In this document: one piece after another, positions 1 through 64,000 of the stretch | Numbering within the stretch: the first letter of the stretch is position 1 | Layout: the number at the start of each line of letters is the position of its first letter | NCBI GenBank assembly: GCA_964414985.1 | Contig: CAYPXA010000003.1 | Coordinates: 5,055-69,054, forward strand | DNA from: an uncultured Methanosarcinales archaeon | Lineage (GTDB): Archaea > Nanobdellota > Nanobdellia > Woesearchaeales > JAGWAF01 | Direction of reading: 5' to 3' | DNA: 64,000 nt | Translations under genes and position numbers: made by a program | The notes under the pieces: model-generated | Seen by the model: the letters and a program-made list of their open reading frames with translations, nothing else | Databases searched by the model: none | Told to the model about the DNA's origin: nothing

Positions 1-959
1 TAGACTACCCTGATGACAATACAGACTACTGGCCTGCTTACTGGAACAAGCTTGACGACAAGTCAGTTCCTGAAAACTCGCCGGATTACACTATTGTTTA
101 TCCAAACTTGAGGAATATGTGCGTATCTTCATCAGGCGCAAATGTCATAATTGCCTCGCACGCACCGCAGTACGATCTTGAGATGAGGGGAAATGACCTT
201 GTAATAAGGAATTTGCAGATGGGCTATCACGACAATGGAAACATTGTTGCACTTTCATGCAATGGCGCTGCAAGCTTCTTCAGGCTGACAATTACAGAAT
301 CAGAATCTGCTCCAAGCATAGTGGGGCTTGATGAAATCATAGTTTACATTCATGAAGACCTTTCAATAAACCTTGAAAGGCATGAGTACGACCCTGACAG
401 CGCTCCAAGCCAGCTAAGCTGGTTTTACACTGCAAGATGGGACTCATTTTTGAAATTCAGCGTTTCACTTGAAGGAAAAACACTAAGGATACACCCAAGA
501 GCGCTGGGCAGCAGCGAGATAAAGCTCAGGCTTGTTGACAGCACAGGTCTTTTTGAGGAAAAAAAGGTTCCTGTAAGGGTTGTAAGGAGGGATTCTCCAG
601 CGCCTCAGCCAGCTCCTTCAGATGATGAGCCAAGCACAGGGCTTTTTGTATCCTCAATCAGGATAAGCACAAACAGCCTTAATGCAGGAGACGAGCTCAA
701 TGCATTTATCACAGTCAAGAACTCAGGTGAAAAAGACCTTGAGGATGTAAAGGTTGCAATGGTCATACAGGACTTATCAGCAAGGGGTGCTGCAGGCCCA
801 TTCGACCTTAAGAAAGGAAGGACAATGACAATACCTGTAAGGATATTCATTGACTCTGACGCAGTGATAAGCCAGAACGTTTATGATGCCAGGTTTACAA
901 TCAGCAACGGAGACGCAAGAAGGGTTGTTTACAGGGAAATAGACGTGGAAACAGATTAG
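1..959 (+). CDS. Cell-surface protein, C-terminal portion (5' end lies upstream of window); CARDB-like beta-sandwich repeats
   Basis: The reading frame is open from base 3 through the ATG at 108, so the gene starts before the window. Motifs such as ITVKNSGEKDLEDVKVAMVIQ resemble CARDB/DUF11 adhesion-type domains, which are also repeated in the next two ORFs. Confidence 0.5.
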   Translation, partial: DYPDDNTDYWPAYWNKLDDKSVPENSPDYTIVYPNLRNMCVSSSGANVIIASHAPQYDLEMRGNDLVIRNLQMGYHDNGNIVALSCNGAASFFRLTITESESAPSIVGLDEIIVYIHEDLSINLERHEYDPDSAPSQLSWFYTARWDSFLKFSVSLEGKTLRIHPRALGSSEIKLRLVDSTGLFEEKKVPVRVVRRDSPAPQPAPSDDEPSTGLFVSSIRISTNSLNAGDELNAFITVKNSGEKDLEDVKVAMVIQDLSARGAAGPFDLKKGRTMTIPVRIFIDSDAVISQNVYDARFTISNGDARRVVYREIDVETD

Positions 960-1132
960 GCAGACTAATATACATTACTCAATAATAGTAAATGACAATA
1001 ACTACTCATGTATAAAGATTCAACGAAACCTTTATATATGACTGCCTATTAATACCGGCTGAAAGAGAGGGAGAAAATGCCTTGCAAAAAGGCAAAATCA
1101 AATTCAAATAATCAAGGTGGGGGTAAGGAAAA

Positions 1133-2416
1133 ATGAACATAAAACATTTGGGACTATTGGCATTAATGCTGGTTATGGCTTCAATATTTTCAGGAGCTGC
1201 ATCAGCTGCAGACGTGCCAGTTTATGTCAAGGAAGTTAAGATTGACGGCACTTTCATAAGGCCTTATGATGTCAACAGGCTTGGAATTGAAAGGGGCGAC
1301 GAAATCGAGGTAAAAGTCGTGCTTACATCACTCGGGTCTGCTGCAAACGTACAGGTTGAGGCAGAAATCAAGGGATATGAGTATGACGACAAGGAACAGA
1401 CCTCAGACATAACCCACACATTTGATGTCGAGCCAAACGTAACATATGTCAAGACTCTCAATGTTCCAGTCCCAAGCAGGATAGAGGAAGACAGCTACAA
1501 GCTGAGGATAACAATCACAGACAGGGACAATGACGAGATAACACTCAATTACAACCTTAAGATAGACGCACCAAGGCACGAGCTTGTCATCAGAGACATT
1601 GTTCTTACACCTGAAGATGAGATAACAGCAGGAAGGGCGCTTCTCGCAACTGTAAGAGTCAAGAACATGGGAGACAGGGACGAGGACAGCGTAAAGGTCA
1701 CAGTAAGCATACCTTCACTCGGGCTTAGCGCATCAGACTACATTGATGAGGTTGAGTCAGGCGATTCTGAAACATCGCAGGAGCTCTACCTAAGGATACC
1801 AGCATGCGCAGAAGCAGGGGATTATGACGTTGTTGCAGAAGTAGAGTATGACGACGGCTATGAAGATGCTTCAAAGACTGCTTCAATCACAGTGCAGGAA
1901 AGCGATGTATGCGAAGCATCAGCAGCTGCATCATCCAGCGAGCCAGAAGTTGTAATAGGCTCAGCACTTGAGAATATTGCAGCAGGCGAAGGCGGAGCAA
2001 TCTACCCAATCACAATAACAAACAAGGCATCAGCAAGCAGGACATACTCTGTAACTGTTGACGGCCTGAACGACTGGGGAACTGCAAAGATAAGCCCAAC
2101 AAGCACAATTGTCGTAGGAGCAGGAAAGACAGAGAGCTTCTATGTATTTGTTGCAGCAAACGCAGATGCAGCAGCAGGCCAGCAGGTCTTCACTGCAACT
2201 GTCAAGCAGGGCTCAAACACAGTCAAGCAGGCAGCTCTTACAGCAAACATCGTTGAGCCTCAGGGTTCAGGATGGGGCAATGCAAGGAAAGGCCTTGAAA
2301 TTGCAGTTGTTGTGCTGGCAGGCCTTCTTGTAATACTCGCCCTTGCAATCGGCTTCAGCAGGCTCAAGGGAGAGGAAAAGGAAGACTCTGACAAAGAAAC
2401 AGAAACTTACTACTAA
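1133..2416 (+). CDS. Secreted surface protein with repeated CARDB-like domains and C-terminal membrane anchor
   Basis: N-terminal signal peptide MNIKHLGLLALMLVMASIFSGAASA. Repeated xVKNxGDRDED-type motifs. C-terminal hydrophobic segment LEIAVVVLAGLLVILALAIGF followed by an acidic tail. Confidence 0.65.
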   Translation: MNIKHLGLLALMLVMASIFSGAASAADVPVYVKEVKIDGTFIRPYDVNRLGIERGDEIEVKVVLTSLGSAANVQVEAEIKGYEYDDKEQTSDITHTFDVEPNVTYVKTLNVPVPSRIEEDSYKLRITITDRDNDEITLNYNLKIDAPRHELVIRDIVLTPEDEITAGRALLATVRVKNMGDRDEDSVKVTVSIPSLGLSASDYIDEVESGDSETSQELYLRIPACAEAGDYDVVAEVEYDDGYEDASKTASITVQESDVCEASAAASSSEPEVVIGSALENIAAGEGGAIYPITITNKASASRTYSVTVDGLNDWGTAKISPTSTIVVGAGKTESFYVFVAANADAAAGQQVFTATVKQGSNTVKQAALTANIVEPQGSGWGNARKGLEIAVVVLAGLLVILALAIGFSRLKGEEKEDSDKETETYY

Positions 2417-2458
2417 GCTTCTTTTCTTTTTTTCTTTTTTGGCTTATTTTTTTTGCCG
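2417..2458 (+). terminator. Oligo-T tract (archaeal-type terminator) after surface-protein gene
   Basis: cttcttttctttttttcttttttggcttattttttttgcc lies immediately after the stop codon. Confidence 0.4.
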
Positions 2459-2497
2459 CATTTGGGGCGCAGCCTAAAACAGGGGAAAGCAGTAAAA

Positions 2498-5400
2498 ATG
2501 AAACAAACCAAAAAACCAATTTTGATTATTGCAGCATTTTTGGTTATTCTTGCGCTTTCACTTCAGGCATCAGCGCTTTTTGAGGATTTCTCAGCTTCAT
2601 CATCACAGACAGTGTATGCAGGAGAGTGCTCTTCTTCAGCGAGCAGGATTGCTGTAAAGAACACAGGCGCAATCACTTCTTCATATTCAGTGCATCTTGA
2701 AGGAAAGGCAGCAGCATGGGCGACATATGCGCCATCTGAATTTTCCCTAAAGCCGCTTGAATCAAAGGATTTGTTTGTATACATCAGCGCACCATGCAAT
2801 GCAGAGGGCAAATACCCACTTCAGACTTACATTAAAACAGCACTCGGGCTTGAAAAGGCTCTTGAGCAGGACATAATCATAACAGAATCAAAAAACATAG
2901 AGATAACCCCTAAAGTTTACTCAAGCAAAATAAAGCCATGCGGAACAGCGTCATACAAATTTGAGCTCAGGAACACAGGTGCATTCACAGAAACATACGA
3001 GATTTCAGCATCAGGCGATTTTGCAGACAAAACAACATTCAGCCAGAGCATAATCACACTTGAAAGCGGAAAGTCAGCATCTTTTGAGATGCACGTTATT
3101 CCTCCATGCAGCAAATGGGGAGATTATTCGCTTTCATTCAATACAAAGGCAAAGCTTAGCGGAGCATCTTCAAAAACAGAGGGAATCTCGCTTGAAATCG
3201 AGAAAGACTACAGCTTTTCAATGACCTTTGGAAAGATACTTCCTTTAAGCAGCATGAGCCTAAACTCCACATCAGATGAATTTGAGGCATACGACGGAAG
3301 CTACAGGTTCTGCGAGCATGAGTCAGGATATATACCTGTTCTTGTTGAGAACAATGCAGCATTTGCAAACACATTCTACTTTGGCCTTAAAGGCGAGGAA
3401 TGGGCTTCACTTAGCGGAACTTCAGCAGAAATACCTGGAAACGGAGCTGCATACCTCAACATAATAATCAGCCCATCAATGATTGCAAACCTGGATTCGC
3501 AGATAACAGTTTCAGCAAGGACTGATTTGGGAGATGCAAGGGCATCTGCAGAAAAGCAGGTAAGCCTTGGAATATGCCACATTCCAGAGATTGCGCAATC
3601 AATCAGCAGGATAAAGACATACTACAACGCGTCATTTACAGAGATTCCAATAACAAACACAGGCTCAGAGCAGACAGAATACAGGCTTGAGGCAGAAGGC
3701 GCAGACTGGATTTCAATAACTCCAGAATCCATAGAGCTGCAGCCAGGAGAGGAAGGAAAAGCATACCTCTATCTCCAGCCGACAAATGAGACTGTAGAAG
3801 GAAGCTATGCAATTGCAGTAAAGGCATACCCTGAATGCAGCAGGCCTGCTTGCTCAACAGCATATGCAAAGCAGATTGAGGTTTCAATAAAAGAGCCAAG
3901 GCTCTCAAACATGATTTTTGACGAGTATCTTCCATTCACAATAATTTTCTTTGTGCTTCTTGCAGTGATTGCAGTCCTTATGGTGCTGTTTGCAATGCAC
4001 CTTGAAAAGACAAAGGACAAAAGGGCAAGGGCAGCAGAGAAGAGAAGCATTGCAAGGCAGAAGGCAAGGGAAGCAAAAGAAAAGGCAAGGCAGAAAAGAA
4101 TGCTGGAAAGGCAGAAGCACATTGCAGCAAGAAATGCAGAAAAGGAAAAGAGAAGGCTTGCCAGGCAGAAAGAGAAGGAAAAGGCAAGGGCTGAGCTCGA
4201 AAAGAAAAAGCTGCAGAAAAAGGCTGCAAAAGAAAAGAAGAATGCAGAGAAGGCAAAGCTTAAGGCAGAGAAGGCAAGAATAAAGGCTGAAAATGCAAAA
4301 GCCAGGGAAAAGCTTGCTGCAGAAAGGGCAAAAGCAAAGGAAGAAAAAAGAAAAGCGCTTGAGCAGAAGAGCAAAGAAAAGGAGCAGAAAGCCCAGGCAA
4401 GAAAGTCTGCTGAAAAAAGAGCGCCTTCAGCGCCATTTAAGGACAGCAAGCTGATGAAATGGCTCAAATTGGCAATTCTAATACTAATAATACTCGCAGC
4501 AGCTGCGCTTTTATCAGCTGCAGTCTATTACATCATAATTTTTGCAGCAGCAGTACTGCAGTACAAAAATTACATAATCTGGGGAGCGATAATCGCAGCC
4601 ATAATCATAATACTTCTTATCCTCATTGAATCAGCAATGCACAGGTTCTACAGGCAGGCTTCATGGAAATCAATAATGCCTGGCCAGAAGAAAGTGCTTT
4701 TTGTCAAATGGAAGAAAGGGCTTGGCGAAGTCATATTCCAGCTCAAGAAGCCTGTCCAGAATGCAAGAGTAAGCGCGAGAAAATCATTCGGCCACCCTGT
4801 TTTCCTGCAGGCAGGCGGAAAGGTCTACCAGTACTTTGGAGTCAATAAAAGCTTTGACAACAAGGATATTGAGAAAGTAAGCTTCAGGTTCAGGGTAGAT
4901 AAAAAGTGGCTTGCAAGGAACAATATCCCTTCAGATTCAGTCAAGCTTATGAGATACAACAATGAGTCCTGGACAGCAGCAGACACAAGGATGATTTCAC
5001 AGGCATCAGCATTAGGAAAATACAATTATTATGAGGCATCTTTATCTTCATGCAGCATTTTTGCAATAACAGGAAAGCCTGAGCCAAAGAAGCAGGAGAA
5101 GGAAGAGCCTAAGAAAAAGGAGAAAGAAGAGTTAAAAAAGCAGGAAGAGCTTAGGAAGCAGGAGAAGGAAGAGCTTAGGAAACAGGAAAAGGAAGAGAAA
5201 AAGGCAGAGGCAAAGAAAGTTGCTGAAAAGAAAAAGCAGCAGGAAAAGCCAAAAGCTCCAAAGAAAAAGAAGAAGACATCATTGAAATGGCTTTGGTACA
5301 CTCTTATTGCATTAATACTGCTCGTGCTTTTGGGCATAGGCATATACTATCTGGCTGTCAACTTTGATTTCAGCATTTTTGGAAGCCAGGCTGAAGAGGC

Positions 5401-6049
5401 ATTGAATGCAACATCATCACTTTCAAATGAGACTATAATTACTGCAGCGAATGCAACTTTGGCGCCTTCACTGAAGGATACTATTGAGCCTGAAGCAAAT
5501 GCAACTGTGGTGCCTGCAGTGAATGTAACCATTGAGCCTGAATTAAATGATACTTTGATACCAATTCCAAATGCAACTGCAAACATCTCATCAGAGCCAG
5601 AGCATGCAAATGAAACAGATGTTGAAGATGCAGAAAGCGAGTGGGGCATACCCACCCAGGAATGGAATGAGGACAAATCGCACGAGCTTGACCTTTCAGC
5701 ATACTTTTATGACCCTGATGACGACAGGCTTTTTTTCACCTATACAACCCTTGAGCACATACAGGTGAGCGTAGATGAGGAAGGCATTGCAACATTCACA
5801 CCAGAAAAAGACTGGCATGGCGAGGAAAAGGTCGCATTCACAGCAGAAGACGGCAAGGGAGGCCTGGCAAGCAGCAATGAATTCACATTAAGAGTTCTTG
5901 AATCTTCAGAAGAGCCTTTGATGGACAGGCTTAAGAGCAGCTTTGCAATGTACTCCAACTTTGTAATAGTTGGAATAATCCTGCTTGTATTAATCATACT
6001 TCTTATCGAGTTCAGGAAGCCGATACTTAAATTTCTTGAAGAAGACTAA
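2498..6049 (+). CDS. Giant (about 1180 aa) multi-TM surface protein with CARDB-like domains, two K/E/R-rich charged helical tracts and a glycosylation-sequon-rich stalk
   Basis: Probable ATG at 2498 (the track start at 2453 is TTG) gives signal peptide MKQTKKPILIIAAFLVILALSLQASA. There are several NTG..S-type beta-sandwich repeats. A TM helix near aa 490 is followed by a roughly 140-aa E/K/R/A tract (nt about 4010-4440), a TM cluster, a second KKQEKEE tract (nt about 5090-5290) and another TM. Nine N-x-S/T sequons occur in about 75 aa (nt about 5400-5630). A C-terminal TM helix is present. Confidence 0.55.
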   Translation: MKQTKKPILIIAAFLVILALSLQASALFEDFSASSSQTVYAGECSSSASRIAVKNTGAITSSYSVHLEGKAAAWATYAPSEFSLKPLESKDLFVYISAPCNAEGKYPLQTYIKTALGLEKALEQDIIITESKNIEITPKVYSSKIKPCGTASYKFELRNTGAFTETYEISASGDFADKTTFSQSIITLESGKSASFEMHVIPPCSKWGDYSLSFNTKAKLSGASSKTEGISLEIEKDYSFSMTFGKILPLSSMSLNSTSDEFEAYDGSYRFCEHESGYIPVLVENNAAFANTFYFGLKGEEWASLSGTSAEIPGNGAAYLNIIISPSMIANLDSQITVSARTDLGDARASAEKQVSLGICHIPEIAQSISRIKTYYNASFTEIPITNTGSEQTEYRLEAEGADWISITPESIELQPGEEGKAYLYLQPTNETVEGSYAIAVKAYPECSRPACSTAYAKQIEVSIKEPRLSNMIFDEYLPFTIIFFVLLAVIAVLMVLFAMHLEKTKDKRARAAEKRSIARQKAREAKEKARQKRMLERQKHIAARNAEKEKRRLARQKEKEKARAELEKKKLQKKAAKEKKNAEKAKLKAEKARIKAENAKAREKLAAERAKAKEEKRKALEQKSKEKEQKAQARKSAEKRAPSAPFKDSKLMKWLKLAILILIILAAAALLSAAVYYIIIFAAAVLQYKNYIIWGAIIAAIIIILLILIESAMHRFYRQASWKSIMPGQKKVLFVKWKKGLGEVIFQLKKPVQNARVSARKSFGHPVFLQAGGKVYQYFGVNKSFDNKDIEKVSFRFRVDKKWLARNNIPSDSVKLMRYNNESWTAADTRMISQASALGKYNYYEASLSSCSIFAITGKPEPKKQEKEEPKKKEKEELKKQEELRKQEKEELRKQEKEEKKAEAKKVAEKKKQQEKPKAPKKKKKTSLKWLWYTLIALILLVLLGIGIYYLAVNFDFSIFGSQAEEALNATSSLSNETIITAANATLAPSLKDTIEPEANATVVPAVNVTIEPELNDTLIPIPNATANISSEPEHANETDVEDAESEWGIPTQEWNEDKSHELDLSAYFYDPDDDRLFFTYTTLEHIQVSVDEEGIATFTPEKDWHGEEKVAFTAEDGKGGLASSNEFTLRVLESSEEPLMDRLKSSFAMYSNFVIVGIILLVLIILLIEFRKPILKFLEED

Positions 6050-6055
6050 TTAATC

Positions 6056-7204
6056 CTAAACAATTCCTAAAAAGTTTGAGATTGTGTAAAGCACTCCGAG
6101 CAGGAAAACTGCCATTATTCCATATTCAACTGCAGCAAGCCTTCTTAATGAATATTCTGGCTTTCTCTTTCCGAGCTTTATCGCCTTCTGGTATATCAGG
6201 ACAATAAGTATTCCCTCAATGCCCATTGCAAATCCGCCTGTTATGTCTATAATTCCTACAAAGCTTTTTTTAAGGATTAAGTTAAGGATGAAGAAAAAAA
6301 CAAGGGGCGGAACAACAGTCAATGCCCAGGCCCATCCCCTGCTTATCTTGTAGTCATAATTGTACATTTCCTTGAGCGCAAGGCCGAGAGTAAGGAAGCT
6401 GGTTGCCATTGCAAGCACTGCAAAAATATTTCCAAGATAGAACATCTTTGCGCCTACAACCTCTGCAAGCCCTGTAGTTGCTATCTCGCTTGTTGCAATT
6501 CCATTTGAACCTACTATAACTATGCTGAAGATTATGTAAAGCGCTGCAGGTATCAGCGAGCCTGCAATTATTGCCTTCTTGAGAAGCTTTCTGTTTTTAA
6601 TAAGCTCTTCCTTCATTTCAGGAATAGCAACAGAGCCTGCAAGAGAAAATAGGATTACGCCGAAAGGAACAAATATCATTTTTGGATTGAATACGCTTAA
6701 GTTTGCAATTTCTATCTTAGGCGCTGCAAAAACTGAAATAAGGAGTATTATTCCAACTACTATGGCTGAAAGCAGCAGCTCGCTTTTTTCAACTGCCTTG
6801 AGCCCCCTGTGCACAATATATGACATTAATGCATAAAAACCTAGGCTGTAATACAATGGGCTGCCTGTTTTGAAAAGTGCAGCAAGAATCTCACCCTCTC
6901 CTATAAAATAGGCAAGCAATGCTCCATAAATCCCGAAGACCATTGCAAATATCATAAACTTCTCGCCTGTTTTTCCGAGATAAAGCCTTGCGTATCCTGC
7001 AAGCTGGTGGTTGCCTTCAGTCCTAAGGACAACCTCTCCAAGGTAAAGATAGAGGAAAAGAACTGCTGTGCTTATCACAGCAAGGTTTGCCAGCCCTGTA
7101 AGAAACCCGGCTTGTGCTATCACATAAGGTATGCCCAGCACTCCTGCGCCTATTATTGTGCCTGTAAGAGTGGCTATTGCCGAGTAAAAGTGTTTTGACT
7201 GCAT
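6056..7204 (-). CDS. Amino acid permease (AAAP / Trp-Tyr permease-like family)
   Basis: It has 10-11 predicted TM helices. The N-terminal motif TGTIIGAGVLGIPY is typical of amino-acid/auxin permease-type transporters. Confidence 0.65.
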   Translation of the reverse strand: MQSKHFYSAIATLTGTIIGAGVLGIPYVIAQAGFLTGLANLAVISTAVLFLYLYLGEVVLRTEGNHQLAGYARLYLGKTGEKFMIFAMVFGIYGALLAYFIGEGEILAALFKTGSPLYYSLGFYALMSYIVHRGLKAVEKSELLLSAIVVGIILLISVFAAPKIEIANLSVFNPKMIFVPFGVILFSLAGSVAIPEMKEELIKNRKLLKKAIIAGSLIPAALYIIFSIVIVGSNGIATSEIATTGLAEVVGAKMFYLGNIFAVLAMATSFLTLGLALKEMYNYDYKISRGWAWALTVVPPLVFFFILNLILKKSFVGIIDITGGFAMGIEGILIVLIYQKAIKLGKRKPEYSLRRLAAVEYGIMAVFLLGVLYTISNFLGIV

Positions 7205-7291
7205 AATCCTTTTTTTCGCAATCCCCTTTAAATACTTTTTTAAAAACAGAGGCAGGCATTGTATTTAGCTTAGCTGCACTTATTGATTTTT

Positions 7292-7387
7292 CATTGCCGC
7301 GCTCCGTGACTATTATTGAACCTCTTCTGTTCAGGAGTCACCTTTTGAGAAATGTCAAACATAGATTACTTCGCTTGGCGGCAATGC
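7292..7387 (+). repeat. Family-A MITE-like element copy A1 (about 96 nt, terminal inverted repeats CATTGCCGC...GCGGCAATG)
   Basis: Near-identical to copies at 7389, 12197, 14686, 30897, 36016, 36113 and 41682. Internal palindrome GTGACT...AGTCAC. Confidence 0.85.
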
Positions 7388-7388
7388 A

Positions 7389-7484
7389 CATTGCCGCGCT
7401 CCGTGACTATTATTGAACCTCTTCTGTTCAGGAGTCACCTTTTGAGAAATGTCAAACAACAAGTACTTCGCTAGGCGGCAATGC
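7389..7484 (+). repeat. Family-A element copy A2 (tandem with A1, one base spacer)
   Basis: 96 nt and >90% identical to A1. It differs only in the segment before the right TIR. Confidence 0.85.
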
Positions 7485-7512
7485 TTTAGAACACAGGCTA
7501 CGTAACTCTAAA

Positions 7513-8169
7513 TTACCTTATGAGCTGCCTTTTCTTCAGAATTTCCTTGAACTTCTCAAAATCAGGGCTGTGCTTGAACTCCTTCAGCTTTTCAGGGTCA
7601 AGCATCTTCATGACTTTTGTTGAGATTTCTGCAATCTCCTTTATGTCCTGAATGTCCTCGGAAATCTCATCGTTTGCATCCTCAAGCTCTTCTTCAGCTC
7701 CGGTCTTTGCAAACACCTTTCCAAAAATCCTTGAGAATAAGCCTTCCTTGGAAGACTCATCTTCATAATCATCTTCAATTTCATAGTCTTCAGGAGTTGG
7801 GGCGTGCTGCTTTCCTGTTGCCTCCTCGATGACAACCTCTTTTTCAGAATCATCAGCCTGCTCTTCGTTGCTTGAGGCAGCTTTTCCCTTCAGCCATCCC
7901 CACAAAGTTTTTTTCTTTGAGCCTTCCTCAAAATCAGTTTCCATTGATTTTTCCTCCTGCTCCTGCTGGCCTTTGGATTTTTTTGGAGCTTCGCCTCCGT
8001 AAGTTTCAACTTCAGGATGCATTCGGGCTTCTTCCTTCCTGCTTTTTCTGCTGAAAGACTTTGCAAACCCCATTATGCCAGTTTTTTCCTTTTTTCTTCG
8101 AACAGAAAGATATGATGAAATGTCTTTGTCAATCTCTTTGCGCCTTTCATTGTCCTGCGTGTTGTCCAT
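7513..8169 (-). CDS. Hypothetical acidic, K/E-rich low-complexity protein
   Basis: ORF of 218 aa. No recognisable catalytic motifs. Highly charged. Confidence 0.4.
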   Translation of the reverse strand: MDNTQDNERRKEIDKDISSYLSVRRKKEKTGIMGFAKSFSRKSRKEEARMHPEVETYGGEAPKKSKGQQEQEEKSMETDFEEGSKKKTLWGWLKGKAASSNEEQADDSEKEVVIEEATGKQHAPTPEDYEIEDDYEDESSKEGLFSRIFGKVFAKTGAEEELEDANDEISEDIQDIKEIAEISTKVMKMLDPEKLKEFKHSPDFEKFKEILKKRQLIR

Positions 8170-8252
8170 GCCTGAACGAAAGCTTTAGTTATATAAAAAC
8201 TTTATGATATTGCACCAAAAAGCTTATAATCCGGATAAAGAAATGAATTGCC

Positions 8253-9149
8253 ATGGAAAAAAGGAGTGAAAACACGCTCAAAAAGACCAGCCAATGCATA
8301 AGAAGTGCAGAGTTTGCAGGCCAATTCTATGCTTCAGGCAAAGATGAGCTTAATGAAGAAATAAGGCAGTGCTTTCTTTCTGAATTCGGGCCTGGCGAGC
8401 TTCCTTCAGGCAAATTAAACAATGGGATTGCAGGCGCAATATGCCCTCATGCAGGATTTATGTTTTCAGGGCCGTGCGCAGCGCATGCCTACAAGAAGAT
8501 TGCAGAGTCTCCAAAGCCGGATACTTTTGTAATAATCGGATTAAGCCACGAAGGAATGGGCTCGTGCATCTCACTTCAGGATTGGGAAACTCCATTAGGC
8601 ATTGCAAAGAATGACATTCAGCTTTCGAAGGCAATATCCCTCAAAGGAATACCTTCAGATGAGGATGCGCACAGCCATGAGCACTCAATTGAAGTCCAGA
8701 TTCCATTCCTTCAGTTTGCCTGCAAAAACCCAAAAATTGTGCCGATTATTGCAGGCGAAGGCATGCCTCCTGAAAAGATTGGCAGTGCTGTTGCAGCTGC
8801 TGCAAAAGAGCTTGGCAGGAAAATAATAATCATTGCATCAAGCGACTTTACCCATTACGGGCCTGCATACGGCTATGCTCCTTTCGGCAAAGATGCAAGG
8901 GAAAAAATGGAAAAGCTTGACATGGGAGCAGTTCAGAAGATAACTGCGCTTGACTCAAAAGGGTTTATCAGCTATGTTAAAAAGCATGATGCAACAATCT
9001 GTGGAAGGATGCCAATTGCATCCGTAATCGAGGCAGTTAAGCTGATGGGATCAGCAAAGGCATCGCTTCTGAAATACTACACTTCAGGCGACATTTCAGC
9101 TGAAAGCGGAAACTCTGTGGGATATGCCTCCATAGTGTTTGAAAAATGA
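8253..9149 (+). CDS. MEMO1-family protein (AmmeMemoRadiSam system protein B)
   Basis: Conserved motifs GAICPHAGFMFSG, IIGLSHEG and SSDFTHYGPAYGY are characteristic of the Memo/extradiol-dioxygenase-like family. Confidence 0.8.
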   Translation: MEKRSENTLKKTSQCIRSAEFAGQFYASGKDELNEEIRQCFLSEFGPGELPSGKLNNGIAGAICPHAGFMFSGPCAAHAYKKIAESPKPDTFVIIGLSHEGMGSCISLQDWETPLGIAKNDIQLSKAISLKGIPSDEDAHSHEHSIEVQIPFLQFACKNPKIVPIIAGEGMPPEKIGSAVAAAAKELGRKIIIIASSDFTHYGPAYGYAPFGKDAREKMEKLDMGAVQKITALDSKGFISYVKKHDATICGRMPIASVIEAVKLMGSAKASLLKYYTSGDISAESGNSVGYASIVFEK

Positions 9150-9484
9150 TTCTCAACAAAAAAACAGGAAAAAAGGCAGCAGGAAATTTTAGATTCTGCA
9201 GGAGCAGCTTTTCAAAATGCCTTGGCCTGATGTTCAGGCTCAAGCCTTCAGTGCTTATTTTTGAATTTGATAAGGAGCAGAAAGTTCCGCTTCACATGCT
9301 TTTTGTGTTCTTTCCAATAGACGTGATTTATCTTGACAGCGCAAAAAAAGTTGTTGAGCTCAAAGAAAATTTCAGGCCTTTCTCATTCTACAGCCCTTCA
9401 ATAAAATCAAAGTATGTTATTGAGCTGCCTGCAGGCTCAATAAAAAGTTCTGGGACAAAAAAAGGCCACACCCTGGCTTTCTGA
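9146..9484 (+). CDS. DUF192-family protein
   Basis: Overlaps the upstream stop by 4 nt (operon). The C-terminal YVIELPAG motif is typical of DUF192/COG1430. Confidence 0.55.
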   Translation: MILNKKTGKKAAGNFRFCRSSFSKCLGLMFRLKPSVLIFEFDKEQKVPLHMLFVFFPIDVIYLDSAKKVVELKENFRPFSFYSPSIKSKYVIELPAGSIKSSGTKKGHTLAF

Positions 9485-9487
9485 TCT

Positions 9488-10183
9488 TTAAATGCTGTTT
9501 TGTATGAATCCCCTAATTGCATCCCCAAAATAAGCGTTGAGTGTTGCAAGCAGCAGAAGCTTTGCAGTGATTCCTATTGTCGAGAATATAAAGAATTTTT
9601 TGAAAGAATAACGTGCAGCTCCAACAACAACAGAAACCGGCTGGATTGGAAATAAAAGCATGTTTCCGAAAAGAAGCACTGCAGCTCCCCATTTTGTGAC
9701 AAGCTTGTGGAACTTTTCGAACTTGTCTCCAACAATCATTTTGACCAGCCGTGTCCCAAAAGCAAATCCAAAAATATAGTTAATGCTCATTCCCATCATA
9801 TAGCCGATAACTGCAAGTATCACCAGGAAAGGAAGAGAATATCCAAGAGTAAGATAATAAAGGAATACAGCTTCCTGGGGAAGGAACACAAAAAACAGCG
9901 CTCCAAAGAAGCTTATGTAAAACAGGCCGAGAATTGTCTTTTGGGAGATTTCTCCTGCAATATGCGAAATTACAGACCACACATAAGGGTTCATTTTAAG
10001 CAGGGCCAGGATTTCATCCTGGTAAAAAAGGTAAGCCAGGTATACTATTGAAATCAGGATTACTGCAATAAACAGCTTGTCAAGAAGGCCTGTCTTGCTC
10101 TCTGATTTATGATGCACATGCTTAATATGAGCAGGTTCATGCTGAGGAATGTGAGAGCTGTGCAATTCATGCTTTTTTTCCAT
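9488..10183 (-). CDS. DedA/VTT-family membrane protein with His-rich N-terminal tail
   Basis: Multi-TM. The FGNMLLFPIQPVSVVVGAARYSFKKFFIFSTIG segment matches the DedA R-x-P...G-x-x-R-x-F signature. The N-terminus HELHSSHIPQHEPAHIKHVHHK is His-rich. Confidence 0.6.
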   Translation of the reverse strand: MEKKHELHSSHIPQHEPAHIKHVHHKSESKTGLLDKLFIAVILISIVYLAYLFYQDEILALLKMNPYVWSVISHIAGEISQKTILGLFYISFFGALFFVFLPQEAVFLYYLTLGYSLPFLVILAVIGYMMGMSINYIFGFAFGTRLVKMIVGDKFEKFHKLVTKWGAAVLLFGNMLLFPIQPVSVVVGAARYSFKKFFIFSTIGITAKLLLLATLNAYFGDAIRGFIQNSI

Positions 10184-10277
10184 AATTCCAATTCTATAGC
10201 TTGACTTTTAAAAACTTTGTGCAAAAGCAACATTTTTATAAATGGCGCAGTTTTTTCATATATGCCCAGGTTATAAT

Positions 10278-10411
10278 GGGGACGTAGTATAACCTGGCTA
10301 GAATAAGTGGCTCCAGTAATGGAGCGATGAGGCGAAAGCCGATGATTAAGCGGTTGGTCTGTCGCTTGATGAAGAGACCACTGGATCCGGGTCCGAATCC
10401 CGGCGTCCCCA
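10278..10411 (+). tRNA. tRNA-Trp (anticodon CCA) containing a 60-nt intron at the canonical 37/38 position
   Basis: Acceptor stem GGGGACG/CGUCCCC. T-arm CCGGG-UCCGAAU-CCCGG. Anticodon stem AGUGG/CCACU with loop CUCCAG[intron]A. Mature length is 74 nt. The 3' half closely resembles archaeal tRNA-Trp. It is followed by an oligo-T tract. Confidence 0.65.
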
Positions 10412-10432
10412 TTTTCCTTTTTTTAAAAGGTG
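10412..10432 (+). terminator. Oligo-T terminator after tRNA-Trp
   Basis: ttttcctttttttaaaagg directly follows the discriminator base. Confidence 0.45.
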
Positions 10433-10436
10433 CTGC

Positions 10437-11372
10437 ATGAAATTTGTTGAAGTAAAAAACCTGAAAAAATCTTATACAATCAAAGGAAAGAAGATTGAGG
10501 CAGTCAAAGGAATATCATTTGACATAAAGGAAGGCGAGATTTTCGGGTTTTTAGGGCCGAACGGCGCAGGAAAGACAACAACAATCGACATACTTAGCGG
10601 AATCCTGACAAAGGATTCAGGCGAAATAAGGATTTTTGGAAAAGACCCTGAAAAGGAAAGGGAATATGTAAGAAACCATATGAATGTCTCAACTGCATAC
10701 TACCCATTGTCAGGAGCGCTTACTATCCAGCAGAATCTTAGAGTTTATGCCAAGCTGTACAATGTCAAAAATGCAGAGCAGAAAATAACACAGCTTATGA
10801 AAGACTTTGAAATTTACCACCTTAGAAACAAGAGCGTGGACAAGCTAAGCTCTGGCGAGAAGACAAGAACAACCCTGTGCAAGGGGCTTATCAACAATCC
10901 AAAGCTTCTTCTTCTTGACGAATGCACTGTTGGGCTGGACCCTTCAATCGCAGAAAAGACAAGGGGCATTCTCAAGAAATACCACAAGGAGCACAAGCCG
11001 GCAATACTTTTCACTTCGCATTACATGCATGAAGTTGAGGAATTATGCTCAAGGATTGCATTCATGAGCCACGGCAGGATAATCAGCATAGGCTCGACAG
11101 AGGCGCTGAAGAAGCTCATAAAGAAGCACACTGTGAAAATGCACATTGTTTCAGGAATGAGCGAGGCTGAAAAATTCTTCAAAAAGAAAGGCATAGAAAT
11201 TTCTTTGGTTTCAAATAATGTGATAAAGTTTGACATAAGCGCAAAGGGCGAGCAGCTTTACAGCATGCTGCACGAGCTTTTCAGGAAAGGCGTAAGGATA
11301 AAGGACCTTTACATAAAGAGGCCTACGCTTGATGACATTTTCATCAAGATTGCAAAGGGTGATCTCAAATGA
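10437..11372 (+). CDS. ABC transporter ATP-binding protein
   Basis: Walker A GPNGAGKTT. Signature-like LSSGEKTR. Walker B LLLLDE. Confidence 0.85.
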   Translation: MKFVEVKNLKKSYTIKGKKIEAVKGISFDIKEGEIFGFLGPNGAGKTTTIDILSGILTKDSGEIRIFGKDPEKEREYVRNHMNVSTAYYPLSGALTIQQNLRVYAKLYNVKNAEQKITQLMKDFEIYHLRNKSVDKLSSGEKTRTTLCKGLINNPKLLLLDECTVGLDPSIAEKTRGILKKYHKEHKPAILFTSHYMHEVEELCSRIAFMSHGRIISIGSTEALKKLIKKHTVKMHIVSGMSEAEKFFKKKGIEISLVSNNVIKFDISAKGEQLYSMLHELFRKGVRIKDLYIKRPTLDDIFIKIAKGDLK

Positions 11373-12154
11373 AAATGCACAGGATACTTGCGCTCTGGCT
11401 CAAATATTATTATATTACAAGGAACAAGCTCGACAGGGTATTTGACTTATTTTACTGGCCTCTTGTAGACCTTTTTGTATGGGGCTTTGCGACATACTAC
11501 ATCAACTCGCTTTCAGACGTAAATGTAATCAGCATGCTTCTCGGCGGAGTAATCATGTGGCTTTTCATATGGCGCGCATCGCAGGACATTGCTGTTTATG
11601 TGCTTGAAGAGTTCTGGAACAAGGATTTGTACAACCTTTACACAACTCCGATTACAACAGCAGAGCACATGCTTTCCATAATCATGTTTGGGGTTGCAAG
11701 GGCGCTCATATCTTTTGTACTGCTCTTTTTCATGGCGCTGCTGATGTACTCATTCAACATATTTCAGCAGTTTGGGCTTTACCTTCCTTTGTTTGCAGCA
11801 ATTCTCACTCTTGTGGGATGGGTAATGGGGCTTTTTGTTACTGCAATTGTATTCAGGTTCGGCCACAGGATGCAGGTTTTTGCATGGAGCGCAGTCTGGG
11901 CTGTACAGCCGTTCTCATGCGTATTTTACCCGCTGAGCAGCCTGCCTGGGTGGGCTCAACATGTTGCAGTGGTAATGCCTCCAACTCATGTGTTTGAGGC
12001 AATGAGAAATGTGATTTCCGGAGCTCCTGTCAGCTGGGGGGGAATTGCATACTCAATTATTTCAACATTTGCGCTGCTTGTGATTGTTTCATTTGTTCTT
12101 AAGAAGGCTATTGAATACGGCAAAAGGACAGGGCTTATTGCAAAGTGCGAGTAA
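11369..12154 (+). CDS. ABC-2 type transporter permease
   Basis: Start overlaps the ATPase stop (ATGA). Six predicted TM helices, consistent with ABC-2 family topology. Confidence 0.7.
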   Translation: MKMHRILALWLKYYYITRNKLDRVFDLFYWPLVDLFVWGFATYYINSLSDVNVISMLLGGVIMWLFIWRASQDIAVYVLEEFWNKDLYNLYTTPITTAEHMLSIIMFGVARALISFVLLFFMALLMYSFNIFQQFGLYLPLFAAILTLVGWVMGLFVTAIVFRFGHRMQVFAWSAVWAVQPFSCVFYPLSSLPGWAQHVAVVMPPTHVFEAMRNVISGAPVSWGGIAYSIISTFALLVIVSFVLKKAIEYGKRTGLIAKCE

Positions 12155-12171
12155 GGCAGGCCTGCTAAAAT

Positions 12172-12292
12172 GAGTACTTCGCTGGGCGGCAATGCGCATT
12201 GCCTCGCTTCGTGACTATTATTGCATCGCTTCTTTAAAGGAGTCACGTGTTAATCAATATCAGAAAAGGAGTACTTCGCTGGGCGGCATTGC
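12172..12292 (+). repeat. Family-A element: partial right end (12172-12195) immediately followed by a diverged full copy A3 (12197-12292)
   Basis: GAGTACTTCGCTGGGCGGCAATGC precedes CATTGCCTCGCTTCGTGACTATTATTGC...GGCGGCATTGC. The full copy has more substitutions than the other copies. Confidence 0.75.
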
Positions 12293-12385
12293 TGGATTTA
12301 AAAGTAAATAATGAGATAAAATAATAAGCTAAAAGAATAAAATAAAATTTAAAAATAAGATAAAAATAATAAAAACAAACTTATC

Positions 12386-13807
12386 TTAGTACCTATAATG
12401 GTCTGCCTTGTAAGGCCCGCCTGCTTTTACGCCAAGGTATTCAGCCTGCGCTTTTGTCAGCACAGTGAGCTTTGCGCCAAGCTTTCCAAGATGAAGCCTT
12501 GCAACTTCCTCATCAAGCTCTTTAGGCAGCATGTAAACTCCTATCTTCATTTTTTTCTCCCAAAGCTCAATCTGCGCAAGAACCTGGTTTGTAAACGAGC
12601 TTGACATCACAAAGCTGGGGTGGCCTTTTGCATTGCCCAGGTTTACCAGCCTTCCTTTTGAAAGGAGAATTATTGAATGGCCATCCGGAAATTCAAACCT
12701 GTCGACTTGGGGCCTGATATTTATGCACTTAATTCCTGGAAGCTTCTCAAGCCTGCTTACCTCAATTTCATTGTCAAAATGGCCTATGTTGCACACTATT
12801 GCGCAGTCCTTCATTTTCTGCATGTGCTCAAGTGTGATTATGTCCCTGTTGCCTGTTGCTGTAACATATATGTCGCCGATTGGAAGGGCATCCTCGACAG
12901 TCTTGACTTCATAGCCTTCCATTGACGCCTGGAGCGCGCAGATTGGGTCTATTTCAGTAACAATGACTCTTGCGCCGAATCCCCTCATTGACTGGCAGCA
13001 TCCCTTGCCGACATCTCCGTAGCCGCAGACTACAACAACCTTTCCTGCAACCATGACATCAGTGCCTCGTTTTATGCCGTCTGCAAGGCTCTCCCTGCAG
13101 CCGTAGAGGTTGTCAAACTTTGATTTTGTAACAGAATCATTGACATTTATCGCAGGGAAAAGCAGCTTTTTTTCAGCAAGCATCTGGTAGAGCCTGTGCA
13201 CTCCTGTTGTTGTTTCTTCTGAAACTCCCTTTATTTCTTTTGAAATTCTCGACCATCTCGAGCTGTCCTCTGCATAAATTTCCTTGAGGCATGCAATCAG
13301 CTCCCTGCAATCCTCGCTTTCTCCGCTGCAGTCCTTATCCAGAATTGAAGGGTCTTTTTCAGCCTCAACTCCCTTGTGGACCATCATAGTGGCATCTCCG
13401 CCGTCGTCGACAATAAGATGCGGGCCTTTGCCATCGCCAAAGTCAAGCGCCTTCTGCGTGCACCACCAGTATTCCTTAAGAGTTTCTCCTTTCCACGCAA
13501 AAACTGCAATGCCTGTTTTGGCAATTGCAGCTGCAGCAGAATCCTGCGTTGAGTAGATGTTGCATGACGCCCATCTGACTTCTGCTCCGAGCGCTGCAAG
13601 AGTTTCAATAAGCACTGCAGTCTGAACAGTCATGTGCAGGCTGCCCATTATCCTTGCGCCTTTCAAAGGCTTTTTGCTGCCGAACTTCTCCCTTAGAGCC
13701 ATAAGTCCTGGCATTTCCTTCTCTGCAAGCATTAGTTCCTTCCTGCCCAATTCGGCAAGGCTTATGTCACTTACTTTGTATTGTTTTCCTTCATCCATTA
13801 ATATCAC
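12386..13807 (-). CDS. ahcY: Adenosylhomocysteinase (S-adenosyl-L-homocysteine hydrolase)
   Basis: 473 aa. NAD-binding [15 protein letters not shown]. Conserved [13 protein letters not shown] and [11 protein letters not shown] motifs. Confidence 0.9.
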
Positions 13808-14004
13808 CAGAGTTGTGGAATCATGGGAATCTTATATACTTTATGCAAAAAAAACTCAATTTTGTCCAACAAAATCAATAAATTACGGACAAATATCAAA
13901 AGATTTAAATATAAGTTGAACAAACTCTCTAATGCCTGTGGTGGGGGTGGTCCGTTGGCTATCCAGGGCTCAAGGCCCTGCGGGCTTCCCGGCAGGCTAT
14001 TATT

Positions 14005-14427
14005 ATGAAACTGGACAGCAGGGACTCGAAGATACTGAATGAGCTTAGGAAAAACAGCAGGTCTACTGTCAGGGAAATTGCGAAGCGCACAGGAACAAGA
14101 CCTTCAACTGTCCATCAAAGAATTGCCAGGCTCAAGGAAGACGGCATTATAGAAAAGTTCACAATAAAGACGAGCAATGCAAAGCTCGGCGAGAACTTCA
14201 TAGTCTTCATGAGCATATCAACAAGCAGGGACATTGAAGAGCAGTTTTTCCAGAGCCCTCATATCAAGGAGGTTTTTGGGATAACAGGCGAGTACGACCT
14301 TTTGCTCAAGCTCAAATTCAGGGATATTGAAGAGTTCAACAATTTTATCATATCAGTAAGGCAGAACAAGGCAATAACCAAAACAATCACCTCGATTGCG
14401 ACAATTGCAATAAAAGAGGAAATTTAA
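14005..14427 (+). CDS. Lrp/AsnC-family transcriptional regulator
   Basis: N-terminal HTH LDSRDSKILNELRKNSRSTVREIAKRTGTRPSTVHQRIARLKEDGII plus a C-terminal RAM domain. Confidence 0.85.
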   Translation: MKLDSRDSKILNELRKNSRSTVREIAKRTGTRPSTVHQRIARLKEDGIIEKFTIKTSNAKLGENFIVFMSISTSRDIEEQFFQSPHIKEVFGITGEYDLLLKLKFRDIEEFNNFIISVRQNKAITKTITSIATIAIKEEI

Positions 14428-14534
14428 GAAATCACATTTAAAGGGCAGGGACTTCCGGAAACACCCCCAAACGCTTTCTTTGGAAGTCCCGGCCTTTTAA
14501 TATTCCAGTTCTTGGGCATTGCTTCGTGAGGATT

Positions 14535-14653
14535 ATTGCCTTGCTTAAGGCCAAAACTCTAACTTTCTCAACTTTGTGTTCGTCGCGAGGGGATGCTCCC
14601 TACGGGAGCGCAGAACAATAAAAAACAATAGCGGGAGTTTTGGAGCAAGGCAA
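14535..14653 (-). repeat. Family-B MITE-like element copy B1 (about 119 nt, TIR TTGCCTTGCT...AGCAAGGCAA, palindromic core GAGGGGATGCTCCCTACGGGAGC)
   Basis: Reverse-complement match to 41796-41913. A partial arm also occurs at 36218-36250. Confidence 0.75.
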
Positions 14654-14685
14654 TCGTTGCAATGCAAAACACCACGGCAATGCTG

Positions 14686-14780
14686 CATTGCCGCGCTCCG
14701 TGAATATTATTGAATCTCTTCTGTTCAGGAGTCACCTTTTGAGAAATGTCAAGAACGAGTACTGCGCTGGGCGGCAATGC
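14686..14780 (+). repeat. Family-A element copy A4
   Basis: CATTGCCGCGCTCCGTGAATATTATTGAATCTCTTCTGTTCAGGAGTCACC...GGCGGCAATGC. It lies adjacent to B1. Confidence 0.85.
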
Positions 14781-14811
14781 TGTTAATGCTTAATCTGATT
14801 ATGCTGGCAAA

Positions 14812-15828
14812 TTACTGCTGAATAATGCTCTTTACTTCGTCCTTAAGGCAGCAGTTCAGCCTTGCTCCGACCTGTGCAACAACCTTTGATGCAGCCCAGC
14901 TTCCTATCCTTCCGCATACATCAACAGGAAGCCCTCTTGAAATGCCAAAAAGAAATCCTGCAGCATACATGTCTCCTGCGCCTGTAGTGTCAACAGCCTT
15001 TGCAATGAACGGCTCAATCCTGAATGATTTATTGCCCTGCTTTACAAGCGAGCCTTTTGCGCCAATCTTGACAACCGCAGTCTTGCAGTATTTTGAAAGC
15101 TCTTCGAGTGCATCTTCAGGCCTGCCTGAATCAGGCATTCCAGCGAATGCAAAAGCCTCTTTCTCATTTGCAAAAACAATGTCAGCATATTCCCTGGCAA
15201 TCTCCCTCATCTGCCCAAGGTTTCTTTTCACAAGCCCTGCATCTGCAAGGTCTATTGAGACCATAACGCAGTTCTTCTTTGCAAGCGAGAGTGCGTGCAT
15301 TGCAGTCTCCTTAAGCCCCGCATCCTCAAGCTGGTATCCTTCAGTGTGGAATATCCTGCTTTTCACAATATCCTCTTCCAGGACATCCTCTTTTTTGAGG
15401 TGGATTGAGGCTCCGAGGTGGGTTGCAAAAGTCCTTTCGCTGTCAGGAGTTATGAAAGTTATTGCGTGGCCTGTTGCCTTTGAGCTGTGCTTCCTTATCC
15501 TTGAGCAGACTCCGCAGTCAGCGCTTTTCTGCTCGTAAACCTCTCCATACAAATCATGGCCCACTTTTCCGCAGAACGCTACCCTGCCTCCGAGCGCTGC
15601 AATTCCTGCAAGCGTGTTTGCAGTGCTTCCGCCTGGAGCAGTCCTCACATTGTATGATTCCAGCTTTTTCATGAGCTTTTTTGACTCATCTTCGCTGATT
15701 AATGTCATGCTGCCTTTTTCAAGGCTAAGCTCTACAAGCTCCTTGTCTTCCATTTCTACAAGAAAGTCCATAAGCGCGCTTCCGATTCCGAATGCGTCAA
15801 ATTCTTTTTCAGGGCAGTCCATAACCAT
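14812..15828 (-). CDS. PfkB-family sugar/nucleoside kinase (ribokinase-like)
   Basis: C-terminal VDTTGAGDMYAAGFLFG (PfkB signature 2). N-terminal GG dipeptide region. Confidence 0.8.
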   Translation of the reverse strand: MVMDCPEKEFDAFGIGSALMDFLVEMEDKELVELSLEKGSMTLISEDESKKLMKKLESYNVRTAPGGSTANTLAGIAALGGRVAFCGKVGHDLYGEVYEQKSADCGVCSRIRKHSSKATGHAITFITPDSERTFATHLGASIHLKKEDVLEEDIVKSRIFHTEGYQLEDAGLKETAMHALSLAKKNCVMVSIDLADAGLVKRNLGQMREIAREYADIVFANEKEAFAFAGMPDSGRPEDALEELSKYCKTAVVKIGAKGSLVKQGNKSFRIEPFIAKAVDTTGAGDMYAAGFLFGISRGLPVDVCGRIGSWAASKVVAQVGARLNCCLKDEVKSIIQQ

Positions 15829-15926
15829 AGTGATTGAGCTTTTGCTTTAAAACGTTTTGGTTGGCTGCGCTTTTTATTCTTTTTCAACCCGAATAATTTA
15901 TATACCAGATTATTTTAAAATGAGAC

Positions 15927-16448
15927 ATGGCTGATGAAACAAGGCTGATACCAAGGCTGGCTGAAACAGGAGCAGGCGCTGAAAAAAAGGCTGCAGAGCT
16001 TGCAAACCTCATGATTGAGCTTCTTGAAAACACTGTAAAATCATTTGAATTCCAGAAGAGGGATGCTGCAAAGGCTTTCAGCGATGTAGACATGCTTGCG
16101 CGCGAGTCAGGGATATACAGCATGAATGGAAGTGCGCCAAGCGAATTCATGCTCTGCTCCTACCTTTTCAGGCTAAGGCTTTTGATAAGCGCATACAGGT
16201 CAAATATGGACAAGTCAGTTGCAGAAGAAATATACTCAATCTATCCGCTTGCAAAGCAGGCAGCGATTGGAATGGATAAGCAGAGGCTTAGGTTTTATCT
16301 TACATACATAAAGAGCATACACAAGATTATTGTTTCACAGGTTTACCCTCATATAATGTGGGATGCTGGAAGAAAGATTTCAGGAGCAGCAGATTTGGGA
16401 GCAATTTCAAGGACTGCGTTCTTTACAAAATCCCGAAGAGAGCTTTGA
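15927..16448 (+). CDS. Hypothetical alpha-helical protein
   Basis: 173-aa ORF with plausible coding statistics. No recognisable motif. Confidence 0.4.
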   Translation: MADETRLIPRLAETGAGAEKKAAELANLMIELLENTVKSFEFQKRDAAKAFSDVDMLARESGIYSMNGSAPSEFMLCSYLFRLRLLISAYRSNMDKSVAEEIYSIYPLAKQAAIGMDKQRLRFYLTYIKSIHKIIVSQVYPHIMWDAGRKISGAADLGAISRTAFFTKSRREL

Positions 16449-16462
16449 ATTCTTTAGATTTT

Positions 16463-17035
16463 TTATCTGCACTTTATCTGCCTTATTTCCTTTATGCTGT
16501 TGAGCAGGGAGCGCTTGTATCCAGGATACCTTTTCTCAAGAGAGTCAATAAGCAGCCTTATTTTGTCCTTCTTCTTTTCAGGCCTGCTGAATTTCAGGCA
16601 TTTGGCTTTTGCAATTGCAGTTATCTCGTCTTCGCTAAGCTCTTTTAAGAGCATTATTGAATTTTTTGGAAAGGAGGCTTCTTTTTTTCCAGAGAACAAT
16701 GCTGAAAGAAAATGAGTGCATTCATCCTCAAGAGACCATGGAATTACAACTCTGGCATTTGCAGGCTTGCTGATGCCTGCTGCGCTTTTTGCAGAGCGTA
16801 TTTTTACATTAACCGGAAGCCCCTGCACAATATCTCTGAACAGGGCAATGCTTGCTTTGGATTTTGCGCTGCCATCATCAATGAATACAATAGTTTCGCC
16901 TTTATTGACAGGGCCTGACTGCTTAAGCCCCTTCCTTACCCTTTTTTCAGAAAGCTCAAGAAGGCATTTTGTGCACAGCGCGCCTGTATTGCTGACTTCA
17001 ATAGCTGCATTCCTTCTGCATTTTATGCATTTCAT
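16463..17035 (-). CDS. TtuA/NcsA-like PP-loop family protein with N-terminal zinc ribbon. The PP-loop appears degenerate, so the protein is probably non-catalytic.
   Basis: N-terminal CxxC...CxxC. The C-terminus EDEITAIAKAKCLKF...RLLIDSLEKRYPGYKRSLLNSI resembles the TtuA C-terminus. The SGGKDS position reads DDGSAKSKAS. Confidence 0.45.
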   Translation of the reverse strand: MKCIKCRRNAAIEVSNTGALCTKCLLELSEKRVRKGLKQSGPVNKGETIVFIDDGSAKSKASIALFRDIVQGLPVNVKIRSAKSAAGISKPANARVVIPWSLEDECTHFLSALFSGKKEASFPKNSIMLLKELSEDEITAIAKAKCLKFSRPEKKKDKIRLLIDSLEKRYPGYKRSLLNSIKEIRQIKCR

Positions 17036-17053
17036 GTTTTATCTTTATTAGTG

Positions 17054-17068
17054 CCCTATATAAAAACC
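17054..17068 (-). promoter_or_regulatory. TATA-box-like element about 20-30 nt upstream of the 16463-17035 gene
   Basis: Minus-strand sequence TTTTTATATAGGGC. Confidence 0.4.
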
Positions 17069-17212
17069 TGGCGCCTTTCAGAGCCATTTAAAAAGCTTTG
17101 GGTTGTTACTACTTTAGAATGCTCAAATAACCGAAAGCTTTAAATATAACCTACACTATACACTAGTAGTAACATAGGTAGTCATGATATTCATGATCTA
17201 TCACCTCTTTTT

Positions 17213-17246
17213 CCCGCGCAGACGTCCTTCGGGGTGTCTGCGAGGG
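17213..17246 (-). other. Very stable 15-position stem-loop with UUCG tetraloop, 27 nt downstream of the Lon-like gene stop
   Basis: CCCGCGCAGACGUCC-UUCG-GGGUGUCUGCGAGGG forms 14 pairs with one G.A mismatch and a C(UUCG)G loop. Confidence 0.5.
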
Positions 17247-17272
17247 TTTAATCTTCCAGAACAGCGAAAGCG

Positions 17273-19096
17273 CTAATTTTTTCTCTTGCTTTTTGCCTTA
17301 TTCCTTTTTCCAGGCTTAGCTTTTGCAGCAGGATTGCGCTTATTTCCTGCTGATGCAAGCCTTCCAAGAACAAATCCTATGCCCAGGCCTATGAGGAGCA
17401 TTCCTATAATCTGCCTGTCAATTCTTCCAATGCTAATCAGCTTCTGAATGCTGAACCCCTCTGTTTTTTCAAAGTAAAATTCAAAGCTGCTTAACTCCAT
17501 TGCATATTCAGAATAGATTATTGCAGCTGACTCATCTTCTCCTGCGAGAGCCTTTGCATATTCAAGGTATGAATACCCCATTATAGGAAAAATTCCCTCG
17601 TTCTGCTGCTCGATAACTACCTTTTCTGCAGCTCTGATTTTCTGGCTTAAAATAAGGCTTAGCGCGTCTTTTTCAACACCAATAAGCCCGAGAATTGCAT
17701 TGGCTTCTGCCTTTGCCTTGCTTGCCTTGTATGTGCACATCTCAAAATTTCCATTCCGCTGGTCCTTCTTTGCGCTCTCAATGCCCTTCCTTGTGTCTGA
17801 AAGTGTGCCGTCAAAATAGAAGTTGACATAATTGAAGCGCTCTTCAGCCTCTGAAATCTTTATGCTGCACGCCTCTGCAAGAGTCTCATTGTTTATCTCA
17901 AAATCCTGGCCTTCAAGCCCAAAAAAATAGCTCCAGGTGTATGCTGAAAAAAGCCTTTCTTCGCCGTAAGCAAGCCAGTATGCAGATTTTTTCCTGTCTC
18001 CAATGTCCTTTTCAACATTAGACCTTGTTTCTGCAGCCTCATCAACCCTCTCCTTTGAAATCATGTAAGCCTGGATGTCTGTTATTGTCTTAATTTCCTT
18101 TGAGCTTAAGCCTTCATCTACCTTTGCTATCTCTCTTTCAAGCTTCTCAACCAATTCCATTGTCCTGTTTTCTGAAAAGTTTTTCAGGAAGTAAATCATT
18201 GACCTGTACTCAAGGTTTGCCCTGAAGCAGTAGGATGCAGCAGTGTAATAATCATGGTTTTCAAAAGACTTCATTGCTTTTGCAGTGCTGTTCACAGCTT
18301 CTTTTTCAGAATCTGCCATGAACTCCTCGTATTGTCCTGGTGGAATTGAAGGCGATTCAAGATACTCCTTCTGGAGGGATTCGCTTCTGCTGCAAAGCAT
18401 TTCTGCAAGCTCCTTCATTATGCTTTCATACTCGCTGCTTGCCTTAAGCTCGCCTTTATCCTCCGCTGGCTTAATTCCTGTGAACTCAAAAAGTGCATCA
18501 TCAAGGCTTGCAACACCTATAAGCTCAATGCCCATTTCTTCTGCAATTATGCTGGCATTTGAAGTGTTTGATACAATCTCCCATTCAGGCACAAGGACCT
18601 TTGAAATTCCCGCTTTTGCAGCAGCATCAATCTTTTCATTCACACCGCCGACAGGCCCGATAAGCCCTCCTGAATTTATTGTGCCTGTAATCGCAATTCC
18701 GTCCTTAAGCTTCAGGTCTTCAAGCATTGCAGAGGTAAGGACTGCAGCTGCAGCCCCTGCGCTCGGCCCGCCTACAAGAGAGCTTTCAGCCTTTATTGTG
18801 TAAATAAAGTCATACGCCCCGCATTCAGTTTTTGAGTGCTTGCATGCAAGCTGCTTTGCAAACCTCATTGACATCTGGGTGTCAAGCTTTGACATTGGGT
18901 ATGTGTTTACAAAAACCCTTCCAGACCCTTTGATTATCTCGAGGCTAAGGTCTGCAACGCTTCCTGAAAGGCTGCCGTCCTCCAGCTCTGAAACTGCAAG
19001 GAGCTTTATCCTTCCTTCTGTTGTGATTGCTGCAGCGCACTGGGCAGTCAAAACTGCCAGAACAAACATTGCTGCAAAAAAAACGCCCTTATTCAT
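17273..19096 (-). CDS. Secreted/membrane-anchored Lon-like S16 serine protease domain protein
   Basis: Signal peptide MNKGVFFAAMFVLAVLTAQCAAA. Lon proteolytic-domain motifs GGPSAGAAAAV (catalytic Ser) and KAGISKVLVP (catalytic Lys). A roughly 380-aa helical C-terminal region. Terminal TM helix plus basic tail AKAKPGKRNKAKSKRKN. Confidence 0.7.
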   Translation of the reverse strand: MNKGVFFAAMFVLAVLTAQCAAAITTEGRIKLLAVSELEDGSLSGSVADLSLEIIKGSGRVFVNTYPMSKLDTQMSMRFAKQLACKHSKTECGAYDFIYTIKAESSLVGGPSAGAAAAVLTSAMLEDLKLKDGIAITGTINSGGLIGPVGGVNEKIDAAAKAGISKVLVPEWEIVSNTSNASIIAEEMGIELIGVASLDDALFEFTGIKPAEDKGELKASSEYESIMKELAEMLCSRSESLQKEYLESPSIPPGQYEEFMADSEKEAVNSTAKAMKSFENHDYYTAASYCFRANLEYRSMIYFLKNFSENRTMELVEKLEREIAKVDEGLSSKEIKTITDIQAYMISKERVDEAAETRSNVEKDIGDRKKSAYWLAYGEERLFSAYTWSYFFGLEGQDFEINNETLAEACSIKISEAEERFNYVNFYFDGTLSDTRKGIESAKKDQRNGNFEMCTYKASKAKAEANAILGLIGVEKDALSLILSQKIRAAEKVVIEQQNEGIFPIMGYSYLEYAKALAGEDESAAIIYSEYAMELSSFEFYFEKTEGFSIQKLISIGRIDRQIIGMLLIGLGIGFVLGRLASAGNKRNPAAKAKPGKRNKAKSKRKN

Positions 19097-19206
19097 AGGG
19101 TTATGCTTCCAGCCGAGTTATTTAAGCTTTTTGATTGGCCTGGCTGTGAACAAAATAAGGGCCAGCTGCGTTTGATGCAGTCTAATTCACTGTGCTCTTT
19201 TATTTT

Positions 19207-19226
19207 TTAGCCATAATTATGGCTAA
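19207..19226 (+). promoter_or_regulatory. Perfect 20-bp palindrome TTAGCCATAATTATGGCTAA immediately upstream of TATA box of RHH gene (putative operator)
   Basis: Exact reverse-complement symmetry. It is followed by AAATATTTATATATTA (TATA-like, about 19233-19248) 22 nt before the ATG at 19270. Confidence 0.5.
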
Positions 19227-19269
19227 ATTTAGAAATATTTATATATTAGGCATTACAAAATTATGAACT

Positions 19270-19434
19270 ATGGTCCAGAATGAGGTAAGGGTAACGCTTT
19301 CAGCAGAGATGAAGGAAAGGCTTTTTGCAAGAGCCAAATCGCTCGGCATTAAGCCTACTGAGTACATAAGAAGCCTTATCATCGAGGATTTCAAGCCTGA
19401 TGCTGCAAGGCTTGAGCTTAGGAAAATCAGGTAA
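19270..19434 (+). CDS. Ribbon-helix-helix (CopG/Arc/MetJ-like) DNA-binding protein, 54 aa (not in ORF track)
   Basis: Translation MVQNEVRVTLSAEMKERLFARAKSLGIKPTEYIRSLIIEDFKPDAARLELRKIR. A beta-strand RVTLSAEM is followed by two helices, which is the typical RHH pattern. Confidence 0.55.
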   Translation: MVQNEVRVTLSAEMKERLFARAKSLGIKPTEYIRSLIIEDFKPDAARLELRKIR

Positions 19435-19513
19435 ATAATCAGCTAGGCAAACAATCAGTCGGGTAAATAATCATTCAAAAAGTCTGGCAAAAAATCAGCC
19501 AGAAAAAAATCAG
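19425..19513 (+). promoter_or_regulatory. Array of six (A)AATCAG(C/T) direct repeats spaced 12-25 nt between RHH gene and first pilin gene
   Basis: AATCAG at 19425, 19437, 19453, 19493 and 19508. Variant AATCAT at 19468. Shine-Dalgarno-like AAGAGGTG at 19521 precedes the TTG start at 19534. Confidence 0.45.
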
Positions 19514-19533
19514 TCAAAAAAAGAGGTGCTGTC

Positions 19534-19959
19534 TTGAAAAGATTAATTTGCGCTTCTGCAAAAGCGCAGGTGGCAATGGAATACCTAATCATTATAGGCT
19601 TTGTTGCCATAGTCACAATCCCACTCATTATCATTTTTGAGACAAACTCAAAGGACACTACAGACGAAATATCTTCTGCCCAGGTATACCAGATATCAAA
19701 GAGGATTGCAGACGGAGCAGAGACAGTATACTATCTGGGAGAGCCTTCAAGGCTTACAATAAAAGCATACCTGCCCGACAAAATAAGCCAAATCTCAATA
19801 GGCAGCCACGAAATCTCATTCAAAATGAGGAGAGGCAGCATTGAGGATGACATTGTGGTATACACTCCCATCAATATTTCAGGAAACCTCTCCAAAACCC
19901 AGGGCGTCCATTACATAAGCATTGAGAGCAGGGGGGGATATGTTTGGGTTTCAGGATAA
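19534..19959 (+). CDS. Class-III signal peptide (type IV pilin-like) protein 1
   Basis: N-terminus MKRLICASAKA|QVAMEYLIIIGFVAIVTIPLIIIF. Charged n-region, Q at +1, E at +5, then a roughly 20-aa hydrophobic stretch. Confidence 0.65.
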   Translation: MKRLICASAKAQVAMEYLIIIGFVAIVTIPLIIIFETNSKDTTDEISSAQVYQISKRIADGAETVYYLGEPSRLTIKAYLPDKISQISIGSHEISFKMRRGSIEDDIVVYTPINISGNLSKTQGVHYISIESRGGYVWVSG

Positions 19960-20354
19960 GCAAAACTTTTTTTGGAAAGTCGCAGGTTGCGATGGAATTT
20001 GTAATGCTTGTCATGCTGGCATTCATGATAATGGCTGTTTTTTCAGTCATTGCAAGGGACAGGATGATGGACCTAAGGCAGGAAGAAGAGTATGCATATC
20101 TTCAGGATGTTGTTTCATACGTCAATTCTGAAATACTGATTGCATCAAATGTTGAAGACGGCTATTCAAGGCAGTTTTCAATACCTTCAACACTCAACGG
20201 AGTAATCTACAACATCTCATTTTCGCAGGGATACATAACTGCAGAGTCAGTTCACCATGAGTATGCTGCAAGGACTGCGGAAGTTGAGGGAAGCATTGCA
20301 AAAGGCCAAAACACAATATCAAAGAAAAATGGGACTGTCTATATCAATAGCTGA
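19944..20354 (+). CDS. Class-III signal peptide pilin-like protein 2
   Basis: N-terminus ...TFFGKS|QVAMEFVMLVMLAFMIMAVFSVIA. Overlaps the previous gene by 16 nt. Confidence 0.6.
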   Translation: MGFRISKTFFGKSQVAMEFVMLVMLAFMIMAVFSVIARDRMMDLRQEEEYAYLQDVVSYVNSEILIASNVEDGYSRQFSIPSTLNGVIYNISFSQGYITAESVHHEYAARTAEVEGSIAKGQNTISKKNGTVYINS

Positions 20355-20826
20355 TTCATCAGGCAGAAAGGCTCAGGTGTGGTACATCGACTTTATGGTA
20401 GGCCTGCTTATAATGATAACAGCAGCAGTCATCTACTTTAATTTCTACGGCAATCTTTCAGATGATTCTGAATCAGACTGGCAGGAGCTTATTATAGACT
20501 CAAAATCAATAAGCTCTGCGCTTATGTCATCAGGAAGCCCGCCTGGCTGGAATGCATCAAATGCAAGCTCAATAGGAATTACAGACGGAAACTACAGGAT
20601 AAACACAACCAAGTTTGAATACCTCAAATCAATGGAATATGCAGATGCAAAGGCTGCATTCAAGACCCGGTTTGATTTTCACATTTTCATAAAAGGCGCT
20701 GACAACAGCATAACTGATGAATACGGGATAAACTCAACAAGCCCTAAGCTTCTTGTCCAGACTGCAAGGTTTGCAATCTACAATTCAACAATCCAGAGGG
20801 TGGTGCTGCACTTATGGAAAAATTAG
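20329..20826 (+). CDS. Pilin-like protein 3 (start revised to internal ATG)
   Basis: MGLSISIADSSGRKA|QVWYIDFMVGLLIMITAAVIYF. The track ORF 20257-20826 overlaps the upstream gene by about 100 nt, so the ATG at 20329 is the likelier start. Confidence 0.5.
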   Translation: MGLSISIADSSGRKAQVWYIDFMVGLLIMITAAVIYFNFYGNLSDDSESDWQELIIDSKSISSALMSSGSPPGWNASNASSIGITDGNYRINTTKFEYLKSMEYADAKAAFKTRFDFHIFIKGADNSITDEYGINSTSPKLLVQTARFAIYNSTIQRVVLHLWKN

Positions 20827-23800
20827 GCAGATTTTGCAGCAGGCTTTGCGCTAGGCATGGCAGGAAGGCAATATTCTTCACTCTCGACGCGCTTATAGCC
20901 TCAGGCATACTTCTCATAGGCCTTGTTCTTATTTCCTCAACCCATATAAACAGGCAGCCTACAGTGCACTTAAGCTATCTGTCATCAGACCTGATAGGAA
21001 CGCTTTCGGAGCTGAAGGTTGGCGAGATTGAGAATGATTATGTTGAGCAGCTGATTGCATCAGGCAGCATTGCAAGGCTGAACAACACAATTGCAGAGCA
21101 GATAGGCGAATTCTGGGCTGAAGACAGCATAGGCCTTGCTGAAAACCTTACAATGGAAATAATAGGAGATTCAATCCCCCAGAACTACGGCTATGCTGTC
21201 CTTGTAAACGGCGAATCAATACACTCAAGAAGCACAGGGCTCAACAACTCCCTGATAAGCAGCAGGAAAATAATTTCAGGATATGCAAAGCTTAGGCCTG
21301 TTTTCGGATTCACCTCAAAAGCATTCCTTACAGGAATAAAGAGCAGGAAATCATCATCAATAGCTTATTTTGGGGGATTTGTAGGCGAGGGAAACATAAC
21401 TGCAAAAATTGAGCTTCCCCAGAACATCACCAACATAACAGGAGTAATGCTTGAAGCATTGACAGGAACAGACGCAAAGTTTTACATCAACGGCCAGTAC
21501 TCCGGCTCTTTCCCAAAAGGCTCAGGCAACGGCTCATACATAAAGCCGAGCACCTGGAACATTGAAGAGCAGTACTGGAGCAGCCTCCACGGAGGGATGA
21601 ATAACTTTTCTGTAAGGTTTGAGCAGATAAACGAAAACTTCACTGCAAGCGGCCCAAAATACATTGGCGGAGGATATTTCAAGGTTTCATACATCACTCC
21701 TGACAACAAAGAGCTCGGAGTATCATATGCCGGAGGCACTGCTTCATCAAAATCCTGGCTTCCTGGAATAGACGGGCTTGTAAACCTTTACACCTCAATT
21801 TATGTGCCTGGCAACTTGAGCTCAATGAGTGTTTACCTTGACTTTGAAAGCAACTACACAACATACCTGACTATAGGCGGGACAACAGTGTATGAGGCAA
21901 AGGCAAACGGCTCTACAATTGTCAACATTTCAAATTCGCAGCTTGCCTCAATTTTCTCGAGTGATGGGGTGAGCTACAGCAGCATGAGCATGGAAACAAT
22001 TCCTGTAAGGCTTGGCCTGAAAAACATAACAAAAACAGGAGCTATGCTTGATTCAGTGCTTGTAACAGATGTAAGCGGAAGCATGGACTGGAGAATGGAC
22101 CAGGACAATGTTGACGGCACTGTAAGGCAGTGCAGCAGCAGCGACCTTAATCTAAATAGCACTCAACGGCTTAGCGTTGCAAAATGCGCTGGAAAAGATT
22201 TTGTTGACACAATACTTGGAACAGAAGGACCTCTTGTAGGCCTTGCAAGCTACCAAAGCTCAACATCCAGCACACTCTGGCTGACAAACAGCTCTGAAGA
22301 CCTTTATGATGAGATTGACAGCTATAATGCAGAAGGAGGAACATGCATATGCTGCGGAGTAAACAGCGCAGTCGAGATGCTGAAAAATGACTCCCAGGTA
22401 ATGATTGTTCCAAGAAGGGCATCTTCCTGGAGATATGATGACAATGACTTAAGTTCAGACCCTTCAGGCTGGACAAGCTTAGGGTTTTCAGATTCCTCTT
22501 GGAGTCAGGGAAGGGCTGCGCTCGGCAACGGCTACAGCGGGCTTAATACTGTGATAAGCAAGTATGAAGGATATTATTATTTCAGGAAAAAATTCAATCT
22601 CACAAATGCTTCAGACATCTCTTTTGCAAGGCTTTATGTTTATTCTGACGACGGCGCAAGCATCTACATAAACGGCAACCTTGTTGACAATGATATTCTC
22701 AACACTCACACAGCATCCTACTGGAACAGGCAGGTCAACATAAACACATCAATCCTGAATGACGGAGAAAACATAATTGCAGCCAAAGTCAGGAACAGGA
22801 GAAGCTGCTTTTTCACATGGTGCTGGGATACAAATGTTGCGTTTGACCTTGAGCTTGCAGGAAGCAGCACACAGCTTGCAGAGTCTGCGAAGAAAAAAGC
22901 GATGATAGTAATGACTGACGGAGAGGCAAACCAGGAGTGCGCTTTGCAGGGAACTACTGGAGACCTTAACAATGACGGGTATTCAGACACTGCAAAGGAT
23001 GATGCAATAAAAGCTGCATGCGATGCCTATAATGAATATGGGATTACAGTCTACACTGTTGGATTTGGGATAGGCGCAGATGATGACACTTTGGAATATA
23101 TGGCAAACTGCACTGACGGAGCGTACTTCAGCTCTTCAAATTATGAGGAGCTTAAAGAAACATACTTGATTATAGCAAATGAGCTGATTACATATTCTGA
23201 AACCCAGCGGTTCAACCAGACAATAACAGCAGAAACATCATTAAGCCCTGAATCATTCATAGAATTCAGCTACACTCCTGAAATTCCTCAGATGTCATAC
23301 GGAGAAGTTACTGTGACTGCATCAGGCGAGATTTTTGGAAACACAATCAGCAAAGGCTCAATATTCATTCCTGAAGGCGCAGTGCTTTCAGAGCTTTCTG
23401 CAACATCATATTCTGCAGACAAGTGGACAGACACAGTATTTGTCGAGAACAGCGCAGGAAAATCTGGAGTTTTCAACCTTAGCGATTTCGGAAGCTTTTA
23501 CCGGGACCTTGGCGATGCCTTCAAAGTAAGCATTCCAACATCAATTATAATTCCTGAAGAGCAGAACAACATAACTGTGCGCACAGGAATAAGCCCTGCA
23601 AACACAACAGGAGGCTCTGAATACAACAGGCTCATCTACACCTTAAGGATAGGCGGACTGCTTGATTACGGCGGAGTTTTTTCATATTCAGAAGGATGCA
23701 CATGGAGCCTTGAATTCGAGGACGGAACTTCAGGAGAGGTTAATGTGCCTTTAGATTATTCAGGAAACCAGACATGCTATTACTCAAATGCAACCTACGG

Positions 23801-23975
23801 AGAAGATGATGCTCTTGACGATGCAGCCTACAGGCTTTACAGCAGGCTTGACCTTGACTCAAACGGAAAGCTGGACATAAAGCTTGATGAAAACAACCTT
23901 GAGGCAGACACAATCTCAATTTCAGACGTCCCTTCGCTTTGGGGGCCTGCAGTTGTAGAGGTGAGAATATGGTGA
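20814..23975 (+). CDS. Large (1053 aa) putative pilus-tip adhesin: pilin-like N-terminal TM segment plus vWA domain and PA14-like lectin domain
   Basis: N-terminus GRKAIFFTLDALIASGILLIGLVLI. vWA MIDAS VLVTDVSGSMDW...MTDGEANQ...YTVGFG. PA14-like YYYFRKKFNLTNASDISFARLYVYSDDGASIYINGNLVDNDI. Confidence 0.6.
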   Translation: MEKLGRFCSRLCARHGRKAIFFTLDALIASGILLIGLVLISSTHINRQPTVHLSYLSSDLIGTLSELKVGEIENDYVEQLIASGSIARLNNTIAEQIGEFWAEDSIGLAENLTMEIIGDSIPQNYGYAVLVNGESIHSRSTGLNNSLISSRKIISGYAKLRPVFGFTSKAFLTGIKSRKSSSIAYFGGFVGEGNITAKIELPQNITNITGVMLEALTGTDAKFYINGQYSGSFPKGSGNGSYIKPSTWNIEEQYWSSLHGGMNNFSVRFEQINENFTASGPKYIGGGYFKVSYITPDNKELGVSYAGGTASSKSWLPGIDGLVNLYTSIYVPGNLSSMSVYLDFESNYTTYLTIGGTTVYEAKANGSTIVNISNSQLASIFSSDGVSYSSMSMETIPVRLGLKNITKTGAMLDSVLVTDVSGSMDWRMDQDNVDGTVRQCSSSDLNLNSTQRLSVAKCAGKDFVDTILGTEGPLVGLASYQSSTSSTLWLTNSSEDLYDEIDSYNAEGGTCICCGVNSAVEMLKNDSQVMIVPRRASSWRYDDNDLSSDPSGWTSLGFSDSSWSQGRAALGNGYSGLNTVISKYEGYYYFRKKFNLTNASDISFARLYVYSDDGASIYINGNLVDNDILNTHTASYWNRQVNINTSILNDGENIIAAKVRNRRSCFFTWCWDTNVAFDLELAGSSTQLAESAKKKAMIVMTDGEANQECALQGTTGDLNNDGYSDTAKDDAIKAACDAYNEYGITVYTVGFGIGADDDTLEYMANCTDGAYFSSSNYEELKETYLIIANELITYSETQRFNQTITAETSLSPESFIEFSYTPEIPQMSYGEVTVTASGEIFGNTISKGSIFIPEGAVLSELSATSYSADKWTDTVFVENSAGKSGVFNLSDFGSFYRDLGDAFKVSIPTSIIIPEEQNNITVRTGISPANTTGGSEYNRLIYTLRIGGLLDYGGVFSYSEGCTWSLEFEDGTSGEVNVPLDYSGNQTCYYSNATYGEDDALDDAAYRLYSRLDLDSNGKLDIKLDENNLEADTISISDVPSLWGPAVVEVRIW

Positions 23976-24940
23976 TTTCCAGGATGAGGTCAAGCAAAAA
24001 GGCGATATTCTTTACATTCATTGCAATAATGCTGATTGCAACAGCGCTTTTCTCATTTACAGTCCATTCAAGGTACAGCTTGAAGTCCAAGGCGCTTGTC
24101 ATAGAAACAAGGGTAAGCACAATGAACAGCTTCATGGCAGACATAGACAAGGACATAGAAAGAGGGCTTTTCATCTCATCGCACAGGTCTGTTTTATCTC
24201 TAATTGACTGGGTTTCGTCAGAAGGAAAATTCCTGAATGACACAGAATCCGGATTTGCAGAGCTGCTTCTGAACGGAACTCTTTACGGAGAGCAGCAGTC
24301 TTTGATGGAATCAACCACATTTCCAGACTGGGCTTCAAAGATGCAGCAGCAGGGAAGCAGGATAAACCTTCAGATAAGCATGGCTGTCCAAAATGTGTCT
24401 ATTGCACATTCAGATCCCTGGACTTTGAATGTACTCCTTGAAACTTTGGTTTATGTGAAAGATTCAACAGGCCTTGCAGAATGGAACACAACAAAATCAA
24501 TTTCTGCATTAGTCTCAATACTGGGCATGGAAGACCCGATTTATGCGCTTAAGACAGGCGGAAAAGCTGCAAACAAATTCAATATTACCCCATTTGAGCA
24601 TTTTGTTGAAGGAAATGACACTTCAAACCTTCAGAGCCATGCAGAGCACTCTTATTACATCAGCTGGAGCATGGCTCCCAGCTTCCTTATGAGGCTTGAA
24701 GGCAATTTCAGCACTTCAGAATATGGAATAGAAAGCCTTGTCAACCTGCAGGAGCTGATTGACCAGGGAATCCAGGTGCAGCAGCGCAGCATTGTTGACC
24801 ACATATACTGGTCAAACAGGACAATTTCATCATCTTTGATTTCAGGAATGCCTTCCTGGTTCAGGCTTGACAATGAGAACAATCCGGAAGAAGGCATGAC
24901 CAGGCTTGAGCGCTATGAAGCAGAGGACCTTGCATCATGA
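23969..24940 (+). CDS. Pilin-like / pseudopilin protein sharing KKAIFFT N-terminal motif with the adhesin
   Basis: ATG overlaps the adhesin stop (ATGGTGA). N-terminus MVISRMRSSKKAIFFTFIAIMLIATALFSF. Confidence 0.5.
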   Translation: MVISRMRSSKKAIFFTFIAIMLIATALFSFTVHSRYSLKSKALVIETRVSTMNSFMADIDKDIERGLFISSHRSVLSLIDWVSSEGKFLNDTESGFAELLLNGTLYGEQQSLMESTTFPDWASKMQQQGSRINLQISMAVQNVSIAHSDPWTLNVLLETLVYVKDSTGLAEWNTTKSISALVSILGMEDPIYALKTGGKAANKFNITPFEHFVEGNDTSNLQSHAEHSYYISWSMAPSFLMRLEGNFSTSEYGIESLVNLQELIDQGIQVQQRSIVDHIYWSNRTISSSLISGMPSWFRLDNENNPEEGMTRLERYEAEDLAS

Positions 24941-25009
24941 GCAGCATGCCAACGCAAAGATTTTTAAAGTATTGGGAGAATATAAATGCAAAAGAGGTGA
25001 ATGGCATAG

Positions 25010-26164
25010 ATGGGAGATTGCTCGCTGATTGAGACAGGAGTAGACAAGCTTGTAACCCTTATTAGGAAGAACAAAAAGCTTTCTGTTGCAGAGGCTGCTA
25101 AGCAGCTTGGAGTTTCAACAGTTGTTGTTGAAGAGTGGGCTGACTTTCTTGAGGAAGAGGGGATAATAAGCATAGAATACAAGTTTACAACCCCCTATCT
25201 TGTTGAACGGCTTCTTACAAAGGATGAGCTTGTTAAAAAGGAGAAGGAATTCGGCGGCAAGAAGGAGGCTTTTGTAAGAAAGGCAGAGGTTGCGCTTGCG
25301 CTTCTTGACAGGGAAAGCGAGACATTCCAGAAAATACGCGAGCAGTTTGACGGGCTTAAGAAAGACTTAGGCACTGAAATCAAGAAGGTAAAGGGAGACT
25401 TAAAAGACCTTGAGAAATATGAGGAGCTGAAGAACAGGCTTGACCAGCAGATTCAGAGCCAGCAGAAGGAGTTCAAGGAAAGCATATCACAGGTTGAATC
25501 TCAGATTTCAAGGGAGCAGAAAAAGTATTCTGAAATACTCAAGGATATTGACCTTGAGGAAAAGCAGCTTGACAAGGAGAAGCTTGAGGCGCTTTCAATA
25601 AGGGAGCGCGAAAACCTCCTTATGCAGAAGCTTGCAGAATTCAGGAAAGGAATCGAGAAAATTGAGAAGAGCATAGAGTCTGAAGACAAGGTTGTATCCA
25701 GCTCTGAAGAGCACATCTCAAGGCTTAAGGAGCTTGCAGATTCTGTCAAGCAGAGCGTAGAGGAAAGAAGAAGCGAGCTTGAAAAGCTGTTTGAGCAGAA
25801 GAAAGAGCAGGAGAAGAACATTGCAAGGATGCAGGAAGAGATACTTGCAAAGGCAAAGGAGAAGAAGAGCGAGATAGATGCAAGAGTCCAGGATGGCCAG
25901 GGAGCATCTCACCAGTTTTCAGTATTCTTTGACAAAAAGGCAAGGGTCGAGGCAATGCTCAAAAAGCTTAACGACGAAAGGAACGACCTTGAGAAGGAGC
26001 TTATTCACCTTATACAGAAGGCAAAGGCGTTCAGCATAGCATCAAAGTCAGCTGCAGTTGGAAAGCACATGTCAGAGCTGAAGAAGACATTTGATTCAAT
26101 AGACAAGAAAAAAGGCCTGTTTGAGACAGAGCTGAAAAAGCTTGCAAGCTTCCTGAAAAGCTGA
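25010..26164 (+). CDS. Winged-helix (N-terminal) plus long coiled-coil protein embedded in pilus locus
   Basis: N-terminus LSVAEAAKQLGVSTVVVEEWADFLEEEGIISIE is HTH-like. The remaining roughly 300 aa show heptad-rich K/E/L coiled coil. Confidence 0.5.
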   Translation: MGDCSLIETGVDKLVTLIRKNKKLSVAEAAKQLGVSTVVVEEWADFLEEEGIISIEYKFTTPYLVERLLTKDELVKKEKEFGGKKEAFVRKAEVALALLDRESETFQKIREQFDGLKKDLGTEIKKVKGDLKDLEKYEELKNRLDQQIQSQQKEFKESISQVESQISREQKKYSEILKDIDLEEKQLDKEKLEALSIRERENLLMQKLAEFRKGIEKIEKSIESEDKVVSSSEEHISRLKELADSVKQSVEERRSELEKLFEQKKEQEKNIARMQEEILAKAKEKKSEIDARVQDGQGASHQFSVFFDKKARVEAMLKKLNDERNDLEKELIHLIQKAKAFSIASKSAAVGKHMSELKKTFDSIDKKKGLFETELKKLASFLKS

Positions 26165-26196
26165 TGCTTGATTAATATCTAAACTAATATTCCAAA

Positions 26197-27810
26197 ATGG
26201 CAAAAAAAAGAGGCGTTAAAAAGGTGCATGGCAGAGCCAGGCATCACCTGCAAAAGCGCAGCAGGCCCAAGGCTTCAAGGCATCCTGCGCGAAAGAGTGC
26301 AGCTGCAGGAAAGCAGTCTGAACACCAGCACTTTGGCAACGCAAAAGTCATAGACTCATACAAATTTACATCCCTAAACATGCCTATTTCTGTAAGGATT
26401 TTTATGGAGCAGGATGACTTTGTCCCAAGATACGAGCTCTCAATCAGCACAATAAGCAGAAACACTGAAATAATTCTTGAAAGGATAAGAAAGGAGCTTG
26501 TCCACAAAGTCAGCCTTGGAATGGTAGACATAACGCAGGCAAAGCGTTCAGGAATAATAGAAGACAAGTTCAGCGAGACAATAAAGGACCTTGTCCAGAA
26601 ATACTTTCCAGACATAGACGAGCAGACTTCAAACTTTCTTTCATCATACCTTATCCAGAAGTCATTAGGACTAGGCCAGATTGAAATACTTATGGACGAT
26701 GAGGCTCTTGAGGAGATTGCAGTAAACTCTGCAGAGGAGCCTGTATGGGTCTACCACAGAAAGCACGGCTGGCTCAAGACAAATATCAGAGTTGAAAGCG
26801 AGGAAAAGATAAGGCACTATGCATCAATGATAGGCAGGAAAGTCGGAAGGCAGATTACAATACTTAATCCTCTTATGGACGCAAACCTTGACACAGGCGA
26901 CAGGGTAAACGCCACTCTTATGCCAATTTCAAATGTCGGAAACACAATAACACTTCGAAAGTTTGCGACAAAGCCATGGACAATAACTTCATTCATAAAA
27001 GCAGGAGCGATATCAGCTGCTGCTGCAGCGCTCATATGGCAGGCAGTGCATTACGAGATGTCTGCGCTGATTGCAGGAGGAACTGCTTCAGGAAAGACAT
27101 CCATGCTCAACGTTGTTGCGAACTTCTTTCCCCCAAACCAGAGGATAATCTCAATTGAAGACACAAGGGAAATAAAGCTTCCTGCGTTTCTGCACTGGCT
27201 TCCGATGGTCACAAGGCTTGCAAATCCTGAAGGAAAGGGAGAGATAAGCATGCTTGACCTGCTTGTAAACTCCTTGAGGCAGAGGCCTGACAGGATTATA
27301 GTCGGAGAAATAAGGAAGAAAAGGGAAGCTGAAGTCCTTTTTGAGGCAATCCACACAGGCCATTCAGTCTATGCAACAGTCCACGCAAACGATGTCAAGG
27401 AGACAATAACAAGGCTTACAAACCCTCCAATTGAAATTCCAAAGTCAATGCTTCCTGCAGTATCGCTTATAATTGTGCAGTACAGGAACAGGAGGACAGG
27501 CAACAGGAGGACATTCCAGATTGCTGAAATACTGCCTGACTCATCTGCAAACATACTTATGCAGCACAACACAAAGACTGACAAACTCGAAACAGTAAGC
27601 AAGAGCAAGGTGCTTACAAAAGAGCTTGAGCTTTACACAGGCACATCAGCAGCTGCATTTGCAAAGGAAGTTGCTGAAAAAGAGGCAGTCCTGAAATGGC
27701 TTGTGAAGCAGGACATAGACGGAGTTGACAATGTAGGCAGGGTAATTGCAGAGTACTACACAAACAAGGAGAACCTAATGAAGTATGTGCGCCACAACAG
27801 AAAAATGTAG
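26197..27810 (+). CDS. Type II/IV secretion-system ATPase (VirB11/FlaI/TadA-like) with basic N-terminal extension
   Basis: Walker A GGTASGKTS. Walker B and Asp-box RIIVGEIR. His-box AIHTGHSVYATVHAN. The first roughly 60 aa are K/R/H-rich (MAKKRGVKKVHGRARHHLQKRSRPKASRHP). Confidence 0.8.
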   Translation: MAKKRGVKKVHGRARHHLQKRSRPKASRHPARKSAAAGKQSEHQHFGNAKVIDSYKFTSLNMPISVRIFMEQDDFVPRYELSISTISRNTEIILERIRKELVHKVSLGMVDITQAKRSGIIEDKFSETIKDLVQKYFPDIDEQTSNFLSSYLIQKSLGLGQIEILMDDEALEEIAVNSAEEPVWVYHRKHGWLKTNIRVESEEKIRHYASMIGRKVGRQITILNPLMDANLDTGDRVNATLMPISNVGNTITLRKFATKPWTITSFIKAGAISAAAAALIWQAVHYEMSALIAGGTASGKTSMLNVVANFFPPNQRIISIEDTREIKLPAFLHWLPMVTRLANPEGKGEISMLDLLVNSLRQRPDRIIVGEIRKKREAEVLFEAIHTGHSVYATVHANDVKETITRLTNPPIEIPKSMLPAVSLIIVQYRNRRTGNRRTFQIAEILPDSSANILMQHNTKTDKLETVSKSKVLTKELELYTGTSAAAFAKEVAEKEAVLKWLVKQDIDGVDNVGRVIAEYYTNKENLMKYVRHNRKM

Positions 27811-27930
27811 CGCATTCCTTAATTTATAATAATTAATAATCAGGAAAGGGTGGTTTGAATCAGGTCAAATATATTTGAGAGGATTGCAAAGTCATTCCCA
27901 GCCCTCGGGCTGAAGCTAAGGCAGTCTGGA

Positions 27931-28674
27931 ATGAAATACACGCCTGTTGAATTTGTAAGGCGCGCAGCATTCACCTCATTCTACATGACCACAATGATAA
28001 TCTTCCTTCTTGGAGCGCTTTTCATGAAGCTTGATATACTTTTGAGGGTGCTCTATTTTGTATTCCCCCTGCTTTTTGTAGGGATGTTTTTTTACTTTAT
28101 GAAGCTGCCAGAGGCAAAGATTATCAGGCGCGAAAAGGACATTGACAAGGAGATAGTGTTTGCAGGAAGGTTCCTTGTTGTCGAGCTTGAAAGCGGAGTG
28201 CCATTGTACAACGCGCTTGTCAATGTCTCTAAAAGCTACCCTACAATAGGAAAGGCAATAAACGAGATAATTGAGGATGTAGACCTTGGAGCAACAATCG
28301 AAGAGGCGATTGAGGAGGCAATTGAGCTCACGCCCTCGCAGGATTTCAGGAAGCTGCTCTGGCAGATAATGAATTCACTCAAGACAGGCGCAGATGTTTC
28401 ATCATCCCTCGGAGCAGTTGTTGACCAGATTACAAGGGAGCAGATAATTGCTGTAAAGGAATACGGCAGGAAGCTAAACCCCCTTGCAATGTTCTACATG
28501 ATGATTGCAGTAATAGTGCCATCATTGGGAGTTACAATGCTGATAGTGCTTTCAAGCTTTCTTTCATTTGAGATGGGGCTTTCATCACTTATGGTGCTTG
28601 TGCTTGCCATAGCCTTAATCCAGTTCATGTTCATAGCAATAATCCGGTCGTCAAGGCCTTCAGTTGAAATCTAA
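27931..28674 (+). CDS. TadB/FlaJ-like membrane protein (single T2SSF domain)
   Basis: N-terminal TM helices, a cytoplasmic T2SSF-like domain (LYNALVNVSKSYPTIGKAINEII...) and C-terminal TM helices. Confidence 0.65.
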   Translation: MKYTPVEFVRRAAFTSFYMTTMIIFLLGALFMKLDILLRVLYFVFPLLFVGMFFYFMKLPEAKIIRREKDIDKEIVFAGRFLVVELESGVPLYNALVNVSKSYPTIGKAINEIIEDVDLGATIEEAIEEAIELTPSQDFRKLLWQIMNSLKTGADVSSSLGAVVDQITREQIIAVKEYGRKLNPLAMFYMMIAVIVPSLGVTMLIVLSSFLSFEMGLSSLMVLVLAIALIQFMFIAIIRSSRPSVEI

Positions 28675-28675
28675 A

Positions 28676-29812
28676 ATGGAAAATCAGGCAAAAAATCCAG
28701 GAGAGAAGAAAAAGACAGGCTGGATAAGGCAGGAGGCTGAAAAGCTGACCCATTTTAAAGAGCATTACGAGCGCGCCAAGAAGAAAGAGAAGGAGATTAA
28801 GGAGAAGCGCAAGGATAAGATAAGGCAGCAGCGCAAGTACATGCTTAGGAACTACATTGAAAAGGCAGGATTAAGCATAAAGGAGGAAAGGGTTACAAAG
28901 ACTCTTTTCAATTTCTGCATTATAATCAACCTTATTATTTCCGCATACCTGATTTACTTTTTTTCATTTGAGTCTGATTCAAACCTTGTTTTTGTAGTCA
29001 TAGTCATGGCAATAGTATGGGCGCTGATTTTTTTTGGAGTGCTTTTCCTTGTCTGGCTGCTGTTTTACCTGATGCTTGACTTTAGGATATTCCAGAGAAA
29101 GACAAGCATAGAGGATGTCCTTGCAGACTTCCTCCAATTGACATCTGCAAACATCAGGGCTGGAATGCCTATTGACAGGGCGCTGTGGTTTTCAGTCAGG
29201 CCTAGGTTCGGGGTTCTTGCAAACGAGATTGAGATTGTTGCAAAGGAGACAATGAGCGGAAAGGACCTTGAGACTGCGCTTACAGACTTCACAAAAAAGT
29301 ACGACTCGCCTCTTCTTAAAAGGTCGATGAGCCTGCTTATTGAAGGCCTTAGGGCTGGCGGAGAAGTTGGGGAGCTCCTCAACAAGATTTCAACAAACAT
29401 ATCAGAATCAAGGATAATGAAGAAGGAGATGTCAGCAAACGTAACAACTTATGTAATCTTCATAACCTTTGCGACAGTTGCTGCAGCGCCTGTGCTTTTT
29501 GCGCTCTCAAACCAGCTCCTGCACATAATACATTCAATAGTCTCAACAATATCGCTTCCTTCCGGAGGTGTTGCAGGCTTTGGCGCTTCTTTCACAACTC
29601 TTGCAATAAAGCCTTCAGACTTCAGGCTTTTTTCAGTCATAATGCTTACAGTAACCTCATTTTTTTCAGCTGCAATAGTTGCAATCATAAGAAGGGGCAG
29701 CGTAAAGGCAGGCCTGAAGTACATTCCGTCATTCATAATCACTGCAGTAATCCTGTTTTACATTTCAGACTTCTTTTTGGGAAAAGTGCTGGGGTCTATG
29801 CTTTTGTCGTAG
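28676..29812 (+). CDS. TadC/FlaJ-like membrane protein (second T2SSF domain), K/E-rich N-terminus
   Basis: ATG 1 nt after the upstream stop (the track start at 28664 is TTG). T2SSF-like segment ANIRAGMPIDRALWFSV...GELLNKIS. Multiple TM helices. Confidence 0.65.
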   Translation: MENQAKNPGEKKKTGWIRQEAEKLTHFKEHYERAKKKEKEIKEKRKDKIRQQRKYMLRNYIEKAGLSIKEERVTKTLFNFCIIINLIISAYLIYFFSFESDSNLVFVVIVMAIVWALIFFGVLFLVWLLFYLMLDFRIFQRKTSIEDVLADFLQLTSANIRAGMPIDRALWFSVRPRFGVLANEIEIVAKETMSGKDLETALTDFTKKYDSPLLKRSMSLLIEGLRAGGEVGELLNKISTNISESRIMKKEMSANVTTYVIFITFATVAAAPVLFALSNQLLHIIHSIVSTISLPSGGVAGFGASFTTLAIKPSDFRLFSVIMLTVTSFFSAAIVAIIRRGSVKAGLKYIPSFIITAVILFYISDFFLGKVLGSMLLS

Positions 29813-29817
29813 CGCTT

Positions 29818-29832
29818 CAAAACATTTATATA
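29818..29832 (+). promoter_or_regulatory. BRE/TATA promoter AAAACATTTATATAT upstream of pilin gene 29854
   Basis: An identical 15-mer recurs upstream of the next pilin gene (30295-30309). Confidence 0.5.
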
Positions 29833-29853
29833 TTTGAATTTTAATTTTAGGGT

Positions 29854-30282
29854 ATGGCCAAAAAAGGACAGGCAGCAATGGAGTTTTTGATGACCTATGG
29901 CTGGGCTATACTTGCAATTCTTGCAGCAATAGGCGCGCTTGCTTATTTCGGTGTTTTGACTCCAACAAAGTTCCTGCCTGAAAAGTGCGTTTTTCCGCAG
30001 GGAATGGCGTGCCTTGACTTTCAGGTTGAGGCTTCAGATGCAAAGTTCGTGATACAGCCTGCTTTTGGCGCAGACGCATTCATTTACAATGCAACAATCG
30101 CAGAGTGCGATGCAGTCTTTATTGACAGGATTGTGGACAGCCAGCTTATGCTCAACTTTACGAACTGCGACAACGGAATTGAGGGAGACCAGTTCAGGGA
30201 AAAGCTTGTTGTGACATATTCTTTAAGGGGAAGCCCGATTGTCAAGCAGATGGATGCAGACGTAACCACGAATGTAAGATAA
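29854..30282 (+). CDS. Epd-like type IV pilin (class-III signal peptide, KGQ motif)
   Basis: MAKKG|QAAMEFLMTYGWAILAILAAIGALAYFGVL. Q+1/E+5. Resembles methanogen Epd pilin signal peptides. Confidence 0.75.
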   Translation: MAKKGQAAMEFLMTYGWAILAILAAIGALAYFGVLTPTKFLPEKCVFPQGMACLDFQVEASDAKFVIQPAFGADAFIYNATIAECDAVFIDRIVDSQLMLNFTNCDNGIEGDQFREKLVVTYSLRGSPIVKQMDADVTTNVR

Positions 30283-30294
30283 ATCTTTTCTGTC

Positions 30295-30309
30295 AAAACA
30301 TTTATATAT
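30295..30309 (+). promoter_or_regulatory. BRE/TATA promoter AAAACATTTATATAT upstream of pilin gene 30370
   Basis: Same motif as 29818. Downstream SD-like AAAAGAGGTG at about 30351. Confidence 0.5.
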
Positions 30310-30369
30310 CAGTATATTAATTTGTATATCAGAACAATCAATCTATACATAAAAGAGGTGAATAGCAAA

Positions 30370-30810
30370 ATGTTCAAAAAAGGACAGGCAGCAATGGAGT
30401 TCTTGATGACCTACGGCTGGGCAATCCTTGTTGTGCTTGCAGCAATCGGCGCTCTTGCATATTTCGGAGTATTGAGCCCTGACAGGTTTCTGCCAGAGAA
30501 GTGCACACTGCCATCAGGCATGGCGTGCTTAGACTTTACAGCAAGCTCAAGCCAGATTCAGTTGGTTATCCAGAACAGCGGCGGATTTGACATGAATAAT
30601 GTAAACGTGTCACTTGACGTTGAAGGCGGAAGTGTTGTTTCATGCTCACCAGCAGACGACTCAACATTGACTGATTCAGAGCAGGACACATTTACCTGCA
30701 CAGGCACATTTGCATCCGGAAAGCTTAAGGCTGACTTGAATGTTGCATATGTCAATGCACAGACACAATTGAGCCATACCAAAGCCGGCGAGCTTATTGC
30801 AAAGATATAA
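30370..30810 (+). CDS. Epd-like type IV pilin paralog (class-III signal peptide, KGQ motif)
   Basis: MFKKG|QAAMEFLMTYGWAILVVLAAIGALAYFGVL. N-terminal 35 aa nearly identical to the preceding pilin. Confidence 0.75.
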   Translation: MFKKGQAAMEFLMTYGWAILVVLAAIGALAYFGVLSPDRFLPEKCTLPSGMACLDFTASSSQIQLVIQNSGGFDMNNVNVSLDVEGGSVVSCSPADDSTLTDSEQDTFTCTGTFASGKLKADLNVAYVNAQTQLSHTKAGELIAKI

Positions 30811-30870
30811 AGCAATAACCAATCTGTTTTTTTATTTTTTTATTTAATATTTTTTTCTAAGAATTTTAGG
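30811..30870 (+). terminator. Long T-rich terminator region after pilin genes
   Basis: ctgtttttttatttttttatttaatatttttttc. Confidence 0.45.
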
Positions 30871-30896
30871 GTATAAAATTTGATGGTTAGAATGAG

Positions 30897-30990
30897 CATT
30901 GCCGCGCTTCGTGCCACTAATTGCTCCGCTTCTAATCAGGAGCCACCTTTTGAAAGATGTCCAGAATGAGTACTGCGCTAGGCGGCAATG
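30897..30990 (+). repeat. Family-A element copy A5 (diverged internal sequence)
   Basis: CATTGCCGCGCTTCGTGCCACTAATTGCTCCGCTTCTAATCAGGAGCCACC...GGCGGCAATG. Confidence 0.8.
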
Positions 30991-31015
30991 AAAACAAAAA
31001 CAAAAAAATAAAAAT

Positions 31016-31447
31016 TTACCGTCTTCCTTTTCTTGAGCGCTTCGGCTTTGCCCTGGATGCAGCTTTTCTTGCTGTTTTCCTGGCTTTTCGTGCAGCCTTT
31101 GAAACTGCCTTCTTTGCGCCTTTCCTTGCTTCAGCCATTGCTTTCTTTGCAATCCTTCTTAGCTTTGGCTTTGCGCGCATTGCAGCCTTCCTTGCCCTCT
31201 GCTTTGCCTCGGCAATAAGCGGCTTTGCCTTCTTCATCTCCTTCTTAACTTCCTGCCTGACAAAGTTCTGAAGCCTCTGCCTTTCCAGGTTTGCTTCAGC
31301 AGTAATCCTTGAAACAAGCTCTTTTGCCTCTTTCCGGCTTATCACTCCTGACTTTGCCATCTCATTAACTTCCTTGGCGATTTCCTTCTGCGTGATTCTC
31401 GCAGCCTTAACTCCAAGGCTTACCAGCTTTTTTGCTGTCTTAAACAT
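31016..31447 (-). CDS. Highly basic small protein with Ala/Lys/Arg-rich histone-H1-like tail (putative nucleic-acid-binding)
   Basis: C-terminal AKKAMAEARKGAKKAVSKAARKARKTARKAASRAKPKRSRKGRR. Lies 4 nt downstream of the UbiB-like gene on the same strand. Confidence 0.45.
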   Translation of the reverse strand: MFKTAKKLVSLGVKAARITQKEIAKEVNEMAKSGVISRKEAKELVSRITAEANLERQRLQNFVRQEVKKEMKKAKPLIAEAKQRARKAAMRAKPKLRRIAKKAMAEARKGAKKAVSKAARKARKTARKAASRAKPKRSRKGRR

Positions 31448-31451
31448 CTGC

Positions 31452-33125
31452 TCACCTCCATATCGAGCCTTCTTTTACTATTGAAGCCAAAAGCATGATT
31501 CCCATGAATCCTGCAATTGTATAAATTATCAAAGAGGGAAATGACATCCCCCAAAAATCAGGCCCTGTGCCTGAATGCATCAGAAGCGCACCGCCTATTA
31601 TCAGTGCAGCCATTATCATTGCGTATGAAAGCCTGTTGCTGCTCCTGTCAATGTCGGATGCAAGCCTTTTCAAATCTGTATCCTCAATGTCTATCTTGAC
31701 TACTCCCTGCTTTATTCGCTGCAGCACTGAAAGTGTTTCTGAAGGTATCATCTCAAGCACTTCTGCAATGTCCTGCGACTTCCTCATAAAGTTTGCAAAC
31801 GACTCTTTAGAGATTGCCTTTTTCTTCAGGTAGCCCTGGACATATGCCTGGGATTCCTTTACAAAGTTGAATCTCGGGTTTAGCATCATTCCTGTTCCTT
31901 CTGCAGTGAGAAGCGCCTTTGCAAGAAGCACCATGTCAGGAGGCATCTTTATGCTGTTCTTTATGCATGAGTCAAAAAGCCTGTGGAGCATATGAGTTAC
32001 CCTTACCTGCCTCATTTCTGAGCCATACCATCCGCTGACAATGTCATTTACATCGCTCTTGAATTTTTCAAGGTCTGCGCCAGGCTCAGGCCTGCCGATT
32101 AAAAGAAGCTGGTTTACAACTCCGTCAATATCCCTATTGACCAAAGCAACATAAAGCTTTACACCCTCCTTTCTCAAATAAGGTGTGAGGCTGCCTACTA
32201 TTCCAAAATCAAGAAGTGCGATTGAGCCCTTTTCAAGCACGAGAATGTTGCCTGGGTGCAGGTCTGCGTGGAATACGCTCTGCTCAAAAACCTGCTTGAG
32301 GCAGGTGTTGATTATGGAGCTAAGGACTTTTTCTTTGGGAAATTCTTTCTTGTCCCGTATAAGGTCGCTTAGCTTTCTTCCATGAATATATTCCATGGTA
32401 AGCACCCTCTTAGAGGTGTAATCCCTGTAAAGCTTTGGAATCCTGACATATTCTGCATCCTTAAGATTCTCGTAAAACTGCTCGATGTTTCCTGCCTCAA
32501 CAAGGAAGTTAAGCTCGTTTTTGGTGTACCTCTCAAACTCCTTTGCGATAGCCATTGGAGAGTATTTTCCGAATGCCTTTGACTTCTCAAGCCGGGCAGC
32601 AACATGGTAAATAATGTCTATGTCTGCCTTGAAAGCATCTTCAGCTCCAGGCCTCTGCACTTTTACAACAACCTTCTTTCCGTTTTTTAGGACTGCATAA
32701 TGCACCTGGCTGACTGATGCAGCGCCGATTGGCTTGTCTGAAAATGTGCTGAAAACTTTTTTCAATGGCTTGCCAAGCTCTTTTTCAATTATCTCTTTTG
32801 CCTTTGCAGGCGAGAAAGGCGGAACCTTGTCCTGCAGCTTTGCAAACTCTGCGCACAAACTTTCAGGAACAAGGTCAGGCCTTAAGCTAAGCATCTGCCC
32901 TAGCTTGACATAAGCTCCGCCAAGCTCCTCAAATGACTTCCTTAGCCTGGATTCAGGAGAGTCAGGCTCTGCATATTTGTGGAATGCAATCTTTTTTGAG
33001 AAAGGAAGGTGGGCTTTCAGGCCGTACTTCTGTATAAAATAGCCAAGGCCGTTCCTGAAAAGGACATTTACAACCCTTGAAACCCTCTCAAGGTCCCTTA
33101 TGCCGGAAGAAATTCCCATGTTCAC
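31452..33125 (-). CDS. ABC1/UbiB-family atypical protein kinase
   Basis: Motifs GGAYVKLGQMLSLRPDLVP and HADLHPGNILV. C-terminal TM helices. Confidence 0.8.
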   Translation of the reverse strand: MNMGISSGIRDLERVSRVVNVLFRNGLGYFIQKYGLKAHLPFSKKIAFHKYAEPDSPESRLRKSFEELGGAYVKLGQMLSLRPDLVPESLCAEFAKLQDKVPPFSPAKAKEIIEKELGKPLKKVFSTFSDKPIGAASVSQVHYAVLKNGKKVVVKVQRPGAEDAFKADIDIIYHVAARLEKSKAFGKYSPMAIAKEFERYTKNELNFLVEAGNIEQFYENLKDAEYVRIPKLYRDYTSKRVLTMEYIHGRKLSDLIRDKKEFPKEKVLSSIINTCLKQVFEQSVFHADLHPGNILVLEKGSIALLDFGIVGSLTPYLRKEGVKLYVALVNRDIDGVVNQLLLIGRPEPGADLEKFKSDVNDIVSGWYGSEMRQVRVTHMLHRLFDSCIKNSIKMPPDMVLLAKALLTAEGTGMMLNPRFNFVKESQAYVQGYLKKKAISKESFANFMRKSQDIAEVLEMIPSETLSVLQRIKQGVVKIDIEDTDLKRLASDIDRSSNRLSYAMIMAALIIGGALLMHSGTGPDFWGMSFPSLIIYTIAGFMGIMLLASIVKEGSIWR

Positions 33126-33247
33126 CTCTTTTAGAAGAATAAATTGGGAGGATTGTTTATAAATTTTGTCAAAATAAGAGATGGCAGATGAAAGAATATG
33201 CAGAATTGCATCATCAAATTTATATATTCCTAGTGCACGAAGAAGTT

Positions 33248-33697
33248 AACATGAAAATAGTAAGCCTAAAAAGAAGCCATGTTGATGACGCTGCAAGAGT
33301 CATGGCTGAAGCGTATAACATCAGCTATCGCCTTGCAAAAAAGGAGATAACATCCAAAGAGCGAAAAGAAGAGTGGATGGTTGCAATAATAGACTGCAAA
33401 GTTGCTGGATTTATGGGCTATTTTTTTGACCATTCGCATTATGCCAATTTCTTGGAGGATATTGCTGTAAGCAAGGAGCATAGGCACAAGGGAGTTGCAA
33501 CAGCGCTCCTAAAAAAATTCGTGGAAATAAGCAGGAAAAGCCAGCCTAAAAAACAGCCCTACTGCCTTAGCAGCACCAAAATATCCAACAAGGCAAGCAT
33601 CAGGCTGCACTTGGGTTTTGGATTCCGCAAATTAGGCACACTAAAAAAGCTGCATTACGGGCAAGATGAAATATTTTTTGGGTATAAAATGTGGTAA
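33248..33697 (+). CDS. GNAT-family N-acetyltransferase
   Basis: Motif A IAVSKEHRHKGVATALLKKFVE. The start is taken at the internal ATG (MKIVSL). The track ORF begins at 33188. Confidence 0.65.
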   Translation, partial: NMKIVSLKRSHVDDAARVMAEAYNISYRLAKKEITSKERKEEWMVAIIDCKVAGFMGYFFDHSHYANFLEDIAVSKEHRHKGVATALLKKFVEISRKSQPKKQPYCLSSTKISNKASIRLHLGFGFRKLGTLKKLHYGQDEIFFGYKMW

Positions 33698-33767
33698 AAA
33701 ATTCTGGAAAATCATTTTCTCGCCTAAATTCCAAACCTTTTTAAAGTATTGCTGACTTTGAAAAATT

Positions 33768-35978
33768 ATGTACGAGCTTATCATAACGGAAAAGCCGAAT
33801 GCTGCAAAGAAGATTGCAGAGGCTCTTGCCGACGGAAAGCCATTGAAAAAAAGCCTGAACGGAGCTCCTTACTACGAGGTTACCCATTCAGGAAAGGATC
33901 TTGTTGTTGGATGCGCAGTAGGCCACCTTTTCGGGCTTAGGCAGAAGGACAAGAAGGCAAAGCTGCCTATATTCGACATAGAATGGGCTCCAACATATGA
34001 GATTACAAAGTCAGGCGCATTCTCAAAGAAGTATGCTGCTGCACTGAAAAAAGTAGCAAAGGATGCAACTTCATTTACAGTTGCAACAGATTACGACGTC
34101 GAGGGTGAAGTGATAGGCCTGAATGTCGTCAGGTTCATCTGCAGGAAAAACGACGCCCGCAGGATGAAGTTCTCAACTCTTACAAAGGACGAGCTTGTCC
34201 AGGCATATGAGCACTGCCAGAAAACCCTTGACTGGGGCCAGGCAAATGCAGGCGAGACAAGGCACATTCTGGATTGGTATTACGGAATTAATGTTTCAAG
34301 GGCTCTTACAAAGGCAATAAGCTCAACAGGCCATTTCAAGCTGATGTCCACAGGAAGGGTTCAGGGGCCTGCGCTCAAGCTTATTGTCGAGAAGGAAAAG
34401 GAAATCCAGGCATTCAAGCCAGAGCCGTACTGGATGGTTTCGCTCAGCGGAGCTGTAAAGGCAGGAAGCTTTGAGGCTTGGCACGAAAAAGAAAGGATAT
34501 GGGACGAGAAAGAGGCAGACAGGATATTTCAGAAAGTCAGAGGAGAGAAGTCTGCTTCTGTAAAAGACGTTGAGACAAGCAAGTTCACGCAGGCACCGCC
34601 TTATCCGTTTGACCTTACTTCGCTTCAGATTGAGGCGCACAAATGCGTAGGCATATCTCCAAAGGCAACTCTTGAGATTGCGCAGGACCTTTACACTGGA
34701 GGATATATTTCATACCCAAGAACATCTTCGCAGCAGCTGCCTGAAGCAATCGGCTACAGGAAGATAATAAGCGATCTTTCAAAATCAAAGAATTTCAAGG
34801 CAAATGCAGAATTCCTGCTTGCAAGAAAGCAGCTCAAGCCAAACAACGGCAAAAAGGTCGACCCTGCGCACCCGGCAATCTACCCTACAGGAATTGTGCC
34901 AAAGCTGGACGACAGGAAGATTAAGATTTATGACTTGATTGTCAAGAGATTCATGGCAACATTCGGAGATGACGCTGTAAGGCAGACAGTCAAGGCTTTA
35001 ATTGACGTTAAAAGCGAAATATTCATTGCAAAAGGCACAACAACAATCGAGAAAGGATGGCACACTCTTTACAGCCCTTATGTCATGCTCAAGGAGGAAG
35101 AGCTTCCTGCAATGGCAAAGGGCGAAGCTGTCAAAGTTAGCGATGTTGCAAAGCATGACAAAGAGACAACACCTCCCAAAAGGTACACTGAAAGCTCAAT
35201 AATAAAAGAGCTTGAGAAGAGAAACCTTGGAACAAAGGCGACAAGGGCCCAGATTGTGGACACCCTTTTCCAGAGGGGTTATGTCGACGGAAAGGCAATT
35301 CAGGCAACAGAGATAGGCATAAGGACTTCAGACACTCTTTCAAAGCACTGCCAGCTGCTGGTCGACGAAGCCATGACAAGGCATTTTGAAGAGGAGATGG
35401 ACATGATAAGGGACAAGACAAAAACCCCTGACAATGTCCTGGACGAAGCAAGAAAAGTTGTAACTGAAATTGTTGATGAGTTCAGAAAGGATGAGAAGGC
35501 AATAGGCGAAGAGCTTTATGCTGCAAACAGGGAAACAGTCAATGTGATGACCCAGGTCGGAAAATGCCCTATATGCCACGATGGAATTCTTGCAATAAGA
35601 AAGGGAAGGTTCGGCCATTTCATTGCGTGCGGAAAATACCCTGAGTGCAAGACAATATTCTCAATACCCCAAGGACTTGTCAAGCCTACAGGAGAGGTAT
35701 GTTCATTCTGCGGCTACCCAAAAGTCAAGATTATCAAGAAGAGGAAAGGCCCCCAGGATGTCTGCATAAATCCAAAGTGCCCAGGAAAGATGAAGGGCTA
35801 CACTTCAGAGCAGATGAAGGAGATGGATGATATTGGCACTGGAAAGACTGAAAAGCCATGCCCGAAATGCAAGGTTGGAAAGCTTGTCCTTAGGAAGTCA
35901 ATCTACGGCGCGTTTATCGGCTGCAATCAGTATCCGAAGTGCAGGTACACGCAGAAGATTGAGAAGCAGGAAGAGTAA
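33768..35978 (+). CDS. topA: DNA topoisomerase IA (archaeal topo I/III type) with C-terminal C4 zinc ribbons
   Basis: TOPRIM ELIITEKP...VATDYDVEGEVIG. Active-site region ISYPRTSSQ (catalytic Tyr). Three C-terminal CxxC...CxxC zinc ribbons. Confidence 0.9.
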   Translation: MYELIITEKPNAAKKIAEALADGKPLKKSLNGAPYYEVTHSGKDLVVGCAVGHLFGLRQKDKKAKLPIFDIEWAPTYEITKSGAFSKKYAAALKKVAKDATSFTVATDYDVEGEVIGLNVVRFICRKNDARRMKFSTLTKDELVQAYEHCQKTLDWGQANAGETRHILDWYYGINVSRALTKAISSTGHFKLMSTGRVQGPALKLIVEKEKEIQAFKPEPYWMVSLSGAVKAGSFEAWHEKERIWDEKEADRIFQKVRGEKSASVKDVETSKFTQAPPYPFDLTSLQIEAHKCVGISPKATLEIAQDLYTGGYISYPRTSSQQLPEAIGYRKIISDLSKSKNFKANAEFLLARKQLKPNNGKKVDPAHPAIYPTGIVPKLDDRKIKIYDLIVKRFMATFGDDAVRQTVKALIDVKSEIFIAKGTTTIEKGWHTLYSPYVMLKEEELPAMAKGEAVKVSDVAKHDKETTPPKRYTESSIIKELEKRNLGTKATRAQIVDTLFQRGYVDGKAIQATEIGIRTSDTLSKHCQLLVDEAMTRHFEEEMDMIRDKTKTPDNVLDEARKVVTEIVDEFRKDEKAIGEELYAANRETVNVMTQVGKCPICHDGILAIRKGRFGHFIACGKYPECKTIFSIPQGLVKPTGEVCSFCGYPKVKIIKKRKGPQDVCINPKCPGKMKGYTSEQMKEMDDIGTGKTEKPCPKCKVGKLVLRKSIYGAFIGCNQYPKCRYTQKIEKQEE

Positions 35979-36015
35979 ATAGCTTGGTTCTTATCAGTTC
36001 AAAATCAAACACGAG

Positions 36016-36110
36016 CATTGCCACCTAGCGCAGTACTTGTTCTTTGAGTTTGATTAACACGTGACTCCTTTGAAGAAGCGAGAGCAAATGCGACACGAAG
36101 CGCGGCAATG
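36016..36110 (-). repeat. Family-A element copy A6 (reverse orientation)
   Basis: CATTGCCACCTAGCGCAGTACTTG...GTGACTCCTTTGAAGAAG...GCGCGGCAATG. Confidence 0.8.
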
Positions 36111-36112
36111 CG

Positions 36113-36206
36113 CATTGCCGCCCAGCGCAGTACGCATTCTGGACATTGCTCAAAAGGTGACTCCTAACCAGAAGCAGTGCAAAAAGCATCACGAAGCGTG
36201 GCAATG
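36113..36206 (-). repeat. Family-A element copy A7 (tandem with A6, reverse orientation)
   Basis: CATTGCCGCCCAGCGCAGTACG...GGTGACTCCTAACCAGAAGC...GTGGCAATG. Confidence 0.8.
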
Positions 36207-36217
36207 CAAAATTAGTT

Positions 36218-36250
36218 AGTGCATTGAGTTTTGGCCTTAAGCAAGGCAAT
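36218..36250 (+). repeat. Family-B element fragment (one terminal arm only)
   Basis: GAGTTTTGGCCTTAAGCAAGGCAA matches the B-element TIR arm. Confidence 0.55.
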
Positions 36251-36319
36251 GTTTAATCTGATTCTGCGCCTGCCATTTTTAAATAGCTTTAAATAATGCC
36301 TTAAACATTCCAATATGCC

Positions 36320-37339
36320 ATGATAAACACAGGCTTTGAAAAAACATTCCTGCAGAAGGACTCTTTTACAGACATCCTCGGCCAGGACGAAACAAAGAGG
36401 CAGATAAAGTCAGCGCTCCTTATGGGCAGGCACATAATCATATCAGGCCCTCCTGGAGTTGGAAAGACAACCATTGCAAGGAACATTGCAAGGCTTTTGC
36501 CTGAAATTACAGTAAATGACTGCGACTTCCACTGCGAGCCGAAGAGCCCAATCTGCCCTTCGTGCATTGCAAAGAAAAGCCAGAAGACAAAAAAGATAGG
36601 CGGAGAGCAGAGGTTTGTGAGGATACAGGGAAGCCCTGACCTTGCAGTCGAGGACCTTTTGGGTGACATAGACCCAATCAAGGCTTTGAAGTTCGGGCCT
36701 ATGAGCATTGAGGCATTCACTCCAGGAAAGATATTCAAGGCAAACAACGGAATGCTTTTCTTCGATGAAGTCAACAGGTGCCCTGAAAAGCTCCAGAACG
36801 CGCTGCTTCAGGTGCTTCAGGAAGGCGAAGCAACAATCGGAAGCTACTCTGTCGAGCTTCCTGCAAATTTCATTTTTATCGGAACAATGAACCCTGAAGA
36901 CTCTTCAACAGAAAGGCTTTCAGATGTTTTTGCAGACAGGTTTGACATAATCCACATGGGATATCCTGAAACACTCGAAATCGAGAAAAGCATAGTATTA
37001 TCCAAAGGGAAAAAGCTGGATGTTGATTTTTCAGAAGAGCTTATCAGCCTTGCAGTCCTTTTTGTGAGGCTGCTAAGGGAAAACAAGGAGCTTGAGAAAA
37101 AGCCGTCTGTAAGGGCTTCAATCGGGCTTTATGAAAGGGCGCAGGCAAATGCATACCTCGCAAAGAGGAAGTCTGTTACTGCAGAAGACATTGCAGATGC
37201 CATAATCTCTGTCTTAAGCCACAGGATAGAGCTCAAGCCTTCTGTAAAATACCTGCAGACTAATGAAGATTTCTTAAAAGTCGAGCTCAAGCAGTTTGCT
37301 GAAGAGCACGAAGAATTTGAAAGCGGTGGTTGCCGGTGA
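36320..37339 (+). CDS. ChlI/BchI-like AAA+ ATPase (Mg-chelatase subunit I homolog, MoxR-related)
   Basis: Walker A ISGPPGVGKTT. ChlI-type Cys insertion LPEITVNDCDFHCEPKSPICPSCIAKK. Walker B MLFFDEVN. Sensor motifs. Confidence 0.75.
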   Translation: MINTGFEKTFLQKDSFTDILGQDETKRQIKSALLMGRHIIISGPPGVGKTTIARNIARLLPEITVNDCDFHCEPKSPICPSCIAKKSQKTKKIGGEQRFVRIQGSPDLAVEDLLGDIDPIKALKFGPMSIEAFTPGKIFKANNGMLFFDEVNRCPEKLQNALLQVLQEGEATIGSYSVELPANFIFIGTMNPEDSSTERLSDVFADRFDIIHMGYPETLEIEKSIVLSKGKKLDVDFSEELISLAVLFVRLLRENKELEKKPSVRASIGLYERAQANAYLAKRKSVTAEDIADAIISVLSHRIELKPSVKYLQTNEDFLKVELKQFAEEHEEFESGGCR

Positions 37340-38513
37340 CATACAGCAGGCCAGCGTAAAGGAGCTTAAGCCGATAGACGAGATAAAAGGCTCTCTTGCA
37401 CCCTCTGAAGAGGACAAGCTCATGAGGTCTGTCCTCAGCAACGACAAGGAGACAATTGAGGAGGGCAAGATAATAACAGAAGCGATAAACCAGGGCCTCA
37501 ACTCATTCACTCCAGACCTTGCTTTTGAAAATCTTGTAAACAACTATTCTATTGCAAAAAACATATACGGAGAAACTCTCATAAGGCTTCTTTCATCATA
37601 CAATCCGTCTTTTGTTGCAAAAAACCTGGGCATACCTGAATTCAGGAGGGAGCTCAAGCAGAAGCTGCAGGAAAACATAGACAAGCTGAAGGACAAGGGA
37701 ATTCTTAACAGCGACGGCACAATATCTGAAAAAGGGCTTGCGCTTGCCTCGCTTGTGATGTACACAGAGGAGCTTAACCACATAATGCCCAAGGGAATTC
37801 TTGGCACAAAGGTGCACAAGAAGGCATCGCATTACGGAGACAAGGAAAACATAAGGGCTTACAAAAAGCAGGACAGATATAGGGACATTGCGATAAAAAG
37901 CGCAGTAAGGCTTGCAATAAGAAGAGGCCACAGGGAGCTTTCTGAAGACGACCTGCGCACATTTGAAAGGCAGAGCAAGGGCTCGGTCTATGTTGTTTAT
38001 GGAATTGATGCGTCAGGAAGCATGAAGGGAAAAAAGATTGAGGTTGCAAAAAAGGCAGGCATTGCGCTTGCATACAAGGCAATCTCATCCAAGGACAAGG
38101 TAGGGCTTGTTGTTTTTGGGACAGACATAAAGGATTCAGTCGAGCCTACGCTTGACTTCAGCTACCTGCTGAAAAAGATAGTTTCAATAAGGGCGTCAAT
38201 GCAGACAGACTTCAAGGCAATGCTTGAAAAGGCTATTGAGATGTTTCCTTCAGAAAAGGTCACAAAGCACCTAATCATACTTACAGACGCAATGCCCACA
38301 GTCGGAGACAGGCCTGAAGACGAAGCAATGGAGTCTGTGTCAAGGGCAAGAAGCCACGGCATAACAATCTCAATAGTGGGCATAAACCTTTCAAAAGAGG
38401 GAAAAGAGCTAAGCCAGAAGATTGTCCAGCTCGGAGACGGCAGGCTCTATGTCGTAAAAAGCCTTGAGAACCTTGACAGGATTATTCTTGAGGACTATTA
38501 TTCTGTTGCTTGA
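37296..38513 (+). CDS. vWA-domain protein (ChlD-like partner of the AAA+ ATPase)
   Basis: C-terminal vWA with MIDAS VVYGIDASGSMKG...LTDAMPT. The true start may be a downstream GTG/ATG because the track ORF overlaps the upstream gene by 44 nt. Confidence 0.65.
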   Translation: MLKSTKNLKAVVAGDIQQASVKELKPIDEIKGSLAPSEEDKLMRSVLSNDKETIEEGKIITEAINQGLNSFTPDLAFENLVNNYSIAKNIYGETLIRLLSSYNPSFVAKNLGIPEFRRELKQKLQENIDKLKDKGILNSDGTISEKGLALASLVMYTEELNHIMPKGILGTKVHKKASHYGDKENIRAYKKQDRYRDIAIKSAVRLAIRRGHRELSEDDLRTFERQSKGSVYVVYGIDASGSMKGKKIEVAKKAGIALAYKAISSKDKVGLVVFGTDIKDSVEPTLDFSYLLKKIVSIRASMQTDFKAMLEKAIEMFPSEKVTKHLIILTDAMPTVGDRPEDEAMESVSRARSHGITISIVGINLSKEGKELSQKIVQLGDGRLYVVKSLENLDRIILEDYYSVA

Positions 38514-39378
38514 GCACAATCCTGCTTTCTTCCCTGCAGGGCATAGGGTAAGAATCCGGGAACTTATGGTGGAGCACAACATTCTGAATCTCATAGAACC
38601 TGTCTTCAGAAATCTTCCAGAATCTAAGCAGCCTTTCCTGAACGCAGTTTTCAGCTTCAAACTCTTTTCCAGAAAAATTATTGGACAGCAAGCCTTCCTG
38701 CAGGAGGCCTGATTCAAGCAGCTTTCCGTAGTGCCTGAACATATCCCTTTCCCATTCTTTATATACTTTTTTCTCTCCTGAAGTTGGTTTTTTTGCTGAC
38801 TTGAACAGAAGAGACTGCTCGTCATTAAGCGAGTATGTTTCTGAAAGAAGCAATGCAATCTTCTTTTCCTGCTCTGTGTTCAGGCCTGGTGCAGAAAGAA
38901 CTATATTCACAATTTCATATTCCAGATTTCCTATCTTTAAAATCCTGGGAGAGTATCCTGTGCTTTTGATATTTACCCCTTTTCTTTTGTATTTCATGCA
39001 CAATTCAAGCACTTCATGAGAATTTGTCCTTGCTGAAAGAAAAGATTCCATTTCTGCGCTTATCACCCTCTGCACATCAAAAAAGTCAGGGTTTTCAAAG
39101 CAAAACTTTGCTTCAGGATTTGAATTGCCGAAATATTCAGGGCAGGATATCAGATTGCCGCTTTCGTCTTCAATGTGCGCGCCAAACACCATCCCATTTC
39201 CTTTTTCATTGTTGAACAAGAGGCCTACAAGCCCGTTCATCCTGCACACTGCTGACTCTTTCTTCATTACAAGCGCTTCTTCACAGTCCTTTTCCACAAT
39301 GTACCCTATCTTTGGAAGCTCCTGCTTCATCCAGCTTGAATAGAATTCCTGCTCCTTCCTGATTTCTTCTTTGTCCAT
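38482..39378 (-). CDS. Hypothetical protein (298 aa), convergent and overlapping vWA gene 3' end
   Basis: Long ORF with several Cys and His. No recognisable family. Confidence 0.4.
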   Translation of the reverse strand: MDKEEIRKEQEFYSSWMKQELPKIGYIVEKDCEEALVMKKESAVCRMNGLVGLLFNNEKGNGMVFGAHIEDESGNLISCPEYFGNSNPEAKFCFENPDFFDVQRVISAEMESFLSARTNSHEVLELCMKYKRKGVNIKSTGYSPRILKIGNLEYEIVNIVLSAPGLNTEQEKKIALLLSETYSLNDEQSLLFKSAKKPTSGEKKVYKEWERDMFRHYGKLLESGLLQEGLLSNNFSGKEFEAENCVQERLLRFWKISEDRFYEIQNVVLHHKFPDSYPMPCREESRIVLKQQNNSPQE

Positions 39379-39501
39379 GCCGCTTCACTCACTAAATTAT
39401 GCAATGCTTATGCACAGTTTATGCACTGCTTTATCACTGGGAATTTAAAAAGGTGAGGGATTCCCCATATATTTATAAATGAACTTCAATAATTCATTGT
39501 T

Positions 39502-40104
39502 ATGAAAATACTTGCATTGGTTGACATGCACGGAAGCTTAAGGGCGCTGAAAAAAGCTGAAGCGCTTGCACATGACAAGAAGCCTGACGCAATAGTCTGC
39601 GCAGGAGACATCTCCATCTTTGAGCAGCACCTTGAGCAGATGCTTGCAGGGCTTGCAAAGCTGAAGATTCCAGTCATTATTGTGCATGGCAATCATGAGT
39701 CTGAAAAGTCAATGAGGCTTGCATGCTCAAAGCACAAGAACCTTTTTTTCATACACAGAAAAACATTTAATTTCAACGGAGTGCTTTTCATAGGATGGGG
39801 AGGCGGCGGATTCTCGACAAGGGACAGGGAGTTTGAGAAAATATCGCCTCTGCTCGAGGAAAAGATGAAGGGCTATGAAAAAGCAGTATTTGTAACGCAT
39901 GCACCTCCTTACAAGACCAATCTTGACAAGATACTTGAAGAGGACTGCGGAAGCAGGTCATTCAGGAATTTCATTAAGAAGAATTCAGGAAAGATAAAGG
40001 CTGCAGTTTCAGGCCATCTCCACGAGAATTCAGGAAAGGAGGACCATATTGGGGATACAAGAGTTTTGAACCCAGGGCCTTTCGGAAAAATAATCACAAT
40101 CTAA
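39502..40104 (+). CDS. Calcineurin-like metallophosphoesterase
   Basis: Motifs LALVDMHGS, GDIS and HGNHE (phosphoesterase signature). Confidence 0.75.
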   Translation: MKILALVDMHGSLRALKKAEALAHDKKPDAIVCAGDISIFEQHLEQMLAGLAKLKIPVIIVHGNHESEKSMRLACSKHKNLFFIHRKTFNFNGVLFIGWGGGGFSTRDREFEKISPLLEEKMKGYEKAVFVTHAPPYKTNLDKILEEDCGSRSFRNFIKKNSGKIKAAVSGHLHENSGKEDHIGDTRVLNPGPFGKIITI

Positions 40105-40122
40105 AAATCAAAGGCGATTCTA

Positions 40123-41676
40123 ATGATGCTTTCAAACGCAATAAAAAACAAGGAGCTTGCTTCTGAAGAGGAATGGTCTTCATACATAGGCAGCCTCAAG
40201 GCTGCAGGAAAGCCTGAAAAGGATGGGCTCAAAGAAGCGCTTGTTCTGGCAGTTGAAAAGAGAATCCCAAAAAAGAGGTTCGGCATACTTTTTTCAGGCG
40301 GAGTAGACTCATCATTTATTGCGCTTCTGTGCAGCAGGGCAAAGGCTGATTTTGCATGCTATGCTGTAGGCCTTGAAGGCTCTGCAGACATTGAATCTGC
40401 AAAGAGGGCTGCAAAGCTCATGAAGCTGGACCTTAAGGCAAAGATTTTGACAATGAAAGAGGCAGAGTCTGCAATTAAAAAAGTGACAGAAATAGTAGGC
40501 CCTGATGTCATGAAAGTTGGTGTAGGCGCAGTAATCTATGAGGCTGCAAAGCTCGCAAAAAAAGACGGCATTGAAATAGTGTTTTCAGGGCTTGGCTCTG
40601 AAGAGGTATTTGCAGGATACGAAAGGCATGTAAAATCAAAGGACATAAATGACGAATGCTGGAATGGGCTTAAGGCAATGCACCAGCGCGATTTTACAAG
40701 GGATTATGCTATTGCTGAAGAGCTGGGCGCTGAAATAATGACTCCTTTTCTTGACAAGGATGTTATCATTCAAGGAATGCAGGTGCCTGCACACAAAAAA
40801 ATCAAGGGAAGCAACAAGAAGCTGATACTAAGAGAGATTGCAGAGGAAATGGGGCTTCCAAAGGAGATTGCATGGAGGCAGAAAAAGGCTGCGCAGTACG
40901 GCTCAAGGATACAGAAGGCAATGAAATCACTTGCATCAAATGCAGGATTCAATAGGATAACAGAATACCTCATGCAGTTCTACAAGCCGAGAAATATGAA
41001 GCTGGGCGCGCTTGTAAGCTCGGGAAAAGACAGCATCTATGCAATGTACACAATGATGAAAAGAAACTATGAGATAGGCTGCATGATAACAATGAAAAGC
41101 ATTAATCCTGACTCTTACATGTTCCACTCTGCTGCTGTCGAGATGGCAGCGCTTCAGGCAAAGGCAGCAGGCATACCAATAATAGAAGTTGAGACTAAAG
41201 GCGAGAAGGAGGAAGAGCTTGCAGACCTGAAAAATGCGCTTGAAATGGCGCAGAAACAGCACGGCATAAAAGGAATTGTGAGCGGAGCGCTGTACTCAAG
41301 CTATCAGAAAGAAAGGGTTGATAGGATTGCGGAATCTTTAGAACTCAAGTCGTTTGCGCCTTTGTGGCACATTGACCAGGAAAAGCTTTTGAAGGACATA
41401 ATCAGCACAGGATTTGAGTTTATGCTCACCAAGATTGCTGCAGAAGGCCTTGACAAGTCTTGGCTCAACAGGGAGATTACTGAAAAGGATGTTGACAGGC
41501 TTGTGCTCCTCAACAAGAAAGTCGGGCTTAACATTGCATTTGAAGGAGGAGAGGCAGAGTCTTTGATGGTTTCAGGCCCAATCTTCAAAAAGAGGATAAA
41601 AATCATCGAGTCTGAAATCGACGAGGAAAGCCCTATTCTTGCAACACTCAAGATAAAAAAGGCAGAGCTTGTTTAG
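40123..41676 (+). CDS. Fusion of an asparagine-synthetase-like PP-loop domain (no glutaminase domain) with a Dph6/MJ0570-like diphthine-ammonia ligase-type PP-loop domain
   Basis: N-terminal half FGILFSGGVDSSFIALL...VFSGLGSEEVFAGYERH (AsnB C-domain). C-terminal half LGALVSSGKDSIYAMY...GIVSGALYSSYQKERV...FAPLWHIDQEKLL (alpha-ANH Dph6-like). Confidence 0.6.
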   Translation: MMLSNAIKNKELASEEEWSSYIGSLKAAGKPEKDGLKEALVLAVEKRIPKKRFGILFSGGVDSSFIALLCSRAKADFACYAVGLEGSADIESAKRAAKLMKLDLKAKILTMKEAESAIKKVTEIVGPDVMKVGVGAVIYEAAKLAKKDGIEIVFSGLGSEEVFAGYERHVKSKDINDECWNGLKAMHQRDFTRDYAIAEELGAEIMTPFLDKDVIIQGMQVPAHKKIKGSNKKLILREIAEEMGLPKEIAWRQKKAAQYGSRIQKAMKSLASNAGFNRITEYLMQFYKPRNMKLGALVSSGKDSIYAMYTMMKRNYEIGCMITMKSINPDSYMFHSAAVEMAALQAKAAGIPIIEVETKGEKEEELADLKNALEMAQKQHGIKGIVSGALYSSYQKERVDRIAESLELKSFAPLWHIDQEKLLKDIISTGFEFMLTKIAAEGLDKSWLNREITEKDVDRLVLLNKKVGLNIAFEGGEAESLMVSGPIFKKRIKIIESEIDEESPILATLKIKKAELV

Positions 41677-41681
41677 GGCTG

Positions 41682-41776
41682 CATTGCCGCCCAGCGCAGT
41701 ACTTCTTGTTTGACATTGCTCGAAAGGTGACTCCTGAACAGAAGCAGTCCAATAGTCGACACGGAGCGCGGCAATG
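41682..41776 (-). repeat. Family-A element copy A8 (reverse orientation)
   Basis: CATTGCCGCCCAGCGCAGTACTTC...GGTGACTCCTGAACAGAAGC...GCGCGGCAATG. Confidence 0.8.
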
Positions 41777-41795
41777 CTTAACAATCAGTTTACTT

Positions 41796-41913
41796 TTGCC
41801 TTGCTCCAAAACTCCATTTGTTGTTTCTGATAGTTCTGCGTTCCCGTAGGGAGCATCCCCTCGCAACGAACAAGATGTTTAGAATTATTGAGTTTGGGCC
41901 TTAAGCAAGGCAA
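41796..41913 (+). repeat. Family-B element copy B2
   Basis: TTGCCTTGCTCCAAAACTCC...CCCGTAGGGAGCATCCCCTCGC...GGGCCTTAAGCAAGGCAA. It is the reverse complement of B1. Confidence 0.75.
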
Positions 41914-41957
41914 TTTCTGCACTGAACTCGAGCAATGCTGCTGCTTAATTTGCATTA

Positions 41958-42905
41958 TCAGAACTTCATAATCCTTTTCTTTGTGTCCTTCTTCATCATC
42001 AGGACAACCCTGGATTCAGGCTGCTCGTCAATAATCTTGTATTTGCAGAACTTTGAAATTTCCTTTGAGAACTCAACAACATCATGGTGGTAGGGCATGT
42101 TTGCTTTTTCAAGCCTCTGCCTTGACGCACCTACAAACATGTATGCCTTGACCTCGACAAAATTAGGGTCTGCCTTTTCTATCAGCTTTGCATATTCTTC
42201 AGGAAACTCCATATTTATATTTTTTACAAGTGTTATCCTTATTGCAGTCCTTGTCTTTTTCTTCAGCTTTTTGAGCACTTCAAGAGACTTGTTGAGCCTT
42301 TCCCACGCATCCTTGAGGCTGGGCCTGTCAACCTTGATGAGAATCTCTTTTGTGGGTGCATCAACTGAAAGATAAAGCTGGGTTGGAGGCTCTAGCTTTT
42401 CAAGCACTTCAGGAAGCATTCCGTTTGTAACAACAAAAGTGGACTTTTTCCTCTTGTGAAGAAGGCTTATCAGCTCGTTGAGCTTGGGGTAGATTGTAGG
42501 CTCTCCGGAAAGCGAGATTGCATAATGCATCGGCTCCCATGCCTCTTTCAGCTTTTTCATGTTTACTTTTGGGTTTCCCCCAAATCCTGAAAGAAGCTTT
42601 TTCTGCTGGCCTGCACAGTTTTCAATAATCATTTCAGGGTCATCAACATCGCCTTCCATCTTAAGGCCGATTGTGTGCTCCACAGGCCTCCAGCAGATTA
42701 CGCAATGGTTCTGGCAGAATCCTATTGAAGGAGTCATCTGGCAGCATCTGTGGCATCTTATGCCATAAAACTTTTCCTTGTAGCAGACTCCCTCATCGCA
42801 CAGCGACTTTTTAGTCCAGGTGCATATTTTCACTGCAGAATGCTCTCCTATAAAGCCATACTGCTGCTTTTCAAGAAGGCTTTTCAGCTCTTTGGGAATC
42901 TTCAT
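41958..42905 (-). CDS. taw1: tRNA 4-demethylwyosine synthase (radical SAM, Taw1/TYW1)
   Basis: Radical-SAM cluster motif CQNHCVICWRP. Additional N-terminal Cys cluster. Size and architecture match archaeal Taw1. Confidence 0.75.
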   Translation of the reverse strand: MKIPKELKSLLEKQQYGFIGEHSAVKICTWTKKSLCDEGVCYKEKFYGIRCHRCCQMTPSIGFCQNHCVICWRPVEHTIGLKMEGDVDDPEMIIENCAGQQKKLLSGFGGNPKVNMKKLKEAWEPMHYAISLSGEPTIYPKLNELISLLHKRKKSTFVVTNGMLPEVLEKLEPPTQLYLSVDAPTKEILIKVDRPSLKDAWERLNKSLEVLKKLKKKTRTAIRITLVKNINMEFPEEYAKLIEKADPNFVEVKAYMFVGASRQRLEKANMPYHHDVVEFSKEISKFCKYKIIDEQPESRVVLMMKKDTKKRIMKF

Positions 42906-42959
42906 AGTATAAAAAGAAGAATCATAAGATATATAAAGATTAGCTGTTTCTTCCAGCCC

Positions 42960-43460
42960 ATGAAACTGGACGATGTTCTTGCAAATCTGGAATCACACCA
43001 GGAGTTTGCAGACTGGAAAAAGAAGAACAGTTCATGCTACCTTGCGCACGCATTCCTTATGATGGACAAGGCAAATGAGAACACCTGGCAGGTAGGCTAC
43101 TATAATCCTAAAACAGACATGATGACTACATTTATACTTGAAGGAGACAAGCTCCAGATATCTCCTGAAATGAACATATTCAAGAGGCCAGGCTGCACAG
43201 TTGACGCGCTTGACCCAAAAAAGGTGAAGATAGGCTCTGTTCAGGCAATAGAGTGTGCAGAGCAGGTAGTGTCTGAAAACTACCCTAAGATAAGCCCGAT
43301 AAAAATGTTTTTCATAATCCAGAATGTCAAGGATGAGGGCCACATTTATAATGTCACTTTTATTACACAGGATTTTCAGGCAGCAAACATAAGGATTTCA
43401 ACAGAGACAGGCAAAGTATTGTGCCACAAGATTGAAAAAATACTTGACTTTAAAAAATAG
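42960..43460 (+). CDS. Hypothetical protein (167 aa; start revised to ATG 42960 to avoid antisense overlap with taw1)
   Basis: In-frame internal ATG (MKLDDVLANLESHQEF...). No family recognised. Confidence 0.4.
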   Translation: MKLDDVLANLESHQEFADWKKKNSSCYLAHAFLMMDKANENTWQVGYYNPKTDMMTTFILEGDKLQISPEMNIFKRPGCTVDALDPKKVKIGSVQAIECAEQVVSENYPKISPIKMFFIIQNVKDEGHIYNVTFITQDFQAANIRISTETGKVLCHKIEKILDFKK

Positions 43461-43493
43461 GTCAGATTATAATCCAAAACAGGGGGTCTTATC

Positions 43494-43919
43494 ATGGAAA
43501 TTAAAGTAAAAAGGCTTGACAAGGAAATAGAGCTTCCAGCTTTTGCGCATGCGCACGACGCAGCAATCGACTTGAGGTCTGCTGAAGACGGAATTATGCA
43601 GCCGATGGAAAAGAAGGTCTTTAAGACAGGGCTGGCTTTTGCAATCCCTCAAGGATATGCAGGGCTTATCTGGGACAGGTCAGGCCTTGCTGCAAAAAAC
43701 TCAATAAAGACAATGGCTGGAGTAATTGATGCAGGCTACAGGGGCGAAGTGGGAGTTGTCCTTATCAATCTCGGAAAAGAGGCTTTCAAAGTCGAGAGGG
43801 GCATGAGGATTGCTCAGATGCTTTTCCATCCCATACTTAATGCAAGCCTTCATGAAACTGAAGAGCTTGACGATACAGAAAGGGGCGCAGGCGGGTTCGG
43901 CTCTACTGGAACGCGCTAG
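43494..43919 (+). CDS. dut: dUTP diphosphatase (dUTPase/dCTP-deaminase superfamily)
   Basis: Motifs AAIDLRS and GVIDAGYRGEVGVVLIN. C-terminal GGFGSTG. Confidence 0.8.
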   Translation: MEIKVKRLDKEIELPAFAHAHDAAIDLRSAEDGIMQPMEKKVFKTGLAFAIPQGYAGLIWDRSGLAAKNSIKTMAGVIDAGYRGEVGVVLINLGKEAFKVERGMRIAQMLFHPILNASLHETEELDDTERGAGGFGSTGTR

Positions 43920-44605
43920 AATCTGATTTTTTCTTTTACCAGTTTTATTATTTTTTTGCCTATTTCTTCCTTTGCCATAATAGCATTGCCCTTCATGCAT
44001 TCAACCTTGACCCAGTCAGGGTGCACTTCAAGAAGGTGCAGGTATGCCTCGCTTGCATTTTTCAAGTGCCCAAGGTCTTCTTCGTGCAAATCCTTTTTTT
44101 TGCCGTTTATGTATTCTCTCGAGCCTTTTTTATCTACAAGCTCCTGCCCTATTTCAGGAGGGACATAAAGAAATATTGTGATGTCAGGCTTTGGAATGCC
44201 AAAAATATCATATTCAAGGTGCTCAACCCACTTCCAGAACTTTTCCCTTTCAGCCCTTTCCTTTATTTTTCCGCCCTGATGGCCCATGTTGCTTTCAGCA
44301 TACCTGTTTGAAATGACAATCTTTCCCTGCTCAAGCCATTTTTTTATTTTAAAAGAAGCATCGTACCTGTCGCACGCAAAAAAAACAGAGCCCCTGTAAG
44401 GCCCGACTTCATCTGCTGTTCCATATTTTCCGTTAAGGTATTCTTCAGCCAATCCTGCAGACTTCCTGCCGTACTGCGGAAATTCAATAACCTCAACATC
44501 TTTTCCTGCTTTTCTCAGGTTTTCTGCAAGTATTTCTGTCTGCGTTGCCTTTCCGCTTCCGTCTGTTCCTGCAATAACAATAAGCTGGCCTTTCATTTTT
44601 ATCAC
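43916..44605 (-). CDS. tmk: Thymidylate kinase
   Basis: P-loop IVIAGTDGSGKATQ. DRY-like motif CDRYDAS. Lid region. Confidence 0.8.
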   Translation of the reverse strand: MIKMKGQLIVIAGTDGSGKATQTEILAENLRKAGKDVEVIEFPQYGRKSAGLAEEYLNGKYGTADEVGPYRGSVFFACDRYDASFKIKKWLEQGKIVISNRYAESNMGHQGGKIKERAEREKFWKWVEHLEYDIFGIPKPDITIFLYVPPEIGQELVDKKGSREYINGKKKDLHEEDLGHLKNASEAYLHLLEVHPDWVKVECMKGNAIMAKEEIGKKIIKLVKEKIRF

Positions 44606-45846
44606 TTTAATCTGGCTGATTTTTCACTATTTATACTTTGCGATTGGCAGTATATTCCCTTCCTTACTGCTGGAAACGCGCTTCCGACAGTGAATATCGA
44701 GCCTGTGACAAGCGCAAACCCTTTTTTTCCTGCCTTCAGCCTTGCATACTCAACTGCATCCTTCACATTCATTATTATTGTGGCTTTTTTCTTTTTTATG
44801 AACCTTGCAATGTCTTCAGGCATTGCAGCCCTTTCCATTTCAGGCCTTGTAATCACAACCTCTTTTGCAAGAGGCTCAAGATAACTGCATATTGACTTTA
44901 TGTCCTTGTCCTTCATTATGCCTATCACAAGAACAACATCCTTTATTTTCATCCTCTTTATTTCTGAAGCAAGCACTTCTGCGCTTCTGCTGTTGTGGCA
45001 GCAGTCAAAAATCAAATTTTCAGCTGCAAACTCAAGCCTGCCAGGCCATTCTGCAGACAAAAGGCCTTTTTCAACAGCACCACAGCTTATCTTAATCCCT
45101 TTTTTCCTGAGAACATTCACAGCCTCAACTGCTGCAGCTGCATTCCTCTGCTGAAACTCGCCTTTTAGCGAGATTTTGAATCGTTTCTTTTTTGCAGGAT
45201 AAACAATGCTTCCTTTTTTTTGAGCAGCTTTTTTTATCACACTTAGCCATGGCCCTTTTTCAGAAACAACAACCGGAACTCCAGGCTTGATTATGCCTGC
45301 CTTTTCAAAAGCTATCTTGTCTATTGTATCCCCCAGGTGCTCGACATGGTCCAAAGAAATGTTTGTTATGACAGAAACTTCAGGAGTTATTGCGTTTGTT
45401 GCATCAAGCCTTCCTCCAAGCCCGACTTCAACAACAGCAAAGTCAACCTTCTGCTCTGCAAAATACAGGAATGCAATTGCAGTAACAACTTCAAAATAAG
45501 TGTGCTTTCTTATGAGCGGCTTAATCCTTTCAACAAGAGATGCAAGATGCTTTTTGCCTATCATCCTGCCGCCAACAATAATCCTTTCCCTGAAATCAAC
45601 CAGGTGGGGGCTTGTGAACATGCCCACTTTAAATCCCTGCTCTGAAAGAATTGATGCAATGAATGCGCATACAGAGCCTTTTCCCTTTGTGCCTGCAATA
45701 TGGACAGACTTAAACTTTTTTTCAGGATTTCCAAGTTTTTCAAGAAGCTCTTTGATATTCTCAAGGCCGAGCTTCATCCCGAATTTCTCCCTGGAGTAGA
45801 TGTAATCCAGCGCTTCTTCATACCTCATTTTTTTGCCTCGCTGCAT
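44602..45846 (-). CDS. folC: Folylpolyglutamate synthase / dihydrofolate synthase (Mur-ligase family)
   Basis: Motifs HIAGTKGKGSV (P-loop) and TNISLDHVEHLG. Confidence 0.8.
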   Translation of the reverse strand: MQRGKKMRYEEALDYIYSREKFGMKLGLENIKELLEKLGNPEKKFKSVHIAGTKGKGSVCAFIASILSEQGFKVGMFTSPHLVDFRERIIVGGRMIGKKHLASLVERIKPLIRKHTYFEVVTAIAFLYFAEQKVDFAVVEVGLGGRLDATNAITPEVSVITNISLDHVEHLGDTIDKIAFEKAGIIKPGVPVVVSEKGPWLSVIKKAAQKKGSIVYPAKKKRFKISLKGEFQQRNAAAAVEAVNVLRKKGIKISCGAVEKGLLSAEWPGRLEFAAENLIFDCCHNSRSAEVLASEIKRMKIKDVVLVIGIMKDKDIKSICSYLEPLAKEVVITRPEMERAAMPEDIARFIKKKKATIIMNVKDAVEYARLKAGKKGFALVTGSIFTVGSAFPAVRKGIYCQSQSINSEKSARLK

Positions 45847-47093
45847 CAGTAGAAAACAAAATTCCTGCAGAGCTCTTTTACTTCCTGCCTTATCCTTGCA
45901 TGAAGCTCTGCATTGTCAATGTTTCCGAGAACTTTTGCAATCCACTCCCCAACCTGCTTCATTTCAGGCTCCTTCATCCCTCTTGTTGTTAGGGTTGGCG
46001 TGCCCATCCTTATTCCTGAAGGCTTGAATGGAGTGCTTGGGTCGAATGGAATCGTGTTTGCATTTGCAATAATGCCTGCGCTTTCAAGAGCAACAGCAGC
46101 CTGCTTTCCCATGCCTTCTTTTGCTATTCCCTTTGTCCTGATAAGGTCGATAAGAATCAGGTGGTTGTCAGTGCCGTTTGAGACAAGCTTAATCCCGTTT
46201 TCCATAAGAGTCTCTGCAAGCGCTTTTGCATTCCTTACAATCTGGCTTGAGTATTCCTTGAATTCAGGCTGCATTGCCTCCCTGAATGCAACTGCCTTTG
46301 CTGCAATCGTGTGCTCATGAGGCCCGCCCTGCAGTCCTGGAAAAACAGCCTTGTCAATCTGCTTTGCAAACTTTTCCTTGCAGAGTATAATCGCGCTCCT
46401 CGGCCCCCTCAATGTTTTGTGGGTTGTAGTTGTAACAACATCTGTAAATGGCAAAGGCGAAGGATGAACTCCTCCTGCAACAAGCCCTGCAATATGCGAT
46501 ATGTCTGCCATGCTTACCGCTCCAACAGACTCTGCAATGTCGTGGAACTCCTTAAAATCAATAGTCCTGGGATATGCTGTAAATCCGCTTAGAACTATTT
46601 TTGGCTTCTGCTGCTCTGCAATCTTCCTGACTTTGTCCATGTCAATAAGCTCAGTCTCCTTTTCAACTCCATACTCAATGAAATTGTAGTATTTTCCTGA
46701 AAAGTTGACAGGGCATCCATGAGTAAGGTGGCCTCCATGGCTCAAGTTCATACCCATTATTTTGTCCTTAAGCTCAAGAAGCGCAAAATAGACAGCCATG
46801 TTTGCAGGGCTGCCGGAGTTTGGCTGGACATTTGCATGCTCTGCATTAAACAGCTTTTTTGCCCTCTCAATCGCAAGAATCTCAATATCATCAACAAATG
46901 CGTTTCCCTGGTAATACCTTTTCTTGGGATAGCCTTCTGCATACTTGTTCATGAGCACAGAGCCTGCAGCCTCAAGAACTGCTTTGCTTGAATAATTCTC
47001 TGAAGGAATCATGTTAAGCTCATTCCTCTGCCTTTCAAGCTCATTTTCTATTATGCTGTGCACTTCAGGGTCATGCTCCTTGATAGGGCTCAT
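45846..47093 (-). CDS. glyA: Serine hydroxymethyltransferase
   Basis: Motifs [24 protein letters not shown] and PLP-site [13 protein letters not shown]. Confidence 0.9.
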
Positions 47094-47608
47094 TTTTTCC
47101 TCCTGTAAGTTTCAAAAGTGAATGAAACCATTTTTTTGTCCCGCTTGTTTATGCCCTGGCCTTCTTCGCTCTTAACAAGCTCCCACTGTGAAAAATCAAT
47201 TTCAGGAAAGAAAGTGTCTGCATCAAACTCCTGCTGAATCCTTGTAAGCTCAAGAGTGTCTGCATGCTGCAGCCCAAGCTTGTAGATGCTTGCTCCTCCG
47301 CAGATGTACACCTTGCTTTTATCCTTAAGGTAATCCATTGCCTTTTCCCATGAATTAAAAACAACAGTGCCTTCAGGATTATAATCTTCCTTGAATGACA
47401 GGATTATGTTTTCCCTTCCTGGAAGAGGCCTTGCGTTTTCAGGCAGAGACTCATAAGTCTTTTCTCCCATAACACAGGGATTTCCCATTGTCAGCTCCTG
47501 AAAGTGCTGGAAGTCCTCTTTTATGTGCCATGGAATTTCGCCGTTCCTGCCGATAGCATTGTTTTTTGCAACAGCAGCAATGACTATTATTTCAGCCATA
47601 CGATTCAC
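47090..47608 (-). CDS. folA: Dihydrofolate reductase
   Basis: N-terminus [21 protein letters not shown]. Motif [11 protein letters not shown]. Confidence 0.85.
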
Positions 47609-47610
47609 CT

Positions 47611-48483
47611 CTAAACTGCGATTTCAAATGAGATTTTTGGATAGCTTTCATAGCCCTCCAATTTGGTGTCTTCATAATTCCATTCAAATATTGACTTGAA
47701 ATTATCTGTCTTTATTGATGGAAGCCTAAATTTGCAAGGGTCTCTTGAAAGCTGCTCCTTTGCACCGTCAACATGGTTTTCGTAGATATGGGTGTCTCCC
47801 AAAAATCCTATCAGCTTTCCTTCCTCCATTTTTGCCTCTTTTGCAAGAAGATGAAGAAGGATTGCGTAGCTTGCTATGTTGAAAGGAAGACCAAGCATTG
47901 TGTCAACAGACCGCTGGTTCCAGATAAGGTTAAGCTTTTTTCCTGTTGAAATAATGTGGAATGAGTAATGGCATGGAGGCAGAGCCATCTTATGCATTGC
48001 AGACGGGTTCCACGCTGAAACAATCATTCTCCTGTCAGAAGGGTCTGACTTCAGCTTTTCAACAACATTCTTCAGCTGGTCAATGCCTTTTCCAGAATAG
48101 TCAGAATCATAGCTTTCGTATTCTGCGCCAAAATGCCTCCACTGGAAGCCGTAAACAGCGCCAAGGTCCCTTTCTTCAGCCATCTTATTCTTGGATTCAT
48201 CATCGTGGCCGTAAGGAGCTTTCTGGGGGTTGGCCCATTCATTCCAGATGTAGTTCTTCCTGTCCTGAAGCCATTTCTTGTCTGTTATTCCTTTTATGAA
48301 GAACTCCAGCTCTGAAGCAATGCACTTGAAAGGCATTTTCTTTGTAGTCAGAAGAGGGAATCCGAGAGACATGTCATGCTCAAACTTGACTCCAGGAACT
48401 GAAATTGCCTTTATCCCTGTCCTGTTTTGAGTCCAGGTTCCGCTTTCAAGAATGTGCTTTACAATGTCCAGATACGACTTCAT
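47611..48483 (-). CDS. thyA: Thymidylate synthase (ThyA type, folate-dependent)
   Basis: Motifs TQNRTGIKAIS, active-site LPPCHYSFH, SVDTMLGLPFNIASYA and GDTHIYENH. Confidence 0.9.
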   Translation of the reverse strand: MKSYLDIVKHILESGTWTQNRTGIKAISVPGVKFEHDMSLGFPLLTTKKMPFKCIASELEFFIKGITDKKWLQDRKNYIWNEWANPQKAPYGHDDESKNKMAEERDLGAVYGFQWRHFGAEYESYDSDYSGKGIDQLKNVVEKLKSDPSDRRMIVSAWNPSAMHKMALPPCHYSFHIISTGKKLNLIWNQRSVDTMLGLPFNIASYAILLHLLAKEAKMEEGKLIGFLGDTHIYENHVDGAKEQLSRDPCKFRLPSIKTDNFKSIFEWNYEDTKLEGYESYPKISFEIAV

Positions 48484-48582
48484 TATAAGCTGATACCCCC
48501 TGTTTTTTTGATTTCATATTTCTATATAAACATTTCTATTTGGCATCGAAAGGATAATAAATGAAAACAGCTTTCCAGGATT

Positions 48583-49326
48583 ATGCTCAAGCTAAGCGAC
48601 TATGCAGTAATACTCAAAGGATTGCTCAACACAAACAATTCAATTGTAATGGGATGCTCATGCGAAGTAAAGTACAGCGGAAGGGCTGAAAGCTTTCTTC
48701 CTGAAGGAGACAGGACAATCATAATCAAGGAAGACAGCACGCTTCTTGTGCACCAGCCTACAGGAAACAACCCTGTGAACTATATGAAGGCAGGAACAAC
48801 GCATTCTGTTGCTTTAGAGGATGAAAAGATGGTCATCAAAAGCAAGAATCCTGCTGTAAAGGAGTTCATGGATATTTTGATAACAAAGATGCACTTCTTC
48901 AACTACCTTAAAATGAATGACAGCCAGTCAATAGAGCTGCAGGGCACAGAAAAGGACATGGCAGAAATGCTTATGAAAAGGCCTGACCTTGTCGAGCCTG
49001 GCTTCAGGCCGCTTAACATGGAAGAGCACACCAAATACGGATTTATTGATGTCTTTGGGTTTGACAAGGACAACAACCTTCTTGTAGTTGAGTGCAAAAG
49101 GTACAAGGCAGACCTTGCAGCTGTCACACAGCTTAGAAGGTATGTTGAAAAGATAAAGGAATCCAAGGGAGTTGTGCATGTCCGCGGAATGCTTGCAGCT
49201 CCAGGCATATCTTCAGGCGCGCTTGCAATGCTCAAGGACTGGGGATTCTCATTTATTTCTGTGAATCCTCCAAAGTATCTTGAGAAGTTTGACAAGACCC
49301 AGTCAAAACTCGGGCATTTCTCATAA
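48583..49326 (+). CDS. nucS: Mismatch-specific endonuclease NucS/EndoMS
   Basis: C-terminal RecB-like nuclease motifs GFIDVFGFDKDNNLLVVECKRYKAD and QLRRYVE. N-terminal dimerisation/DNA-binding domain. Confidence 0.8.
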   Translation: MLKLSDYAVILKGLLNTNNSIVMGCSCEVKYSGRAESFLPEGDRTIIIKEDSTLLVHQPTGNNPVNYMKAGTTHSVALEDEKMVIKSKNPAVKEFMDILITKMHFFNYLKMNDSQSIELQGTEKDMAEMLMKRPDLVEPGFRPLNMEEHTKYGFIDVFGFDKDNNLLVVECKRYKADLAAVTQLRRYVEKIKESKGVVHVRGMLAAPGISSGALAMLKDWGFSFISVNPPKYLEKFDKTQSKLGHFS

Positions 49327-49654
49327 GCTCCCTGATTTTCCTGCTTTTGATTTCAGACAGGCAGAAGCATGACTGGCAGTCTATTATCATTCCAGAGTCA
49401 AAGTCAAGGACAAGGTAGCCAGCGTCCAAATCTTCGATGAAGTTTTGGTTTTCTAAGCTTTGTGTTTCGGGTTTGTTGATTTGCGCTTTGAGTTCTGCAC
49501 TCTGCTTTGTTTTCAGAATCTTAATAGCCTGCCTGTAGTGCATTGATGAAACACTCATTTTTCTGTTTTCAACAACTATCAGGCAGATGTTTGACATGAA
49601 TAAAAGAATGAAAAAAAGATTAATATGGCTATCTGCAAAAAACCCGGAATGTTT

Positions 49655-50770
49655 TCAGGCAAATTTGCCAAAGACAAATCCGGCAGCTGCTGCATACACT
49701 ATTACAATGCCCACATATGCGGCAGTCTTCTTTGTTCCAAGCACTTTTCTTATTACAAGCATGTTCGGAAGGCTTAATGAAGGGCCTGCAAGAAGCAAAG
49801 CTAAAGCAGGGCCTGAGCTCATTCCCTTTGAAATCAGCGCCTGAATTATAGGGACTTCAGTCAGAGTTGAAAAATACATGAATGCTCCGAATACAGCTGC
49901 AGCAATGTTGCCGATTATTGTATTTTGGCCCACAACATTTTCAATTATTGATTGAGGCAAAAGCGGCATTATGAATCCTGCAACAAACACTCCAATAAAC
50001 AGCAAAGGAATAAGCATTTTTGAGAAGCTCCATGTCTCATTCAGCCATTTCTGCGCAGCGTGGTCCTTAAACTTCCACAGCACAAGGCAGACAACTCCCA
50101 AGGTAAACACAGCCATTACTGAATACTTTATCGATTTGCTAATCTGAAGCCCGTTTACAACAAGCACTCCAATCATCAATCCGAAGAATGCAAGCATGAC
50201 CTTATTTGAGATTTTAGTTTCTTCTGTTTCCTGTATGAGAAGCTTTTCCTTGTCAACCTTTTCCCTGAAAATTGCCTGCATTGTAATGCCTGCAAGTATT
50301 GACAGCAGGACTGCGGATATAATCCTTGCAATTCCTATCTTTATTCCAAGGACGCTTAGCGTAAGGAACATTGCTGCAATATTTATTGCAGGGCCTGCGA
50401 AAAGGAAAGTTATTGCAGGGCCTAATCCAGCACCCCTTTTTCTTATTCCGGCAAACAACGGAAGGATAGTGCAGGAGCAGACTGCAAGTATTGCTCCTGA
50501 AACAGATGCAACTCCGTATGAAACATGCATTTTTGCCTCGTGCCCCAAATATTTCATCACTTTTTCTTTCTTGATGAATATTGCAATCGCGCCTGCGATG
50601 AACAATGCAGGAACCAGGCAGGTCAAAACATGCAGCCTTGCATACTCATGCAGAAGGTCAAATGCAGACTGCATTGATACTTTAAACCATTCTGCCTGGG
50701 AAGGCACAAAGTAAAGCAGTGCAAAAACAATTCCGATCCATATCATCATATTCCAGTCTTTTCTTTCCAT
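49655..50770 (-). CDS. COG0701/DUF318-family permease
   Basis: Multi-TM. Conserved CSC motif (LAVCSCTILPLF). Commonly clustered with ArsR and thioredoxin-like genes. Confidence 0.65.
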   Translation of the reverse strand: MERKDWNMMIWIGIVFALLYFVPSQAEWFKVSMQSAFDLLHEYARLHVLTCLVPALFIAGAIAIFIKKEKVMKYLGHEAKMHVSYGVASVSGAILAVCSCTILPLFAGIRKRGAGLGPAITFLFAGPAINIAAMFLTLSVLGIKIGIARIISAVLLSILAGITMQAIFREKVDKEKLLIQETEETKISNKVMLAFFGLMIGVLVVNGLQISKSIKYSVMAVFTLGVVCLVLWKFKDHAAQKWLNETWSFSKMLIPLLFIGVFVAGFIMPLLPQSIIENVVGQNTIIGNIAAAVFGAFMYFSTLTEVPIIQALISKGMSSGPALALLLAGPSLSLPNMLVIRKVLGTKKTAAYVGIVIVYAAAAGFVFGKFA

Positions 50771-51481
50771 TTAAACCACCATTATTGCTGTATAATAAAT
50801 TCCGGTAGCCACAAATATGCCTGCAACTATCTTTCTTGCCCACTTTTCAAAAATTTCTATTTTGCCCATGACATTGCCAAGCTTTGATACGCTGAAAACC
50901 AGCATGAATGAGAATATTATAACTGGCAGGCCTGTTGCCAATGCAAAAACTGCTGGAATGATAAATCCGTCTCCATAATTCAGCGCAAGGGGTATAAGCA
51001 TCCCAAAGAAAAGCACTGCGCTGAACGGGCAGAATGCAAGCGCAAATACCACTCCGAGAAGGAAAGCTCCCAAAAATCCCTTGTTTGCGAGTTTTTCCTT
51101 CAACTTGGCTATTGTTTTATTATCTTTCAGAAAGCTGAACTTTATTATGTCCAGCATGACAACGCCAATTATGATAAGCATAGGCCCGAGAATCCTTTCT
51201 CCGTATTTCTGCAAAAATAATGAGATTGACTGGGTGTTTACTCCAATCCAGACTATCATCGATGCGATTGCAACATAAGTAAACATCCTTCCAAGAGTGT
51301 AAAGAAATCCCACTGCAAGAGTATGCCTGCTGTTGCCAATCCTCTTGCTTGTGTAGGCTATCGCAGTTATGTTTGTGGCAAGAGGGCACGGGCTTATTGC
51401 AGTCATCAGCCCTATAAAGAAAGCTGCAATTATCGGGATTCCGCTTGTTCCCATTGCCTCCATGAATGCCATTAATCCCAT
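50771..51481 (-). CDS. ccdA: CcdA/DsbD-like transmembrane thiol-disulfide electron-transfer protein
   Basis: Two TM Cys motifs AISPCPL and ALAFCPFSAV. Six TM helices. Confidence 0.7.
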   Translation of the reverse strand: MGLMAFMEAMGTSGIPIIAAFFIGLMTAISPCPLATNITAIAYTSKRIGNSRHTLAVGFLYTLGRMFTYVAIASMIVWIGVNTQSISLFLQKYGERILGPMLIIIGVVMLDIIKFSFLKDNKTIAKLKEKLANKGFLGAFLLGVVFALAFCPFSAVLFFGMLIPLALNYGDGFIIPAVFALATGLPVIIFSFMLVFSVSKLGNVMGKIEIFEKWARKIVAGIFVATGIYYTAIMVV

Positions 51482-51933
51482 CAGCTTAAATCTCCGGCTA
51501 ATCTCTTTTCAATAATTCCTTTGAGGTAAGCCAAGTAATCTTCTTTGTCATTAACCTTGTACCAGACATTAGTATTCTGCTCTGCAATAAACTTTCCATC
51601 TTTTGTATAAGTTCCAATCCACAAAGATGCGCTGTTGACTCTGTATTTTGCAACCAAATCCCTGTTTTCAGCCAGCTCGCCGTTGATATGGCCAAAAACA
51701 ATCTTGCCTGACTTTAATTCATCTGCAAAATATGTATTCACAGTCTCTTCTGCATAATCACCTACAGTAATGCATGAATAGCACTGGTGAGTTCCATGAA
51801 AATGGTAGATTTCAAGCTTATCAACCTCTATTGGCTCAACAGCATCTGCAACACTGCTTCCATTGATTTGCTGGCTGTTTGAGCATCCTGAAACTATTAA
51901 AGACGCTAACACCAAAAATAATATTTTATTCAT
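51481..51933 (-). CDS. Lipoprotein with CxxC motif (putative thiol-disulfide oxidoreductase-like)
   Basis: Lipobox LIVSGCSNS. Motif HQCYSC. Confidence 0.45.
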   Translation of the reverse strand: MNKILFLVLASLIVSGCSNSQQINGSSVADAVEPIEVDKLEIYHFHGTHQCYSCITVGDYAEETVNTYFADELKSGKIVFGHINGELAENRDLVAKYRVNSASLWIGTYTKDGKFIAEQNTNVWYKVNDKEDYLAYLKGIIEKRLAGDLS

Positions 51934-52169
51934 TTAAGCCACTCCTTTATCTCGCTTACTTCAGCAACTTTGCCATAGCTCTTGACTTTTCCGTCGATAA
52001 CTATTGCAGGAGTTGACATAACTCCGTACTCAACAATCTCGTTGATGCCTGTTACTTTCACAATTTCTGCCTTCTTTCCTGTTTCTTCCAATGCCTTTTT
52101 TGCGTTTGCCTCAAGCTGTTTGCATTTTGGGCATCCTGTTCCTAATATTTCGATTTTCATATTTCTCAC
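51930..52169 (-). CDS. Small thioredoxin-fold protein (redox-active disulfide protein 2-like)
   Basis: 79 aa. Motif GTGCPKCKQ. Confidence 0.75.
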   Translation of the reverse strand: MRNMKIEILGTGCPKCKQLEANAKKALEETGKKAEIVKVTGINEIVEYGVMSTPAIVIDGKVKSYGKVAEVSEIKEWLK

Positions 52170-52170
52170 C

Positions 52171-52446
52171 TTATTGGATTTTGGAGTTTCTTTTGAGAAT
52201 CCTTAAAATGCCGGCAATCCTCTTATCCTTAATAGAGTAAATTACCTTCTTTCCTTCCCTTCTTGAATCCAGCAAGCCGGACTTCACAAGCTTTGCAAGG
52301 TGCATTGATGTGTTGGGCTGCGCCCTGCAGATTAAAGAAGGTATTTTGCATGCGCATTTCTCGCCGTCAAGAAGGGATTTCACTATTTTGTACCTTGTTT
52401 CTTCGCTGAGCGCCTTAAGCAGCCTGATGTCGTCCTTGGTACTCAT
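52171..52446 (-). CDS. arsR: ArsR/SmtB-family transcriptional regulator
   Basis: HTH motif ETRYKIVKSLLDGEKCACKI...SMHLAKLVKSGLL. Confidence 0.8.
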   Translation of the reverse strand: MSTKDDIRLLKALSEETRYKIVKSLLDGEKCACKIPSLICRAQPNTSMHLAKLVKSGLLDSRREGKKVIYSIKDKRIAGILRILKRNSKIQ

Positions 52447-52499
52447 ATCAATGAGTATTGATATGTTATTTATAAGCCTTTTGATTTTTAAGATTTGAT

Positions 52500-52916
52500 T
52501 TAGAAATAGAAATCCAGCTCGTCAGACCTTATGACAGTCTCTTTCTTTTCAGAGCTTTCAGGCTTGAACTGCTTGGGGGATGAAGGTGCTGCCTGCTGCA
52601 CAGAAGCTTTGCTTGGCTCATTCTGCCTGGCCTGCGGCTTCTGCTGGCTTCCCTGCACTGCAGCTTCAAAATCAGGGTTTGCTCTCATTGCTTTGCTCCA
52701 GCTCACATTTCCGCAGCGCATGCACCTGAAGTAGGGCCCGAACTTTCCTGACTGCACGTCAAGCCATTCTCCGCAGATGCATTTCAGTTCAGGCAGGCTT
52801 GCATCCTTATGGGTTAGGCAGACAGGAACGCCTGCACTGTTTTCAGTCACTGCCTGCTTTCCGCAGAACGGGCATTTGTCAACCTTTGAAGCACCATAAA
52901 CCTTTTTGAAGCGCAT
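52500..52916 (-). CDS. Zinc-ribbon protein (topoisomerase-type C4 zinc finger-like)
   Basis: CPFCGK...C and CICGEWLDVQSGKFGPYFRCMRCGN. Confidence 0.45.
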   Translation of the reverse strand: MRFKKVYGASKVDKCPFCGKQAVTENSAGVPVCLTHKDASLPELKCICGEWLDVQSGKFGPYFRCMRCGNVSWSKAMRANPDFEAAVQGSQQKPQARQNEPSKASVQQAAPSSPKQFKPESSEKKETVIRSDELDFYF

Positions 52917-53068
52917 ACCAATTGGTTTTTGCAGGTGTTTAAAAGATTTGCGGGAAGAGAGAGGAATTTTAAGTTTAAAGCGCTATTGAAGAGTAAATTA
53001 TTTATAATCTGCATTCAGGTTAGATAACTCTCGATAAATTTAATAATGTTTTTTGATTTCTAATTGGT

Positions 53069-53659
53069 ATGTTGCAATACCATCACTGCATGCCTTTGGA
53101 TATTGTGTCCTACAGCCTAATAAAACCCTGCCCTGAACACGCGGATGAGGACTTTAAAGGCGCATACTCCTGGCTGGAAAAAGAAATTGGCTTTTATCCG
53201 CTATTCTTGGCTGTTGGCACAGATGATGAAGACATCCGAATGACAGGCTACCAGAATCAATGGAGAATAATTTTGTCAGAAGGAAATAACGGAAAAGAGT
53301 ACCAGAAAAAAGGTGATTTTCCGAACTATGCCCTTTTTTCATTTGAAGAGATTGATGGCGTTTTTATGGATTATAATAATTGGCATATCGCATTGAATGC
53401 AGGCCATAAAAGCTATCAAATGACTGACTATGAAAAGCGGCTGATTTTCAAGCCATCCTGGCCTAAATCAAAATGGCTGAGAAAAGCAAGGAAAGAGAAG
53501 TGCTCAGTACAATTAGCAGCTCCAGAATTATACATGCCAGATGCTGGAAGAATCTGGGTTAGAAACAGGCAATCCAAAGAGTTATTAGCCTCAATGGGTT
53601 TTGGCAATGTTGAACAAAGAAGGCTTTTGCTTGAAGAGCCAGAACGCAAGGGTATTTAG
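53069..53659 (+). CDS. Hypothetical protein (196 aa)
   Basis: Long ORF in a locally AT-rich region. No recognised motifs. Confidence 0.4.
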   Translation: MLQYHHCMPLDIVSYSLIKPCPEHADEDFKGAYSWLEKEIGFYPLFLAVGTDDEDIRMTGYQNQWRIILSEGNNGKEYQKKGDFPNYALFSFEEIDGVFMDYNNWHIALNAGHKSYQMTDYEKRLIFKPSWPKSKWLRKARKEKCSVQLAAPELYMPDAGRIWVRNRQSKELLASMGFGNVEQRRLLLEEPERKGI

Positions 53660-53720
53660 CAATAATAGGCATTTTCTGCACATCACAAAATATTTATACC
53701 CCTTCAGCATCTTTTTTGTC

Positions 53721-54272
53721 ATGAAAATAATTGCAATAACCGGAATGCCTGGGTCTGGAAAGAAGACAATAAGAGATGAGCTTGAGAAAAGGGGAATACC
53801 TGTTTTTGTCATGAGGACAGTTGTTGAAGACGAGCTAAGGGAAAAAGGCATTGAGCCTACCAACGAGGCATTAAGGGAGTATGCAACAGAGCTTAGGAAG
53901 AAGTTCGGCTATGACATTGTTGCAAGAAAATCTCTTGAAAGGGCAAAGGCTCTTGGCTCTGGCACTGTTGTTTTGGACGGCATAAGAGGTGAAACTGAAA
54001 TTGAGTTCCTTAAAAGCCAGAAAGGAGTTGAGTTCATACTTATTGCCGCAATCGCATCTGCAGAAACAAGGTTTGAAAGGCTGAAGCAGAGAGGCCTTCA
54101 GTGGGATATGAAAACAAAGGCAGAGTTCGAGTACAGGGACAACAAGGAATTAAGCTGGGGTTTGGACAAGGCAATAGCAATGGCTGACTACAGCATTGAA
54201 AACGAAGGAACTCGCGAAGAGTTTGAGAAAAAAGCAAGGGAAACAATAAGCAGGATACTAGGAAATCCTTAG
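53721..54272 (+). CDS. P-loop nucleotide kinase (archaeal UPF0200 / dephospho-CoA-kinase-like family)
   Basis: N-terminal MKIIAITGMPGSGKKT (the revised ATG start has a P-loop at the N-terminus). Motif DGIRGETEIEFL. Confidence 0.55.
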   Translation: MKIIAITGMPGSGKKTIRDELEKRGIPVFVMRTVVEDELREKGIEPTNEALREYATELRKKFGYDIVARKSLERAKALGSGTVVLDGIRGETEIEFLKSQKGVEFILIAAIASAETRFERLKQRGLQWDMKTKAEFEYRDNKELSWGLDKAIAMADYSIENEGTREEFEKKARETISRILGNP

Positions 54273-54509
54273 CAGCTTAAGCCTTGATGATGCTCCTGAG
54301 ACAATTTCAACCTTCTTCTTTGAAAGTTTTGAGAAGAACTTTATAATTTCTGCATTTGCCTTGCCTGATTCAGGCTGGGCATGGACATTGACCTTAAGCG
54401 CGCCTTTTGATTCGTCAAAGCATATTATTTCTGTCTTTGGGGAGTTTGGCTTTGCAGATATCTTCAGCTTTCCGCATGAAATATAGCCTTCAGCTTCAGC
54501 CCAATCCAT
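54258..54509 (-). CDS. DUF167 (YggU-like) protein
   Basis: Start revised to MDWAEAEG. Motif AKPNSPKTEI...VHAQPESGKANAEIIKFFS. Confidence 0.55.
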   Translation of the reverse strand: MDWAEAEGYISCGKLKISAKPNSPKTEIICFDESKGALKVNVHAQPESGKANAEIIKFFSKLSKKKVEIVSGASSRLKLLRIS

Positions 54510-54510
54510 T

Positions 54511-54810
54511 TTAAGAATAGTCTCTCCAGGTGTGCTTGCATTTTGTGCACTTGAGGAACTTTGTTGGAGGCTCATCTGCAGCCCTTGTCTGGACTTCCCA
54601 GAAATACGCCTTTGTGCAGCCGCACTTGTGGCACTCTGCTGTTGTTTCCGGAAGAGTCTTCTCGTCATTCTCAGTGTCAACAACCTCAATTTCCCTGCTT
54701 TTGCAGCTTTCCTTCTTCTCGCATATTTTTAGGTTTTCTCCATCTTCTGCCTTGTAGCCGCAGCTGCATTTTTTAGAAAGCATTATTGAGCCGCATTTCT
54801 TGCAAAACAT
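54511..54810 (-). CDS. tfs: Transcription factor S / RNA polymerase subunit M (TFIIS-type zinc ribbon)
   Basis: N-terminal MFCKKCGS...C Zn-ribbon. C-terminal TFIIS motif QTRAADEPPTKFLKCTKCKHTWRD. Confidence 0.8.
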   Translation of the reverse strand: MFCKKCGSIMLSKKCSCGYKAEDGENLKICEKKESCKSREIEVVDTENDEKTLPETTAECHKCGCTKAYFWEVQTRAADEPPTKFLKCTKCKHTWRDYS

Positions 54811-54812
54811 CT

Positions 54813-55463
54813 TCAAGCACCTATTCCTGCAATCCTTAGCAGGCCTACAAACCCTATCTTTATCCATCCAAGGAAAGGAAGCCTGAAAAACGCCTTCCCA
54901 AGAACCTTCTCAGGCATTATTCCCTTTTCAAATTCAGCAGACCCGCAGTTGTTGTCTCCCTTTGTAAAATATTTTCCGTCTTTGATTTCAACAACCCTGT
55001 GGATGATAGGGTCAGCCCTCTGCGCAACATTAAAAACTATGACATCTCCAACTTCTATGTTTTTTGGGCTTTTCAGCACCATTATGTCTCCCTTGTTGAA
55101 GCCGTTCCTAAACCCGAATTCCCTGAACTCCATTTTGGTTATGAGGTAAGGGATGTAAAGCTCCTCCTGGCTTGACTTTTCATCGCAGCCTGATGAAGTG
55201 CAGCAGGATTCAGCTTCCCACCAATCATCAAATCCTGAATTGTGCTCCATGCTTCCTGAAATTACTGCAACAACAGGATGTGTTGTGCCAAGCGCAAAGC
55301 CAAGCCCTGGATAAACCATGAATTTTATTATGACAAATGCAAGAATTATGTTGACAGCCCAGCTTAGCGGGCTGTTGCTTTCCCAGATAAAATGCCATGC
55401 CTTCTTTGCAGCCTTTTTTGCCTTTGCCAAACCTTTTTCTGCCATCCTCCTGCTAATGAGCAT
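54813..55463 (-). CDS. Signal peptidase I (archaeal Sec11/S26B type)
   Basis: N-terminal TM. Ser box VVAVISGSMEHN. GDIMVLKSP and GDVIVFN boxes. The start is approximate (track ORF 54813-55541). Confidence 0.65.
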   Translation of the reverse strand: MLISRRMAEKGLAKAKKAAKKAWHFIWESNSPLSWAVNIILAFVIIKFMVYPGLGFALGTTHPVVAVISGSMEHNSGFDDWWEAESCCTSSGCDEKSSQEELYIPYLITKMEFREFGFRNGFNKGDIMVLKSPKNIEVGDVIVFNVAQRADPIIHRVVEIKDGKYFTKGDNNCGSAEFEKGIMPEKVLGKAFFRLPFLGWIKIGFVGLLRIAGIGA

Positions 55464-55491
55464 AACTATTATAAAGCTTTCGTGTTTATAT

Positions 55492-55974
55492 ATGCCTATG
55501 GACAGGCCAAGATTTAATTTCCAAAACAGGCACCCAAACAAGGATTATTTTGAGGGAGTGCTGCAGCTTAGGAACTGCACAGAGGAGGCTTATAATTTTA
55601 TAGCCAATACCATGGAAAAGGACGGCACAGTCTGGATTGCAAAAGAAATCAAGATAAAAGACGGCGTTGACCTCTATGTAAGCTCAAACAAGTTTCTCAA
55701 GAAGATAGGCAAGCTTCTTAGGGAGAATTTTCCAGGAGAAATGAAATCCACCTCAAGGCTTTTTACAAGGGACAGGCAGTCATTCAAGGATGTTTACAGG
55801 GGTACAGTGCTTTTCAGGATGCCTTCTTTCAGAAAAGGCGACAGGGGCATTTTCAACGGAGAGGAAGTTGAAGTTGTTTCAATCGGCGAAAGGGTGGTCC
55901 TTAAGGATGTAAAGACAGGAAAAAAAATGCAGTACAGGTTTGATGATGTCAACAAGACATTCAAAGCCTGTTAA
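55492..55974 (+). CDS. NMD3-like domain protein (putative ribosome-biogenesis/export adaptor homolog lacking zinc finger)
   Basis: GVLQLRN...GTVWIAKEIKIKDGVDLYVSSNKF...YRGTVLFRMP resembles the Nmd3 N-terminal/OB region. Start revised to the ATG at 55492. Upstream TATA-like CTATTATAAAG. Confidence 0.4.
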   Translation: MPMDRPRFNFQNRHPNKDYFEGVLQLRNCTEEAYNFIANTMEKDGTVWIAKEIKIKDGVDLYVSSNKFLKKIGKLLRENFPGEMKSTSRLFTRDRQSFKDVYRGTVLFRMPSFRKGDRGIFNGEEVEVVSIGERVVLKDVKTGKKMQYRFDDVNKTFKAC

Positions 55975-56681
55975 GAATTCTGGATTATGATTATGTTTCC
56001 CCTGCCTTTCTTTATCTTTTTGAGCCTGCCTTCAGACTCAAGCTGGGAAATTATGAGCGAGATTTTTGCTTCAGACTGCGGAAAGCTTTCCCTTATCTCC
56101 TTTTGAGTTGTCCTTCCGCCCTGCTTTCTTATGAAATCAAGGACCTCCTTTTCATCGCCCTGGGCTGCAGAAATCTCTGCCTTCTCCTTCTTTATGTCCT
56201 TTTCCCTAAGCCGGATTATAAGGAAGAATGCTGCAACTGAAATTATGAGCGCTGCAACAGCAATCAGGCCAGGCCCTCCGCTGCTTCCATCTGCATCCAT
56301 GCTGAAGTCTGCATCACTGATTATCTGCTCTTCCTCCTCCATGCTTGGAAAAAGTATAAGGTCAATCACATAGCTGCCTTCTTCTTTGATAGTAATATTC
56401 TCCTCTGCAGATGCTGAAATAATTCCATTGTCATACTTTTTTGCAGAGATTGCATAGCTTCCTGGCGCTGCATAAAATGAGTAGGTTGAGTTCTTTGCAA
56501 CCTTCTGCTGCTTTGGCTGGGTGCTTATCTCAATTATTGCGCCGTCTGCCTCATTAAGCTCAATGTCATAAACAGTGCCGTGCACTTCTGCTGCATAAGA
56601 ATTGTCTGATGAAGCAGAAAAAGCTGCCAGCGCTGCAACTATCACAAGAGCAAACGATGCATATATGTTTTTTCCAGCCAT
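55971..56681 (-). CDS. Membrane-anchored protein: signal peptide, carboxypeptidase-regulatory-like beta domain, TM helix, cytoplasmic winged-helix DNA-binding domain
   Basis: MAGKNIYASFALVIVAALAAFSA. TM LIAVAALIISVAAFFLII. C-terminal EVLDFIRKQGGRTTQKEIRESF...SQLESEGRLKKI (wHTH). Confidence 0.5.
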   Translation of the reverse strand: MAGKNIYASFALVIVAALAAFSASSDNSYAAEVHGTVYDIELNEADGAIIEISTQPKQQKVAKNSTYSFYAAPGSYAISAKKYDNGIISASAEENITIKEEGSYVIDLILFPSMEEEEQIISDADFSMDADGSSGGPGLIAVAALIISVAAFFLIIRLREKDIKKEKAEISAAQGDEKEVLDFIRKQGGRTTQKEIRESFPQSEAKISLIISQLESEGRLKKIKKGRGNIIIIQNS

Positions 56682-56905
56682 GCCCTTTTTTTATCAGCCT
56701 GAATATAAAAACTTTGTGTAAAGCAAAAGGAGGCAGAATAAAGCTTCCTAAAGCTTAAGCAGGCTTTTTCTCCGATTTTTTTTCTCTTGCTGAAAGTATG
56801 CTTATAAACAAAGTGCGCTTAAAGGGTATATGCACGCATGCATTTACACATAAGCATATACTTGTGCATACGCATGCTGCAAAAACAATCAAGAATTAAA
56901 ATAAA

Positions 56906-58093
56906 ATGCTGGAGGGACAAAAAATGAAAAAAATGTTGGCAATGCTTTTGCTGGCAATGGTCTTTATAGGGCTTACGCCATTGGCCTTGGCAAAAAGCAA
57001 TGGAAACGGCATAATTGAAAATGCCTCTAATGGAAAAGTGGACAGAATTGAGTCAGCAGCAAATGAAGCAAAATCCAGGATTGATTCAGCCAGAGACAGG
57101 TATGAATCTGCAAAGGACAAGCTTGCTGATGCAAAGGAAAGGTACCAGAATTCCCAGGAAAAGATAGAGAAGTCAAGGGAAAGGTACAAAGAATGCGAAG
57201 GCAGCGAGACTGCTGAATGCGAGCAGTTGAGGCAGGAAGTAAAATCAGAAACCAAAAGCTTCCTTTCAAGCGCAGCAGACAGGGTAATATCCTCGCTTGA
57301 GCAGCTCAAGGAGAAGATACTGCTTTCAGAGGACTTTACAGAGGATGAGAAGCAGGAAAAGATAGCAGAGCTTGAATCAAAGATTGCTGAAATAGAAGGG
57401 GCGCAGGAGTCTGTTGAAAGCCTCGGCAACGAGAGCTCATCTTCAGAGATAAAGGCTGCTTCGCTTCAGATAAGCAATGCATGGAAAAAGACGCAGAAGT
57501 CAATGAAGGCAAATGCAGGCGAGCTGCTCAATGAAAAGATTGGCGGCATAATCGTAAAGTCTGAAAAGCTTTCAGAAAGGCTTGAAAATGCAATGCAGAA
57601 GCTTGAGTCGCAGGGAACTGACATTTCAGGAATTGACTCTCTGAAGGCTGAGTTTGACTCAAAGCTTGCAAGCGCAAAATCAAACTATGAGCTTGCCTCT
57701 GAAAAGTTCACTGCTGCAAGGTCTGAAACAGGAAGTGCAGAGCAGGAAATGAAGGATGCAACAGATTACATGAGGGCTGCGCACAAAGACCTTAAGGATG
57801 CCAATGCGCTGCTTTCCAAAATCCTGAAAGAGCTGAAGTCTACATCAGGCGGAGAGAAGGCGCTGAAGGACTCATCAGAAGATGAGAATGAATCAGAAGA
57901 TGAAACAGAATCTGAAGATGAGACTGAAGACGAAACTGAGCTTGAAGATGAGCAGGAAGATGAATCAGAATCTGAAGATGAGACTGAGTCAGATGATGAG
58001 ACTGAAGACGAAACTGAGCTTGAAGATGAGGATGAATCTGAATCAGAAGACGAAGATGAATCTGAAGATGAGGGCAACCAGACATCTGCTTAA
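56906..58093 (+). CDS. Secreted coiled-coil protein with acidic E/D/S/T low-complexity C-terminal repeat
   Basis: Signal peptide MKKMLAMLLLAMVFIGLTPLALA. Heptad-rich middle. C-terminal SEDETESEDETEDETELEDE tandem units (an approximately 66-nt DNA duplication at about 57895-58025). Confidence 0.55.
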   Translation: MLEGQKMKKMLAMLLLAMVFIGLTPLALAKSNGNGIIENASNGKVDRIESAANEAKSRIDSARDRYESAKDKLADAKERYQNSQEKIEKSRERYKECEGSETAECEQLRQEVKSETKSFLSSAADRVISSLEQLKEKILLSEDFTEDEKQEKIAELESKIAEIEGAQESVESLGNESSSSEIKAASLQISNAWKKTQKSMKANAGELLNEKIGGIIVKSEKLSERLENAMQKLESQGTDISGIDSLKAEFDSKLASAKSNYELASEKFTAARSETGSAEQEMKDATDYMRAAHKDLKDANALLSKILKELKSTSGGEKALKDSSEDENESEDETESEDETEDETELEDEQEDESESEDETESDDETEDETELEDEDESESEDEDESEDEGNQTSA

Positions 58094-58111
58094 GGCAGAA
58101 GGTGAGCTAAA

Positions 58112-58342
58112 ATGAAAACAGCTATAATTGCAGTTTTGGCAGTCCTGGCAGTTGCATTGCTGGCATCAGGATGCTCGCAGAAGCAGGAATCTTCAGTCCA
58201 GGCGCAGCCATCTGGAGTTCAGGCAAGCCCTGAAATTGATTCAGGAATGTCTGAAATCAATGCGCTTGATTCAGAGCTGGACATGACCGAGCTGGACAGC
58301 CTGGATTCAGAGCTTGACGAGATAGGAGAACTATTCTCCTGA
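58112..58342 (+). CDS. Small acidic lipoprotein
   Basis: Lipobox LLASGCSQ. 76 aa. Followed by a T-rich terminator. Confidence 0.45.
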   Translation: MKTAIIAVLAVLAVALLASGCSQKQESSVQAQPSGVQASPEIDSGMSEINALDSELDMTELDSLDSELDEIGELFS

Positions 58343-58382
58343 TTTTTTTATTTTATTTTTTTGATTTCTTTTGATTTATGCG
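58343..58382 (+). terminator. T-rich terminator
   Basis: tgatttttttattttatttttttgatttcttttgattt. Confidence 0.4.
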
Positions 58383-58427
58383 CTTTCCTTCCAAAAATTT
58401 ATATAATAATCCTCATGGCTATTAATT

Positions 58428-59489
58428 ATGATAACAATCGACGGAAGCTATGGAGAGGGAGGGGGCCAGATAATCAGGACTGCGCTTGCTCTTTCAACTC
58501 TGCTCAAAGTTCCGTTCAAGGCTGTGAACATAAGAAAAGGAAGGGGCAAGCCAGGCCTAAAGCAGCAGCATATTGCCTGCATCAATGCGCTCAAGAGCCT
58601 GTGCAATGCAAAAGCAGACGGAGATGAGGCAGGCTCAACAGAGCTTCTTTTTGCTCCTGGAGAGATAAAGTCAAGGTCGTTGAGCATTGACATAGGCACT
58701 GCAGGCTCTACAACTTTGCTTCTTCAGTCTTTGCTCCTTCCGTGCATACTTGCACCCCACCCTGTAAAGCTTGAGATTAAGGGAGGAACTTCAGGCAAAT
58801 GGCAGATGCCTTTTGACTATTTCACCCATGTAATGCTGCCGCATCTTGCAAAGTATGCAGATATCAGGCATTCAATGAAGAGAAGAGGTTATTATCCTGA
58901 AGGAGGCGGCTGCATTGAGCTGAAAATTGCGCCAAAGTTCAGCATGGAATCAAGAAGTTCAGCTCCTATGATAATGCTGAAAGAGCGGAATGGCTCAATG
59001 GTTGTAAAGGGAATTTCACACGCATCTTTAATGCTTCAGGAGGCAAGGGTTGCAGAAAGGCAGGCTGATGCAGCAAAATTCCTGATTTCATCAGCAGGAT
59101 GCAGGCCTGACATCGCAGTTGAATACTCAAACACATCATGCCCTGGAAGCGGCATCACATTGTGGGCGTTCTTTTCAGACAGCGAGACAAATGACATAAA
59201 TCCTGTAATAATCGGCGCAGACATAGAGGGTGAAAAAGGAAAGCCTGCAGAAGATGTAGGAACAGAGGCTGCAAAGCTGCTTATTTCAGAGCTGAACAGC
59301 GGCGCTCCTGTCGACAGCCACCTTGCTGACAGCCTTGTTCCTTTTCTTGCAGTCTTCGGCGGCTCAATAAAAACTTCTGAAATAACAGCCCATACCAGGG
59401 CAAACATCTATGCTTCAGAAATGTTTCTCGGAAAGCGATTTGAAATAGACGAAAAAGAAAAGATTATTTCTGCTGCAAAGCCTGCTTAG
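58428..59489 (+). CDS. rtcA: RNA 3'-terminal phosphate cyclase
   Basis: N-terminal IDGSYGEGGGQIIRTALALS. Histidine-containing insert domain. Confidence 0.85.
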   Translation: MITIDGSYGEGGGQIIRTALALSTLLKVPFKAVNIRKGRGKPGLKQQHIACINALKSLCNAKADGDEAGSTELLFAPGEIKSRSLSIDIGTAGSTTLLLQSLLLPCILAPHPVKLEIKGGTSGKWQMPFDYFTHVMLPHLAKYADIRHSMKRRGYYPEGGGCIELKIAPKFSMESRSSAPMIMLKERNGSMVVKGISHASLMLQEARVAERQADAAKFLISSAGCRPDIAVEYSNTSCPGSGITLWAFFSDSETNDINPVIIGADIEGEKGKPAEDVGTEAAKLLISELNSGAPVDSHLADSLVPFLAVFGGSIKTSEITAHTRANIYASEMFLGKRFEIDEKEKIISAAKPA

Positions 59490-59509
59490 GCAATGCAAAA
59501 AAAGAAAAA

Positions 59510-61879
59510 TTACGAGAGGTATGCAAGCTTAAGGCTTGTCTGAAGGTCTCTCAAATCGTAGTCAACAGCCCTTTTTTCAGAGTCATCAGTTATTTTTTTC
59601 TGGTGCTTCCTTATCTCAAGGATAAGAGCCTTGGCCTTGTCAAGCTCGCCTGAGCTTATTGCCCCTCTTGCCTCGCTTACAAGCCTTATTACGCCAAGCC
59701 CTTTTTCCTCGCTTGAAAGCTGGAACCTGGTTTCAGGAGCTGCATGGCTGACAACGCTTTGAGGCATGGCATAGGATAGCCTGGGCATCTCCTGCTCAAA
59801 ATTGGAATATTCCCTTTCAAGGGAGGGAAGCTGCCTTGCAATATTCTTATAGCCTTTCTTCTTCTTTTCAGCCTGCTCGAGCCTGCCTGCAATCCTTGCA
59901 GCCTTCTCAAGAAGCTTCCTTGCGCCATCCCTCTTTTTCTTTGCAGCCTTTTCCATAATCCTTGCGCTGGCTTCCATCTGCTTCACAGGCTTGACTTCTG
60001 CCTTGAACTTAAGCTCTTCCTTCTCGAGCTGGGCAACCCTTGCAACAAGCTTTTCCTCTTCCTTTTCAAGCCTCTTTTTGTCTGCCTCAAACTCCTTCAT
60101 TGTTGAAATAAGCTCTGATTCCTTTTCAGAAAGCTCTGCCATTGTCTGGCTGACCATTGCATCCATTGAGCCCTTCTTTTCTGCAAGCGCAGAGCTCATA
60201 ACCTCAAAATCATTCTTTTTCTGGAGCCACTCGCTGTTTATGCGCTCAAGCTCCTCCCTTCTTGCCTTTAATTCAGTGTCAAGCGAGTCCTTTTCCTCTC
60301 GCAGCTCTTCCTTCATTGTCTTTATGAGCTCTTCAGACTTCAGCCATTTCAGCTCCCTTACTCCGAGCTCCTTTTCCCTCTGGCTGATGTCCTTCTCCTT
60401 TTCAGAGACTGAAACTCCCCTGTCAATTATGTCTTTTTCCTGCCAGGCAAGCGCTTCCTTCTTCTCGAGCATCTGCTTTTCAACAGCCTCAATCTCCTCT
60501 CTTTTCTTTTTGAACTGCATTGCAGCGTACTCAAGCGCTCCCTTGCTCTTCTCTATATCCTTTGCGAGTATTGAATTTTCAGACATCAGCTGTGATTTGC
60601 TTTCCTTCAGCTCTGCCACTTCCTTGATAATCTTCTGGTATGGCACTGAAAGCTTTGATGCCTCATCCATCTCAAGCTTTCTTGCATTCAGCTCCTGCTC
60701 AAGCGCGTTCAGTTTGCTTTCCTTCTGGCTGAATGCCTTTTCCTGTGCACTGATTTTCTTAAGGCGCGACTGCGCTTCTGCAAGGTCCTTCCTTGCGCCT
60801 GCAACCTTTTGCTGCATCTCAAGGACTTCCTTCTCCTTCTTCTCAAGCGAGCCTATCTTCTTTTCATAGTCATCTATTTTTGCAGTGCCTATCTTCTCCT
60901 GCTCTGCAATGCTTGATTCCTTTTCCTTGAGCATCTGCTCTTTGGTGGAGAGTATTTTTTCCTTTTCGAGAAGCTGGCCCTCAACCTCGTTGAGCTCATT
61001 TACCCTCTGGAGGAATTCAGCCTCTTTCTTCTTGAATTTTGAAATCTGGCTCTTGAGGTCCTTTTCAACTGCCTGCAGTATTCTCTGCCTCTCCTTTATT
61101 GCAGCATTGAGGTCAACCTCCTTTGCCTTTAGAATAGAAACTTCTTCTGAAGCCCTTGCCCTTTCCTTGATTACTCCCTTGCTTTCCCTGTAGGCCTCAT
61201 TAAGGCTGCGCTCCTTCATCTCAAGGTCTTTTTCCTTTGCAGAAAGCATGTTCTTCAGGCTTTCAAAGTGCTCCTTGTTCTTTGCCCATTCCTTTGCAGC
61301 TGCCTCTTCCCTAAGCTTGAGGCTTTCAGCCCTTGCATTGTTTTCCTTTGTTGATTTTTTGATGAAATTTTCAAGCTTCCTGACCATCGACTCCCTTTCC
61401 TTGATTGCCTTTTCAAGAATTGCGACTTTTTCCTTGTCCTTTGCAACTTCTGTTGAAAGCTTTTCCTTTTCTTCAAGAATCTGGTCCTTCTTGGAAACAA
61501 TCCTTGAAACTACCGACTGGGCCTGGCTAAGCTCCCTGCCTCTTTTTTCAAGGTTTATCTCCTTGTCTGCAAGTATGTTTTCCTTCTGCTTTAGCAGCGC
61601 GTCTTTTTTTGCAAGCGCCTCTTCTGCAGACATCAGCTCCTTCTGCTTTGACTCAAACGCCTTCAAAAGCTTCCTGTTTTCGCTTACGAAGCTTTCAAGC
61701 TCCTTTTTTTCAGAATTTAGCGATGCAATTTCCCCAAGAAGGCTGTCTTTCTGCTTTTCTTCCTTTGACTTTGGCGCAGCAGGTGCTGCTTCAGAAGGGG
61801 CATCAGATTTTGCCCTTGAGAACCATGATTTTTTCTTTTCAACCTGTACTTCCTTTGGTGGTCTGATCTCTACTGCCAT
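59510..61879 (-). CDS. Large (789 aa) coiled-coil protein (SMC/myosin-tail-like, K/E-rich)
   Basis: Continuous heptad-rich K/E/L/A sequence. C-terminal about 100 aa non-coiled. All antisense ORFs in this span are low-complexity artefacts. Confidence 0.55.
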   Translation of the reverse strand: MAVEIRPPKEVQVEKKKSWFSRAKSDAPSEAAPAAPKSKEEKQKDSLLGEIASLNSEKKELESFVSENRKLLKAFESKQKELMSAEEALAKKDALLKQKENILADKEINLEKRGRELSQAQSVVSRIVSKKDQILEEKEKLSTEVAKDKEKVAILEKAIKERESMVRKLENFIKKSTKENNARAESLKLREEAAAKEWAKNKEHFESLKNMLSAKEKDLEMKERSLNEAYRESKGVIKERARASEEVSILKAKEVDLNAAIKERQRILQAVEKDLKSQISKFKKKEAEFLQRVNELNEVEGQLLEKEKILSTKEQMLKEKESSIAEQEKIGTAKIDDYEKKIGSLEKKEKEVLEMQQKVAGARKDLAEAQSRLKKISAQEKAFSQKESKLNALEQELNARKLEMDEASKLSVPYQKIIKEVAELKESKSQLMSENSILAKDIEKSKGALEYAAMQFKKKREEIEAVEKQMLEKKEALAWQEKDIIDRGVSVSEKEKDISQREKELGVRELKWLKSEELIKTMKEELREEKDSLDTELKARREELERINSEWLQKKNDFEVMSSALAEKKGSMDAMVSQTMAELSEKESELISTMKEFEADKKRLEKEEEKLVARVAQLEKEELKFKAEVKPVKQMEASARIMEKAAKKKRDGARKLLEKAARIAGRLEQAEKKKKGYKNIARQLPSLEREYSNFEQEMPRLSYAMPQSVVSHAAPETRFQLSSEEKGLGVIRLVSEARGAISSGELDKAKALILEIRKHQKKITDDSEKRAVDYDLRDLQTSLKLAYLS

Positions 61880-62047
61880 TTTGCCTCTTTTCCCCCGCTA
61901 TGAGCCGTATACAATATGATATTTCTATCTGTTTTATATACTGAAAACTATACAAAAATTTGGTTATTCCTTTATATACTTTTGTTATCTCTCCGGAATA
62001 GGTACTATTTGATACCATAAGGTTTTTAAAAGACATATCAATTCCAG

Positions 62048-62239
62048 ATGCAAAAGGGATTCAAAATGAAACAAAACAAGAAATGCGCATCATGCAAAAA
62101 GGAAATAACCAATGACCAGGGTGCAGTCAACTTTATGTGCCCTAACTGCGGAAAATATGAGATAATCAGGTGCACACACTGCAGGACTCTTTCTGCAAAG
62201 TACAAGTGCCCTGAATGCGGATTTGAAGGGCCAAACTAA
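62048..62239 (+). CDS. Small zinc-ribbon protein (two CxxC pairs x2)
   Basis: Motifs CASCKK...CPNCGK...CTHCRT...CPECG. Immediately upstream of aEF-1beta, as is often seen in archaea. Confidence 0.55.
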
Positions 62240-62240
62240 A

Positions 62241-62519
62241 ATGGCTAATGTAATTGTAACTCTCAAGATAATGCCTGAGTCGCCTGATACAGACCTCTCT
62301 TTAATTGAATCTGAATCAAAAAAGATGATTGAGGCTTTTGCAGGCAAGGGAGACATGAAGGCAGAGCAGGAGCCTGTTGCATTCGGGCTTAAGGCTTTGA
62401 AGATTATGTTCATACTTGACGAGAATAAAGGAACTACAGACAAGCTTGAGGCTGAGATTGCAGCAGTTGCTGGAGTCAATTCTGTTGAAGTCACTGATGT
62501 CAGAAGGGCTATAGGGTAA
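62241..62519 (+). CDS. Elongation factor 1-beta (aEF-1beta)
   Basis: MANVIVTLKIMPESPDTDL...PVAFGLKALKIMF...VNSVEVTDVRRA matches archaeal EF-1beta. Confidence 0.85.
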   Translation: MANVIVTLKIMPESPDTDLSLIESESKKMIEAFAGKGDMKAEQEPVAFGLKALKIMFILDENKGTTDKLEAEIAAVAGVNSVEVTDVRRAIG

Positions 62520-63588
62520 GCGCTTTTTTGATTATTCTGGGCATTTCTTTTTCAGGCGCATTGCTTCTTATTCCTGTATCTGAAAAATGAGTTGGTGAAG
62601 AAAGATATCCTTCCTGCGAAAGCGCTGCCATTACAGCTGCAGACCTGGGTATTGCCAGCTTCTCCCTCTTGCATATCTGGTGGATGTCATAAAATCCGAT
62701 GCCTGCTATTTTTGACTCTGCAGCAATCAGCCTGCACAGCCTTGAGCCTGCGAGCGCTGAAATCCTTGCTGCAAGCGCTGAATCCCAAAGGCTGCCTGCC
62801 CACATCGGGCCTGCTTCCTTGAACATCAAGTGCTGGCTGATGATTTCATCAACCTTTGACTTGCTTTTTTCGCACCTGAAAAAAACCCTCATGTAATGCT
62901 GGTCTGAATATGAATAAATGGGGGTTAGCGCCTTCTCAAACTGCGCTCCAACAAGCTGCACCTTTCTTATAAGAATCCTGATTCCAGCCTCATGCTGAAT
63001 TTCATTCCTGAGAGGCACAGCCCAGTATTTTCTCATGCATGCTTCAGGGTATGTTCCTGCAAGCGCAGAAGTGTCTGTTGCAGTCACAGCAAGAATCCCT
63101 CCTCTTGAAACCCTTTTTGCAGCAGAGTCCAGGAAAGGGTTGGGTGTTCCAAAAGGGTCAATGTCAATATAGTCAAAGCCAGTGCTTTCAAGAAGGAAAA
63201 GGCTTGCATCCTTCATTGACAATTCCATTCCAGCCTTTTTCTCGCTTATCTTGTTGAGCTTGATGTTTTTCTTTATGATATTAACTGCATTTTCGCTAAG
63301 GTCATTCATGCTTATGCTTTCAAGCTTTCCCTTTTTCAGCTCAAGCGCAAACCTTATTCCCCTGATGCCTGTTCCTGCAAGAGGCAGTGCAGCCCGCATA
63401 TTCATATCATCTACTGAATTAAGAAGGAATACTGATATATCCCTGTTTGTCTTCATAACCGGGTTGTAGAAGACAGGCATCTTTTTTGATACCTTTTCAT
63501 CTGCAGGCCCGACAATCACAGCTTTTCCCTCGCTGATTTTTGCGTACAGCTTTTTTTTAGCTGATGCAGGCTTGCTCTTGTTTTTCAT
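62509..63588 (-). CDS. trm1: tRNA (guanine26-N2)-dimethyltransferase Trm1
   Basis: Motifs VFYNPVMKTNRDISV and DIDPFGTPNPFLDSAAKRVSRGGILAVTATD. Confidence 0.85.
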   Translation of the reverse strand: MKNKSKPASAKKKLYAKISEGKAVIVGPADEKVSKKMPVFYNPVMKTNRDISVFLLNSVDDMNMRAALPLAGTGIRGIRFALELKKGKLESISMNDLSENAVNIIKKNIKLNKISEKKAGMELSMKDASLFLLESTGFDYIDIDPFGTPNPFLDSAAKRVSRGGILAVTATDTSALAGTYPEACMRKYWAVPLRNEIQHEAGIRILIRKVQLVGAQFEKALTPIYSYSDQHYMRVFFRCEKSKSKVDEIISQHLMFKEAGPMWAGSLWDSALAARISALAGSRLCRLIAAESKIAGIGFYDIHQICKREKLAIPRSAAVMAALSQEGYLSSPTHFSDTGIRSNAPEKEMPRIIKKALTL

Positions 63589-63727
63589 AGCGCTTCTGTC
63601 TATTAGGCATATTAAAACTTATTGTTTTGGGCAGGATAAGCTTAAATATTTGGGGCCATTCTCATTATATTAGTCATTAAGCCAGGTTAAGCCAATTAAA
63701 TGCTTATTTGGTCAAGGAGGTGGAAAA

Positions 63728-63901
63728 ATGGTTGAAGTCAGCGAAGAGGCGTTCCAGGAGGTTGCAGACGAGCTGCGAGACGTCATAAACTGGGTTGCAG
63801 TTTTCAATGAAGAGTATGCTCTTCCAGAAGAGATTGCCAGGCAGCTTGGCTCAAGGCTAAGGGCAATTGCAGAAAAGCTAGGGCTTGAGACAATAGACTG
63901 A
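63728..63901 (+). CDS. Small hypothetical protein (57 aa, not in ORF track)
   Basis: MVEVSEEAFQEVADELRDVINWVAVFNEEYALPEEIARQLGSRLRAIAEKLGLETID. Preceded by SD-like AAGGAGGTGG. Followed by a long T-rich terminator. Confidence 0.35.
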   Translation: MVEVSEEAFQEVADELRDVINWVAVFNEEYALPEEIARQLGSRLRAIAEKLGLETID

Positions 63902-63968
63902 TTTTTTGTTTCTGATTATTTCTTTATTTTTTTTATTGCTTTTTGCTTTACAGTTTTTAATTTTTTTT
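63902..63968 (+). terminator. T-rich terminator
   Basis: ttttttgtttctgattatttctttattttttttattgctttttgc. Confidence 0.4.
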
Positions 63969-64000
63969 CCAGAAAAATAATCGGCTGAGGCGCATGTCCT

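Follow-up and report, generated by a model that had tools for sequence, protein, structure and literature searches.

Repeat families A and B and their genomic placement

The host of the window, the whole 64-kb stretch of DNA analysed here, is a Woesearchaeota-like DPANN archaeon. Two families of short inverted-repeat elements, A and B, occupy six intergenic loci in this window, next to genes such as those for an ABC-2 permease, a pilin-like protein, topoisomerase I and Dph6 (Table 1). The nhmmer search of the window with a profile built from the A copies found exactly eight full copies, 96–97 nt long (E-values 1e-25 to 1e-30), and one partial 3′ copy. Family B (120 nt) is represented by two full copies and one fragment, also by nhmmer. 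This agrees with the census given in an earlier, sequence-only reading of the same DNA, whose A positions are accurate to within 1 nt. With at most one mismatch allowed, there are 25 occurrences of the end motif GCATTGCCGC, where 5.7 ± 2.3 would be expected, and a count of 25 was not reached in any of 100 shuffles. Together, A and B make up ∼18% of the window's intergenic DNA.

Table 1. Positions in the window of A and B copies, their remnants and the inverted block
Feature	Position	Strand	Evidence and remarks
A copy, subtype A1, unit 1 of head-to-tail dimer	7291..7387	+	nhmmer E 5e-29; 94% identity to unit 2
A copy, A1, unit 2 of dimer, abuts unit 1 (spacer 0)	7388..7484	+	nhmmer E 2e-30
5′-truncated A, final 29 nt only	12167..12195	+	nhmmer E 1e-5, model positions 69–97; begins 12 nt past the ABC-2 permease stop
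A copy, subtype A2, CACGTGTTAATCAA in second linker	12196..12292	+	nhmmer E 3e-27; alignment
A-5′-end-like stub (GCATTGC..TTCGTGAGGATT), directly 5′ of B	14515..14534	+	weak nhmmer, E 0.08; aligns with the equivalent stub at 41915–41938
B copy	14535..14654	+	nhmmer E 1e-41
A-3′-end-like remnant (..CACGGCAATGC), between B and following A	14655..14683	+	read from sequence; end motif with 1 mismatch at 14674–14683
A copy, A1	14685..14780	+	nhmmer E 8e-30
A copy, left breakpoint of inverted block	30896..30991	+	nhmmer E 5e-27; synteny; flanked by convergent pilin-like and basic-protein genes
Inverted block: basic 143-aa ORF, ABC1 kinase, GNAT, topoisomerase I	31016..35978	.	tblastn synteny, gene tables
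A copy, A2, right breakpoint of inverted block	36015..36111	−	nhmmer E 3e-25
A copy, A1, abuts A 36015..36111	36112..36207	−	nhmmer E 3e-27
B fragment, 5′-terminal 29 nt, upstream of two same-orientation A	36222..36250	−	nhmmer E 2e-5
A copy, A1, begins 4 nt past dph6 stop codon	41681..41777	−	nhmmer E 1e-29
B copy	41795..41914	−	nhmmer E 4e-41; 84% identity to B 14535
A-5′-end-like stub (GCATTGCTCGAGTTCAGTGCAGAA), 5′ of B	41915..41938	−	alignment

The possibility, raised in the sequence-only reading, that copies are restricted to this region does not hold, with at least one A copy beyond the window: it is found 6.8 kb to the left, and the 9.6 kb to the right contain no A copy. In all, ∼80 kb of the genome carry nine full or near-full A, one partial A, two full B and one B fragment at seven loci. 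Logan contigs from the same population are all 100% identical to the window, thus there is no strain-level empty/filled polymorphism among them. Searches of IMG/VR, the PLSDB plasmids and the INPHARED phage collection returned no sequence resembling A or B.

Convergent genes flank four of the six loci, as had been seen earlier; with 12 convergent junctions out of 59 this gives a hypergeometric P of 0.013. Each locus is within ∼90 nt of at least one gene 3′ end. The A copies are found in both orientations and in unrelated gene contexts, and their flanks differ from locus to locus and share no conserved promoter-like sequence. A and B adjoin at three loci, not at the two counted before, always in the order B then A (B 5′) and in the same orientation. 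With the partial copy included, there are three head-to-tail A–A junctions, compared with the two dimers described earlier. A stub of ∼20–24 nt resembling the A 5′ end precedes each of the two full B copies.

Anatomy and RNA structure of the elements

The terminal inverted repeats (TIRs) of A, GCATTGCCGC/GCGGCAATGC, form a terminal helix that is 95% paired over the copies; in each copy the repeat is perfect for 10 nt and extends imperfectly to ∼18 nt. Those of B are ATTGCCTTGCT/AGCAAGGCAAT plus CCAAAACTC/GAGTTTTGG, B starting with ATTGCCTTGCT. The termini are polar: the left end reads (GC)ATTGCC-RC-GCTC and the right end, as its reverse complement, GCATTGCC-RC-CCAGCG. The bounding ends of this type of element can be written GCATTGCC...GGCAATGC. 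The terminal motif ATTGCC..GCT is common to both families. In neither are the single ends self-complementary; they pair only end to end.

In both families the ends and a central block are conserved, and the linkers in between are near saturation. Per-site diversity in A is 0.08–0.10 at the ends, 0.14 in the core and 0.31–0.45 in the linkers; in B the ends and core are 95–96% identical and the linkers 60%. The A copies are 67–94% identical in pairwise comparison, yet their variable linkers keep fixed lengths (15 and 24 nt), and both families are of near-constant length and almost free of indels. A 1-nt indel between copies and the presence of stop codons exclude a conserved ORF, making the elements non-coding. 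The internal GTGACT...AGTCAC palindrome formerly ascribed to A is intact in just three of the eight copies. Conserved ends and core next to diverged linkers are what would be expected if ends and core were needed for propagation. The constant length and conserved central block exceed what an end-binding transposase strictly requires, a point that speaks against a mobile-element reading.

The strong RNA structure predicted earlier is in essence that of the terminal inverted repeat; helices in the interior are 72–83% paired, broken in many copies and show covariation not above controls. Fold z-scores are about −2.2 to −2.9 for A in the + orientation; for the B copy at 14535 they are −4.5 on its own strand and −5.5 on the other. 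The Rfam scan gave no match at the gathering score, and none of seven matches at E ≤ 5 overlapped A or B; a known RNA family, which the earlier reading had kept in view, is thus not indicated.

Three conserved modules with two hypervariable stretches of set length between them superficially resemble guide-RNA architectures, and one may picture A and B as small structured non-coding RNA genes in which the boxes are the scaffold and the linkers the guide or target-recognition segments. We regard such genes as highly improbable given this Rfam result, the control-level covariation of the interior helices and the differing flanks with no shared promoter-like sequence. Inspection revealed no C/D-box or other recognisable motif, tandem copies abut without any spacer, and the truncated copies and stubs have the appearance of DNA in decay rather than of genes.

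That A and B serve primarily to terminate transcription in both directions or to insulate, the domesticated function proposed in the sequence-only reading, is improbable too, and no positive support for it emerged. The siting at convergent 3′ ends and the stable terminal stems are in line with termination, and in A1, read in the + orientation, CTTTTG comes directly after a hairpin; this T-run is, however, missing in A2 and on the opposite strand, and the elements occur in both orientations with respect to the upstream gene. A scan for hairpins followed by T-runs, which applies bacterial criteria, showed no enrichment over shuffles (10 sites where 9.0 were expected, and 16 where 13.4 were) and flagged A and B just incidentally and inconsistently. 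Archaeal RNA polymerase terminates at oligo-T tracts and needs no hairpins. In relatives, moreover, the orthologous pairs of convergent genes do without the elements and may even overlap, as described below.

Empty junctions in related genomes and a block inverted relative to them

The window was compared with regions in synteny from three related lineages of Woesearchaeota (five loci, L121–L123, L144 and L145, ∼70 kb). These are the nearest available relatives, with 67–74% amino acid identity in Dph6 and topoisomerase I. Neither A nor B was found in this ∼70 kb of syntenic sequence. The orthologous junctions are free of elements in L122, L123, L144 and L145, a comparison made at genus or family distance and not between strains, and spacers at the corresponding gene junctions measure 0–100 nt. 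For instance, L145 has a 14-nt overlap of dph6 and taw1, two genes whose 281-nt spacer in the window is filled by A and B; the spacing of topoisomerase and the next gene is 1 nt in L121 and L123 and 79 nt in L122.

The block 31016–35978 is inverted relative to L122, L123 and L144 by tblastn synteny, and oppositely oriented A copies are present at both breakpoints: A30896 (+) versus A36015/A36112 (−). We estimate the chance of both breakpoints falling on A loci as ∼(6/59)×(5/58), roughly 0.009. The inversion would have arisen through recombination of one A copy with another or through intramolecular transposition. The breakpoint copies now share at most ∼18 identical bases, which makes homologous recombination in the present day unlikely; the inversion must therefore be old or enzyme-mediated.

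No direct repeat of 2 nt or longer flanks any of the 10 copies checked for target-site duplications (TSDs). With linkers 31–45% diverged, short TSDs may have been lost by erosion. The A ends carry a palindromic GC that is indistinguishable from a TIR extension; B has no such GC. The Pfam scan of 56 window ORFs detected no transposase or integrase domain, bearing out the earlier remark that the window lacks a transposase, and no Y1/HUH domain or RAYT gene.

The missing TSDs, the tandem clusters of copies, the strict conservation of ends, central block and length next to near-saturated linkers, and the position of every locus close to a gene 3′ end, four of six between convergent genes, could also be read in terms of elements that the host maintains or that are otherwise disseminated, an archaeal counterpart of bacterial REP/BIME/ERIC. 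Here the terminal hairpin and central block would act at the DNA or RNA level, possibly in mRNA 3′-end protection, as sites for nucleoid or topology proteins or as insulation between convergent transcripts, and spread would be TSD-free, e.g. by an HUH/Y1-type enzyme or by gene conversion, not by classical DDE transposition. The asymmetry of the ends, kept in distant relatives (see below), would fit as well. Still, we hold this to be unlikely: the single ends are not hairpins and have no REP-like GTAG motif, the scanned ORFs include no RAYT/Y1 gene, and both orientations and survival in 'safe' sites are equally expected of selfish DNA. In addition, relatives run the same junctions with short, element-free spacers, so the elements are not needed at these sites.

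A and B as probable mobile elements

Taken with the TIRs, dispersal, absence from syntenic relatives, inversion breakpoints and shared distant ends, the data make it reasonably likely that A and B are related, lineage-specific MITE-like non-autonomous mobile elements that reshape the genome. The mobile half of the earlier phrase 'active non-autonomous mobile elements' fits these data; the word 'active' finds no support in copies that are 67–94% identical, show no visible TSDs and have no cognate transposase among the 56 window ORFs scanned. We infer transposition in trans. The two families would have expanded specifically in this Woesearchaeota-like DPANN lineage, helped by an enzyme (recombinase or transposase) from another part of the genome that would recognise their shared polar termini and move or copy them into gene-poor spots. 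Copies would persist mostly just past stop codons, chiefly between convergent genes, where they would disrupt nothing, and fresh copies would often insert next to or within existing ones, producing the A–A dimers and a B-in-A composite.

Prokaryotic MITEs are exemplified by Sulfolobus SM1–SM4, the Neisseria Correia elements, enterobacterial ERIC/IRU and cyanobacterial Nezha. Similarly to these, A and B are ∼100 nt long (within 50–800 bp), non-coding and hairpin-forming, with TIRs of at least ∼10 bp; they are dispersed in multiple copies, intergenic, often near gene 3′ ends and in either orientation. Their presence or absence at orthologous sites can be seen at about genus/family distance. Lineage-specific expansion, nested or tandem insertions and ties to rearrangements are further points in common. 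Unlike MITEs, A and B have no visible TSD and no known partner insertion sequence, and their modular conservation of ends plus core and near-constant length are unusually strict. In a census of MITEs, a Woesearchaeal genome is among the most MITE-dense archaeal genomes, with ∼105 per Mb (PMC11602168).

Three other systems share some of these properties. REP/BIME/REPINs, mobilised by RAYT (Y1/HUH) enzymes, are likewise extragenic palindromic repeats at 3′ ends and between convergent genes, arranged in tandem and free of TSDs, and the doublet hairpin of a REPIN totals ∼100 nt. REP units are, however, self-palindromic 20–40-mers with a conserved 5′ tetranucleotide, while an end of A or B pairs only with the opposite end. 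A REP/REPIN identity was rejected since the ends are not self-complementary and Y1/HUH is absent from the 56 window ORFs. RAYT genes are, to our knowledge, known from bacteria alone, whereas A and B come from an archaeon. The IS200/IS605-derived PATEs of haloarchaea and cyanobacteria are also short, non-autonomous, TSD-free archaeal elements that depend on DNA hairpins; they have a subterminal hairpin at each end and no TIRs, in contrast to A and B with true TIRs and no separate end hairpins. Integron attC sites (Vibrio VCR) are imperfect palindromes of similar size, homogeneous within a species and with ends more conserved than the centre. A and B have no RYYYAAC/GTTRRRY core sites (their ends being GCATTGCC), are in mixed orientations and have housekeeping genes between copies rather than a one-directional cassette array. 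The attC identity was rejected on the lack of core sites, the mixed orientations and the absence of a nearby integrase among the 56 window ORFs scanned.

Three low-GC archaeal metagenome contigs (L128, L134 and L138) contain intergenic elements of 93–96 nt with the same polar ends, the end asymmetry being kept, while their interiors and neighbouring genes are unrelated to those of the window. By a composition estimate, ∼0.02 chance matches to the polar ends are expected in low-GC DNA. A speculative and rather doubtful option is a new DPANN superfamily of A-type TSD-free hairpin elements, with polar ends GCATTGCC-RC-GCTC ... CGCT-RGG-YGGCAATGC, a fixed length of ∼95 nt and freely replaceable interiors, which would either spread by some route other than DDE transposition or be kept by the host in a structural or regulatory capacity. 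Such a superfamily would be an archaeal analogue of bacterial REP/RAYT and would not consist of decayed insertion-sequence derivatives.

DPANN archaea have small, compact genomes in which selfish DNA is usually thought scarce. Here repeats account for ∼18% of the intergenic sequence in the 64-kb window, which also holds a 5-kb inversion that is bracketed by oppositely oriented A copies and includes topoisomerase I. Short-read contigs of the population break off inside the A/B repeats, which therefore limit the quality of metagenome-assembled genomes for the lineage. The conserved polar ends can be used directly to look for the mobilising enzyme in Woesearchaeota, and even in genomes as reduced as these, short mobile repeats seem to influence gene order.

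Copies, anatomy and placement of the repeats

Repeat finding, direct reading and profile search agree on the two families that the sequence-only reading had proposed, and confirm the copies where it had placed them. The eight full copies of family A have nhmmer E-values of 1e-25 to 1e-30, and 25 occurrences of the A end motif were counted in the window versus 5.7 expected, a number that none of 100 shuffles attained. Together, the A and B loci account for 1.8% of the window's length and for about 18% of the DNA between its genes.

Positions of the repeats and of other features in the window
Feature	Position	Strand or orientation	Remark
A, full copy	7291-7387	+	nhmmer
A, full copy	7388-7484	+	nhmmer
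A, 3' fragment	12167-12195		29 nt
A, full copy	12196-12292	+	nhmmer
B, full copy	14535-14654		E about 1e-41
A, full copy	14685-14780	+	nhmmer
A, full copy	30896-30991	+	nhmmer
A, full copy	36015-36111	-	nhmmer
A, full copy	36112-36207	-	nhmmer
B, 5' fragment	36222-36250		29 nt
A, full copy	41681-41777	-	nhmmer
B, full copy	41795-41914		E about 1e-41
Inverted block	31016-35978
Surface protein	2453-6049		1198 aa, Ig-domain
K/E-rich repeat	5081-5226		18/24-nt, in-frame, low complexity, within the surface protein
Type IV pilus-like locus	19534-30810
T2SSE ATPase	26197-27810
Pilin-like ORFs	29854-30282, 30322-30810		paralogous
GNAT acetyltransferase ORF	33188-33697	+	PF00583, E 6e-12
Dph6	40123-41676	+	diphthine-ammonia ligase
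ORF	56906-58093		no Pfam match
Acidic E/D-rich tract	57848-58081		in-frame within this ORF, 12/18-nt periodicity, low complexity

The A copies are 67-94% identical to one another with indels essentially absent, and their variation is strongly non-uniform (permutation test of lag-1 autocorrelation, p = 0.003): differences per site amount to 0.08 in the first 18 nt, 0.10 in the last 22 nt and 0.14 in the central block GCTTCTnnnnAGGAGTCAC, versus 0.45 and 0.31 in the first and second linkers. Two A subtypes are seen, A2 (copies at 12196 and 36015) differing in the second linker. The GTGACT/AGTCAC palindrome claimed for family A is intact in just three of the eight copies. Family B is built on the same plan, with ends and core (GCGAGGGGATGCTCCCTACGGGA) 95-96% identical and linkers 60% identical, and has the terminal motif ATTGCC..GCT in common with A. 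As a search key, ends of the A/B type were written GCATTGCC...GGCAATGC or ATTGCCTTGCT...AGCAAGGCAAT. Readings of the elements as attC, REP or IS200/605-type sequences were rejected on the anatomy of these ends.

The pairing of A with B noted earlier is real, but it is found at all three B sites, and B always lies 5' of an A copy of the same orientation; a stub of ~20-24 nt resembling the A 5' end precedes both full B copies. Tandem A copies abut without a spacer. The pair A7291/A7388 (named by start coordinate) is 94% identical, and A36015/A36112, at only 71% identity, cannot have been duplicated recently. Direct repeats flank none of the copies, but neutral positions of the copies are 30-45% diverged, so that missing target-site duplications weigh little as evidence.

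The preference for convergent gene ends holds, with four of the six loci falling in the 12 convergent junctions among 59 (P = 0.013; 60 genes in the curated list); the remaining two follow closely on a stop codon in tandem junctions, and divergent junctions have none. The genes of the window are archaeal housekeeping genes, including those for Taw1, a Dph6-AsnB fusion, topoisomerase I, AhcY, an Lrp regulator and a type IV pilus-like locus. No transposase, integrase or HUH domain was detected among the 56 ORFs scanned, in agreement with the earlier statement that the window has no transposase.

Some of these genes have features of their own. The asparagine-synthase-type domain fused at the N terminus of Dph6 is common to Woesearchaeota/Nanoarchaeota homologues, many of which carry a further N-terminal GATase extension. 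The pilus-like locus, syntenic with the related locus L122, also holds small ORFs with a weak class III signal-peptide match, a 1053-aa VWA protein and two T2SSF genes; its two pilin-like ORFs share a 168-nt stretch, 78% identical, which repeat finding had returned as direct repeat D5.

Syntenic relatives and the inverted block

The chief new evidence comes from relatives: neither nhmmer nor the end-motif search found A or B in five syntenic loci from three related Woesearchaeota lineages (L121; L122 and L145, both from GCA_016932755.1; L123; L144; about 70 kb). In L145 dph6 and taw1 share 14 nt, whereas the window has 281 nt between them, filled by A+B. Two AhcY relatives (P0002 and P0007) are not syntenic and hence tell nothing about the sites at 7-15 kb. 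These comparisons bear on the main rival account, a REP-like element, either one that leaves no duplication or one kept up by the host. In its favour are the strict conservation of modules and length and the 3'-end bias of the loci. The orthologous junctions in relatives are element-free, which argues against necessity, and we hold this account to be possible rather than probable.

The gene order in the window is pilin1(+) pilin2(+) A(+) basic(-) ABC1(-) GNAT(+) topo(+) A(-) A(-) B fragment MoxR(+) VWA(+). The order is basic(-) ABC1(-) topo(+) pilin2(-) pilin1(-) T2SSF in L122, VWA(-) MoxR(-) basic(-) ABC1(-) topo(+) in L123, and topo(-) ABC1(+) basic(+) ... MoxR(+) VWA(+) ... Dph6 ... Taw1 ... 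NucS in L144, which is collinear with the window at 36-49 kb. One inversion, of 31016-35978, turns the window order into the order common to all three lineages. Both of its breakpoints coincide exactly with A loci, whose copies are oppositely oriented; this is a classic footprint of either inverted-repeat recombination or intramolecular transposition. Misassembly is an unlikely cause of the inversion, since the identity of A30896 with A36015 or A36112 extends over about 18 bases at most, less than the usual assembly k-mers.

Gene content also differs around this block. The GNAT ORF sits between the divergent ABC1-kinase and topoisomerase genes, in a spacer of 642 nt that in L122, L123 and L144 measures 42-108 nt and is gene-free; the ORF looks like a lineage-specific gene gain within the inverted block. 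Between the basic protein and MoxR, L144 (2471-6224) has two additional ORFs (309 and 889 aa, no Pfam match), which are missing from the window (compared at 36208-36320) and from L123; gene content at this junction thus also varies among relatives.

RNA structure, transcript ends and wider distribution

The window has no Rfam match at the gathering score, and at E<=5 none falls on the A/B elements, which therefore correspond to no Rfam family by this check. By RNAalifold and pair counting the terminal inverted repeat is the sole robust helix (95% paired, mostly invariant); for interior helices, pairing is 72-83% and covariation does not exceed that of shuffled or slid controls. The strong RNA structure that had been predicted thus stands for the terminal stem and finds no covariation support in the interior. 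Fold z-scores of A (about -2.2 to -2.9 in the + orientation, -1.4 to -2.9 for the opposite strand) are largely the contribution of this stem. With the terminal stem alone backed by these analyses, the RNA-structure hypothesis was rejected, and we consider it very improbable that A and B are an RNA gene family. C/D-box, K-turn and bulge-helix-bulge readings were rejected after inspection by eye. A scan, by bacterial criteria, for hairpins followed by T-runs gave 10 sites versus 9.0 expected and 16 versus 13.4, no enrichment, and matched the elements inconsistently; a terminator or insulator role, slightly less remote than an RNA gene, is still improbable.

A 17-nt pattern (CATTGCCNCGCTYCGTG), not specific enough for the 596 Gb of genome contigs in which it was searched, gave at least 112 stretches, nearly all of them matches by chance in bacteria; the sole Methanosarcina match among the matches listed (L088) is coding sequence, not an element. 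The strict family-A pattern had no match in JGI metagenome contigs or IMG/VR, the TIR-only A pattern and the B pattern had none in IMG/VR, and the B+A composite had none by blastn against PLSDB plasmids and INPHARED phages. An ends-only A search of metagenome contigs returned 17 stretches (14 distinct sequences). Eleven of the 14 lie in high-GC contigs and are mostly coding, which by a composition estimate is the chance number for a GC-rich pattern. A 93-nt stretch with A-like ends at the very start of a metagenome contig of 67% GC (L129:28-120), matching A at 17/21 nt of the 5' end (GCATTGCCGCGCTCCGCGAGC) and ending in ...GGTGGGCGGCAATGC, is probably such a chance match. The other three sequences come from low-GC contigs (L128, L134 and L138; GC 33-39%), for which the same estimate gives about 0.02 chance matches. 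These three elements are intergenic and 93-96 nt long, have GCATTGCCRCGCTCGCATA...GCTCGCTRGGYGGCAATGC in common and keep the left/right asymmetry of A; in their interiors they show no relation to A, and the genes beside them are unrelated (MinD/methyltransferase, HhH-GPD glycosylase/DUF2127, DUF1761/RFC). At least one of the contigs is archaeal. At its position 9 the terminal stem has G-C in L134 and in most copies of the window and A-T in L128 and L138, with the intermediates A.C and G.T occurring in window copies; this pattern fits end pairing or co-recognition of both ends and does not separate the two.

Host and origin of the elements

The closest named homologues of the window's proteins are from Candidatus Woesearchaeota and Nanoarchaeota, with best identities of at most 74% (topoisomerase I), at most 67% (Dph6) and about 82% (AhcY), so that the source is a DPANN archaeon without a close sequenced relative in the collections searched, and not a Methanosarcina as first supposed. 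Identical proteins were found solely in Logan assemblies of SRR14492170-73. All Logan contigs from these runs match the window at 100% and are therefore uninformative on polymorphism in the form of strain-level empty sites. They stop inside A or B copies; since the window itself holds several copies, these breaks are not independent proof of copies elsewhere. Contigs L113-L119 and L142 break off within copies (window positions 7321, 7430, 12227 and 14607), so that the repeats fragment short-read assemblies of this organism.

Short TIR repeats of this type are a familiar feature of bacterial and archaeal genomes; having no match in Rfam, IMG/VR, PLSDB or INPHARED, families A and B are new families of an already-known type. 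The simplest account, which we favour with moderate confidence, is that two related MITE-like elements expanded in this lineage specifically. Such elements would be mobilised in trans via their shared polar ends, kept where insertion is harmless and prone to nesting and clustering, and they may have taken part in at least one inversion. In a published MITE census, a Woesearchaeal genome ranks among the most MITE-dense archaea (PMC11602168). Two points may interest specialists: an inversion bounded by repeats in a reduced DPANN genome, and the recurrence, in other low-GC contigs, of conserved polar ends around unrelated interiors.

What the first reader, a model, noticed from the sequence alone, without database searches (positions are those of the whole stretch)
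19207..30810. Compact archaeal type-IV-pilus-like locus with Epd-type pilins, giant vWA/PA14 adhesin, RHH regulator and split TadB/TadC
Within 11.6 kb on one strand lie the following genes. There is an RHH gene with a palindromic operator. There are three pilin-like genes with Q+1/E+5 class-III signal peptides. There is a 1053-aa protein with a pilin-like N-terminus plus vWA (MIDAS DVSGSMD) and PA14-like lectin domains. There is a further KKAIFFT-type pilin-like gene, a wHTH coiled-coil protein, a VirB11/FlaI-type ATPase, and TadB-like and TadC-like membrane proteins encoded separately (archaeal FlaJ/TadC is usually one two-domain protein). Finally there are two nearly identical KGQAAMEF pilins with identical promoters. 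No prepilin peptidase, FlaH/FlaG/FlaF or KaiC-like gene is present, so this is not an archaellum. The combination of an adhesin tip with a lectin fold suggests a host- or surface-attachment pilus, which is of particular interest if the organism is an episymbiont. As an assembled system with these accessory components it appears uncharacterised.
Basis: partly seen in the sequence, partly recalled or inferred. Interest (0 to 1): 0.75.

Follow-up and report, generated by a model that had tools for sequence, protein, structure and literature searches.

The report
DPANN archaeal adhesion pilus gene cluster
This is a real, widely conserved type IV pilus gene cluster of a tiny Woesearchaeota (DPANN) archaeon; its large pilin-anchored adhesin carries a swappable sugar-binding-like module, which makes it a good candidate for host or surface attachment but a variant of a known kind of machine, not a new one.

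Summary
All twelve genes are at the stated coordinates on the + strand. The organism is a Woesearchaeota/Nanoarchaeota (DPANN) archaeon. The locus is a type IV filament system and not an archaellum. It has a VirB11/PilB-family ATPase, two single-domain platform proteins, and seven proteins with class III-type signal peptides. Across 80 related loci the cleavage motifs are conserved in 86-100% of orthologues with a recognisable site.

Three modules recur: (A) three small pilins, a vWA giant and a 333-aa protein; (B) a wHTH/coiled-coil protein, the ATPase and two platform proteins; (C) two major pilins.

The split platform is not unusual: published surveys describe it for Epd-like "System 1" loci, including DPANN ones. 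No prepilin peptidase lies in the window or near related loci.

Best reading: an adhesive pilus primed by a minor-pilin tip complex that displays a modular adhesin. It is a new variant of a known kind, of moderate interest.

The parts
19206..19227 (.). Perfect 22-bp palindrome TTTAGCCATAA|TTATGGCTAAA, the putative RHH operator
   Evidence: The orthologous locus L011 has its own palindrome, TATCCATAATAATGGATA, at the same place upstream of its RHH gene.
19232..19246 (+). BRE/TATA-like promoter element GAAATATTTATATAT for the RHH gene and probably for the operon
   Evidence: 5 matches in the window against 0.17 expected, all on the + strand just upstream of called ORFs.
19270..19434 (+). 54-aa ribbon-helix-helix protein, a lineage-specific regulator at the head of the operon
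   Evidence: Sub-threshold NikA-like (4.6e-4) and RelB-like RHH hits. Found in only 1 of 80 related loci (L011, 72% identity).
19425..19518 (.). Six AATCA(G/T) repeats (five AATCAG, one AATCAT) in the RHH-to-pilin spacer; role unknown
   Evidence: Not conserved in L011.
19534..19959 (+). Minor pilin 1 (141 aa), signal KA|QVAMEY
   Evidence: Pfam Class_IIIsignal is sub-threshold (16.2 bits). Across orthologues Q+1 is 90% and E+5 is 90%.
19944..20354 (+). Minor pilin 2 (136 aa), signal KS|QVAMEF
   Evidence: Weak DUF7266 hit. Across orthologues Q+1 is 90% and E+5 is 86%.
20257..20826 (+). Minor pilin 3 (189-aa ORF; the likely start is ATG 20329), signal KA|QVWYID
   Evidence: Across orthologues Q+1 is 86% and D+6 is 88%.
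20814..23975 (+). 1053-aa modular pilin-adhesin: class III-like N-terminus (KA|IFFTLD), conserved N domain (aa 1-412), split vWA, conserved C domain (aa 801-1053)
22050..23213 (+). vWA domain (aa 413-800) with MIDAS residues D419-x-S421-x-S423, T510 and D702
   Evidence: Pfam VWA and VWA_2. The MIDAS residues are invariant or at least 90% conserved.
22398..22886 (+). 163-aa beta-sandwich inserted in the vWA domain (aa 529-691); galactose-binding/rhamnosidase-N-like, putative carbohydrate-binding module at a hypervariable insertion site
23939..24940 (+). 333-aa pilin-like protein (the likely start is 23969, giving 322 aa), signal KKA|IFFTF with no acidic residue; a new family without a Pfam model
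25010..26164 (+). 384-aa cytoplasmic protein with an N-terminal wHTH-like domain and a long coiled coil; always found next to the ATPase gene
   Evidence: sub-threshold HTH hits and SMC-like hits. It has no transmembrane segment. The N-terminal 100 aa are the most conserved part. Synteny is shown.
26197..27810 (+). Secretion/assembly ATPase of the VirB11/PilB/GspE family (537 aa)
   Evidence: T2SSE 2.4e-36 with a weak PilB3_C hit. The FlaI model scores 258 bits against a cut-off of 550. The best PDB relative is afGspE 2OAP (259 bits), ahead of FlaI (190) and CpaF (149). It is about 70% identical to many Woesearchaeota proteins.
27931..28674 (+). Platform protein, N-terminal-half equivalent (247 aa, one T2SSF domain)
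   Evidence: T2SSF 1.8e-17. Aligns to UpsF profile positions 29-254 of 484.
28664..29812 (+). Platform protein, C-terminal-half equivalent (the likely start is ATG 28676, giving 378 aa; one T2SSF domain)
   Evidence: T2SSF 6.9e-14. Aligns to ArlJ/FlaJ profile positions 215-464 of 465. Only 19% identical to the first platform protein.
29819..29833 (+). BRE/TATA AAAACATTTATATAT of pilA1
29854..30282 (+). Putative major pilin PilA1 (142 aa), signal KG|QAAMEF
   Evidence: Q+1 and E+5 are 98-100% conserved across orthologues.
30295..30309 (+). BRE/TATA AAAACATTTATATAT of pilA2
30370..30810 (+). Putative major pilin PilA2 (146 aa), signal KG|QAAMEF
30827..30857 (+). T-rich tract after pilA2, a probable archaeal terminator
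   Evidence: Read directly from the sequence; inference only.

Best explanation
The locus encodes a complete type IV filament (adhesion pilus) machine of a Woesearchaeota (DPANN) archaeon, apart from the prepilin peptidase.

Shown here:
- The assembly core is a PilB/GspE-type ATPase plus a platform protein split into two single-T2SSF-domain proteins.
- Seven substrates carry conserved class III-type signal peptides.
- The three-module gene order is conserved across DPANN lineages.

Inferred:
- An unlinked class III signal peptidase cleaves the prepilins after [KR][GAS].
- The three small pilins, the 333-aa acidic-residue-less pilin and the 1053-aa vWA pilin form an initiation/tip complex through their N-terminal helices.
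- The ATPase and platform then polymerise PilA1/PilA2 underneath this complex.
- The filament tip therefore displays a MIDAS-containing vWA domain with a sugar-binding-type beta-sandwich beside the metal site. This gives metal- and glycan-dependent attachment to a host cell or a surface.
- The module at the vWA insertion site is exchanged between lineages and sets ligand specificity.
- The wHTH/coiled-coil protein is a cytoplasmic partner or regulator of the ATPase.
- The RHH protein represses the operon from the palindrome that overlaps its own promoter.
For: - Core machine: T2SSE and two T2SSF proteins. The two platform proteins align to the N-terminal and C-terminal halves of two-domain platform models.
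- Not an archaellum: the FlaI model scores 258 bits against a cut-off of 550. afGspE is a better relative than FlaI. No fla accessory genes occur in 64 kb.
- Signal peptides: motifs. Conservation across 80 loci is Q+1 86-100%, E+5 86-100% in three families, and D+6 88-98% in two families.
- Synteny: modules A, B and C recur in loci labelled Woesearchaeota, Aenigmatarchaeota, Micrarchaeota, Altiarchaeota and Nanohalarchaeota. 361 species genomes carry the adhesin.
- Insert: related to rhamnosidase and GH2 sugar-binding domains and to lectins.
- Insertion site: it holds 0, about 165, about 240, about 390, about 610 or 845 aa in relatives, including Laminin_G_3/ConA-like, DUF2341 and pentraxin-like modules.
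- Module A includes tandem adhesin copies in L046 and L071.
- The RHH palindrome co-varies in L011.
- Published analogues: TadE/F/G tip complexes and the S. sanguinis PilB (vWA) and PilC (lectin) modular pilins (PMC12075869). Two-platform System 1 loci with adhesin-like pilins are reported in DPANN (10.64898/2026.04.22.720090; PMC4858521).
Against: - No prepilin peptidase is present in the window, and none recurs within 10 kb of related loci. Processing is therefore assumed.
- FlaFind was not run. Pfam Class_IIIsignal is sub-threshold for one pilin (16.2 bits against 23.7) and absent for the others.
- The major-pilin role of PilA1/PilA2 rests only on size, own promoters and conservation. PilA1 has no relative among solved structures by sequence.
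- The 333-aa protein matches no known minor pilin fold.
- Carbohydrate binding by the insert is inferred from distant similarity.
- There is no expression, filament or host data. The tip-complex geometry was not modelled.
Confidence: 0.62

Rival explanations
1. The locus builds a short pseudopilus or surface-display machine, like a type II secretion system or a bindosome. The ATPase and platform would assemble only a short stalk that anchors the vWA adhesin and its partners in the cell envelope or S-layer, without forming long pili.
For: There are five non-major pilin-like proteins against two candidate major pilins. The NCBIfam bindosome ATPase BasE model gives a full-length but far sub-threshold hit (155 bits against 1000). 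The 2026 survey proposes that archaeal TFF machines are 'functionalised' with proteins carrying class III signal peptides (10.64898/2026.04.22.720090).
Against: Two dedicated small pilins with strong promoters of their own and 98-100% conserved N-termini are what a polymerising filament subunit looks like. There are no substrate-binding proteins or ABC transporter genes in the locus.
Confidence: 0.13
2. The locus is a DNA-uptake or otherwise multifunctional pilus. Its main job would be to capture extracellular DNA or nutrients for a metabolically reduced DPANN cell, and the vWA protein would serve only as an assembly or priming factor, as PilY1 does.
For: The organism belongs to the reduced-genome DPANN group. 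From general knowledge, type IV pili serve competence in many bacteria, including ultrasmall episymbionts. vWA proteins such as PilY1 and TadG also act in priming and mechanosensing (PMC9210963, title only; PMC12075869).
Against: I saw no ComEA-, ComEC- or DNA-processing-like genes in the locus or its flanks. The lineage-variable lectin-like modules beside the MIDAS point to ligand recognition and not merely to priming.
Confidence: 0.1
3. The locus is an archaellum or an archaellum-derived motility system, as the automated 'FlaI' names given by some sources suggest.
For: JGI names for close homologues read 'flagellar protein FlaI'. The FlaI model is the top NCBIfam hit.
Against: The FlaI score of 258 bits is far below the 550-bit cut-off. 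afGspE scores higher than FlaI. No archaellin, ArlH/KaiC, ArlF/G, ArlCDE or ArlX gene is found in 64 kb. The platform is split and vWA and minor pilins are present.
Confidence: 0.02

Closest known systems
Archaeal TFF 'System 1' / Clade 1, the Epd pilus of Methanococcus maripaludis (Makarova et al. 2016, PMC4858521; Sivabalasarma & Albers 2026 preprint)
   Same: One ATPase and two separate platform genes. Several minor pilins lie in the locus, together with large adhesin-like pilin proteins. The pilins have Q at +1. The system is reported to occur in DPANN. DUF2341, the adhesin domain noted for Clade 1, occupies the vWA insertion site in a family member (P0186).
   Different: The major pilins here are 142-146 aa with a globular part, not about 70 aa. 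There is no dedicated EppA-type peptidase and no FleN/MinD gene in the locus. The adhesin is a vWA pilin. A conserved wHTH/coiled-coil gene precedes the ATPase. I did not test which ATPase clade this belongs to. Its best solved relative is afGspE, and it has a weak PilB3_C-like tail.
Bacterial Tad pilus with a TadE/TadF/TadG (KilL/M/N) tip complex (PMC12075869)
   Same: Separate TadB-like and TadC-like platform proteins. A set of minor pilins includes one large modular pilin that forms the backbone of a tip complex. TadG-family proteins carry vWA domains (PMC4858521). Some related loci carry two tandem copies of the adhesin gene.
   Different: The ATPase is not a TadA/CpaF equivalog (TIGR03819 scores 189 bits against a cut-off of 373). 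There are no Flp-type short pilins, no secretin, no TadZ and no TadV. The system is archaeal, with class III signals bearing Q+1.
Streptococcus sanguinis T4P modular minor pilins PilB (vWA) and PilC (lectin)
   Different: Here the lectin-like module is inserted inside the vWA domain of the same polypeptide. The protein also has large, conserved extra N- and C-terminal domains. The lineage and the assembly machine are different.
Sortase-pilus and type V pilus tip adhesins with vWA domains (RrgA, GBS104, SpaC, Mfa5)
   Different: The assembly pathways are unrelated (sortase or protease-mediated strand exchange). These proteins have no pilin alpha-1 helix.
Euryarchaeal Clade 2 adhesion pili (Haloferax PilB3/PilC3 with PilA; Archaeoglobus afGspE)
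   Same: afGspE is the closest solved ATPase. There is a weak PilB3_C match. Makarova et al. place a few Nanoarchaea in this clade and note two tadC-like genes in many Clade 2 loci.
   Different: Pilins and adhesin lie in cis here. There is no haloarchaeal-type PilA family hit. Clade membership was not tested.

Membership tests
Type IV filament (TFF) assembly system | Secretion ATPase of the PilB/GspE/VirB11 family | tested here: met
   Pfam T2SSE E = 2.4e-36. PDB relatives are afGspE, FlaI and CpaF.
Type IV filament (TFF) assembly system | Polytopic platform protein with T2SSF domain(s) | tested here: met
   Two adjacent genes, each with one T2SSF domain (1.8e-17 and 6.9e-14) and several predicted transmembrane segments (5 and 6 by a hydropathy window).
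Type IV filament (TFF) assembly system | Filament subunits with a class III signal peptide | tested here: met
   The pattern [KR][GAS]|Q..(E+5) or |IFFT..D, followed by a hydrophobic helix, occurs in 7 proteins and is conserved in 86-100% of orthologues with a recognisable site. FlaFind itself was not run. Pfam PF04021 is only sub-threshold.
Type IV filament (TFF) assembly system | Class III signal (prepilin) peptidase, family A24 | tested here: not met
   Absent from the scanned window ORFs of 120 aa or more. No recurring multi-pass membrane family lies within 10 kb of the 80 related loci. The rest of the genome could not be searched.
Archaellum | ArlI/FlaI equivalog ATPase | tested here: not met
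   NF058587 scores 258 bits against a cut-off of 550.
Archaellum | Archaellins and the ArlH (KaiC-like), ArlF/G, ArlCDE or ArlX genes | tested here: not met
   None was found among the scanned ORFs of the 64-kb window.
Epd pilus / System 1 (Clade 1) | Two platform-protein genes next to the ATPase | tested here: met
   Conserved in related loci.
Epd pilus / System 1 (Clade 1) | ATPase belongs to Clade 1 in a phylogeny with EpdL | not tested
   No reference Epd, Aap, Ups or PilB3 sequences were available to the tools. The best solved relative is afGspE.
Epd pilus / System 1 (Clade 1) | Short (about 70 aa) major pilin without a globular domain (arCOG06620), and a dedicated EppA peptidase in the locus | tested here: not met
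   PilA1 and PilA2 are 142 and 146 aa. There is no peptidase in the locus.
Bacterial Tad pilus | TadA/CpaF equivalog ATPase and Flp-type pilins | tested here: not met
   TIGR03819 scores 188.8 bits against a cut-off of 373. There are no pilins of Flp size.
vWA (von Willebrand factor A) domain with MIDAS | Pfam VWA above threshold, the D-x-S-x-S ... T ... D metal site, and the vWA fold | tested here: met
PA14 domain | Match to Pfam PF07691 | tested here: not met
   No hit in the full protein at E <= 0.1. Only 2 of 16 homologous inserts hit it, at E = 0.017. One PA14-containing glucosidase appears among the Foldseek hits (3AC0).
Galactose-binding-like sugar-binding beta-sandwich (Bac_rhamnosid_N / Glyco_hydro_2_N type) | Profile match and fold match | tested here: met

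The most novel reading that the evidence does not exclude
The single insertion site beside the MIDAS of the vWA pilin would be a host-specificity cassette for DPANN episymbionts. Lineages would swap lectin-like modules (rhamnosidase-N-like, ConA-like, DUF2341 or none) to retarget their pilus tip to different host surface glycans. The 333-aa protein would be a new-fold capping pilin that always pairs with the adhesin. The wHTH/coiled-coil protein would be a new cytoplasmic component of archaeal pilus motors.
Probability: 0.3. Interest if true: 0.7.

Novelty: new variant of a known kind. Interest (0 to 1): 0.45.

Why it matters
How DPANN archaea find and hold on to their hosts is largely unknown, and most of them, Woesearchaeota included, are uncultured. 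This locus is conserved across several DPANN lineages. It provides a concrete candidate for the attachment organelle. It also provides a candidate specificity determinant: the exchangeable module inserted in the vWA domain. That candidate can be tested by binding assays on the recombinant domain and by correlating insert type with co-occurring hosts. The locus also adds an archaeal example of the 'modular pilin' principle known from bacterial Tad and Gram-positive type IV pili, which bears on the proposed archaeal origin of Tad pili. Finally, it defines two sizeable protein families that have no Pfam model: the 333-aa pilin-like protein and the wHTH/coiled-coil protein.

Tried and rejected
- tRNA and Rfam scans of the window found nothing, so no rRNA- or tRNA-based taxonomy was possible.
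- I tried to retrieve the 121-kb parent contig through the ATPase. Only Logan contigs of 8.5 kb or less came back, so the rest of the genome could not be searched for the peptidase.
- I clustered multi-pass membrane ORFs around the 80 related loci to look for a linked prepilin peptidase. Only unrelated families appeared, such as MscS-like, EamA-like and site-2-protease-like proteins.
- PilA1 against the sequences of solved structures gave no meaningful hit.
- The coiled-coil protein against solved structures gave nothing.
- The AFDB Foldseek library was unavailable, so I could not test a fold-level link to Methanococcus Epd proteins.
- The profile search of the 333-aa family lists only close relatives in its top 150, so it says nothing about taxonomic reach beyond DPANN.
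- The AATCAG repeats are not conserved in the one locus that shares the RHH gene.
- I considered whether the adjacent secreted Lon-like protease could stand in for the prepilin peptidase and rejected it. It has an N-terminal signal peptide and a C-terminal anchor, so its catalytic domain faces outward.
- The archaellum reading was rejected.

Full report
**Observation.** Several overlap or are separated by only a few bases, which suggests an operon.
- Pfam and NCBIfam confirm the core. The 537-aa protein is a T2SSE-family ATPase (E = 2.4e-36).
- The next two proteins each carry one T2SSF domain (1.8e-17 and 6.9e-14).
- The 1053-aa protein carries a vWA domain split into two pieces, aa 415-528 and aa 692-783.
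- A perfect 22-bp palindrome (19206-19227) sits just upstream of a BRE/TATA-like element (19232-19246) and the 54-aa RHH gene.
- The two terminal pilin genes share an exact 15-nt BRE/TATA, AAAACATTTATATAT. The motif family occurs five times in the window against 0.17 expected, each time on the + strand just upstream of a called ORF.
- The two pilins are almost identical for about 57 residues and then diverge.

**Organism and conservation.** The ATPase is 62-82% identical (mostly about 65-72%) to the 120 best of several thousand matching metagenomic proteins. Wherever a source gives an organism name, it is Woesearchaeota, Nanoarchaeota or Nanoarchaeia. The window therefore comes from a DPANN archaeon.

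The gene order recurs in long contigs of relatives. A scan of one genome per species found the 1053-aa family in 361 genomes. I searched the 80 loci that were fetched, plus six loci retrieved earlier, with the window proteins. Three modules emerged:
- Module A: pilin141, pilin136, pilin189, the vWA giant, and the 333-aa protein.
- Module B: the wHTH/coiled-coil protein, the ATPase, and platform proteins a and b.
- Module C: usually two PilA genes.

Modules A and B are sometimes inverted or reordered but stay together. Loci labelled Aenigmatarchaeota, Micrarchaeota, Altiarchaeota and Nanohalarchaeota also carry the adhesin, in several cases with the ATPase/platform module beside it. Those labels are the depositors' own.

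The RHH gene is not part of the conserved system. It occurs in only one other locus (L011). There it is preceded by a different palindrome with the same core, TATCCATAATAATGGATA, which supports an operator function.

**Signal peptides.** Seven proteins have a basic residue and a small residue followed by a hydrophobic helix:
- pilin141: KA|QVAMEY
- pilin136: KS|QVAMEF
- pilin189: KA|QVWYID
- the 1053-aa giant: KA|IFFTLD
- the 333-aa protein: KA|IFFTF
- PilA1 and PilA2: KG|QAAMEF

Among orthologues from the related loci in which a site could be located, the key positions are strongly conserved:

| Family | Conserved positions |
|---|---|
| PilA | Q+1 98-100%, E+5 98-100% |
| Two small pilins | Q+1 90%, E+5 86-90% |
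| Third small pilin | Q+1 86%, D+6 88% |
| vWA giant | D+6 98% |
| 333-aa protein | no conserved acidic residue |

This is the pattern expected of processed type IV pilins. FlaFind itself could not be run, and the Pfam class III signal model is only sub-threshold for one protein.

**No peptidase.** No A24 peptidase is encoded among the window ORFs of 120 aa or more that I scanned. No multi-pass membrane family recurs next to the related loci. The peptidase must be encoded elsewhere in the genome, which I could not check.

**Not an archaellum.**
- The FlaI model scores 258 bits against a cut-off of 550.
- The best solved relative is the Archaeoglobus GspE-like ATPase 2OAP (259 bits, full length), ahead of FlaI (190) and CpaF (149).
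- No archaellin, KaiC-like ArlH, ArlF/G or ArlCDE/X gene was found in the 64 kb.

**The platform proteins.** The two platform proteins are distant paralogues, 19% identical. They align to the N-terminal half of UpsF and the C-terminal half of ArlJ respectively, so together they equal one two-domain platform protein. This is not unusual. Makarova et al. describe two TadC-like genes for Clade 1 (Epd) and for many Clade 2 loci (PMC4858521). A 2026 survey states that System 1, which has two platform genes, occurs in methanogens, Thermococcales and DPANN, and that some DPANN 4A loci also have two.

**The 1053-aa protein.** An alignment of 120 homologues shows four conserved parts:
- the KK[GA]|(I/V)FFT(I/L)D N-terminus;
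- an N-terminal region of about 400 aa, which in the model is a helical bundle followed by beta-sandwiches;
- a vWA domain;
- a C-terminal beta-rich domain of about 250 aa.

The MIDAS residues D419, S421, S423, T510 and D702 are invariant or at least 90% conserved. The AlphaFold model is confident (mean pLDDT 85.5).

- SpaC;
- PitA, RrgA and GBS104.

**The insert in the vWA domain.** A 163-aa beta-sandwich is inserted between the Thr-bearing and Asp-bearing MIDAS segments (aa 529-691).
- As an isolated domain it matches Pfam Bac_rhamnosid_N at E = 1.1e-5, with 25.8 bits against a cut-off of 25.
- A profile of 16 such inserts finds the Streptomyces rhamnosidase 3W5M (3.4e-7), lectins (about 1e-3) and GH2 sugar-binding domains.
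- PA14 is hit by only 2 of 16 inserts, at E = 0.017.

The insertion site is hypervariable across the family. It holds 0-6 aa in 39 of 120 members, about 165 aa in 18, about 230-260 aa in 6, about 360-410 aa in 42, and about 450-700 aa and 845 aa in the rest. Close relatives whose ATPases are 72-80% identical to this one differ in having the insert or lacking it. Where Pfam recognises the longer inserts, they are Laminin_G_3/ConA-like, pentraxin-like, DUF2341 and reelin-B modules. DUF2341 is the domain Makarova et al. noted in the putative tip adhesins of Clade 1 loci.

**The 384-aa protein.** It has no transmembrane segment. It gives sub-threshold wHTH hits in its first 56 residues or so and SMC-like coiled-coil hits afterwards. 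Its N-terminal 100 residues are the best conserved part. Its fixed position before the ATPase suggests a cytoplasmic partner or regulator, but its role is unknown.

**Mechanism.**
- Shown: the parts list, the conserved signal motifs, the three-module synteny, the vWA/MIDAS fold, and the variable sugar-binding-type insert.
- Inferred: an unlinked class III peptidase matures the pilins. The five module-A proteins form a priming/tip complex. The ATPase and split platform polymerise PilA1/PilA2 beneath it. The tip adhesin binds a host or surface ligand through the MIDAS and the inserted module. The RHH protein represses the operon at its palindrome.

The closest functional analogues are bacterial Tad tip complexes (TadE/F/G, with TadG a large modular and often vWA-bearing pilin) and the S. 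sanguinis PilB (vWA) and PilC (lectin) modular pilins (PMC12075869).

**Rivals.**
- A short pseudopilus or display machine.
- A DNA-uptake pilus.
- An archaellum, which is effectively excluded.

**Comparison and novelty.** The system belongs to the known kind 'archaeal type IV adhesion pilus with two platform proteins and adhesin-like minor pilins'. Such loci in DPANN are already counted in surveys. Full-text searches found no paper that describes the following features:
- the vWA pilin with its insertion hot spot;
- the conserved five-gene module;
- the 333-aa family;
- the wHTH/coiled-coil partner.

I rate it a new variant of a known kind. It is of moderate interest, mainly as a concrete candidate for the DPANN host-attachment organelle and its specificity determinant.

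Noticed in passing
window 36320-38513: An overlapping gene pair, a MoxR/ChlI-type AAA ATPase (36320-37339) and a vWA protein (37296-38513), lies 5.5 kb downstream of the pilus locus. Makarova et al. link vWA + MoxR/GvpN pairs to some archaeal T4P loci. No link was tested here.
   Followed up: no
window 17273-19096 (- strand): A 607-aa protein has an N-terminal signal peptide, a Lon_C (S16) protease domain, a long helical region and a C-terminal anchor with a basic tail. It lies directly upstream of the locus. A homologue sits next to the pilin module in 8 of the 80 scanned loci (L007, L011, L017, L021, L047, L050, L055, L060), on either strand. This could be a functional association or just lineage synteny.
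   Followed up: partly
window 19425-19518: Six AATCA(G/T) repeats (five AATCAG, one AATCAT; units of about 15-16 nt, spaced 12-24 nt apart) fill the spacer between the RHH stop codon and the first pilin gene. They are absent from L011, the only related locus with the RHH gene.
   Followed up: partly
window 1133-6049: Two large secreted proteins (427 and 1198 aa) carry Ig-like, CARDB-like or cadherin-like domains (NPCBM_assoc, FixG_C, Big_9, Cadherin_5). They are probably S-layer or surface proteins.
   Followed up: no
window 43494-48483: A compact thymidylate/folate cluster: dUTPase, thymidylate kinase, a Mur-ligase/FolC-like protein, SHMT, DHFR and thymidylate synthase. This is notable for a reduced DPANN genome.
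   Followed up: no
window 54813-55541 (- strand): A 242-aa ORF with one transmembrane segment and Sec11/S26-like motifs (GSMEH, GDxxV, GDNN) looks like a type I signal peptidase and not the missing class III peptidase. It has no Pfam hit at E <= 1e-4.
   Followed up: partly
L005 13453-14262 (- strand); L050 upstream of 8667: Related loci carry different add-ons. L005 has a KaiC-like PF06745 ATPase directly after the platform genes. L050 has a small wHTH gene where this window has the RHH gene. Regulators at the operon head seem to be lineage-specific.
   Followed up: no
L046 6862-13000; L071 1867-8007: Some relatives have two tandem copies of the vWA adhesin gene ahead of one 333-aa gene. This may indicate alternative tips.
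   Followed up: partly
window 12386-15828 and L004 1-2948: The neighbourhood upstream of the pilus locus (AdoHcy hydrolase, an Lrp/AsnC regulator and a PfkB kinase) is shared with a distant relative's locus.
   Followed up: no
window 26197-26330 and 28676-28890: The ATPase has an N-terminal tail of about 45 aa rich in Lys, Arg and His, which most homologues do not align to (about 90% query coverage). Platform protein b has an N-terminal region of about 70 aa rich in Lys and Glu. Their function is unknown.
   Followed up: no

What the first reader, a model, noticed from the sequence alone, without database searches (positions are those of the whole stretch)
19207..19513. RHH mini-gene with perfect 20-bp palindromic operator and six AATCAG direct repeats leading into the pilin operon
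TTAGCCATAATTATGGCTAA (perfect dyad) sits just 5' of a TATA box for a 54-aa CopG-like RHH protein. RHH proteins typically bind such dyads and autoregulate. Six (A)AATCAG(C/T) repeats at 12-25-nt spacing fill the gap to the first pilin gene. Together this looks like a dedicated transcriptional switch for pilus expression.
Basis: seen in the sequence. Interest (0 to 1): 0.55.

Follow-up and report, generated by a model that had tools for sequence, protein, structure and literature searches.

The report
Self-regulating mini-repressor heading archaeal pilus operon
A tiny, conserved DNA-binding protein gene with its own conserved palindromic binding sites sits at the head of a pilus operon in a Woesearchaeota-like archaeon, a textbook-style self-regulating promoter, whereas the AATCAG repeats behind it are a species-specific tandem duplication that no relative shares.

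Summary
There is a perfect 20-22 bp palindrome (19206-19227), a TTTATATA box (19238-19245), a 54-aa ORF (19270-19434), and five AATCAG plus one AATCAT (19425-19513) before a pilin gene.

The ORF is a real gene. It has 20 homologues, pN is 0.15 against a saturated pS of 0.82, and the predicted fold is ribbon-helix-helix (RHH).

In 12 independent loci the dyad core CCATAATTATGG lies at two fixed positions. O1 is about 53 bp upstream of the ATG, upstream of BRE/TATA. O2 is about 8 bp upstream, between TATA and the inferred leaderless start. The dyads also accompany the RHH gene where no pilus genes follow. The predicted DNA-facing strand residues Q3, E5, R7 and T9 are invariant. Autoregulation by the RHH protein is therefore well supported computationally, though binding was not tested.

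The pilin and the roughly 11.5-kb type IV pilus operon appear to be co-transcribed. The evidence is a conserved Shine-Dalgarno sequence plus TTG start, a 9-11 nt gap in five relatives, and no T-tract.

The AATCAG array is statistically real but absent from every relative. It looks like nested tandem duplication of the stop-codon/A-rich leader and is not shown to be part of the switch.

Verdict: an ordinary mechanism and a new member of a known kind.

The parts
19206..19227 (.). Operator O1. A perfect 22-bp palindrome with core CCATAATTATGG at 19211-19222. Its centre is 53 bp upstream of the ATG, upstream of BRE/TATA.
   Evidence: I5. A homologous dyad with centre at -52/-53 occurs in 10 of 12 loci with at most 3 mismatches. 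The exact core occurs once per locus and only at this promoter.
19231..19245 (+). Archaeal core promoter. A BRE-like AGAAATA is followed by the TATA box TTTATATA (19238-19245).
   Evidence: In all 12 loci the TATA box starts at -30 to -32 from the ATG of M[AV]Q, and is preceded by a conserved GAAA. Assigning it as BRE/TATA rests on established knowledge of archaeal promoter geometry. No transcript data are available.
19255..19266 (.). Operator O2, degenerate here: ACAAAATTATGA, 3 of 12 mismatches. Its centre is 9 bp upstream of the ATG, between TATA and the inferred transcription start.
   Evidence: The same position carries a perfect CCATAATTATGG in L005, L007, L014, L015 and L016, and a copy with 1 mismatch in L012.
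19270..19434 (+). RHH mini-gene, 54 aa, probably translated from a leaderless mRNA.
   Evidence: It has 20 homologues at 58-74% full-length identity. pN is 0.15 against pS 0.82. The AF2 model (pLDDT 78) gives only RHH proteins among the top Foldseek PDB hits. The Pfam NikA-like match has E 4.6e-4, below the cut-off.
19391..19415 (+). Hairpin TCAAGCCT-N9-AGGCTTGA. It lies inside an 8-codon insertion (PDAARLEL) in the RHH tail that is specific to this lineage.
   Evidence: I17; present in the MFE and centroid structures; the insertion is absent from all 20 homologues. Its function is unknown.
19421..19522 (+). Lineage-specific tandem array with a 15-16 nt unit, GGnAAAnAATCAGyy. It has 5 exact AATCAG, 1 AATCAT and 1 decayed copy (AAAGTCTGG).
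   Evidence: It is absent from all relatives and identical in three other assemblies of the same population. RNA structure is not significant, with z -1.3 and -1.5.
19516..19536 (+). A-rich leader, Shine-Dalgarno GAGGTG (19523-19528) and the TTG start of pilin 1 (19534).
   Evidence: AAAAAGAGGTG followed by a short spacer (5-8 nt) and then TTG is conserved in all 11 loci that carry the pilin.
19534..20826 (+). Three overlapping genes for pilin-like proteins with class-III signal peptides (19534-19959, 19944-20354, 20329-20826).
   Evidence: The N-terminal motif QVAMEYLIIIGF is conserved in the relatives.
20814..30810 (+). The rest of the pilus operon. It comprises a 1053-aa VWA protein, a 333-aa protein, a 384-aa HTH/coiled-coil protein, a PilB-type ATPase (26197-27810), two T2SSF proteins (27931-29812) and two small proteins.
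17273..19126 (-). Divergent 607-aa Lon_C-like protease gene. Its own leaderless-type promoter has the TATA box TTAAATAA on the minus strand at 19119-19126.
   Evidence: Synteny is conserved in L003, L004, L005 and L019. The TTATTTAAG block is conserved in the relatives.

Best explanation
Overall reading. Positions 19206-19434 form a self-contained autoregulatory cassette: operator O1, then BRE/TATA, then operator O2, then a leaderless 54-aa RHH gene. In this Woesearchaeota-like archaeon it provides the promoter for an 11.5-kb type IV pilus operon.

Inferred mechanism. RHH dimers insert their N-terminal beta-ribbon (Q3, E5, R7, T9) into the major groove of the CCAT/ATGG half-sites. A dimer of dimers would occupy each 12-20 bp dyad. 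O1 and O2 lie 44 bp apart, about four helical turns, on either side of the TATA box. Occupying O2, helped by cooperative contacts with O1, would block TBP/TFB/RNA polymerase assembly. The protein would thereby repress its own synthesis and that of the co-transcribed pilins.

This genome's variant. Here the strong site is O1 and O2 is weak. This predicts repression only at higher RHH concentration.

The AATCAG array. This 94-nt stretch is a recent, lineage-specific expansion by nested tandem duplication of the segment containing the stop codon and the A-rich leader. It lengthens the unstructured intercistronic spacer ahead of the pilin Shine-Dalgarno sequence. It is not a conserved regulatory element.

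Shown versus inferred. Shown: gene conservation, the fold, operator conservation and position, synteny, and non-conservation of the array. Inferred: DNA binding, the sign of regulation, the leaderless start, and co-transcription.
For: (1) The gene is real. It has 20 homologues. Synonymous sites are saturated (pS 0.82) while pN is 0.15.

(2) The fold is RHH. Residues Q3, E5, R7 and T9 alternate with hydrophobic V6, V8 and L10 and are invariant, and the G26 turn is invariant. The top Foldseek PDB hits are all RHH proteins: Rv0298, CopA_SO, Arc, CopG, PutA, ORF56, NikA, AmrZ and SvtR, with TM 0.5-0.7 and probability 0.9-1.0. Of 55 relatives, 25 hit the NikA-like family and others hit RHH_1/3/5 or CopG_antitoxin.

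(3) The operator is conserved. The core CCATAATTATGG is centred at -52/-53 and -8/-9, and TATA starts at -31/-32, in 12 loci. Neutral sites between these loci are randomised. The exact core occurs once per locus, only at this promoter, and once in the 64-kb window.

(4) The dyads travel with the RHH gene, not with the pili. L017 and L018 keep dyads close to this core (1-3 mismatches). L021 and L023 keep the O1-TATA-O2 layout with altered dyads. None of the four has pilus genes downstream. In L023 both operators carry the same symmetric change, to ACATAATTATGT, together with an E5-to-V change in the strand.

(5) The genes form an operon. SD plus TTG is conserved and lies only 9-11 nt after the RHH stop in 5 loci. 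There is no T-run of 3 or more in 19421-19533. The genes that follow overlap or are closely spaced on the same strand.

(6) The array arose by duplication. An exact 12-mer, GGTAAATAATCA, is repeated 32 nt apart and includes the stop codon. TRF finds periods of 16 and 39 nt. The last unit resembles the ancestral 3' end plus leader seen in L006.
Against: No binding or expression data exist. Another factor could bind the dyads.

The window protein is below the curated threshold of every Pfam and NCBIfam RHH model. Foldseek E-values are weak, at 0.03 or higher. The beta-strand is not formed in the monomer model.

The strong site in this genome lies upstream of BRE, a position used by some archaeal activators. 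The sign of regulation here is therefore uncertain.

For the array, the AATCAG core is perfectly kept in 5 units while the flanks are only about 55-70% alike. This could mean selection on the hexamer rather than neutral duplication.
Confidence: 0.7

Rival explanations
1. The AATCAG array is a functional cis element. It could be a row of binding sites, on DNA or on the intercistronic RNA, for a regulator that sets the RHH:pilin expression ratio. Candidates are the RHH itself, the operon's 384-aa HTH/coiled-coil protein, or an RNA-binding protein. It could also carry a secondary pilin promoter (TAAATAAT at 19432 and 19464).
For: The cluster is far beyond chance. The hexamer core is invariant in 5 units while the flanks diverge. 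The region is unstructured and A-rich, as expected for a protein-binding leader. The array is stable across four assemblies.
Against: It is absent from all 10 related pilus loci, whose spacers are 9-49 nt. AATCAG bears no resemblance to the conserved operator. Spacing is irregular (12-24 nt) and not in helical phase. No other array exists in 64 kb, and the few other pairs of the hexamer are at chance level. The internal block duplications of 32 and 39 nt explain the pattern without invoking selection.
Confidence: 0.15
2. The RHH protein acts here mainly as an activator or anti-repressor of the pilus promoter, through the strong upstream site O1, rather than as an autorepressor.
For: In the window, L004, L006 and L019 the perfect or near-perfect dyad lies upstream of BRE/TATA and the core-promoter site is degenerate. 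By established knowledge, upstream sites are typical of archaeal activators such as Ptr2 and of some Lrp-type regulators.
Against: In 6 other pilus loci the strong site lies between TATA and the start, a repressing position. Small single-domain RHH proteins at the head of their own operon are repressors in the studied cases: CopG, Arc, ORF56 and the antitoxins (for the fold relatives; their roles are from established knowledge). The weak O2 is retained at its exact position, which argues that it is used.
Confidence: 0.15
3. The small protein is an orphan or degenerate toxin-antitoxin or plasmid-type RHH, related to antitoxins or NikA, that merely sits next to the pilus genes. The dyad would then be a relic unrelated to pilus control.
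For: The best profile hits are NikA-like and RelB-like antitoxin models. More distant relatives lie beside AbiEii, MNT/HEPN and ParE genes.
Against: There is no toxin or relaxase gene next to it. The arrangement of divergent Lon-like gene, RHH, then pilins is kept in all the pilus loci despite saturated synonymous divergence. The pilin starts 9-11 nt after the RHH stop behind a conserved Shine-Dalgarno sequence, so the two are one transcription unit.
Confidence: 0.07
4. The dyads are bound by a different, unlinked transcription factor, and the RHH protein has another role.
For: No binding data exist. The operon also encodes an HTH protein.
Against: The dyads co-occur with the RHH gene in at least four unrelated gene contexts that lack the HTH protein and the pilus genes. 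The operator core is invariant wherever the DNA-facing strand residues are invariant, and it changes in L023 where E5 changes.
Confidence: 0.08

Closest known systems
CopG (RepA) of plasmid pMV158 and ORF56 of the Sulfolobus plasmid pRN1
   Same: Each is a 45-56 aa single-domain RHH protein encoded as the first gene of an operon. Each binds a (pseudo)palindrome at its own promoter and represses itself together with the co-transcribed downstream gene. Both are among the fold hits: 1ea4, 1b01 and 2cpg for CopG, 3ft7 and 2k9i for ORF56. A weak sequence match to CopG was also found, with E 0.16.
   Different: The downstream cargo here is a chromosomal archaeal type IV pilus operon, not a replication gene. 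There are two operators that bracket the TATA box at a fixed 44-bp distance. The window protein shows no significant sequence match to RHH_1/CopG.
aCcr1/2/3 of Sulfolobales (small archaeal RHH repressors; PMC13199686)
   Same: They are roughly 55-60 aa archaeal RHH proteins that recognise short palindromic boxes and repress transcription.
   Different: The aCcr proteins are global cell-cycle regulators with more than 100 targets and a different motif, A(T/G)G(A)TA(G)A(T/G)TACN. The present protein appears to have only its own promoter as a target within 64 kb. Homology was not tested directly.
AmrZ (Pseudomonas RHH regulator required for type IV pilus twitching)
   Same: It is an RHH-fold regulator linked to type IV pilus function, and it is a fold hit (3qoq).
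   Different: AmrZ is bacterial, larger, global, and not encoded in the pilin operon. The resemblance is one of function only.
RHH antitoxins of type II toxin-antitoxin systems (CopA_SO, Rv0298, RelB-like, ParD) and NikA
   Same: They give the best fold and profile similarities. They show operon-first autoregulation at palindromic operators. More distant relatives of this family sit in toxin-antitoxin or defence neighbourhoods.
   Different: There is no toxin or relaxase partner, and the downstream gene is a pilin. Scores are below the curated thresholds.
papB-papA of the E. coli P-pilus operon
   Same: A small regulator gene lies immediately upstream of the major pilin gene and is co-transcribed with it, with an intercistronic region between them.
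   Different: The protein fold, the domain of life and the promoter machinery are all unrelated. This comparison comes from memory and was not tested here.

Membership tests
Ribbon-helix-helix (MetJ/Arc/CopG) superfamily | An N-terminal beta-strand in which polar (DNA-facing) and hydrophobic residues alternate, followed by two helices joined by a glycine-containing turn. | tested here: met
   The strand reads Q3-N-E5-V-R7-V-T9-L. Q3, E5, R7, T9, L10 and G26 are invariant in 21 sequences. The AF2 model has helices at 12-25 and 29-53.
Ribbon-helix-helix (MetJ/Arc/CopG) superfamily | Structural similarity to solved RHH domains. | tested here: met
   The top 27 Foldseek PDB hits are all RHH proteins, with TM 0.5-0.7 and probability 0.9-1.0. 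E-values are only 0.03-0.4, because the domain is short and the model is a monomer.
Ribbon-helix-helix (MetJ/Arc/CopG) superfamily | A significant match to a curated RHH sequence model. | tested here: inconclusive
   The NikA-like match scores 20.7 bits against a cut-off of 27. The RelB-like match scores 18 bits against 50. Among 55 relatives, 25 hit NikA-like, with a best E of 1.6e-7.
Ribbon-helix-helix (MetJ/Arc/CopG) superfamily | Dimerisation through an antiparallel beta-ribbon, and sequence-specific DNA binding. | not testable with these tools
   This needs EMSA, footprinting or a co-structure.
Autoregulated operator-promoter cassette | The regulator's recognition sequence lies at or overlaps its own core promoter and is conserved with the gene. 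| tested here: met
   The dyad core lies at -53 and -8 in 12 loci, despite saturated synonymous divergence and different downstream genes.
Type II toxin-antitoxin RHH antitoxin | An adjacent co-transcribed toxin gene. | tested here: not met
   The downstream gene is a class-III signal-peptide pilin, and the upstream gene is a divergent Lon_C-like protease.
NikA-like relaxosome accessory protein (PF21983) | A score above Pfam's gathering threshold, and association with a relaxase or oriT. | tested here: not met
   The score is 20.7 bits, below 27. None of the operon's neighbouring genes that were scanned is a relaxase.
Archaeal type IV pilus (T4P) operon | A PilB/T2SSE-family ATPase together with a PilC/TadC (T2SSF) membrane protein. 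| tested here: met
   T2SSE matches at E 2.4e-36, and T2SSF matches at 1.8e-17 and 6.9e-14, all above their cut-offs.
Archaeal type IV pilus (T4P) operon | Pilins carrying a class III signal peptide. | tested here: inconclusive
   The Class_IIIsignal match has E 0.01 and 16.2 bits, below the cut-off of 23.7. The motif AQVAMEYLIIIGF is conserved across loci. No prepilin peptidase was looked for.

The most novel reading that the evidence does not exclude
Two more novel readings are not excluded by the evidence.

First, the RHH/dual-operator cassette may be a portable, self-contained promoter module that DPANN archaea recruit to head unrelated operons: pili, small membrane peptides, and genes next to defence systems. 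Within the pilus clade, evolution would then tune expression by swapping which of the two fixed positions carries the strong operator. The positions are -53, upstream of BRE, and -8, in the core promoter. Every one of the 10 pilus loci has exactly one strong and one weak site.

Second, in this species the AATCAG array may be an added functional layer that uncouples pilin output from repressor output, either as an RNA-protein platform or as a secondary promoter.
Probability: 0.15. Interest if true: 0.5.

Novelty: new member of a known kind. Interest (0 to 1): 0.3.

Why it matters
Nothing is known experimentally about gene regulation in Woesearchaeota or other DPANN archaea. Their pili are thought to mediate attachment to hosts or partners. 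This locus offers a compact and well-defined regulator, operator and promoter set for in vitro testing: a 54-aa protein, a 12-bp core motif and two fixed positions. It also gives a motif (CCATAATTATGG) that can be used to annotate the promoter and the true leaderless start of this gene family. The mechanism itself, autorepression by a small RHH protein at a palindrome, is textbook. The census of archaeal T4P loci that was consulted lists many associated regulators but no RHH protein (PMC4858521).

Tried and rejected
- **Rfam and tRNA scans.** Nothing was found in the window.
- **RNA structure of the array or leader.** It is not significant, with z -1.3 and -1.5. A riboswitch or attenuator reading was rejected.
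- **Genome-wide enrichment of AATCAG or AAATCAG.** There is none. The pair at 27838/27858 in the gap between the T2SSE and T2SSF genes, and a minus-strand trio at 28954-29029, are at chance level.
- **Other copies of the dyad in the window, which would indicate a regulon.** None was found. The only other match with at most 2 mismatches (11676) is within expectation.
- **An internal pilin promoter at the GATTTTAAAAG (EDFK) codons.** It is not conserved among the loci and was rejected.
- **Resemblance of AATCAGY to the WATCACW heptads bound by the RHH protein omega of inc18 plasmids** (from memory). Rejected because spacing here is 12-24 nt rather than contiguous 7-mers, and because the motif differs from the conserved operator.
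- **A recurrent duplication hotspot in relatives' spacers.** This is only marginal: 16 of 500 shuffles for L016, 33 of 500 for L014, and not significant in the others.
- **Sequence search of the PDB.** It gave only weak CopG and Arc matches, plus spurious lipocalin hits.
- **Scans of genome contigs and metagenome contigs.** They gave few extra loci, 1 and 5 respectively. L009 and L010 were too weak to use.
- **Regulation of the divergent Lon-like gene by O1.** This is unlikely, because the distance from O1 to that gene's TATA box varies among loci.

Full report
**What is there**

The window is archaeal-looking DNA with 43% GC. The nearest named relative of this locus is a Candidatus Woesearchaeota MAG.

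Between a divergent 607-aa Lon_C-like protease gene (17273-19096, minus strand) and a run of plus-strand genes, the sequence reads as follows:
- a perfect palindrome, TTTAGCCATAA|TTATGGCTAAA, at 19206-19227;
- a BRE-like AGAAATA followed by TTTATATA at 19238-19245;
- an ATG at 19270 that opens a 54-aa ORF ending at 19434;
- 99 nt of A-rich sequence;
- AAAAAAAGAGGTG followed by a TTG at 19534, which opens the first of three overlapping genes with class-III signal-peptide-like N-termini.

Downstream on the same strand lie a 1053-aa VWA protein, a 333-aa protein, a 384-aa HTH/coiled-coil protein, a PilB/T2SSE ATPase, two T2SSF proteins and two small proteins. Together these form an archaeal type IV pilus operon of about 11.5 kb.

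**Check of the observation**

The dyad is unique in the window even with 3 mismatches allowed, and no match appeared in 100 shuffles.

AATCAG starts at 19425, 19437, 19453, 19493 and 19508, and AATCAT at 19469. Spacings are 12, 16, 16, 24 and 15 nt. Shuffled windows never exceed 3 copies per 100 nt. In 20,000 shuffles of the region, no hexamer reached 5 copies. The hexamer is not enriched elsewhere in the window.

The actual repeat unit is longer than the hexamer. It is about 15-16 nt, GGnAAAnAATCAGyy.

**The ORF is a real RHH gene**

It has 20 homologues of about 50 aa. Their full-length identity to the window protein is 58-74%.

Over 42 aligned codons in 12 loci, the synonymous difference is saturated (mean pS 0.82) while pN is 0.15.

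Residues Q3, E5, R7 and T9 alternate with hydrophobic V6, V8 and L10, as expected for a DNA-reading RHH beta-strand. All four are invariant, as is the G26 turn.

The AF2 model (pLDDT 78) has helices at 12-25 and 29-53. Its best Foldseek PDB matches are exclusively RHH proteins: Rv0298, CopA_SO, Arc, CopG, PutA, ORF56 of pRN1, NikA, AmrZ and SvtR, with TM 0.5-0.7.

Sequence models only hint at the family:
- NikA-like at E 4.6e-4, below the cut-off;
- RelB-like antitoxin at 0.0025;
- CopG at 0.16 in the PDB sequence search.

Of 55 wider relatives, 25 match NikA-like. The wider family is small, with 125 clusters at E<=1e-3 among 1.8 billion representatives.

**The dyad is a conserved operator, and there are two of them**

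I anchored 12 independent loci on the ATG of M[AV]Q. The TATA box then starts at -30 to -32. Matches to CCATAATTATGG fall at two fixed places, with centres at -52/-53 (O1) and -8/-9 (O2), 44 bp apart.

Mismatches to the 12-bp core:

| Locus | O1 | O2 |
|---|---|---|
| window | 0 | 3 |
| L004 | 1 | 3 |
| L005 | 3 | 0 |
| L006 | 0 | 2 |
| L007 | >4 | 0 |
| L012 | 3 | 1 |
| L014 | 2 | 0 |
| L015 | >4 | 0 |
| L016 | 2 | 0 |
| L017 | 1 | 3 |
| L018 | 1 | 2 |
| L019 | 0 | 4 |

Every pilus-linked locus therefore has one strong and one weak site, and which position is strong differs between lineages.

Synonymous sites between these loci are saturated, so this conservation reflects constraint and not recency.

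The exact core occurs once per locus, always at this promoter, and once in the window.

The N-terminal 'MDM...' and longer extensions in database homologues are gene-calling artefacts. Their first ATG is the ATG of the O2 half-site. The TATA distance places the start of a leaderless mRNA at the second ATG. This is inferred from archaeal promoter geometry; no transcript data exist.

**The dyads follow the RHH gene, not the pili**

L017 (neighbour AbiEii) and L018 (neighbours MNT/HEPN) keep dyads close to this core, with 1-3 mismatches, but have no pilin downstream.

Two more distant relatives keep the O1-TATA-O2 layout with altered dyads:
- **L023** has two perfect palindromes, TTAACATAATTATGTTAA and TTACATAATTATGTAA, bracketing TTTATATA. 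The outer base pair is changed symmetrically, and strand residue 5 is V instead of E.
- **L021** has the whole cassette duplicated.

This is the best available computational argument that the RHH protein itself reads the dyad.

**Operon logic**

The pilin gene keeps AAAAAGAGGTG, a short spacer (5-8 nt) and TTG in all loci. In five loci this begins only 9-11 nt after the RHH stop codon. That leaves no room for a separate promoter.

The window's spacer has no T-tract.

Both first genes of the divergent pair, the RHH gene and the Lon-like gene, have TATA boxes about 30 nt before their ATG. Internal genes have Shine-Dalgarno sequences. This is the usual archaeal pattern of a leaderless first gene.

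Repression at this promoter would therefore control the pilins and probably the whole operon. To that extent 'a dedicated switch for pilus expression' is reasonable. The protein has no sensor domain, however, so simple negative feedback is the most economical reading.

**The AATCAG array**

No relative has it. The distance from the stop codon to the Shine-Dalgarno sequence is 9-11 nt in 5 loci, 37-49 nt in 5 loci and 94 nt here.

Four assemblies of the same population carry identical arrays.

Its internal structure is nested duplication:
- 16-nt units;
- an exact 12-mer, GGTAAATAATCA, repeated 32 nt apart, whose first copy contains the RHH stop codon;
- a 39-nt higher-order period.

The first AATCAG is the codon string AAA-ATC-AGG of the K/R-rich tail. 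The last unit plus leader resembles the ancestral 3' end seen in L006.

The RNA is unstructured.

The most likely reading is slippage-driven expansion of the stop-codon/A-rich leader segment. One caveat remains. The hexamer is perfectly retained while the flanks are only about 55-70% alike, so a lineage-specific function cannot be excluded. Possible functions are a protein platform on DNA or RNA, a spacer that uncouples pilin translation, or a secondary promoter at TAAATAAT. I give that about 15%.

**Comparison with known systems**

The cassette works like CopG of pMV158 or ORF56 of pRN1, where a small RHH protein is the first gene of an operon and represses at a palindrome. It also works like RHH antitoxins, and it resembles the small archaeal RHH repressors aCcr1-3.

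It differs in three respects:
- its cargo is a chromosomal DPANN type IV pilus operon;
- it has two operators bracketing TATA at a fixed 44-bp spacing;
- the strong operator position alternates between lineages.

It is not an antitoxin, because there is no toxin gene. It is not a demonstrated NikA or CopG family member, because it scores below the thresholds.

The 2016 census of archaeal T4P loci lists many associated regulators but no RHH protein.

**Verdict**

The RHH protein, its operator and the operon head are supported. The repeats as part of the switch are not. This is a new member of a known kind and of modest interest.

Noticed in passing
window 17273-19126 (minus strand): A 607-aa protein with an N-terminal signal peptide, a Lon_C (S16) protease domain and a C-terminal transmembrane anchor. 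It is transcribed divergently from the RHH/pilus operon, and this synteny is kept in L003, L004, L005 and L019. It has its own conserved leaderless-type promoter (TTATTTAAGC block at 19118-19127). It may be a pilus-associated extracellular protease.
   Followed up: partly
window 19391-19415: A perfect 8-bp stem with a 9-nt loop (TCAAGCCT...AGGCTTGA) inside the 3' end of the RHH ORF. It lies in an 8-codon insertion (PDAARLEL) that none of the 20 homologues has. Like the AATCAG array, this end of the gene is indel-prone in this lineage.
   Followed up: partly
L005 3001-3051; L007, L012, L014-L016, L019 (first two codons); L023 600-652: Database gene calls for the homologues start too early (MDM..., MANFEKIYIY..., MLILMEIF...). 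The extra ATG is part of operator O2, or of O1 in L023, and the TATA distance points to the M[AV]Q start.
   Followed up: yes
L021 1864-1902 and 1957-1995: The whole operator-BRE-TATA cassette is duplicated in tandem about 93 bp apart, upstream of a more distant RHH homologue. That homologue is followed by a 45-aa membrane peptide and a DUF1016/YhcG nuclease gene.
   Followed up: partly
L017, about 90-120 bp upstream of the RHH start: A 32-bp palindrome, AACCATAATTATATATATGTATAATTATGGTT, containing two operator-like cores. It adds a third site upstream of O1. The neighbouring gene is an AbiEii toxin.
   Followed up: no
window 27811-27930: A 120-nt gap inside the pilus operon, between the T2SSE and T2SSF genes. 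It contains a TATA-like TTTATAAT (27824) and two AATCAG copies (27838, 27858). The hexamer pair is at chance level, but the gap may hold an internal promoter.
   Followed up: partly
window 25010-26164: A 384-aa protein within the pilus operon. It has a weak N-terminal HTH match (HVO_A0114/HTH_11) and a long SMC-like coiled coil. It could be a second, operon-encoded regulator or a structural component.
   Followed up: no
window 19534; L004-L008, L012-L016, L019: The first pilin gene uses a TTG start in every locus (TTG AAr), 5-8 nt after GAGGTG. A non-ATG start conserved this well is unusual.
   Followed up: partly
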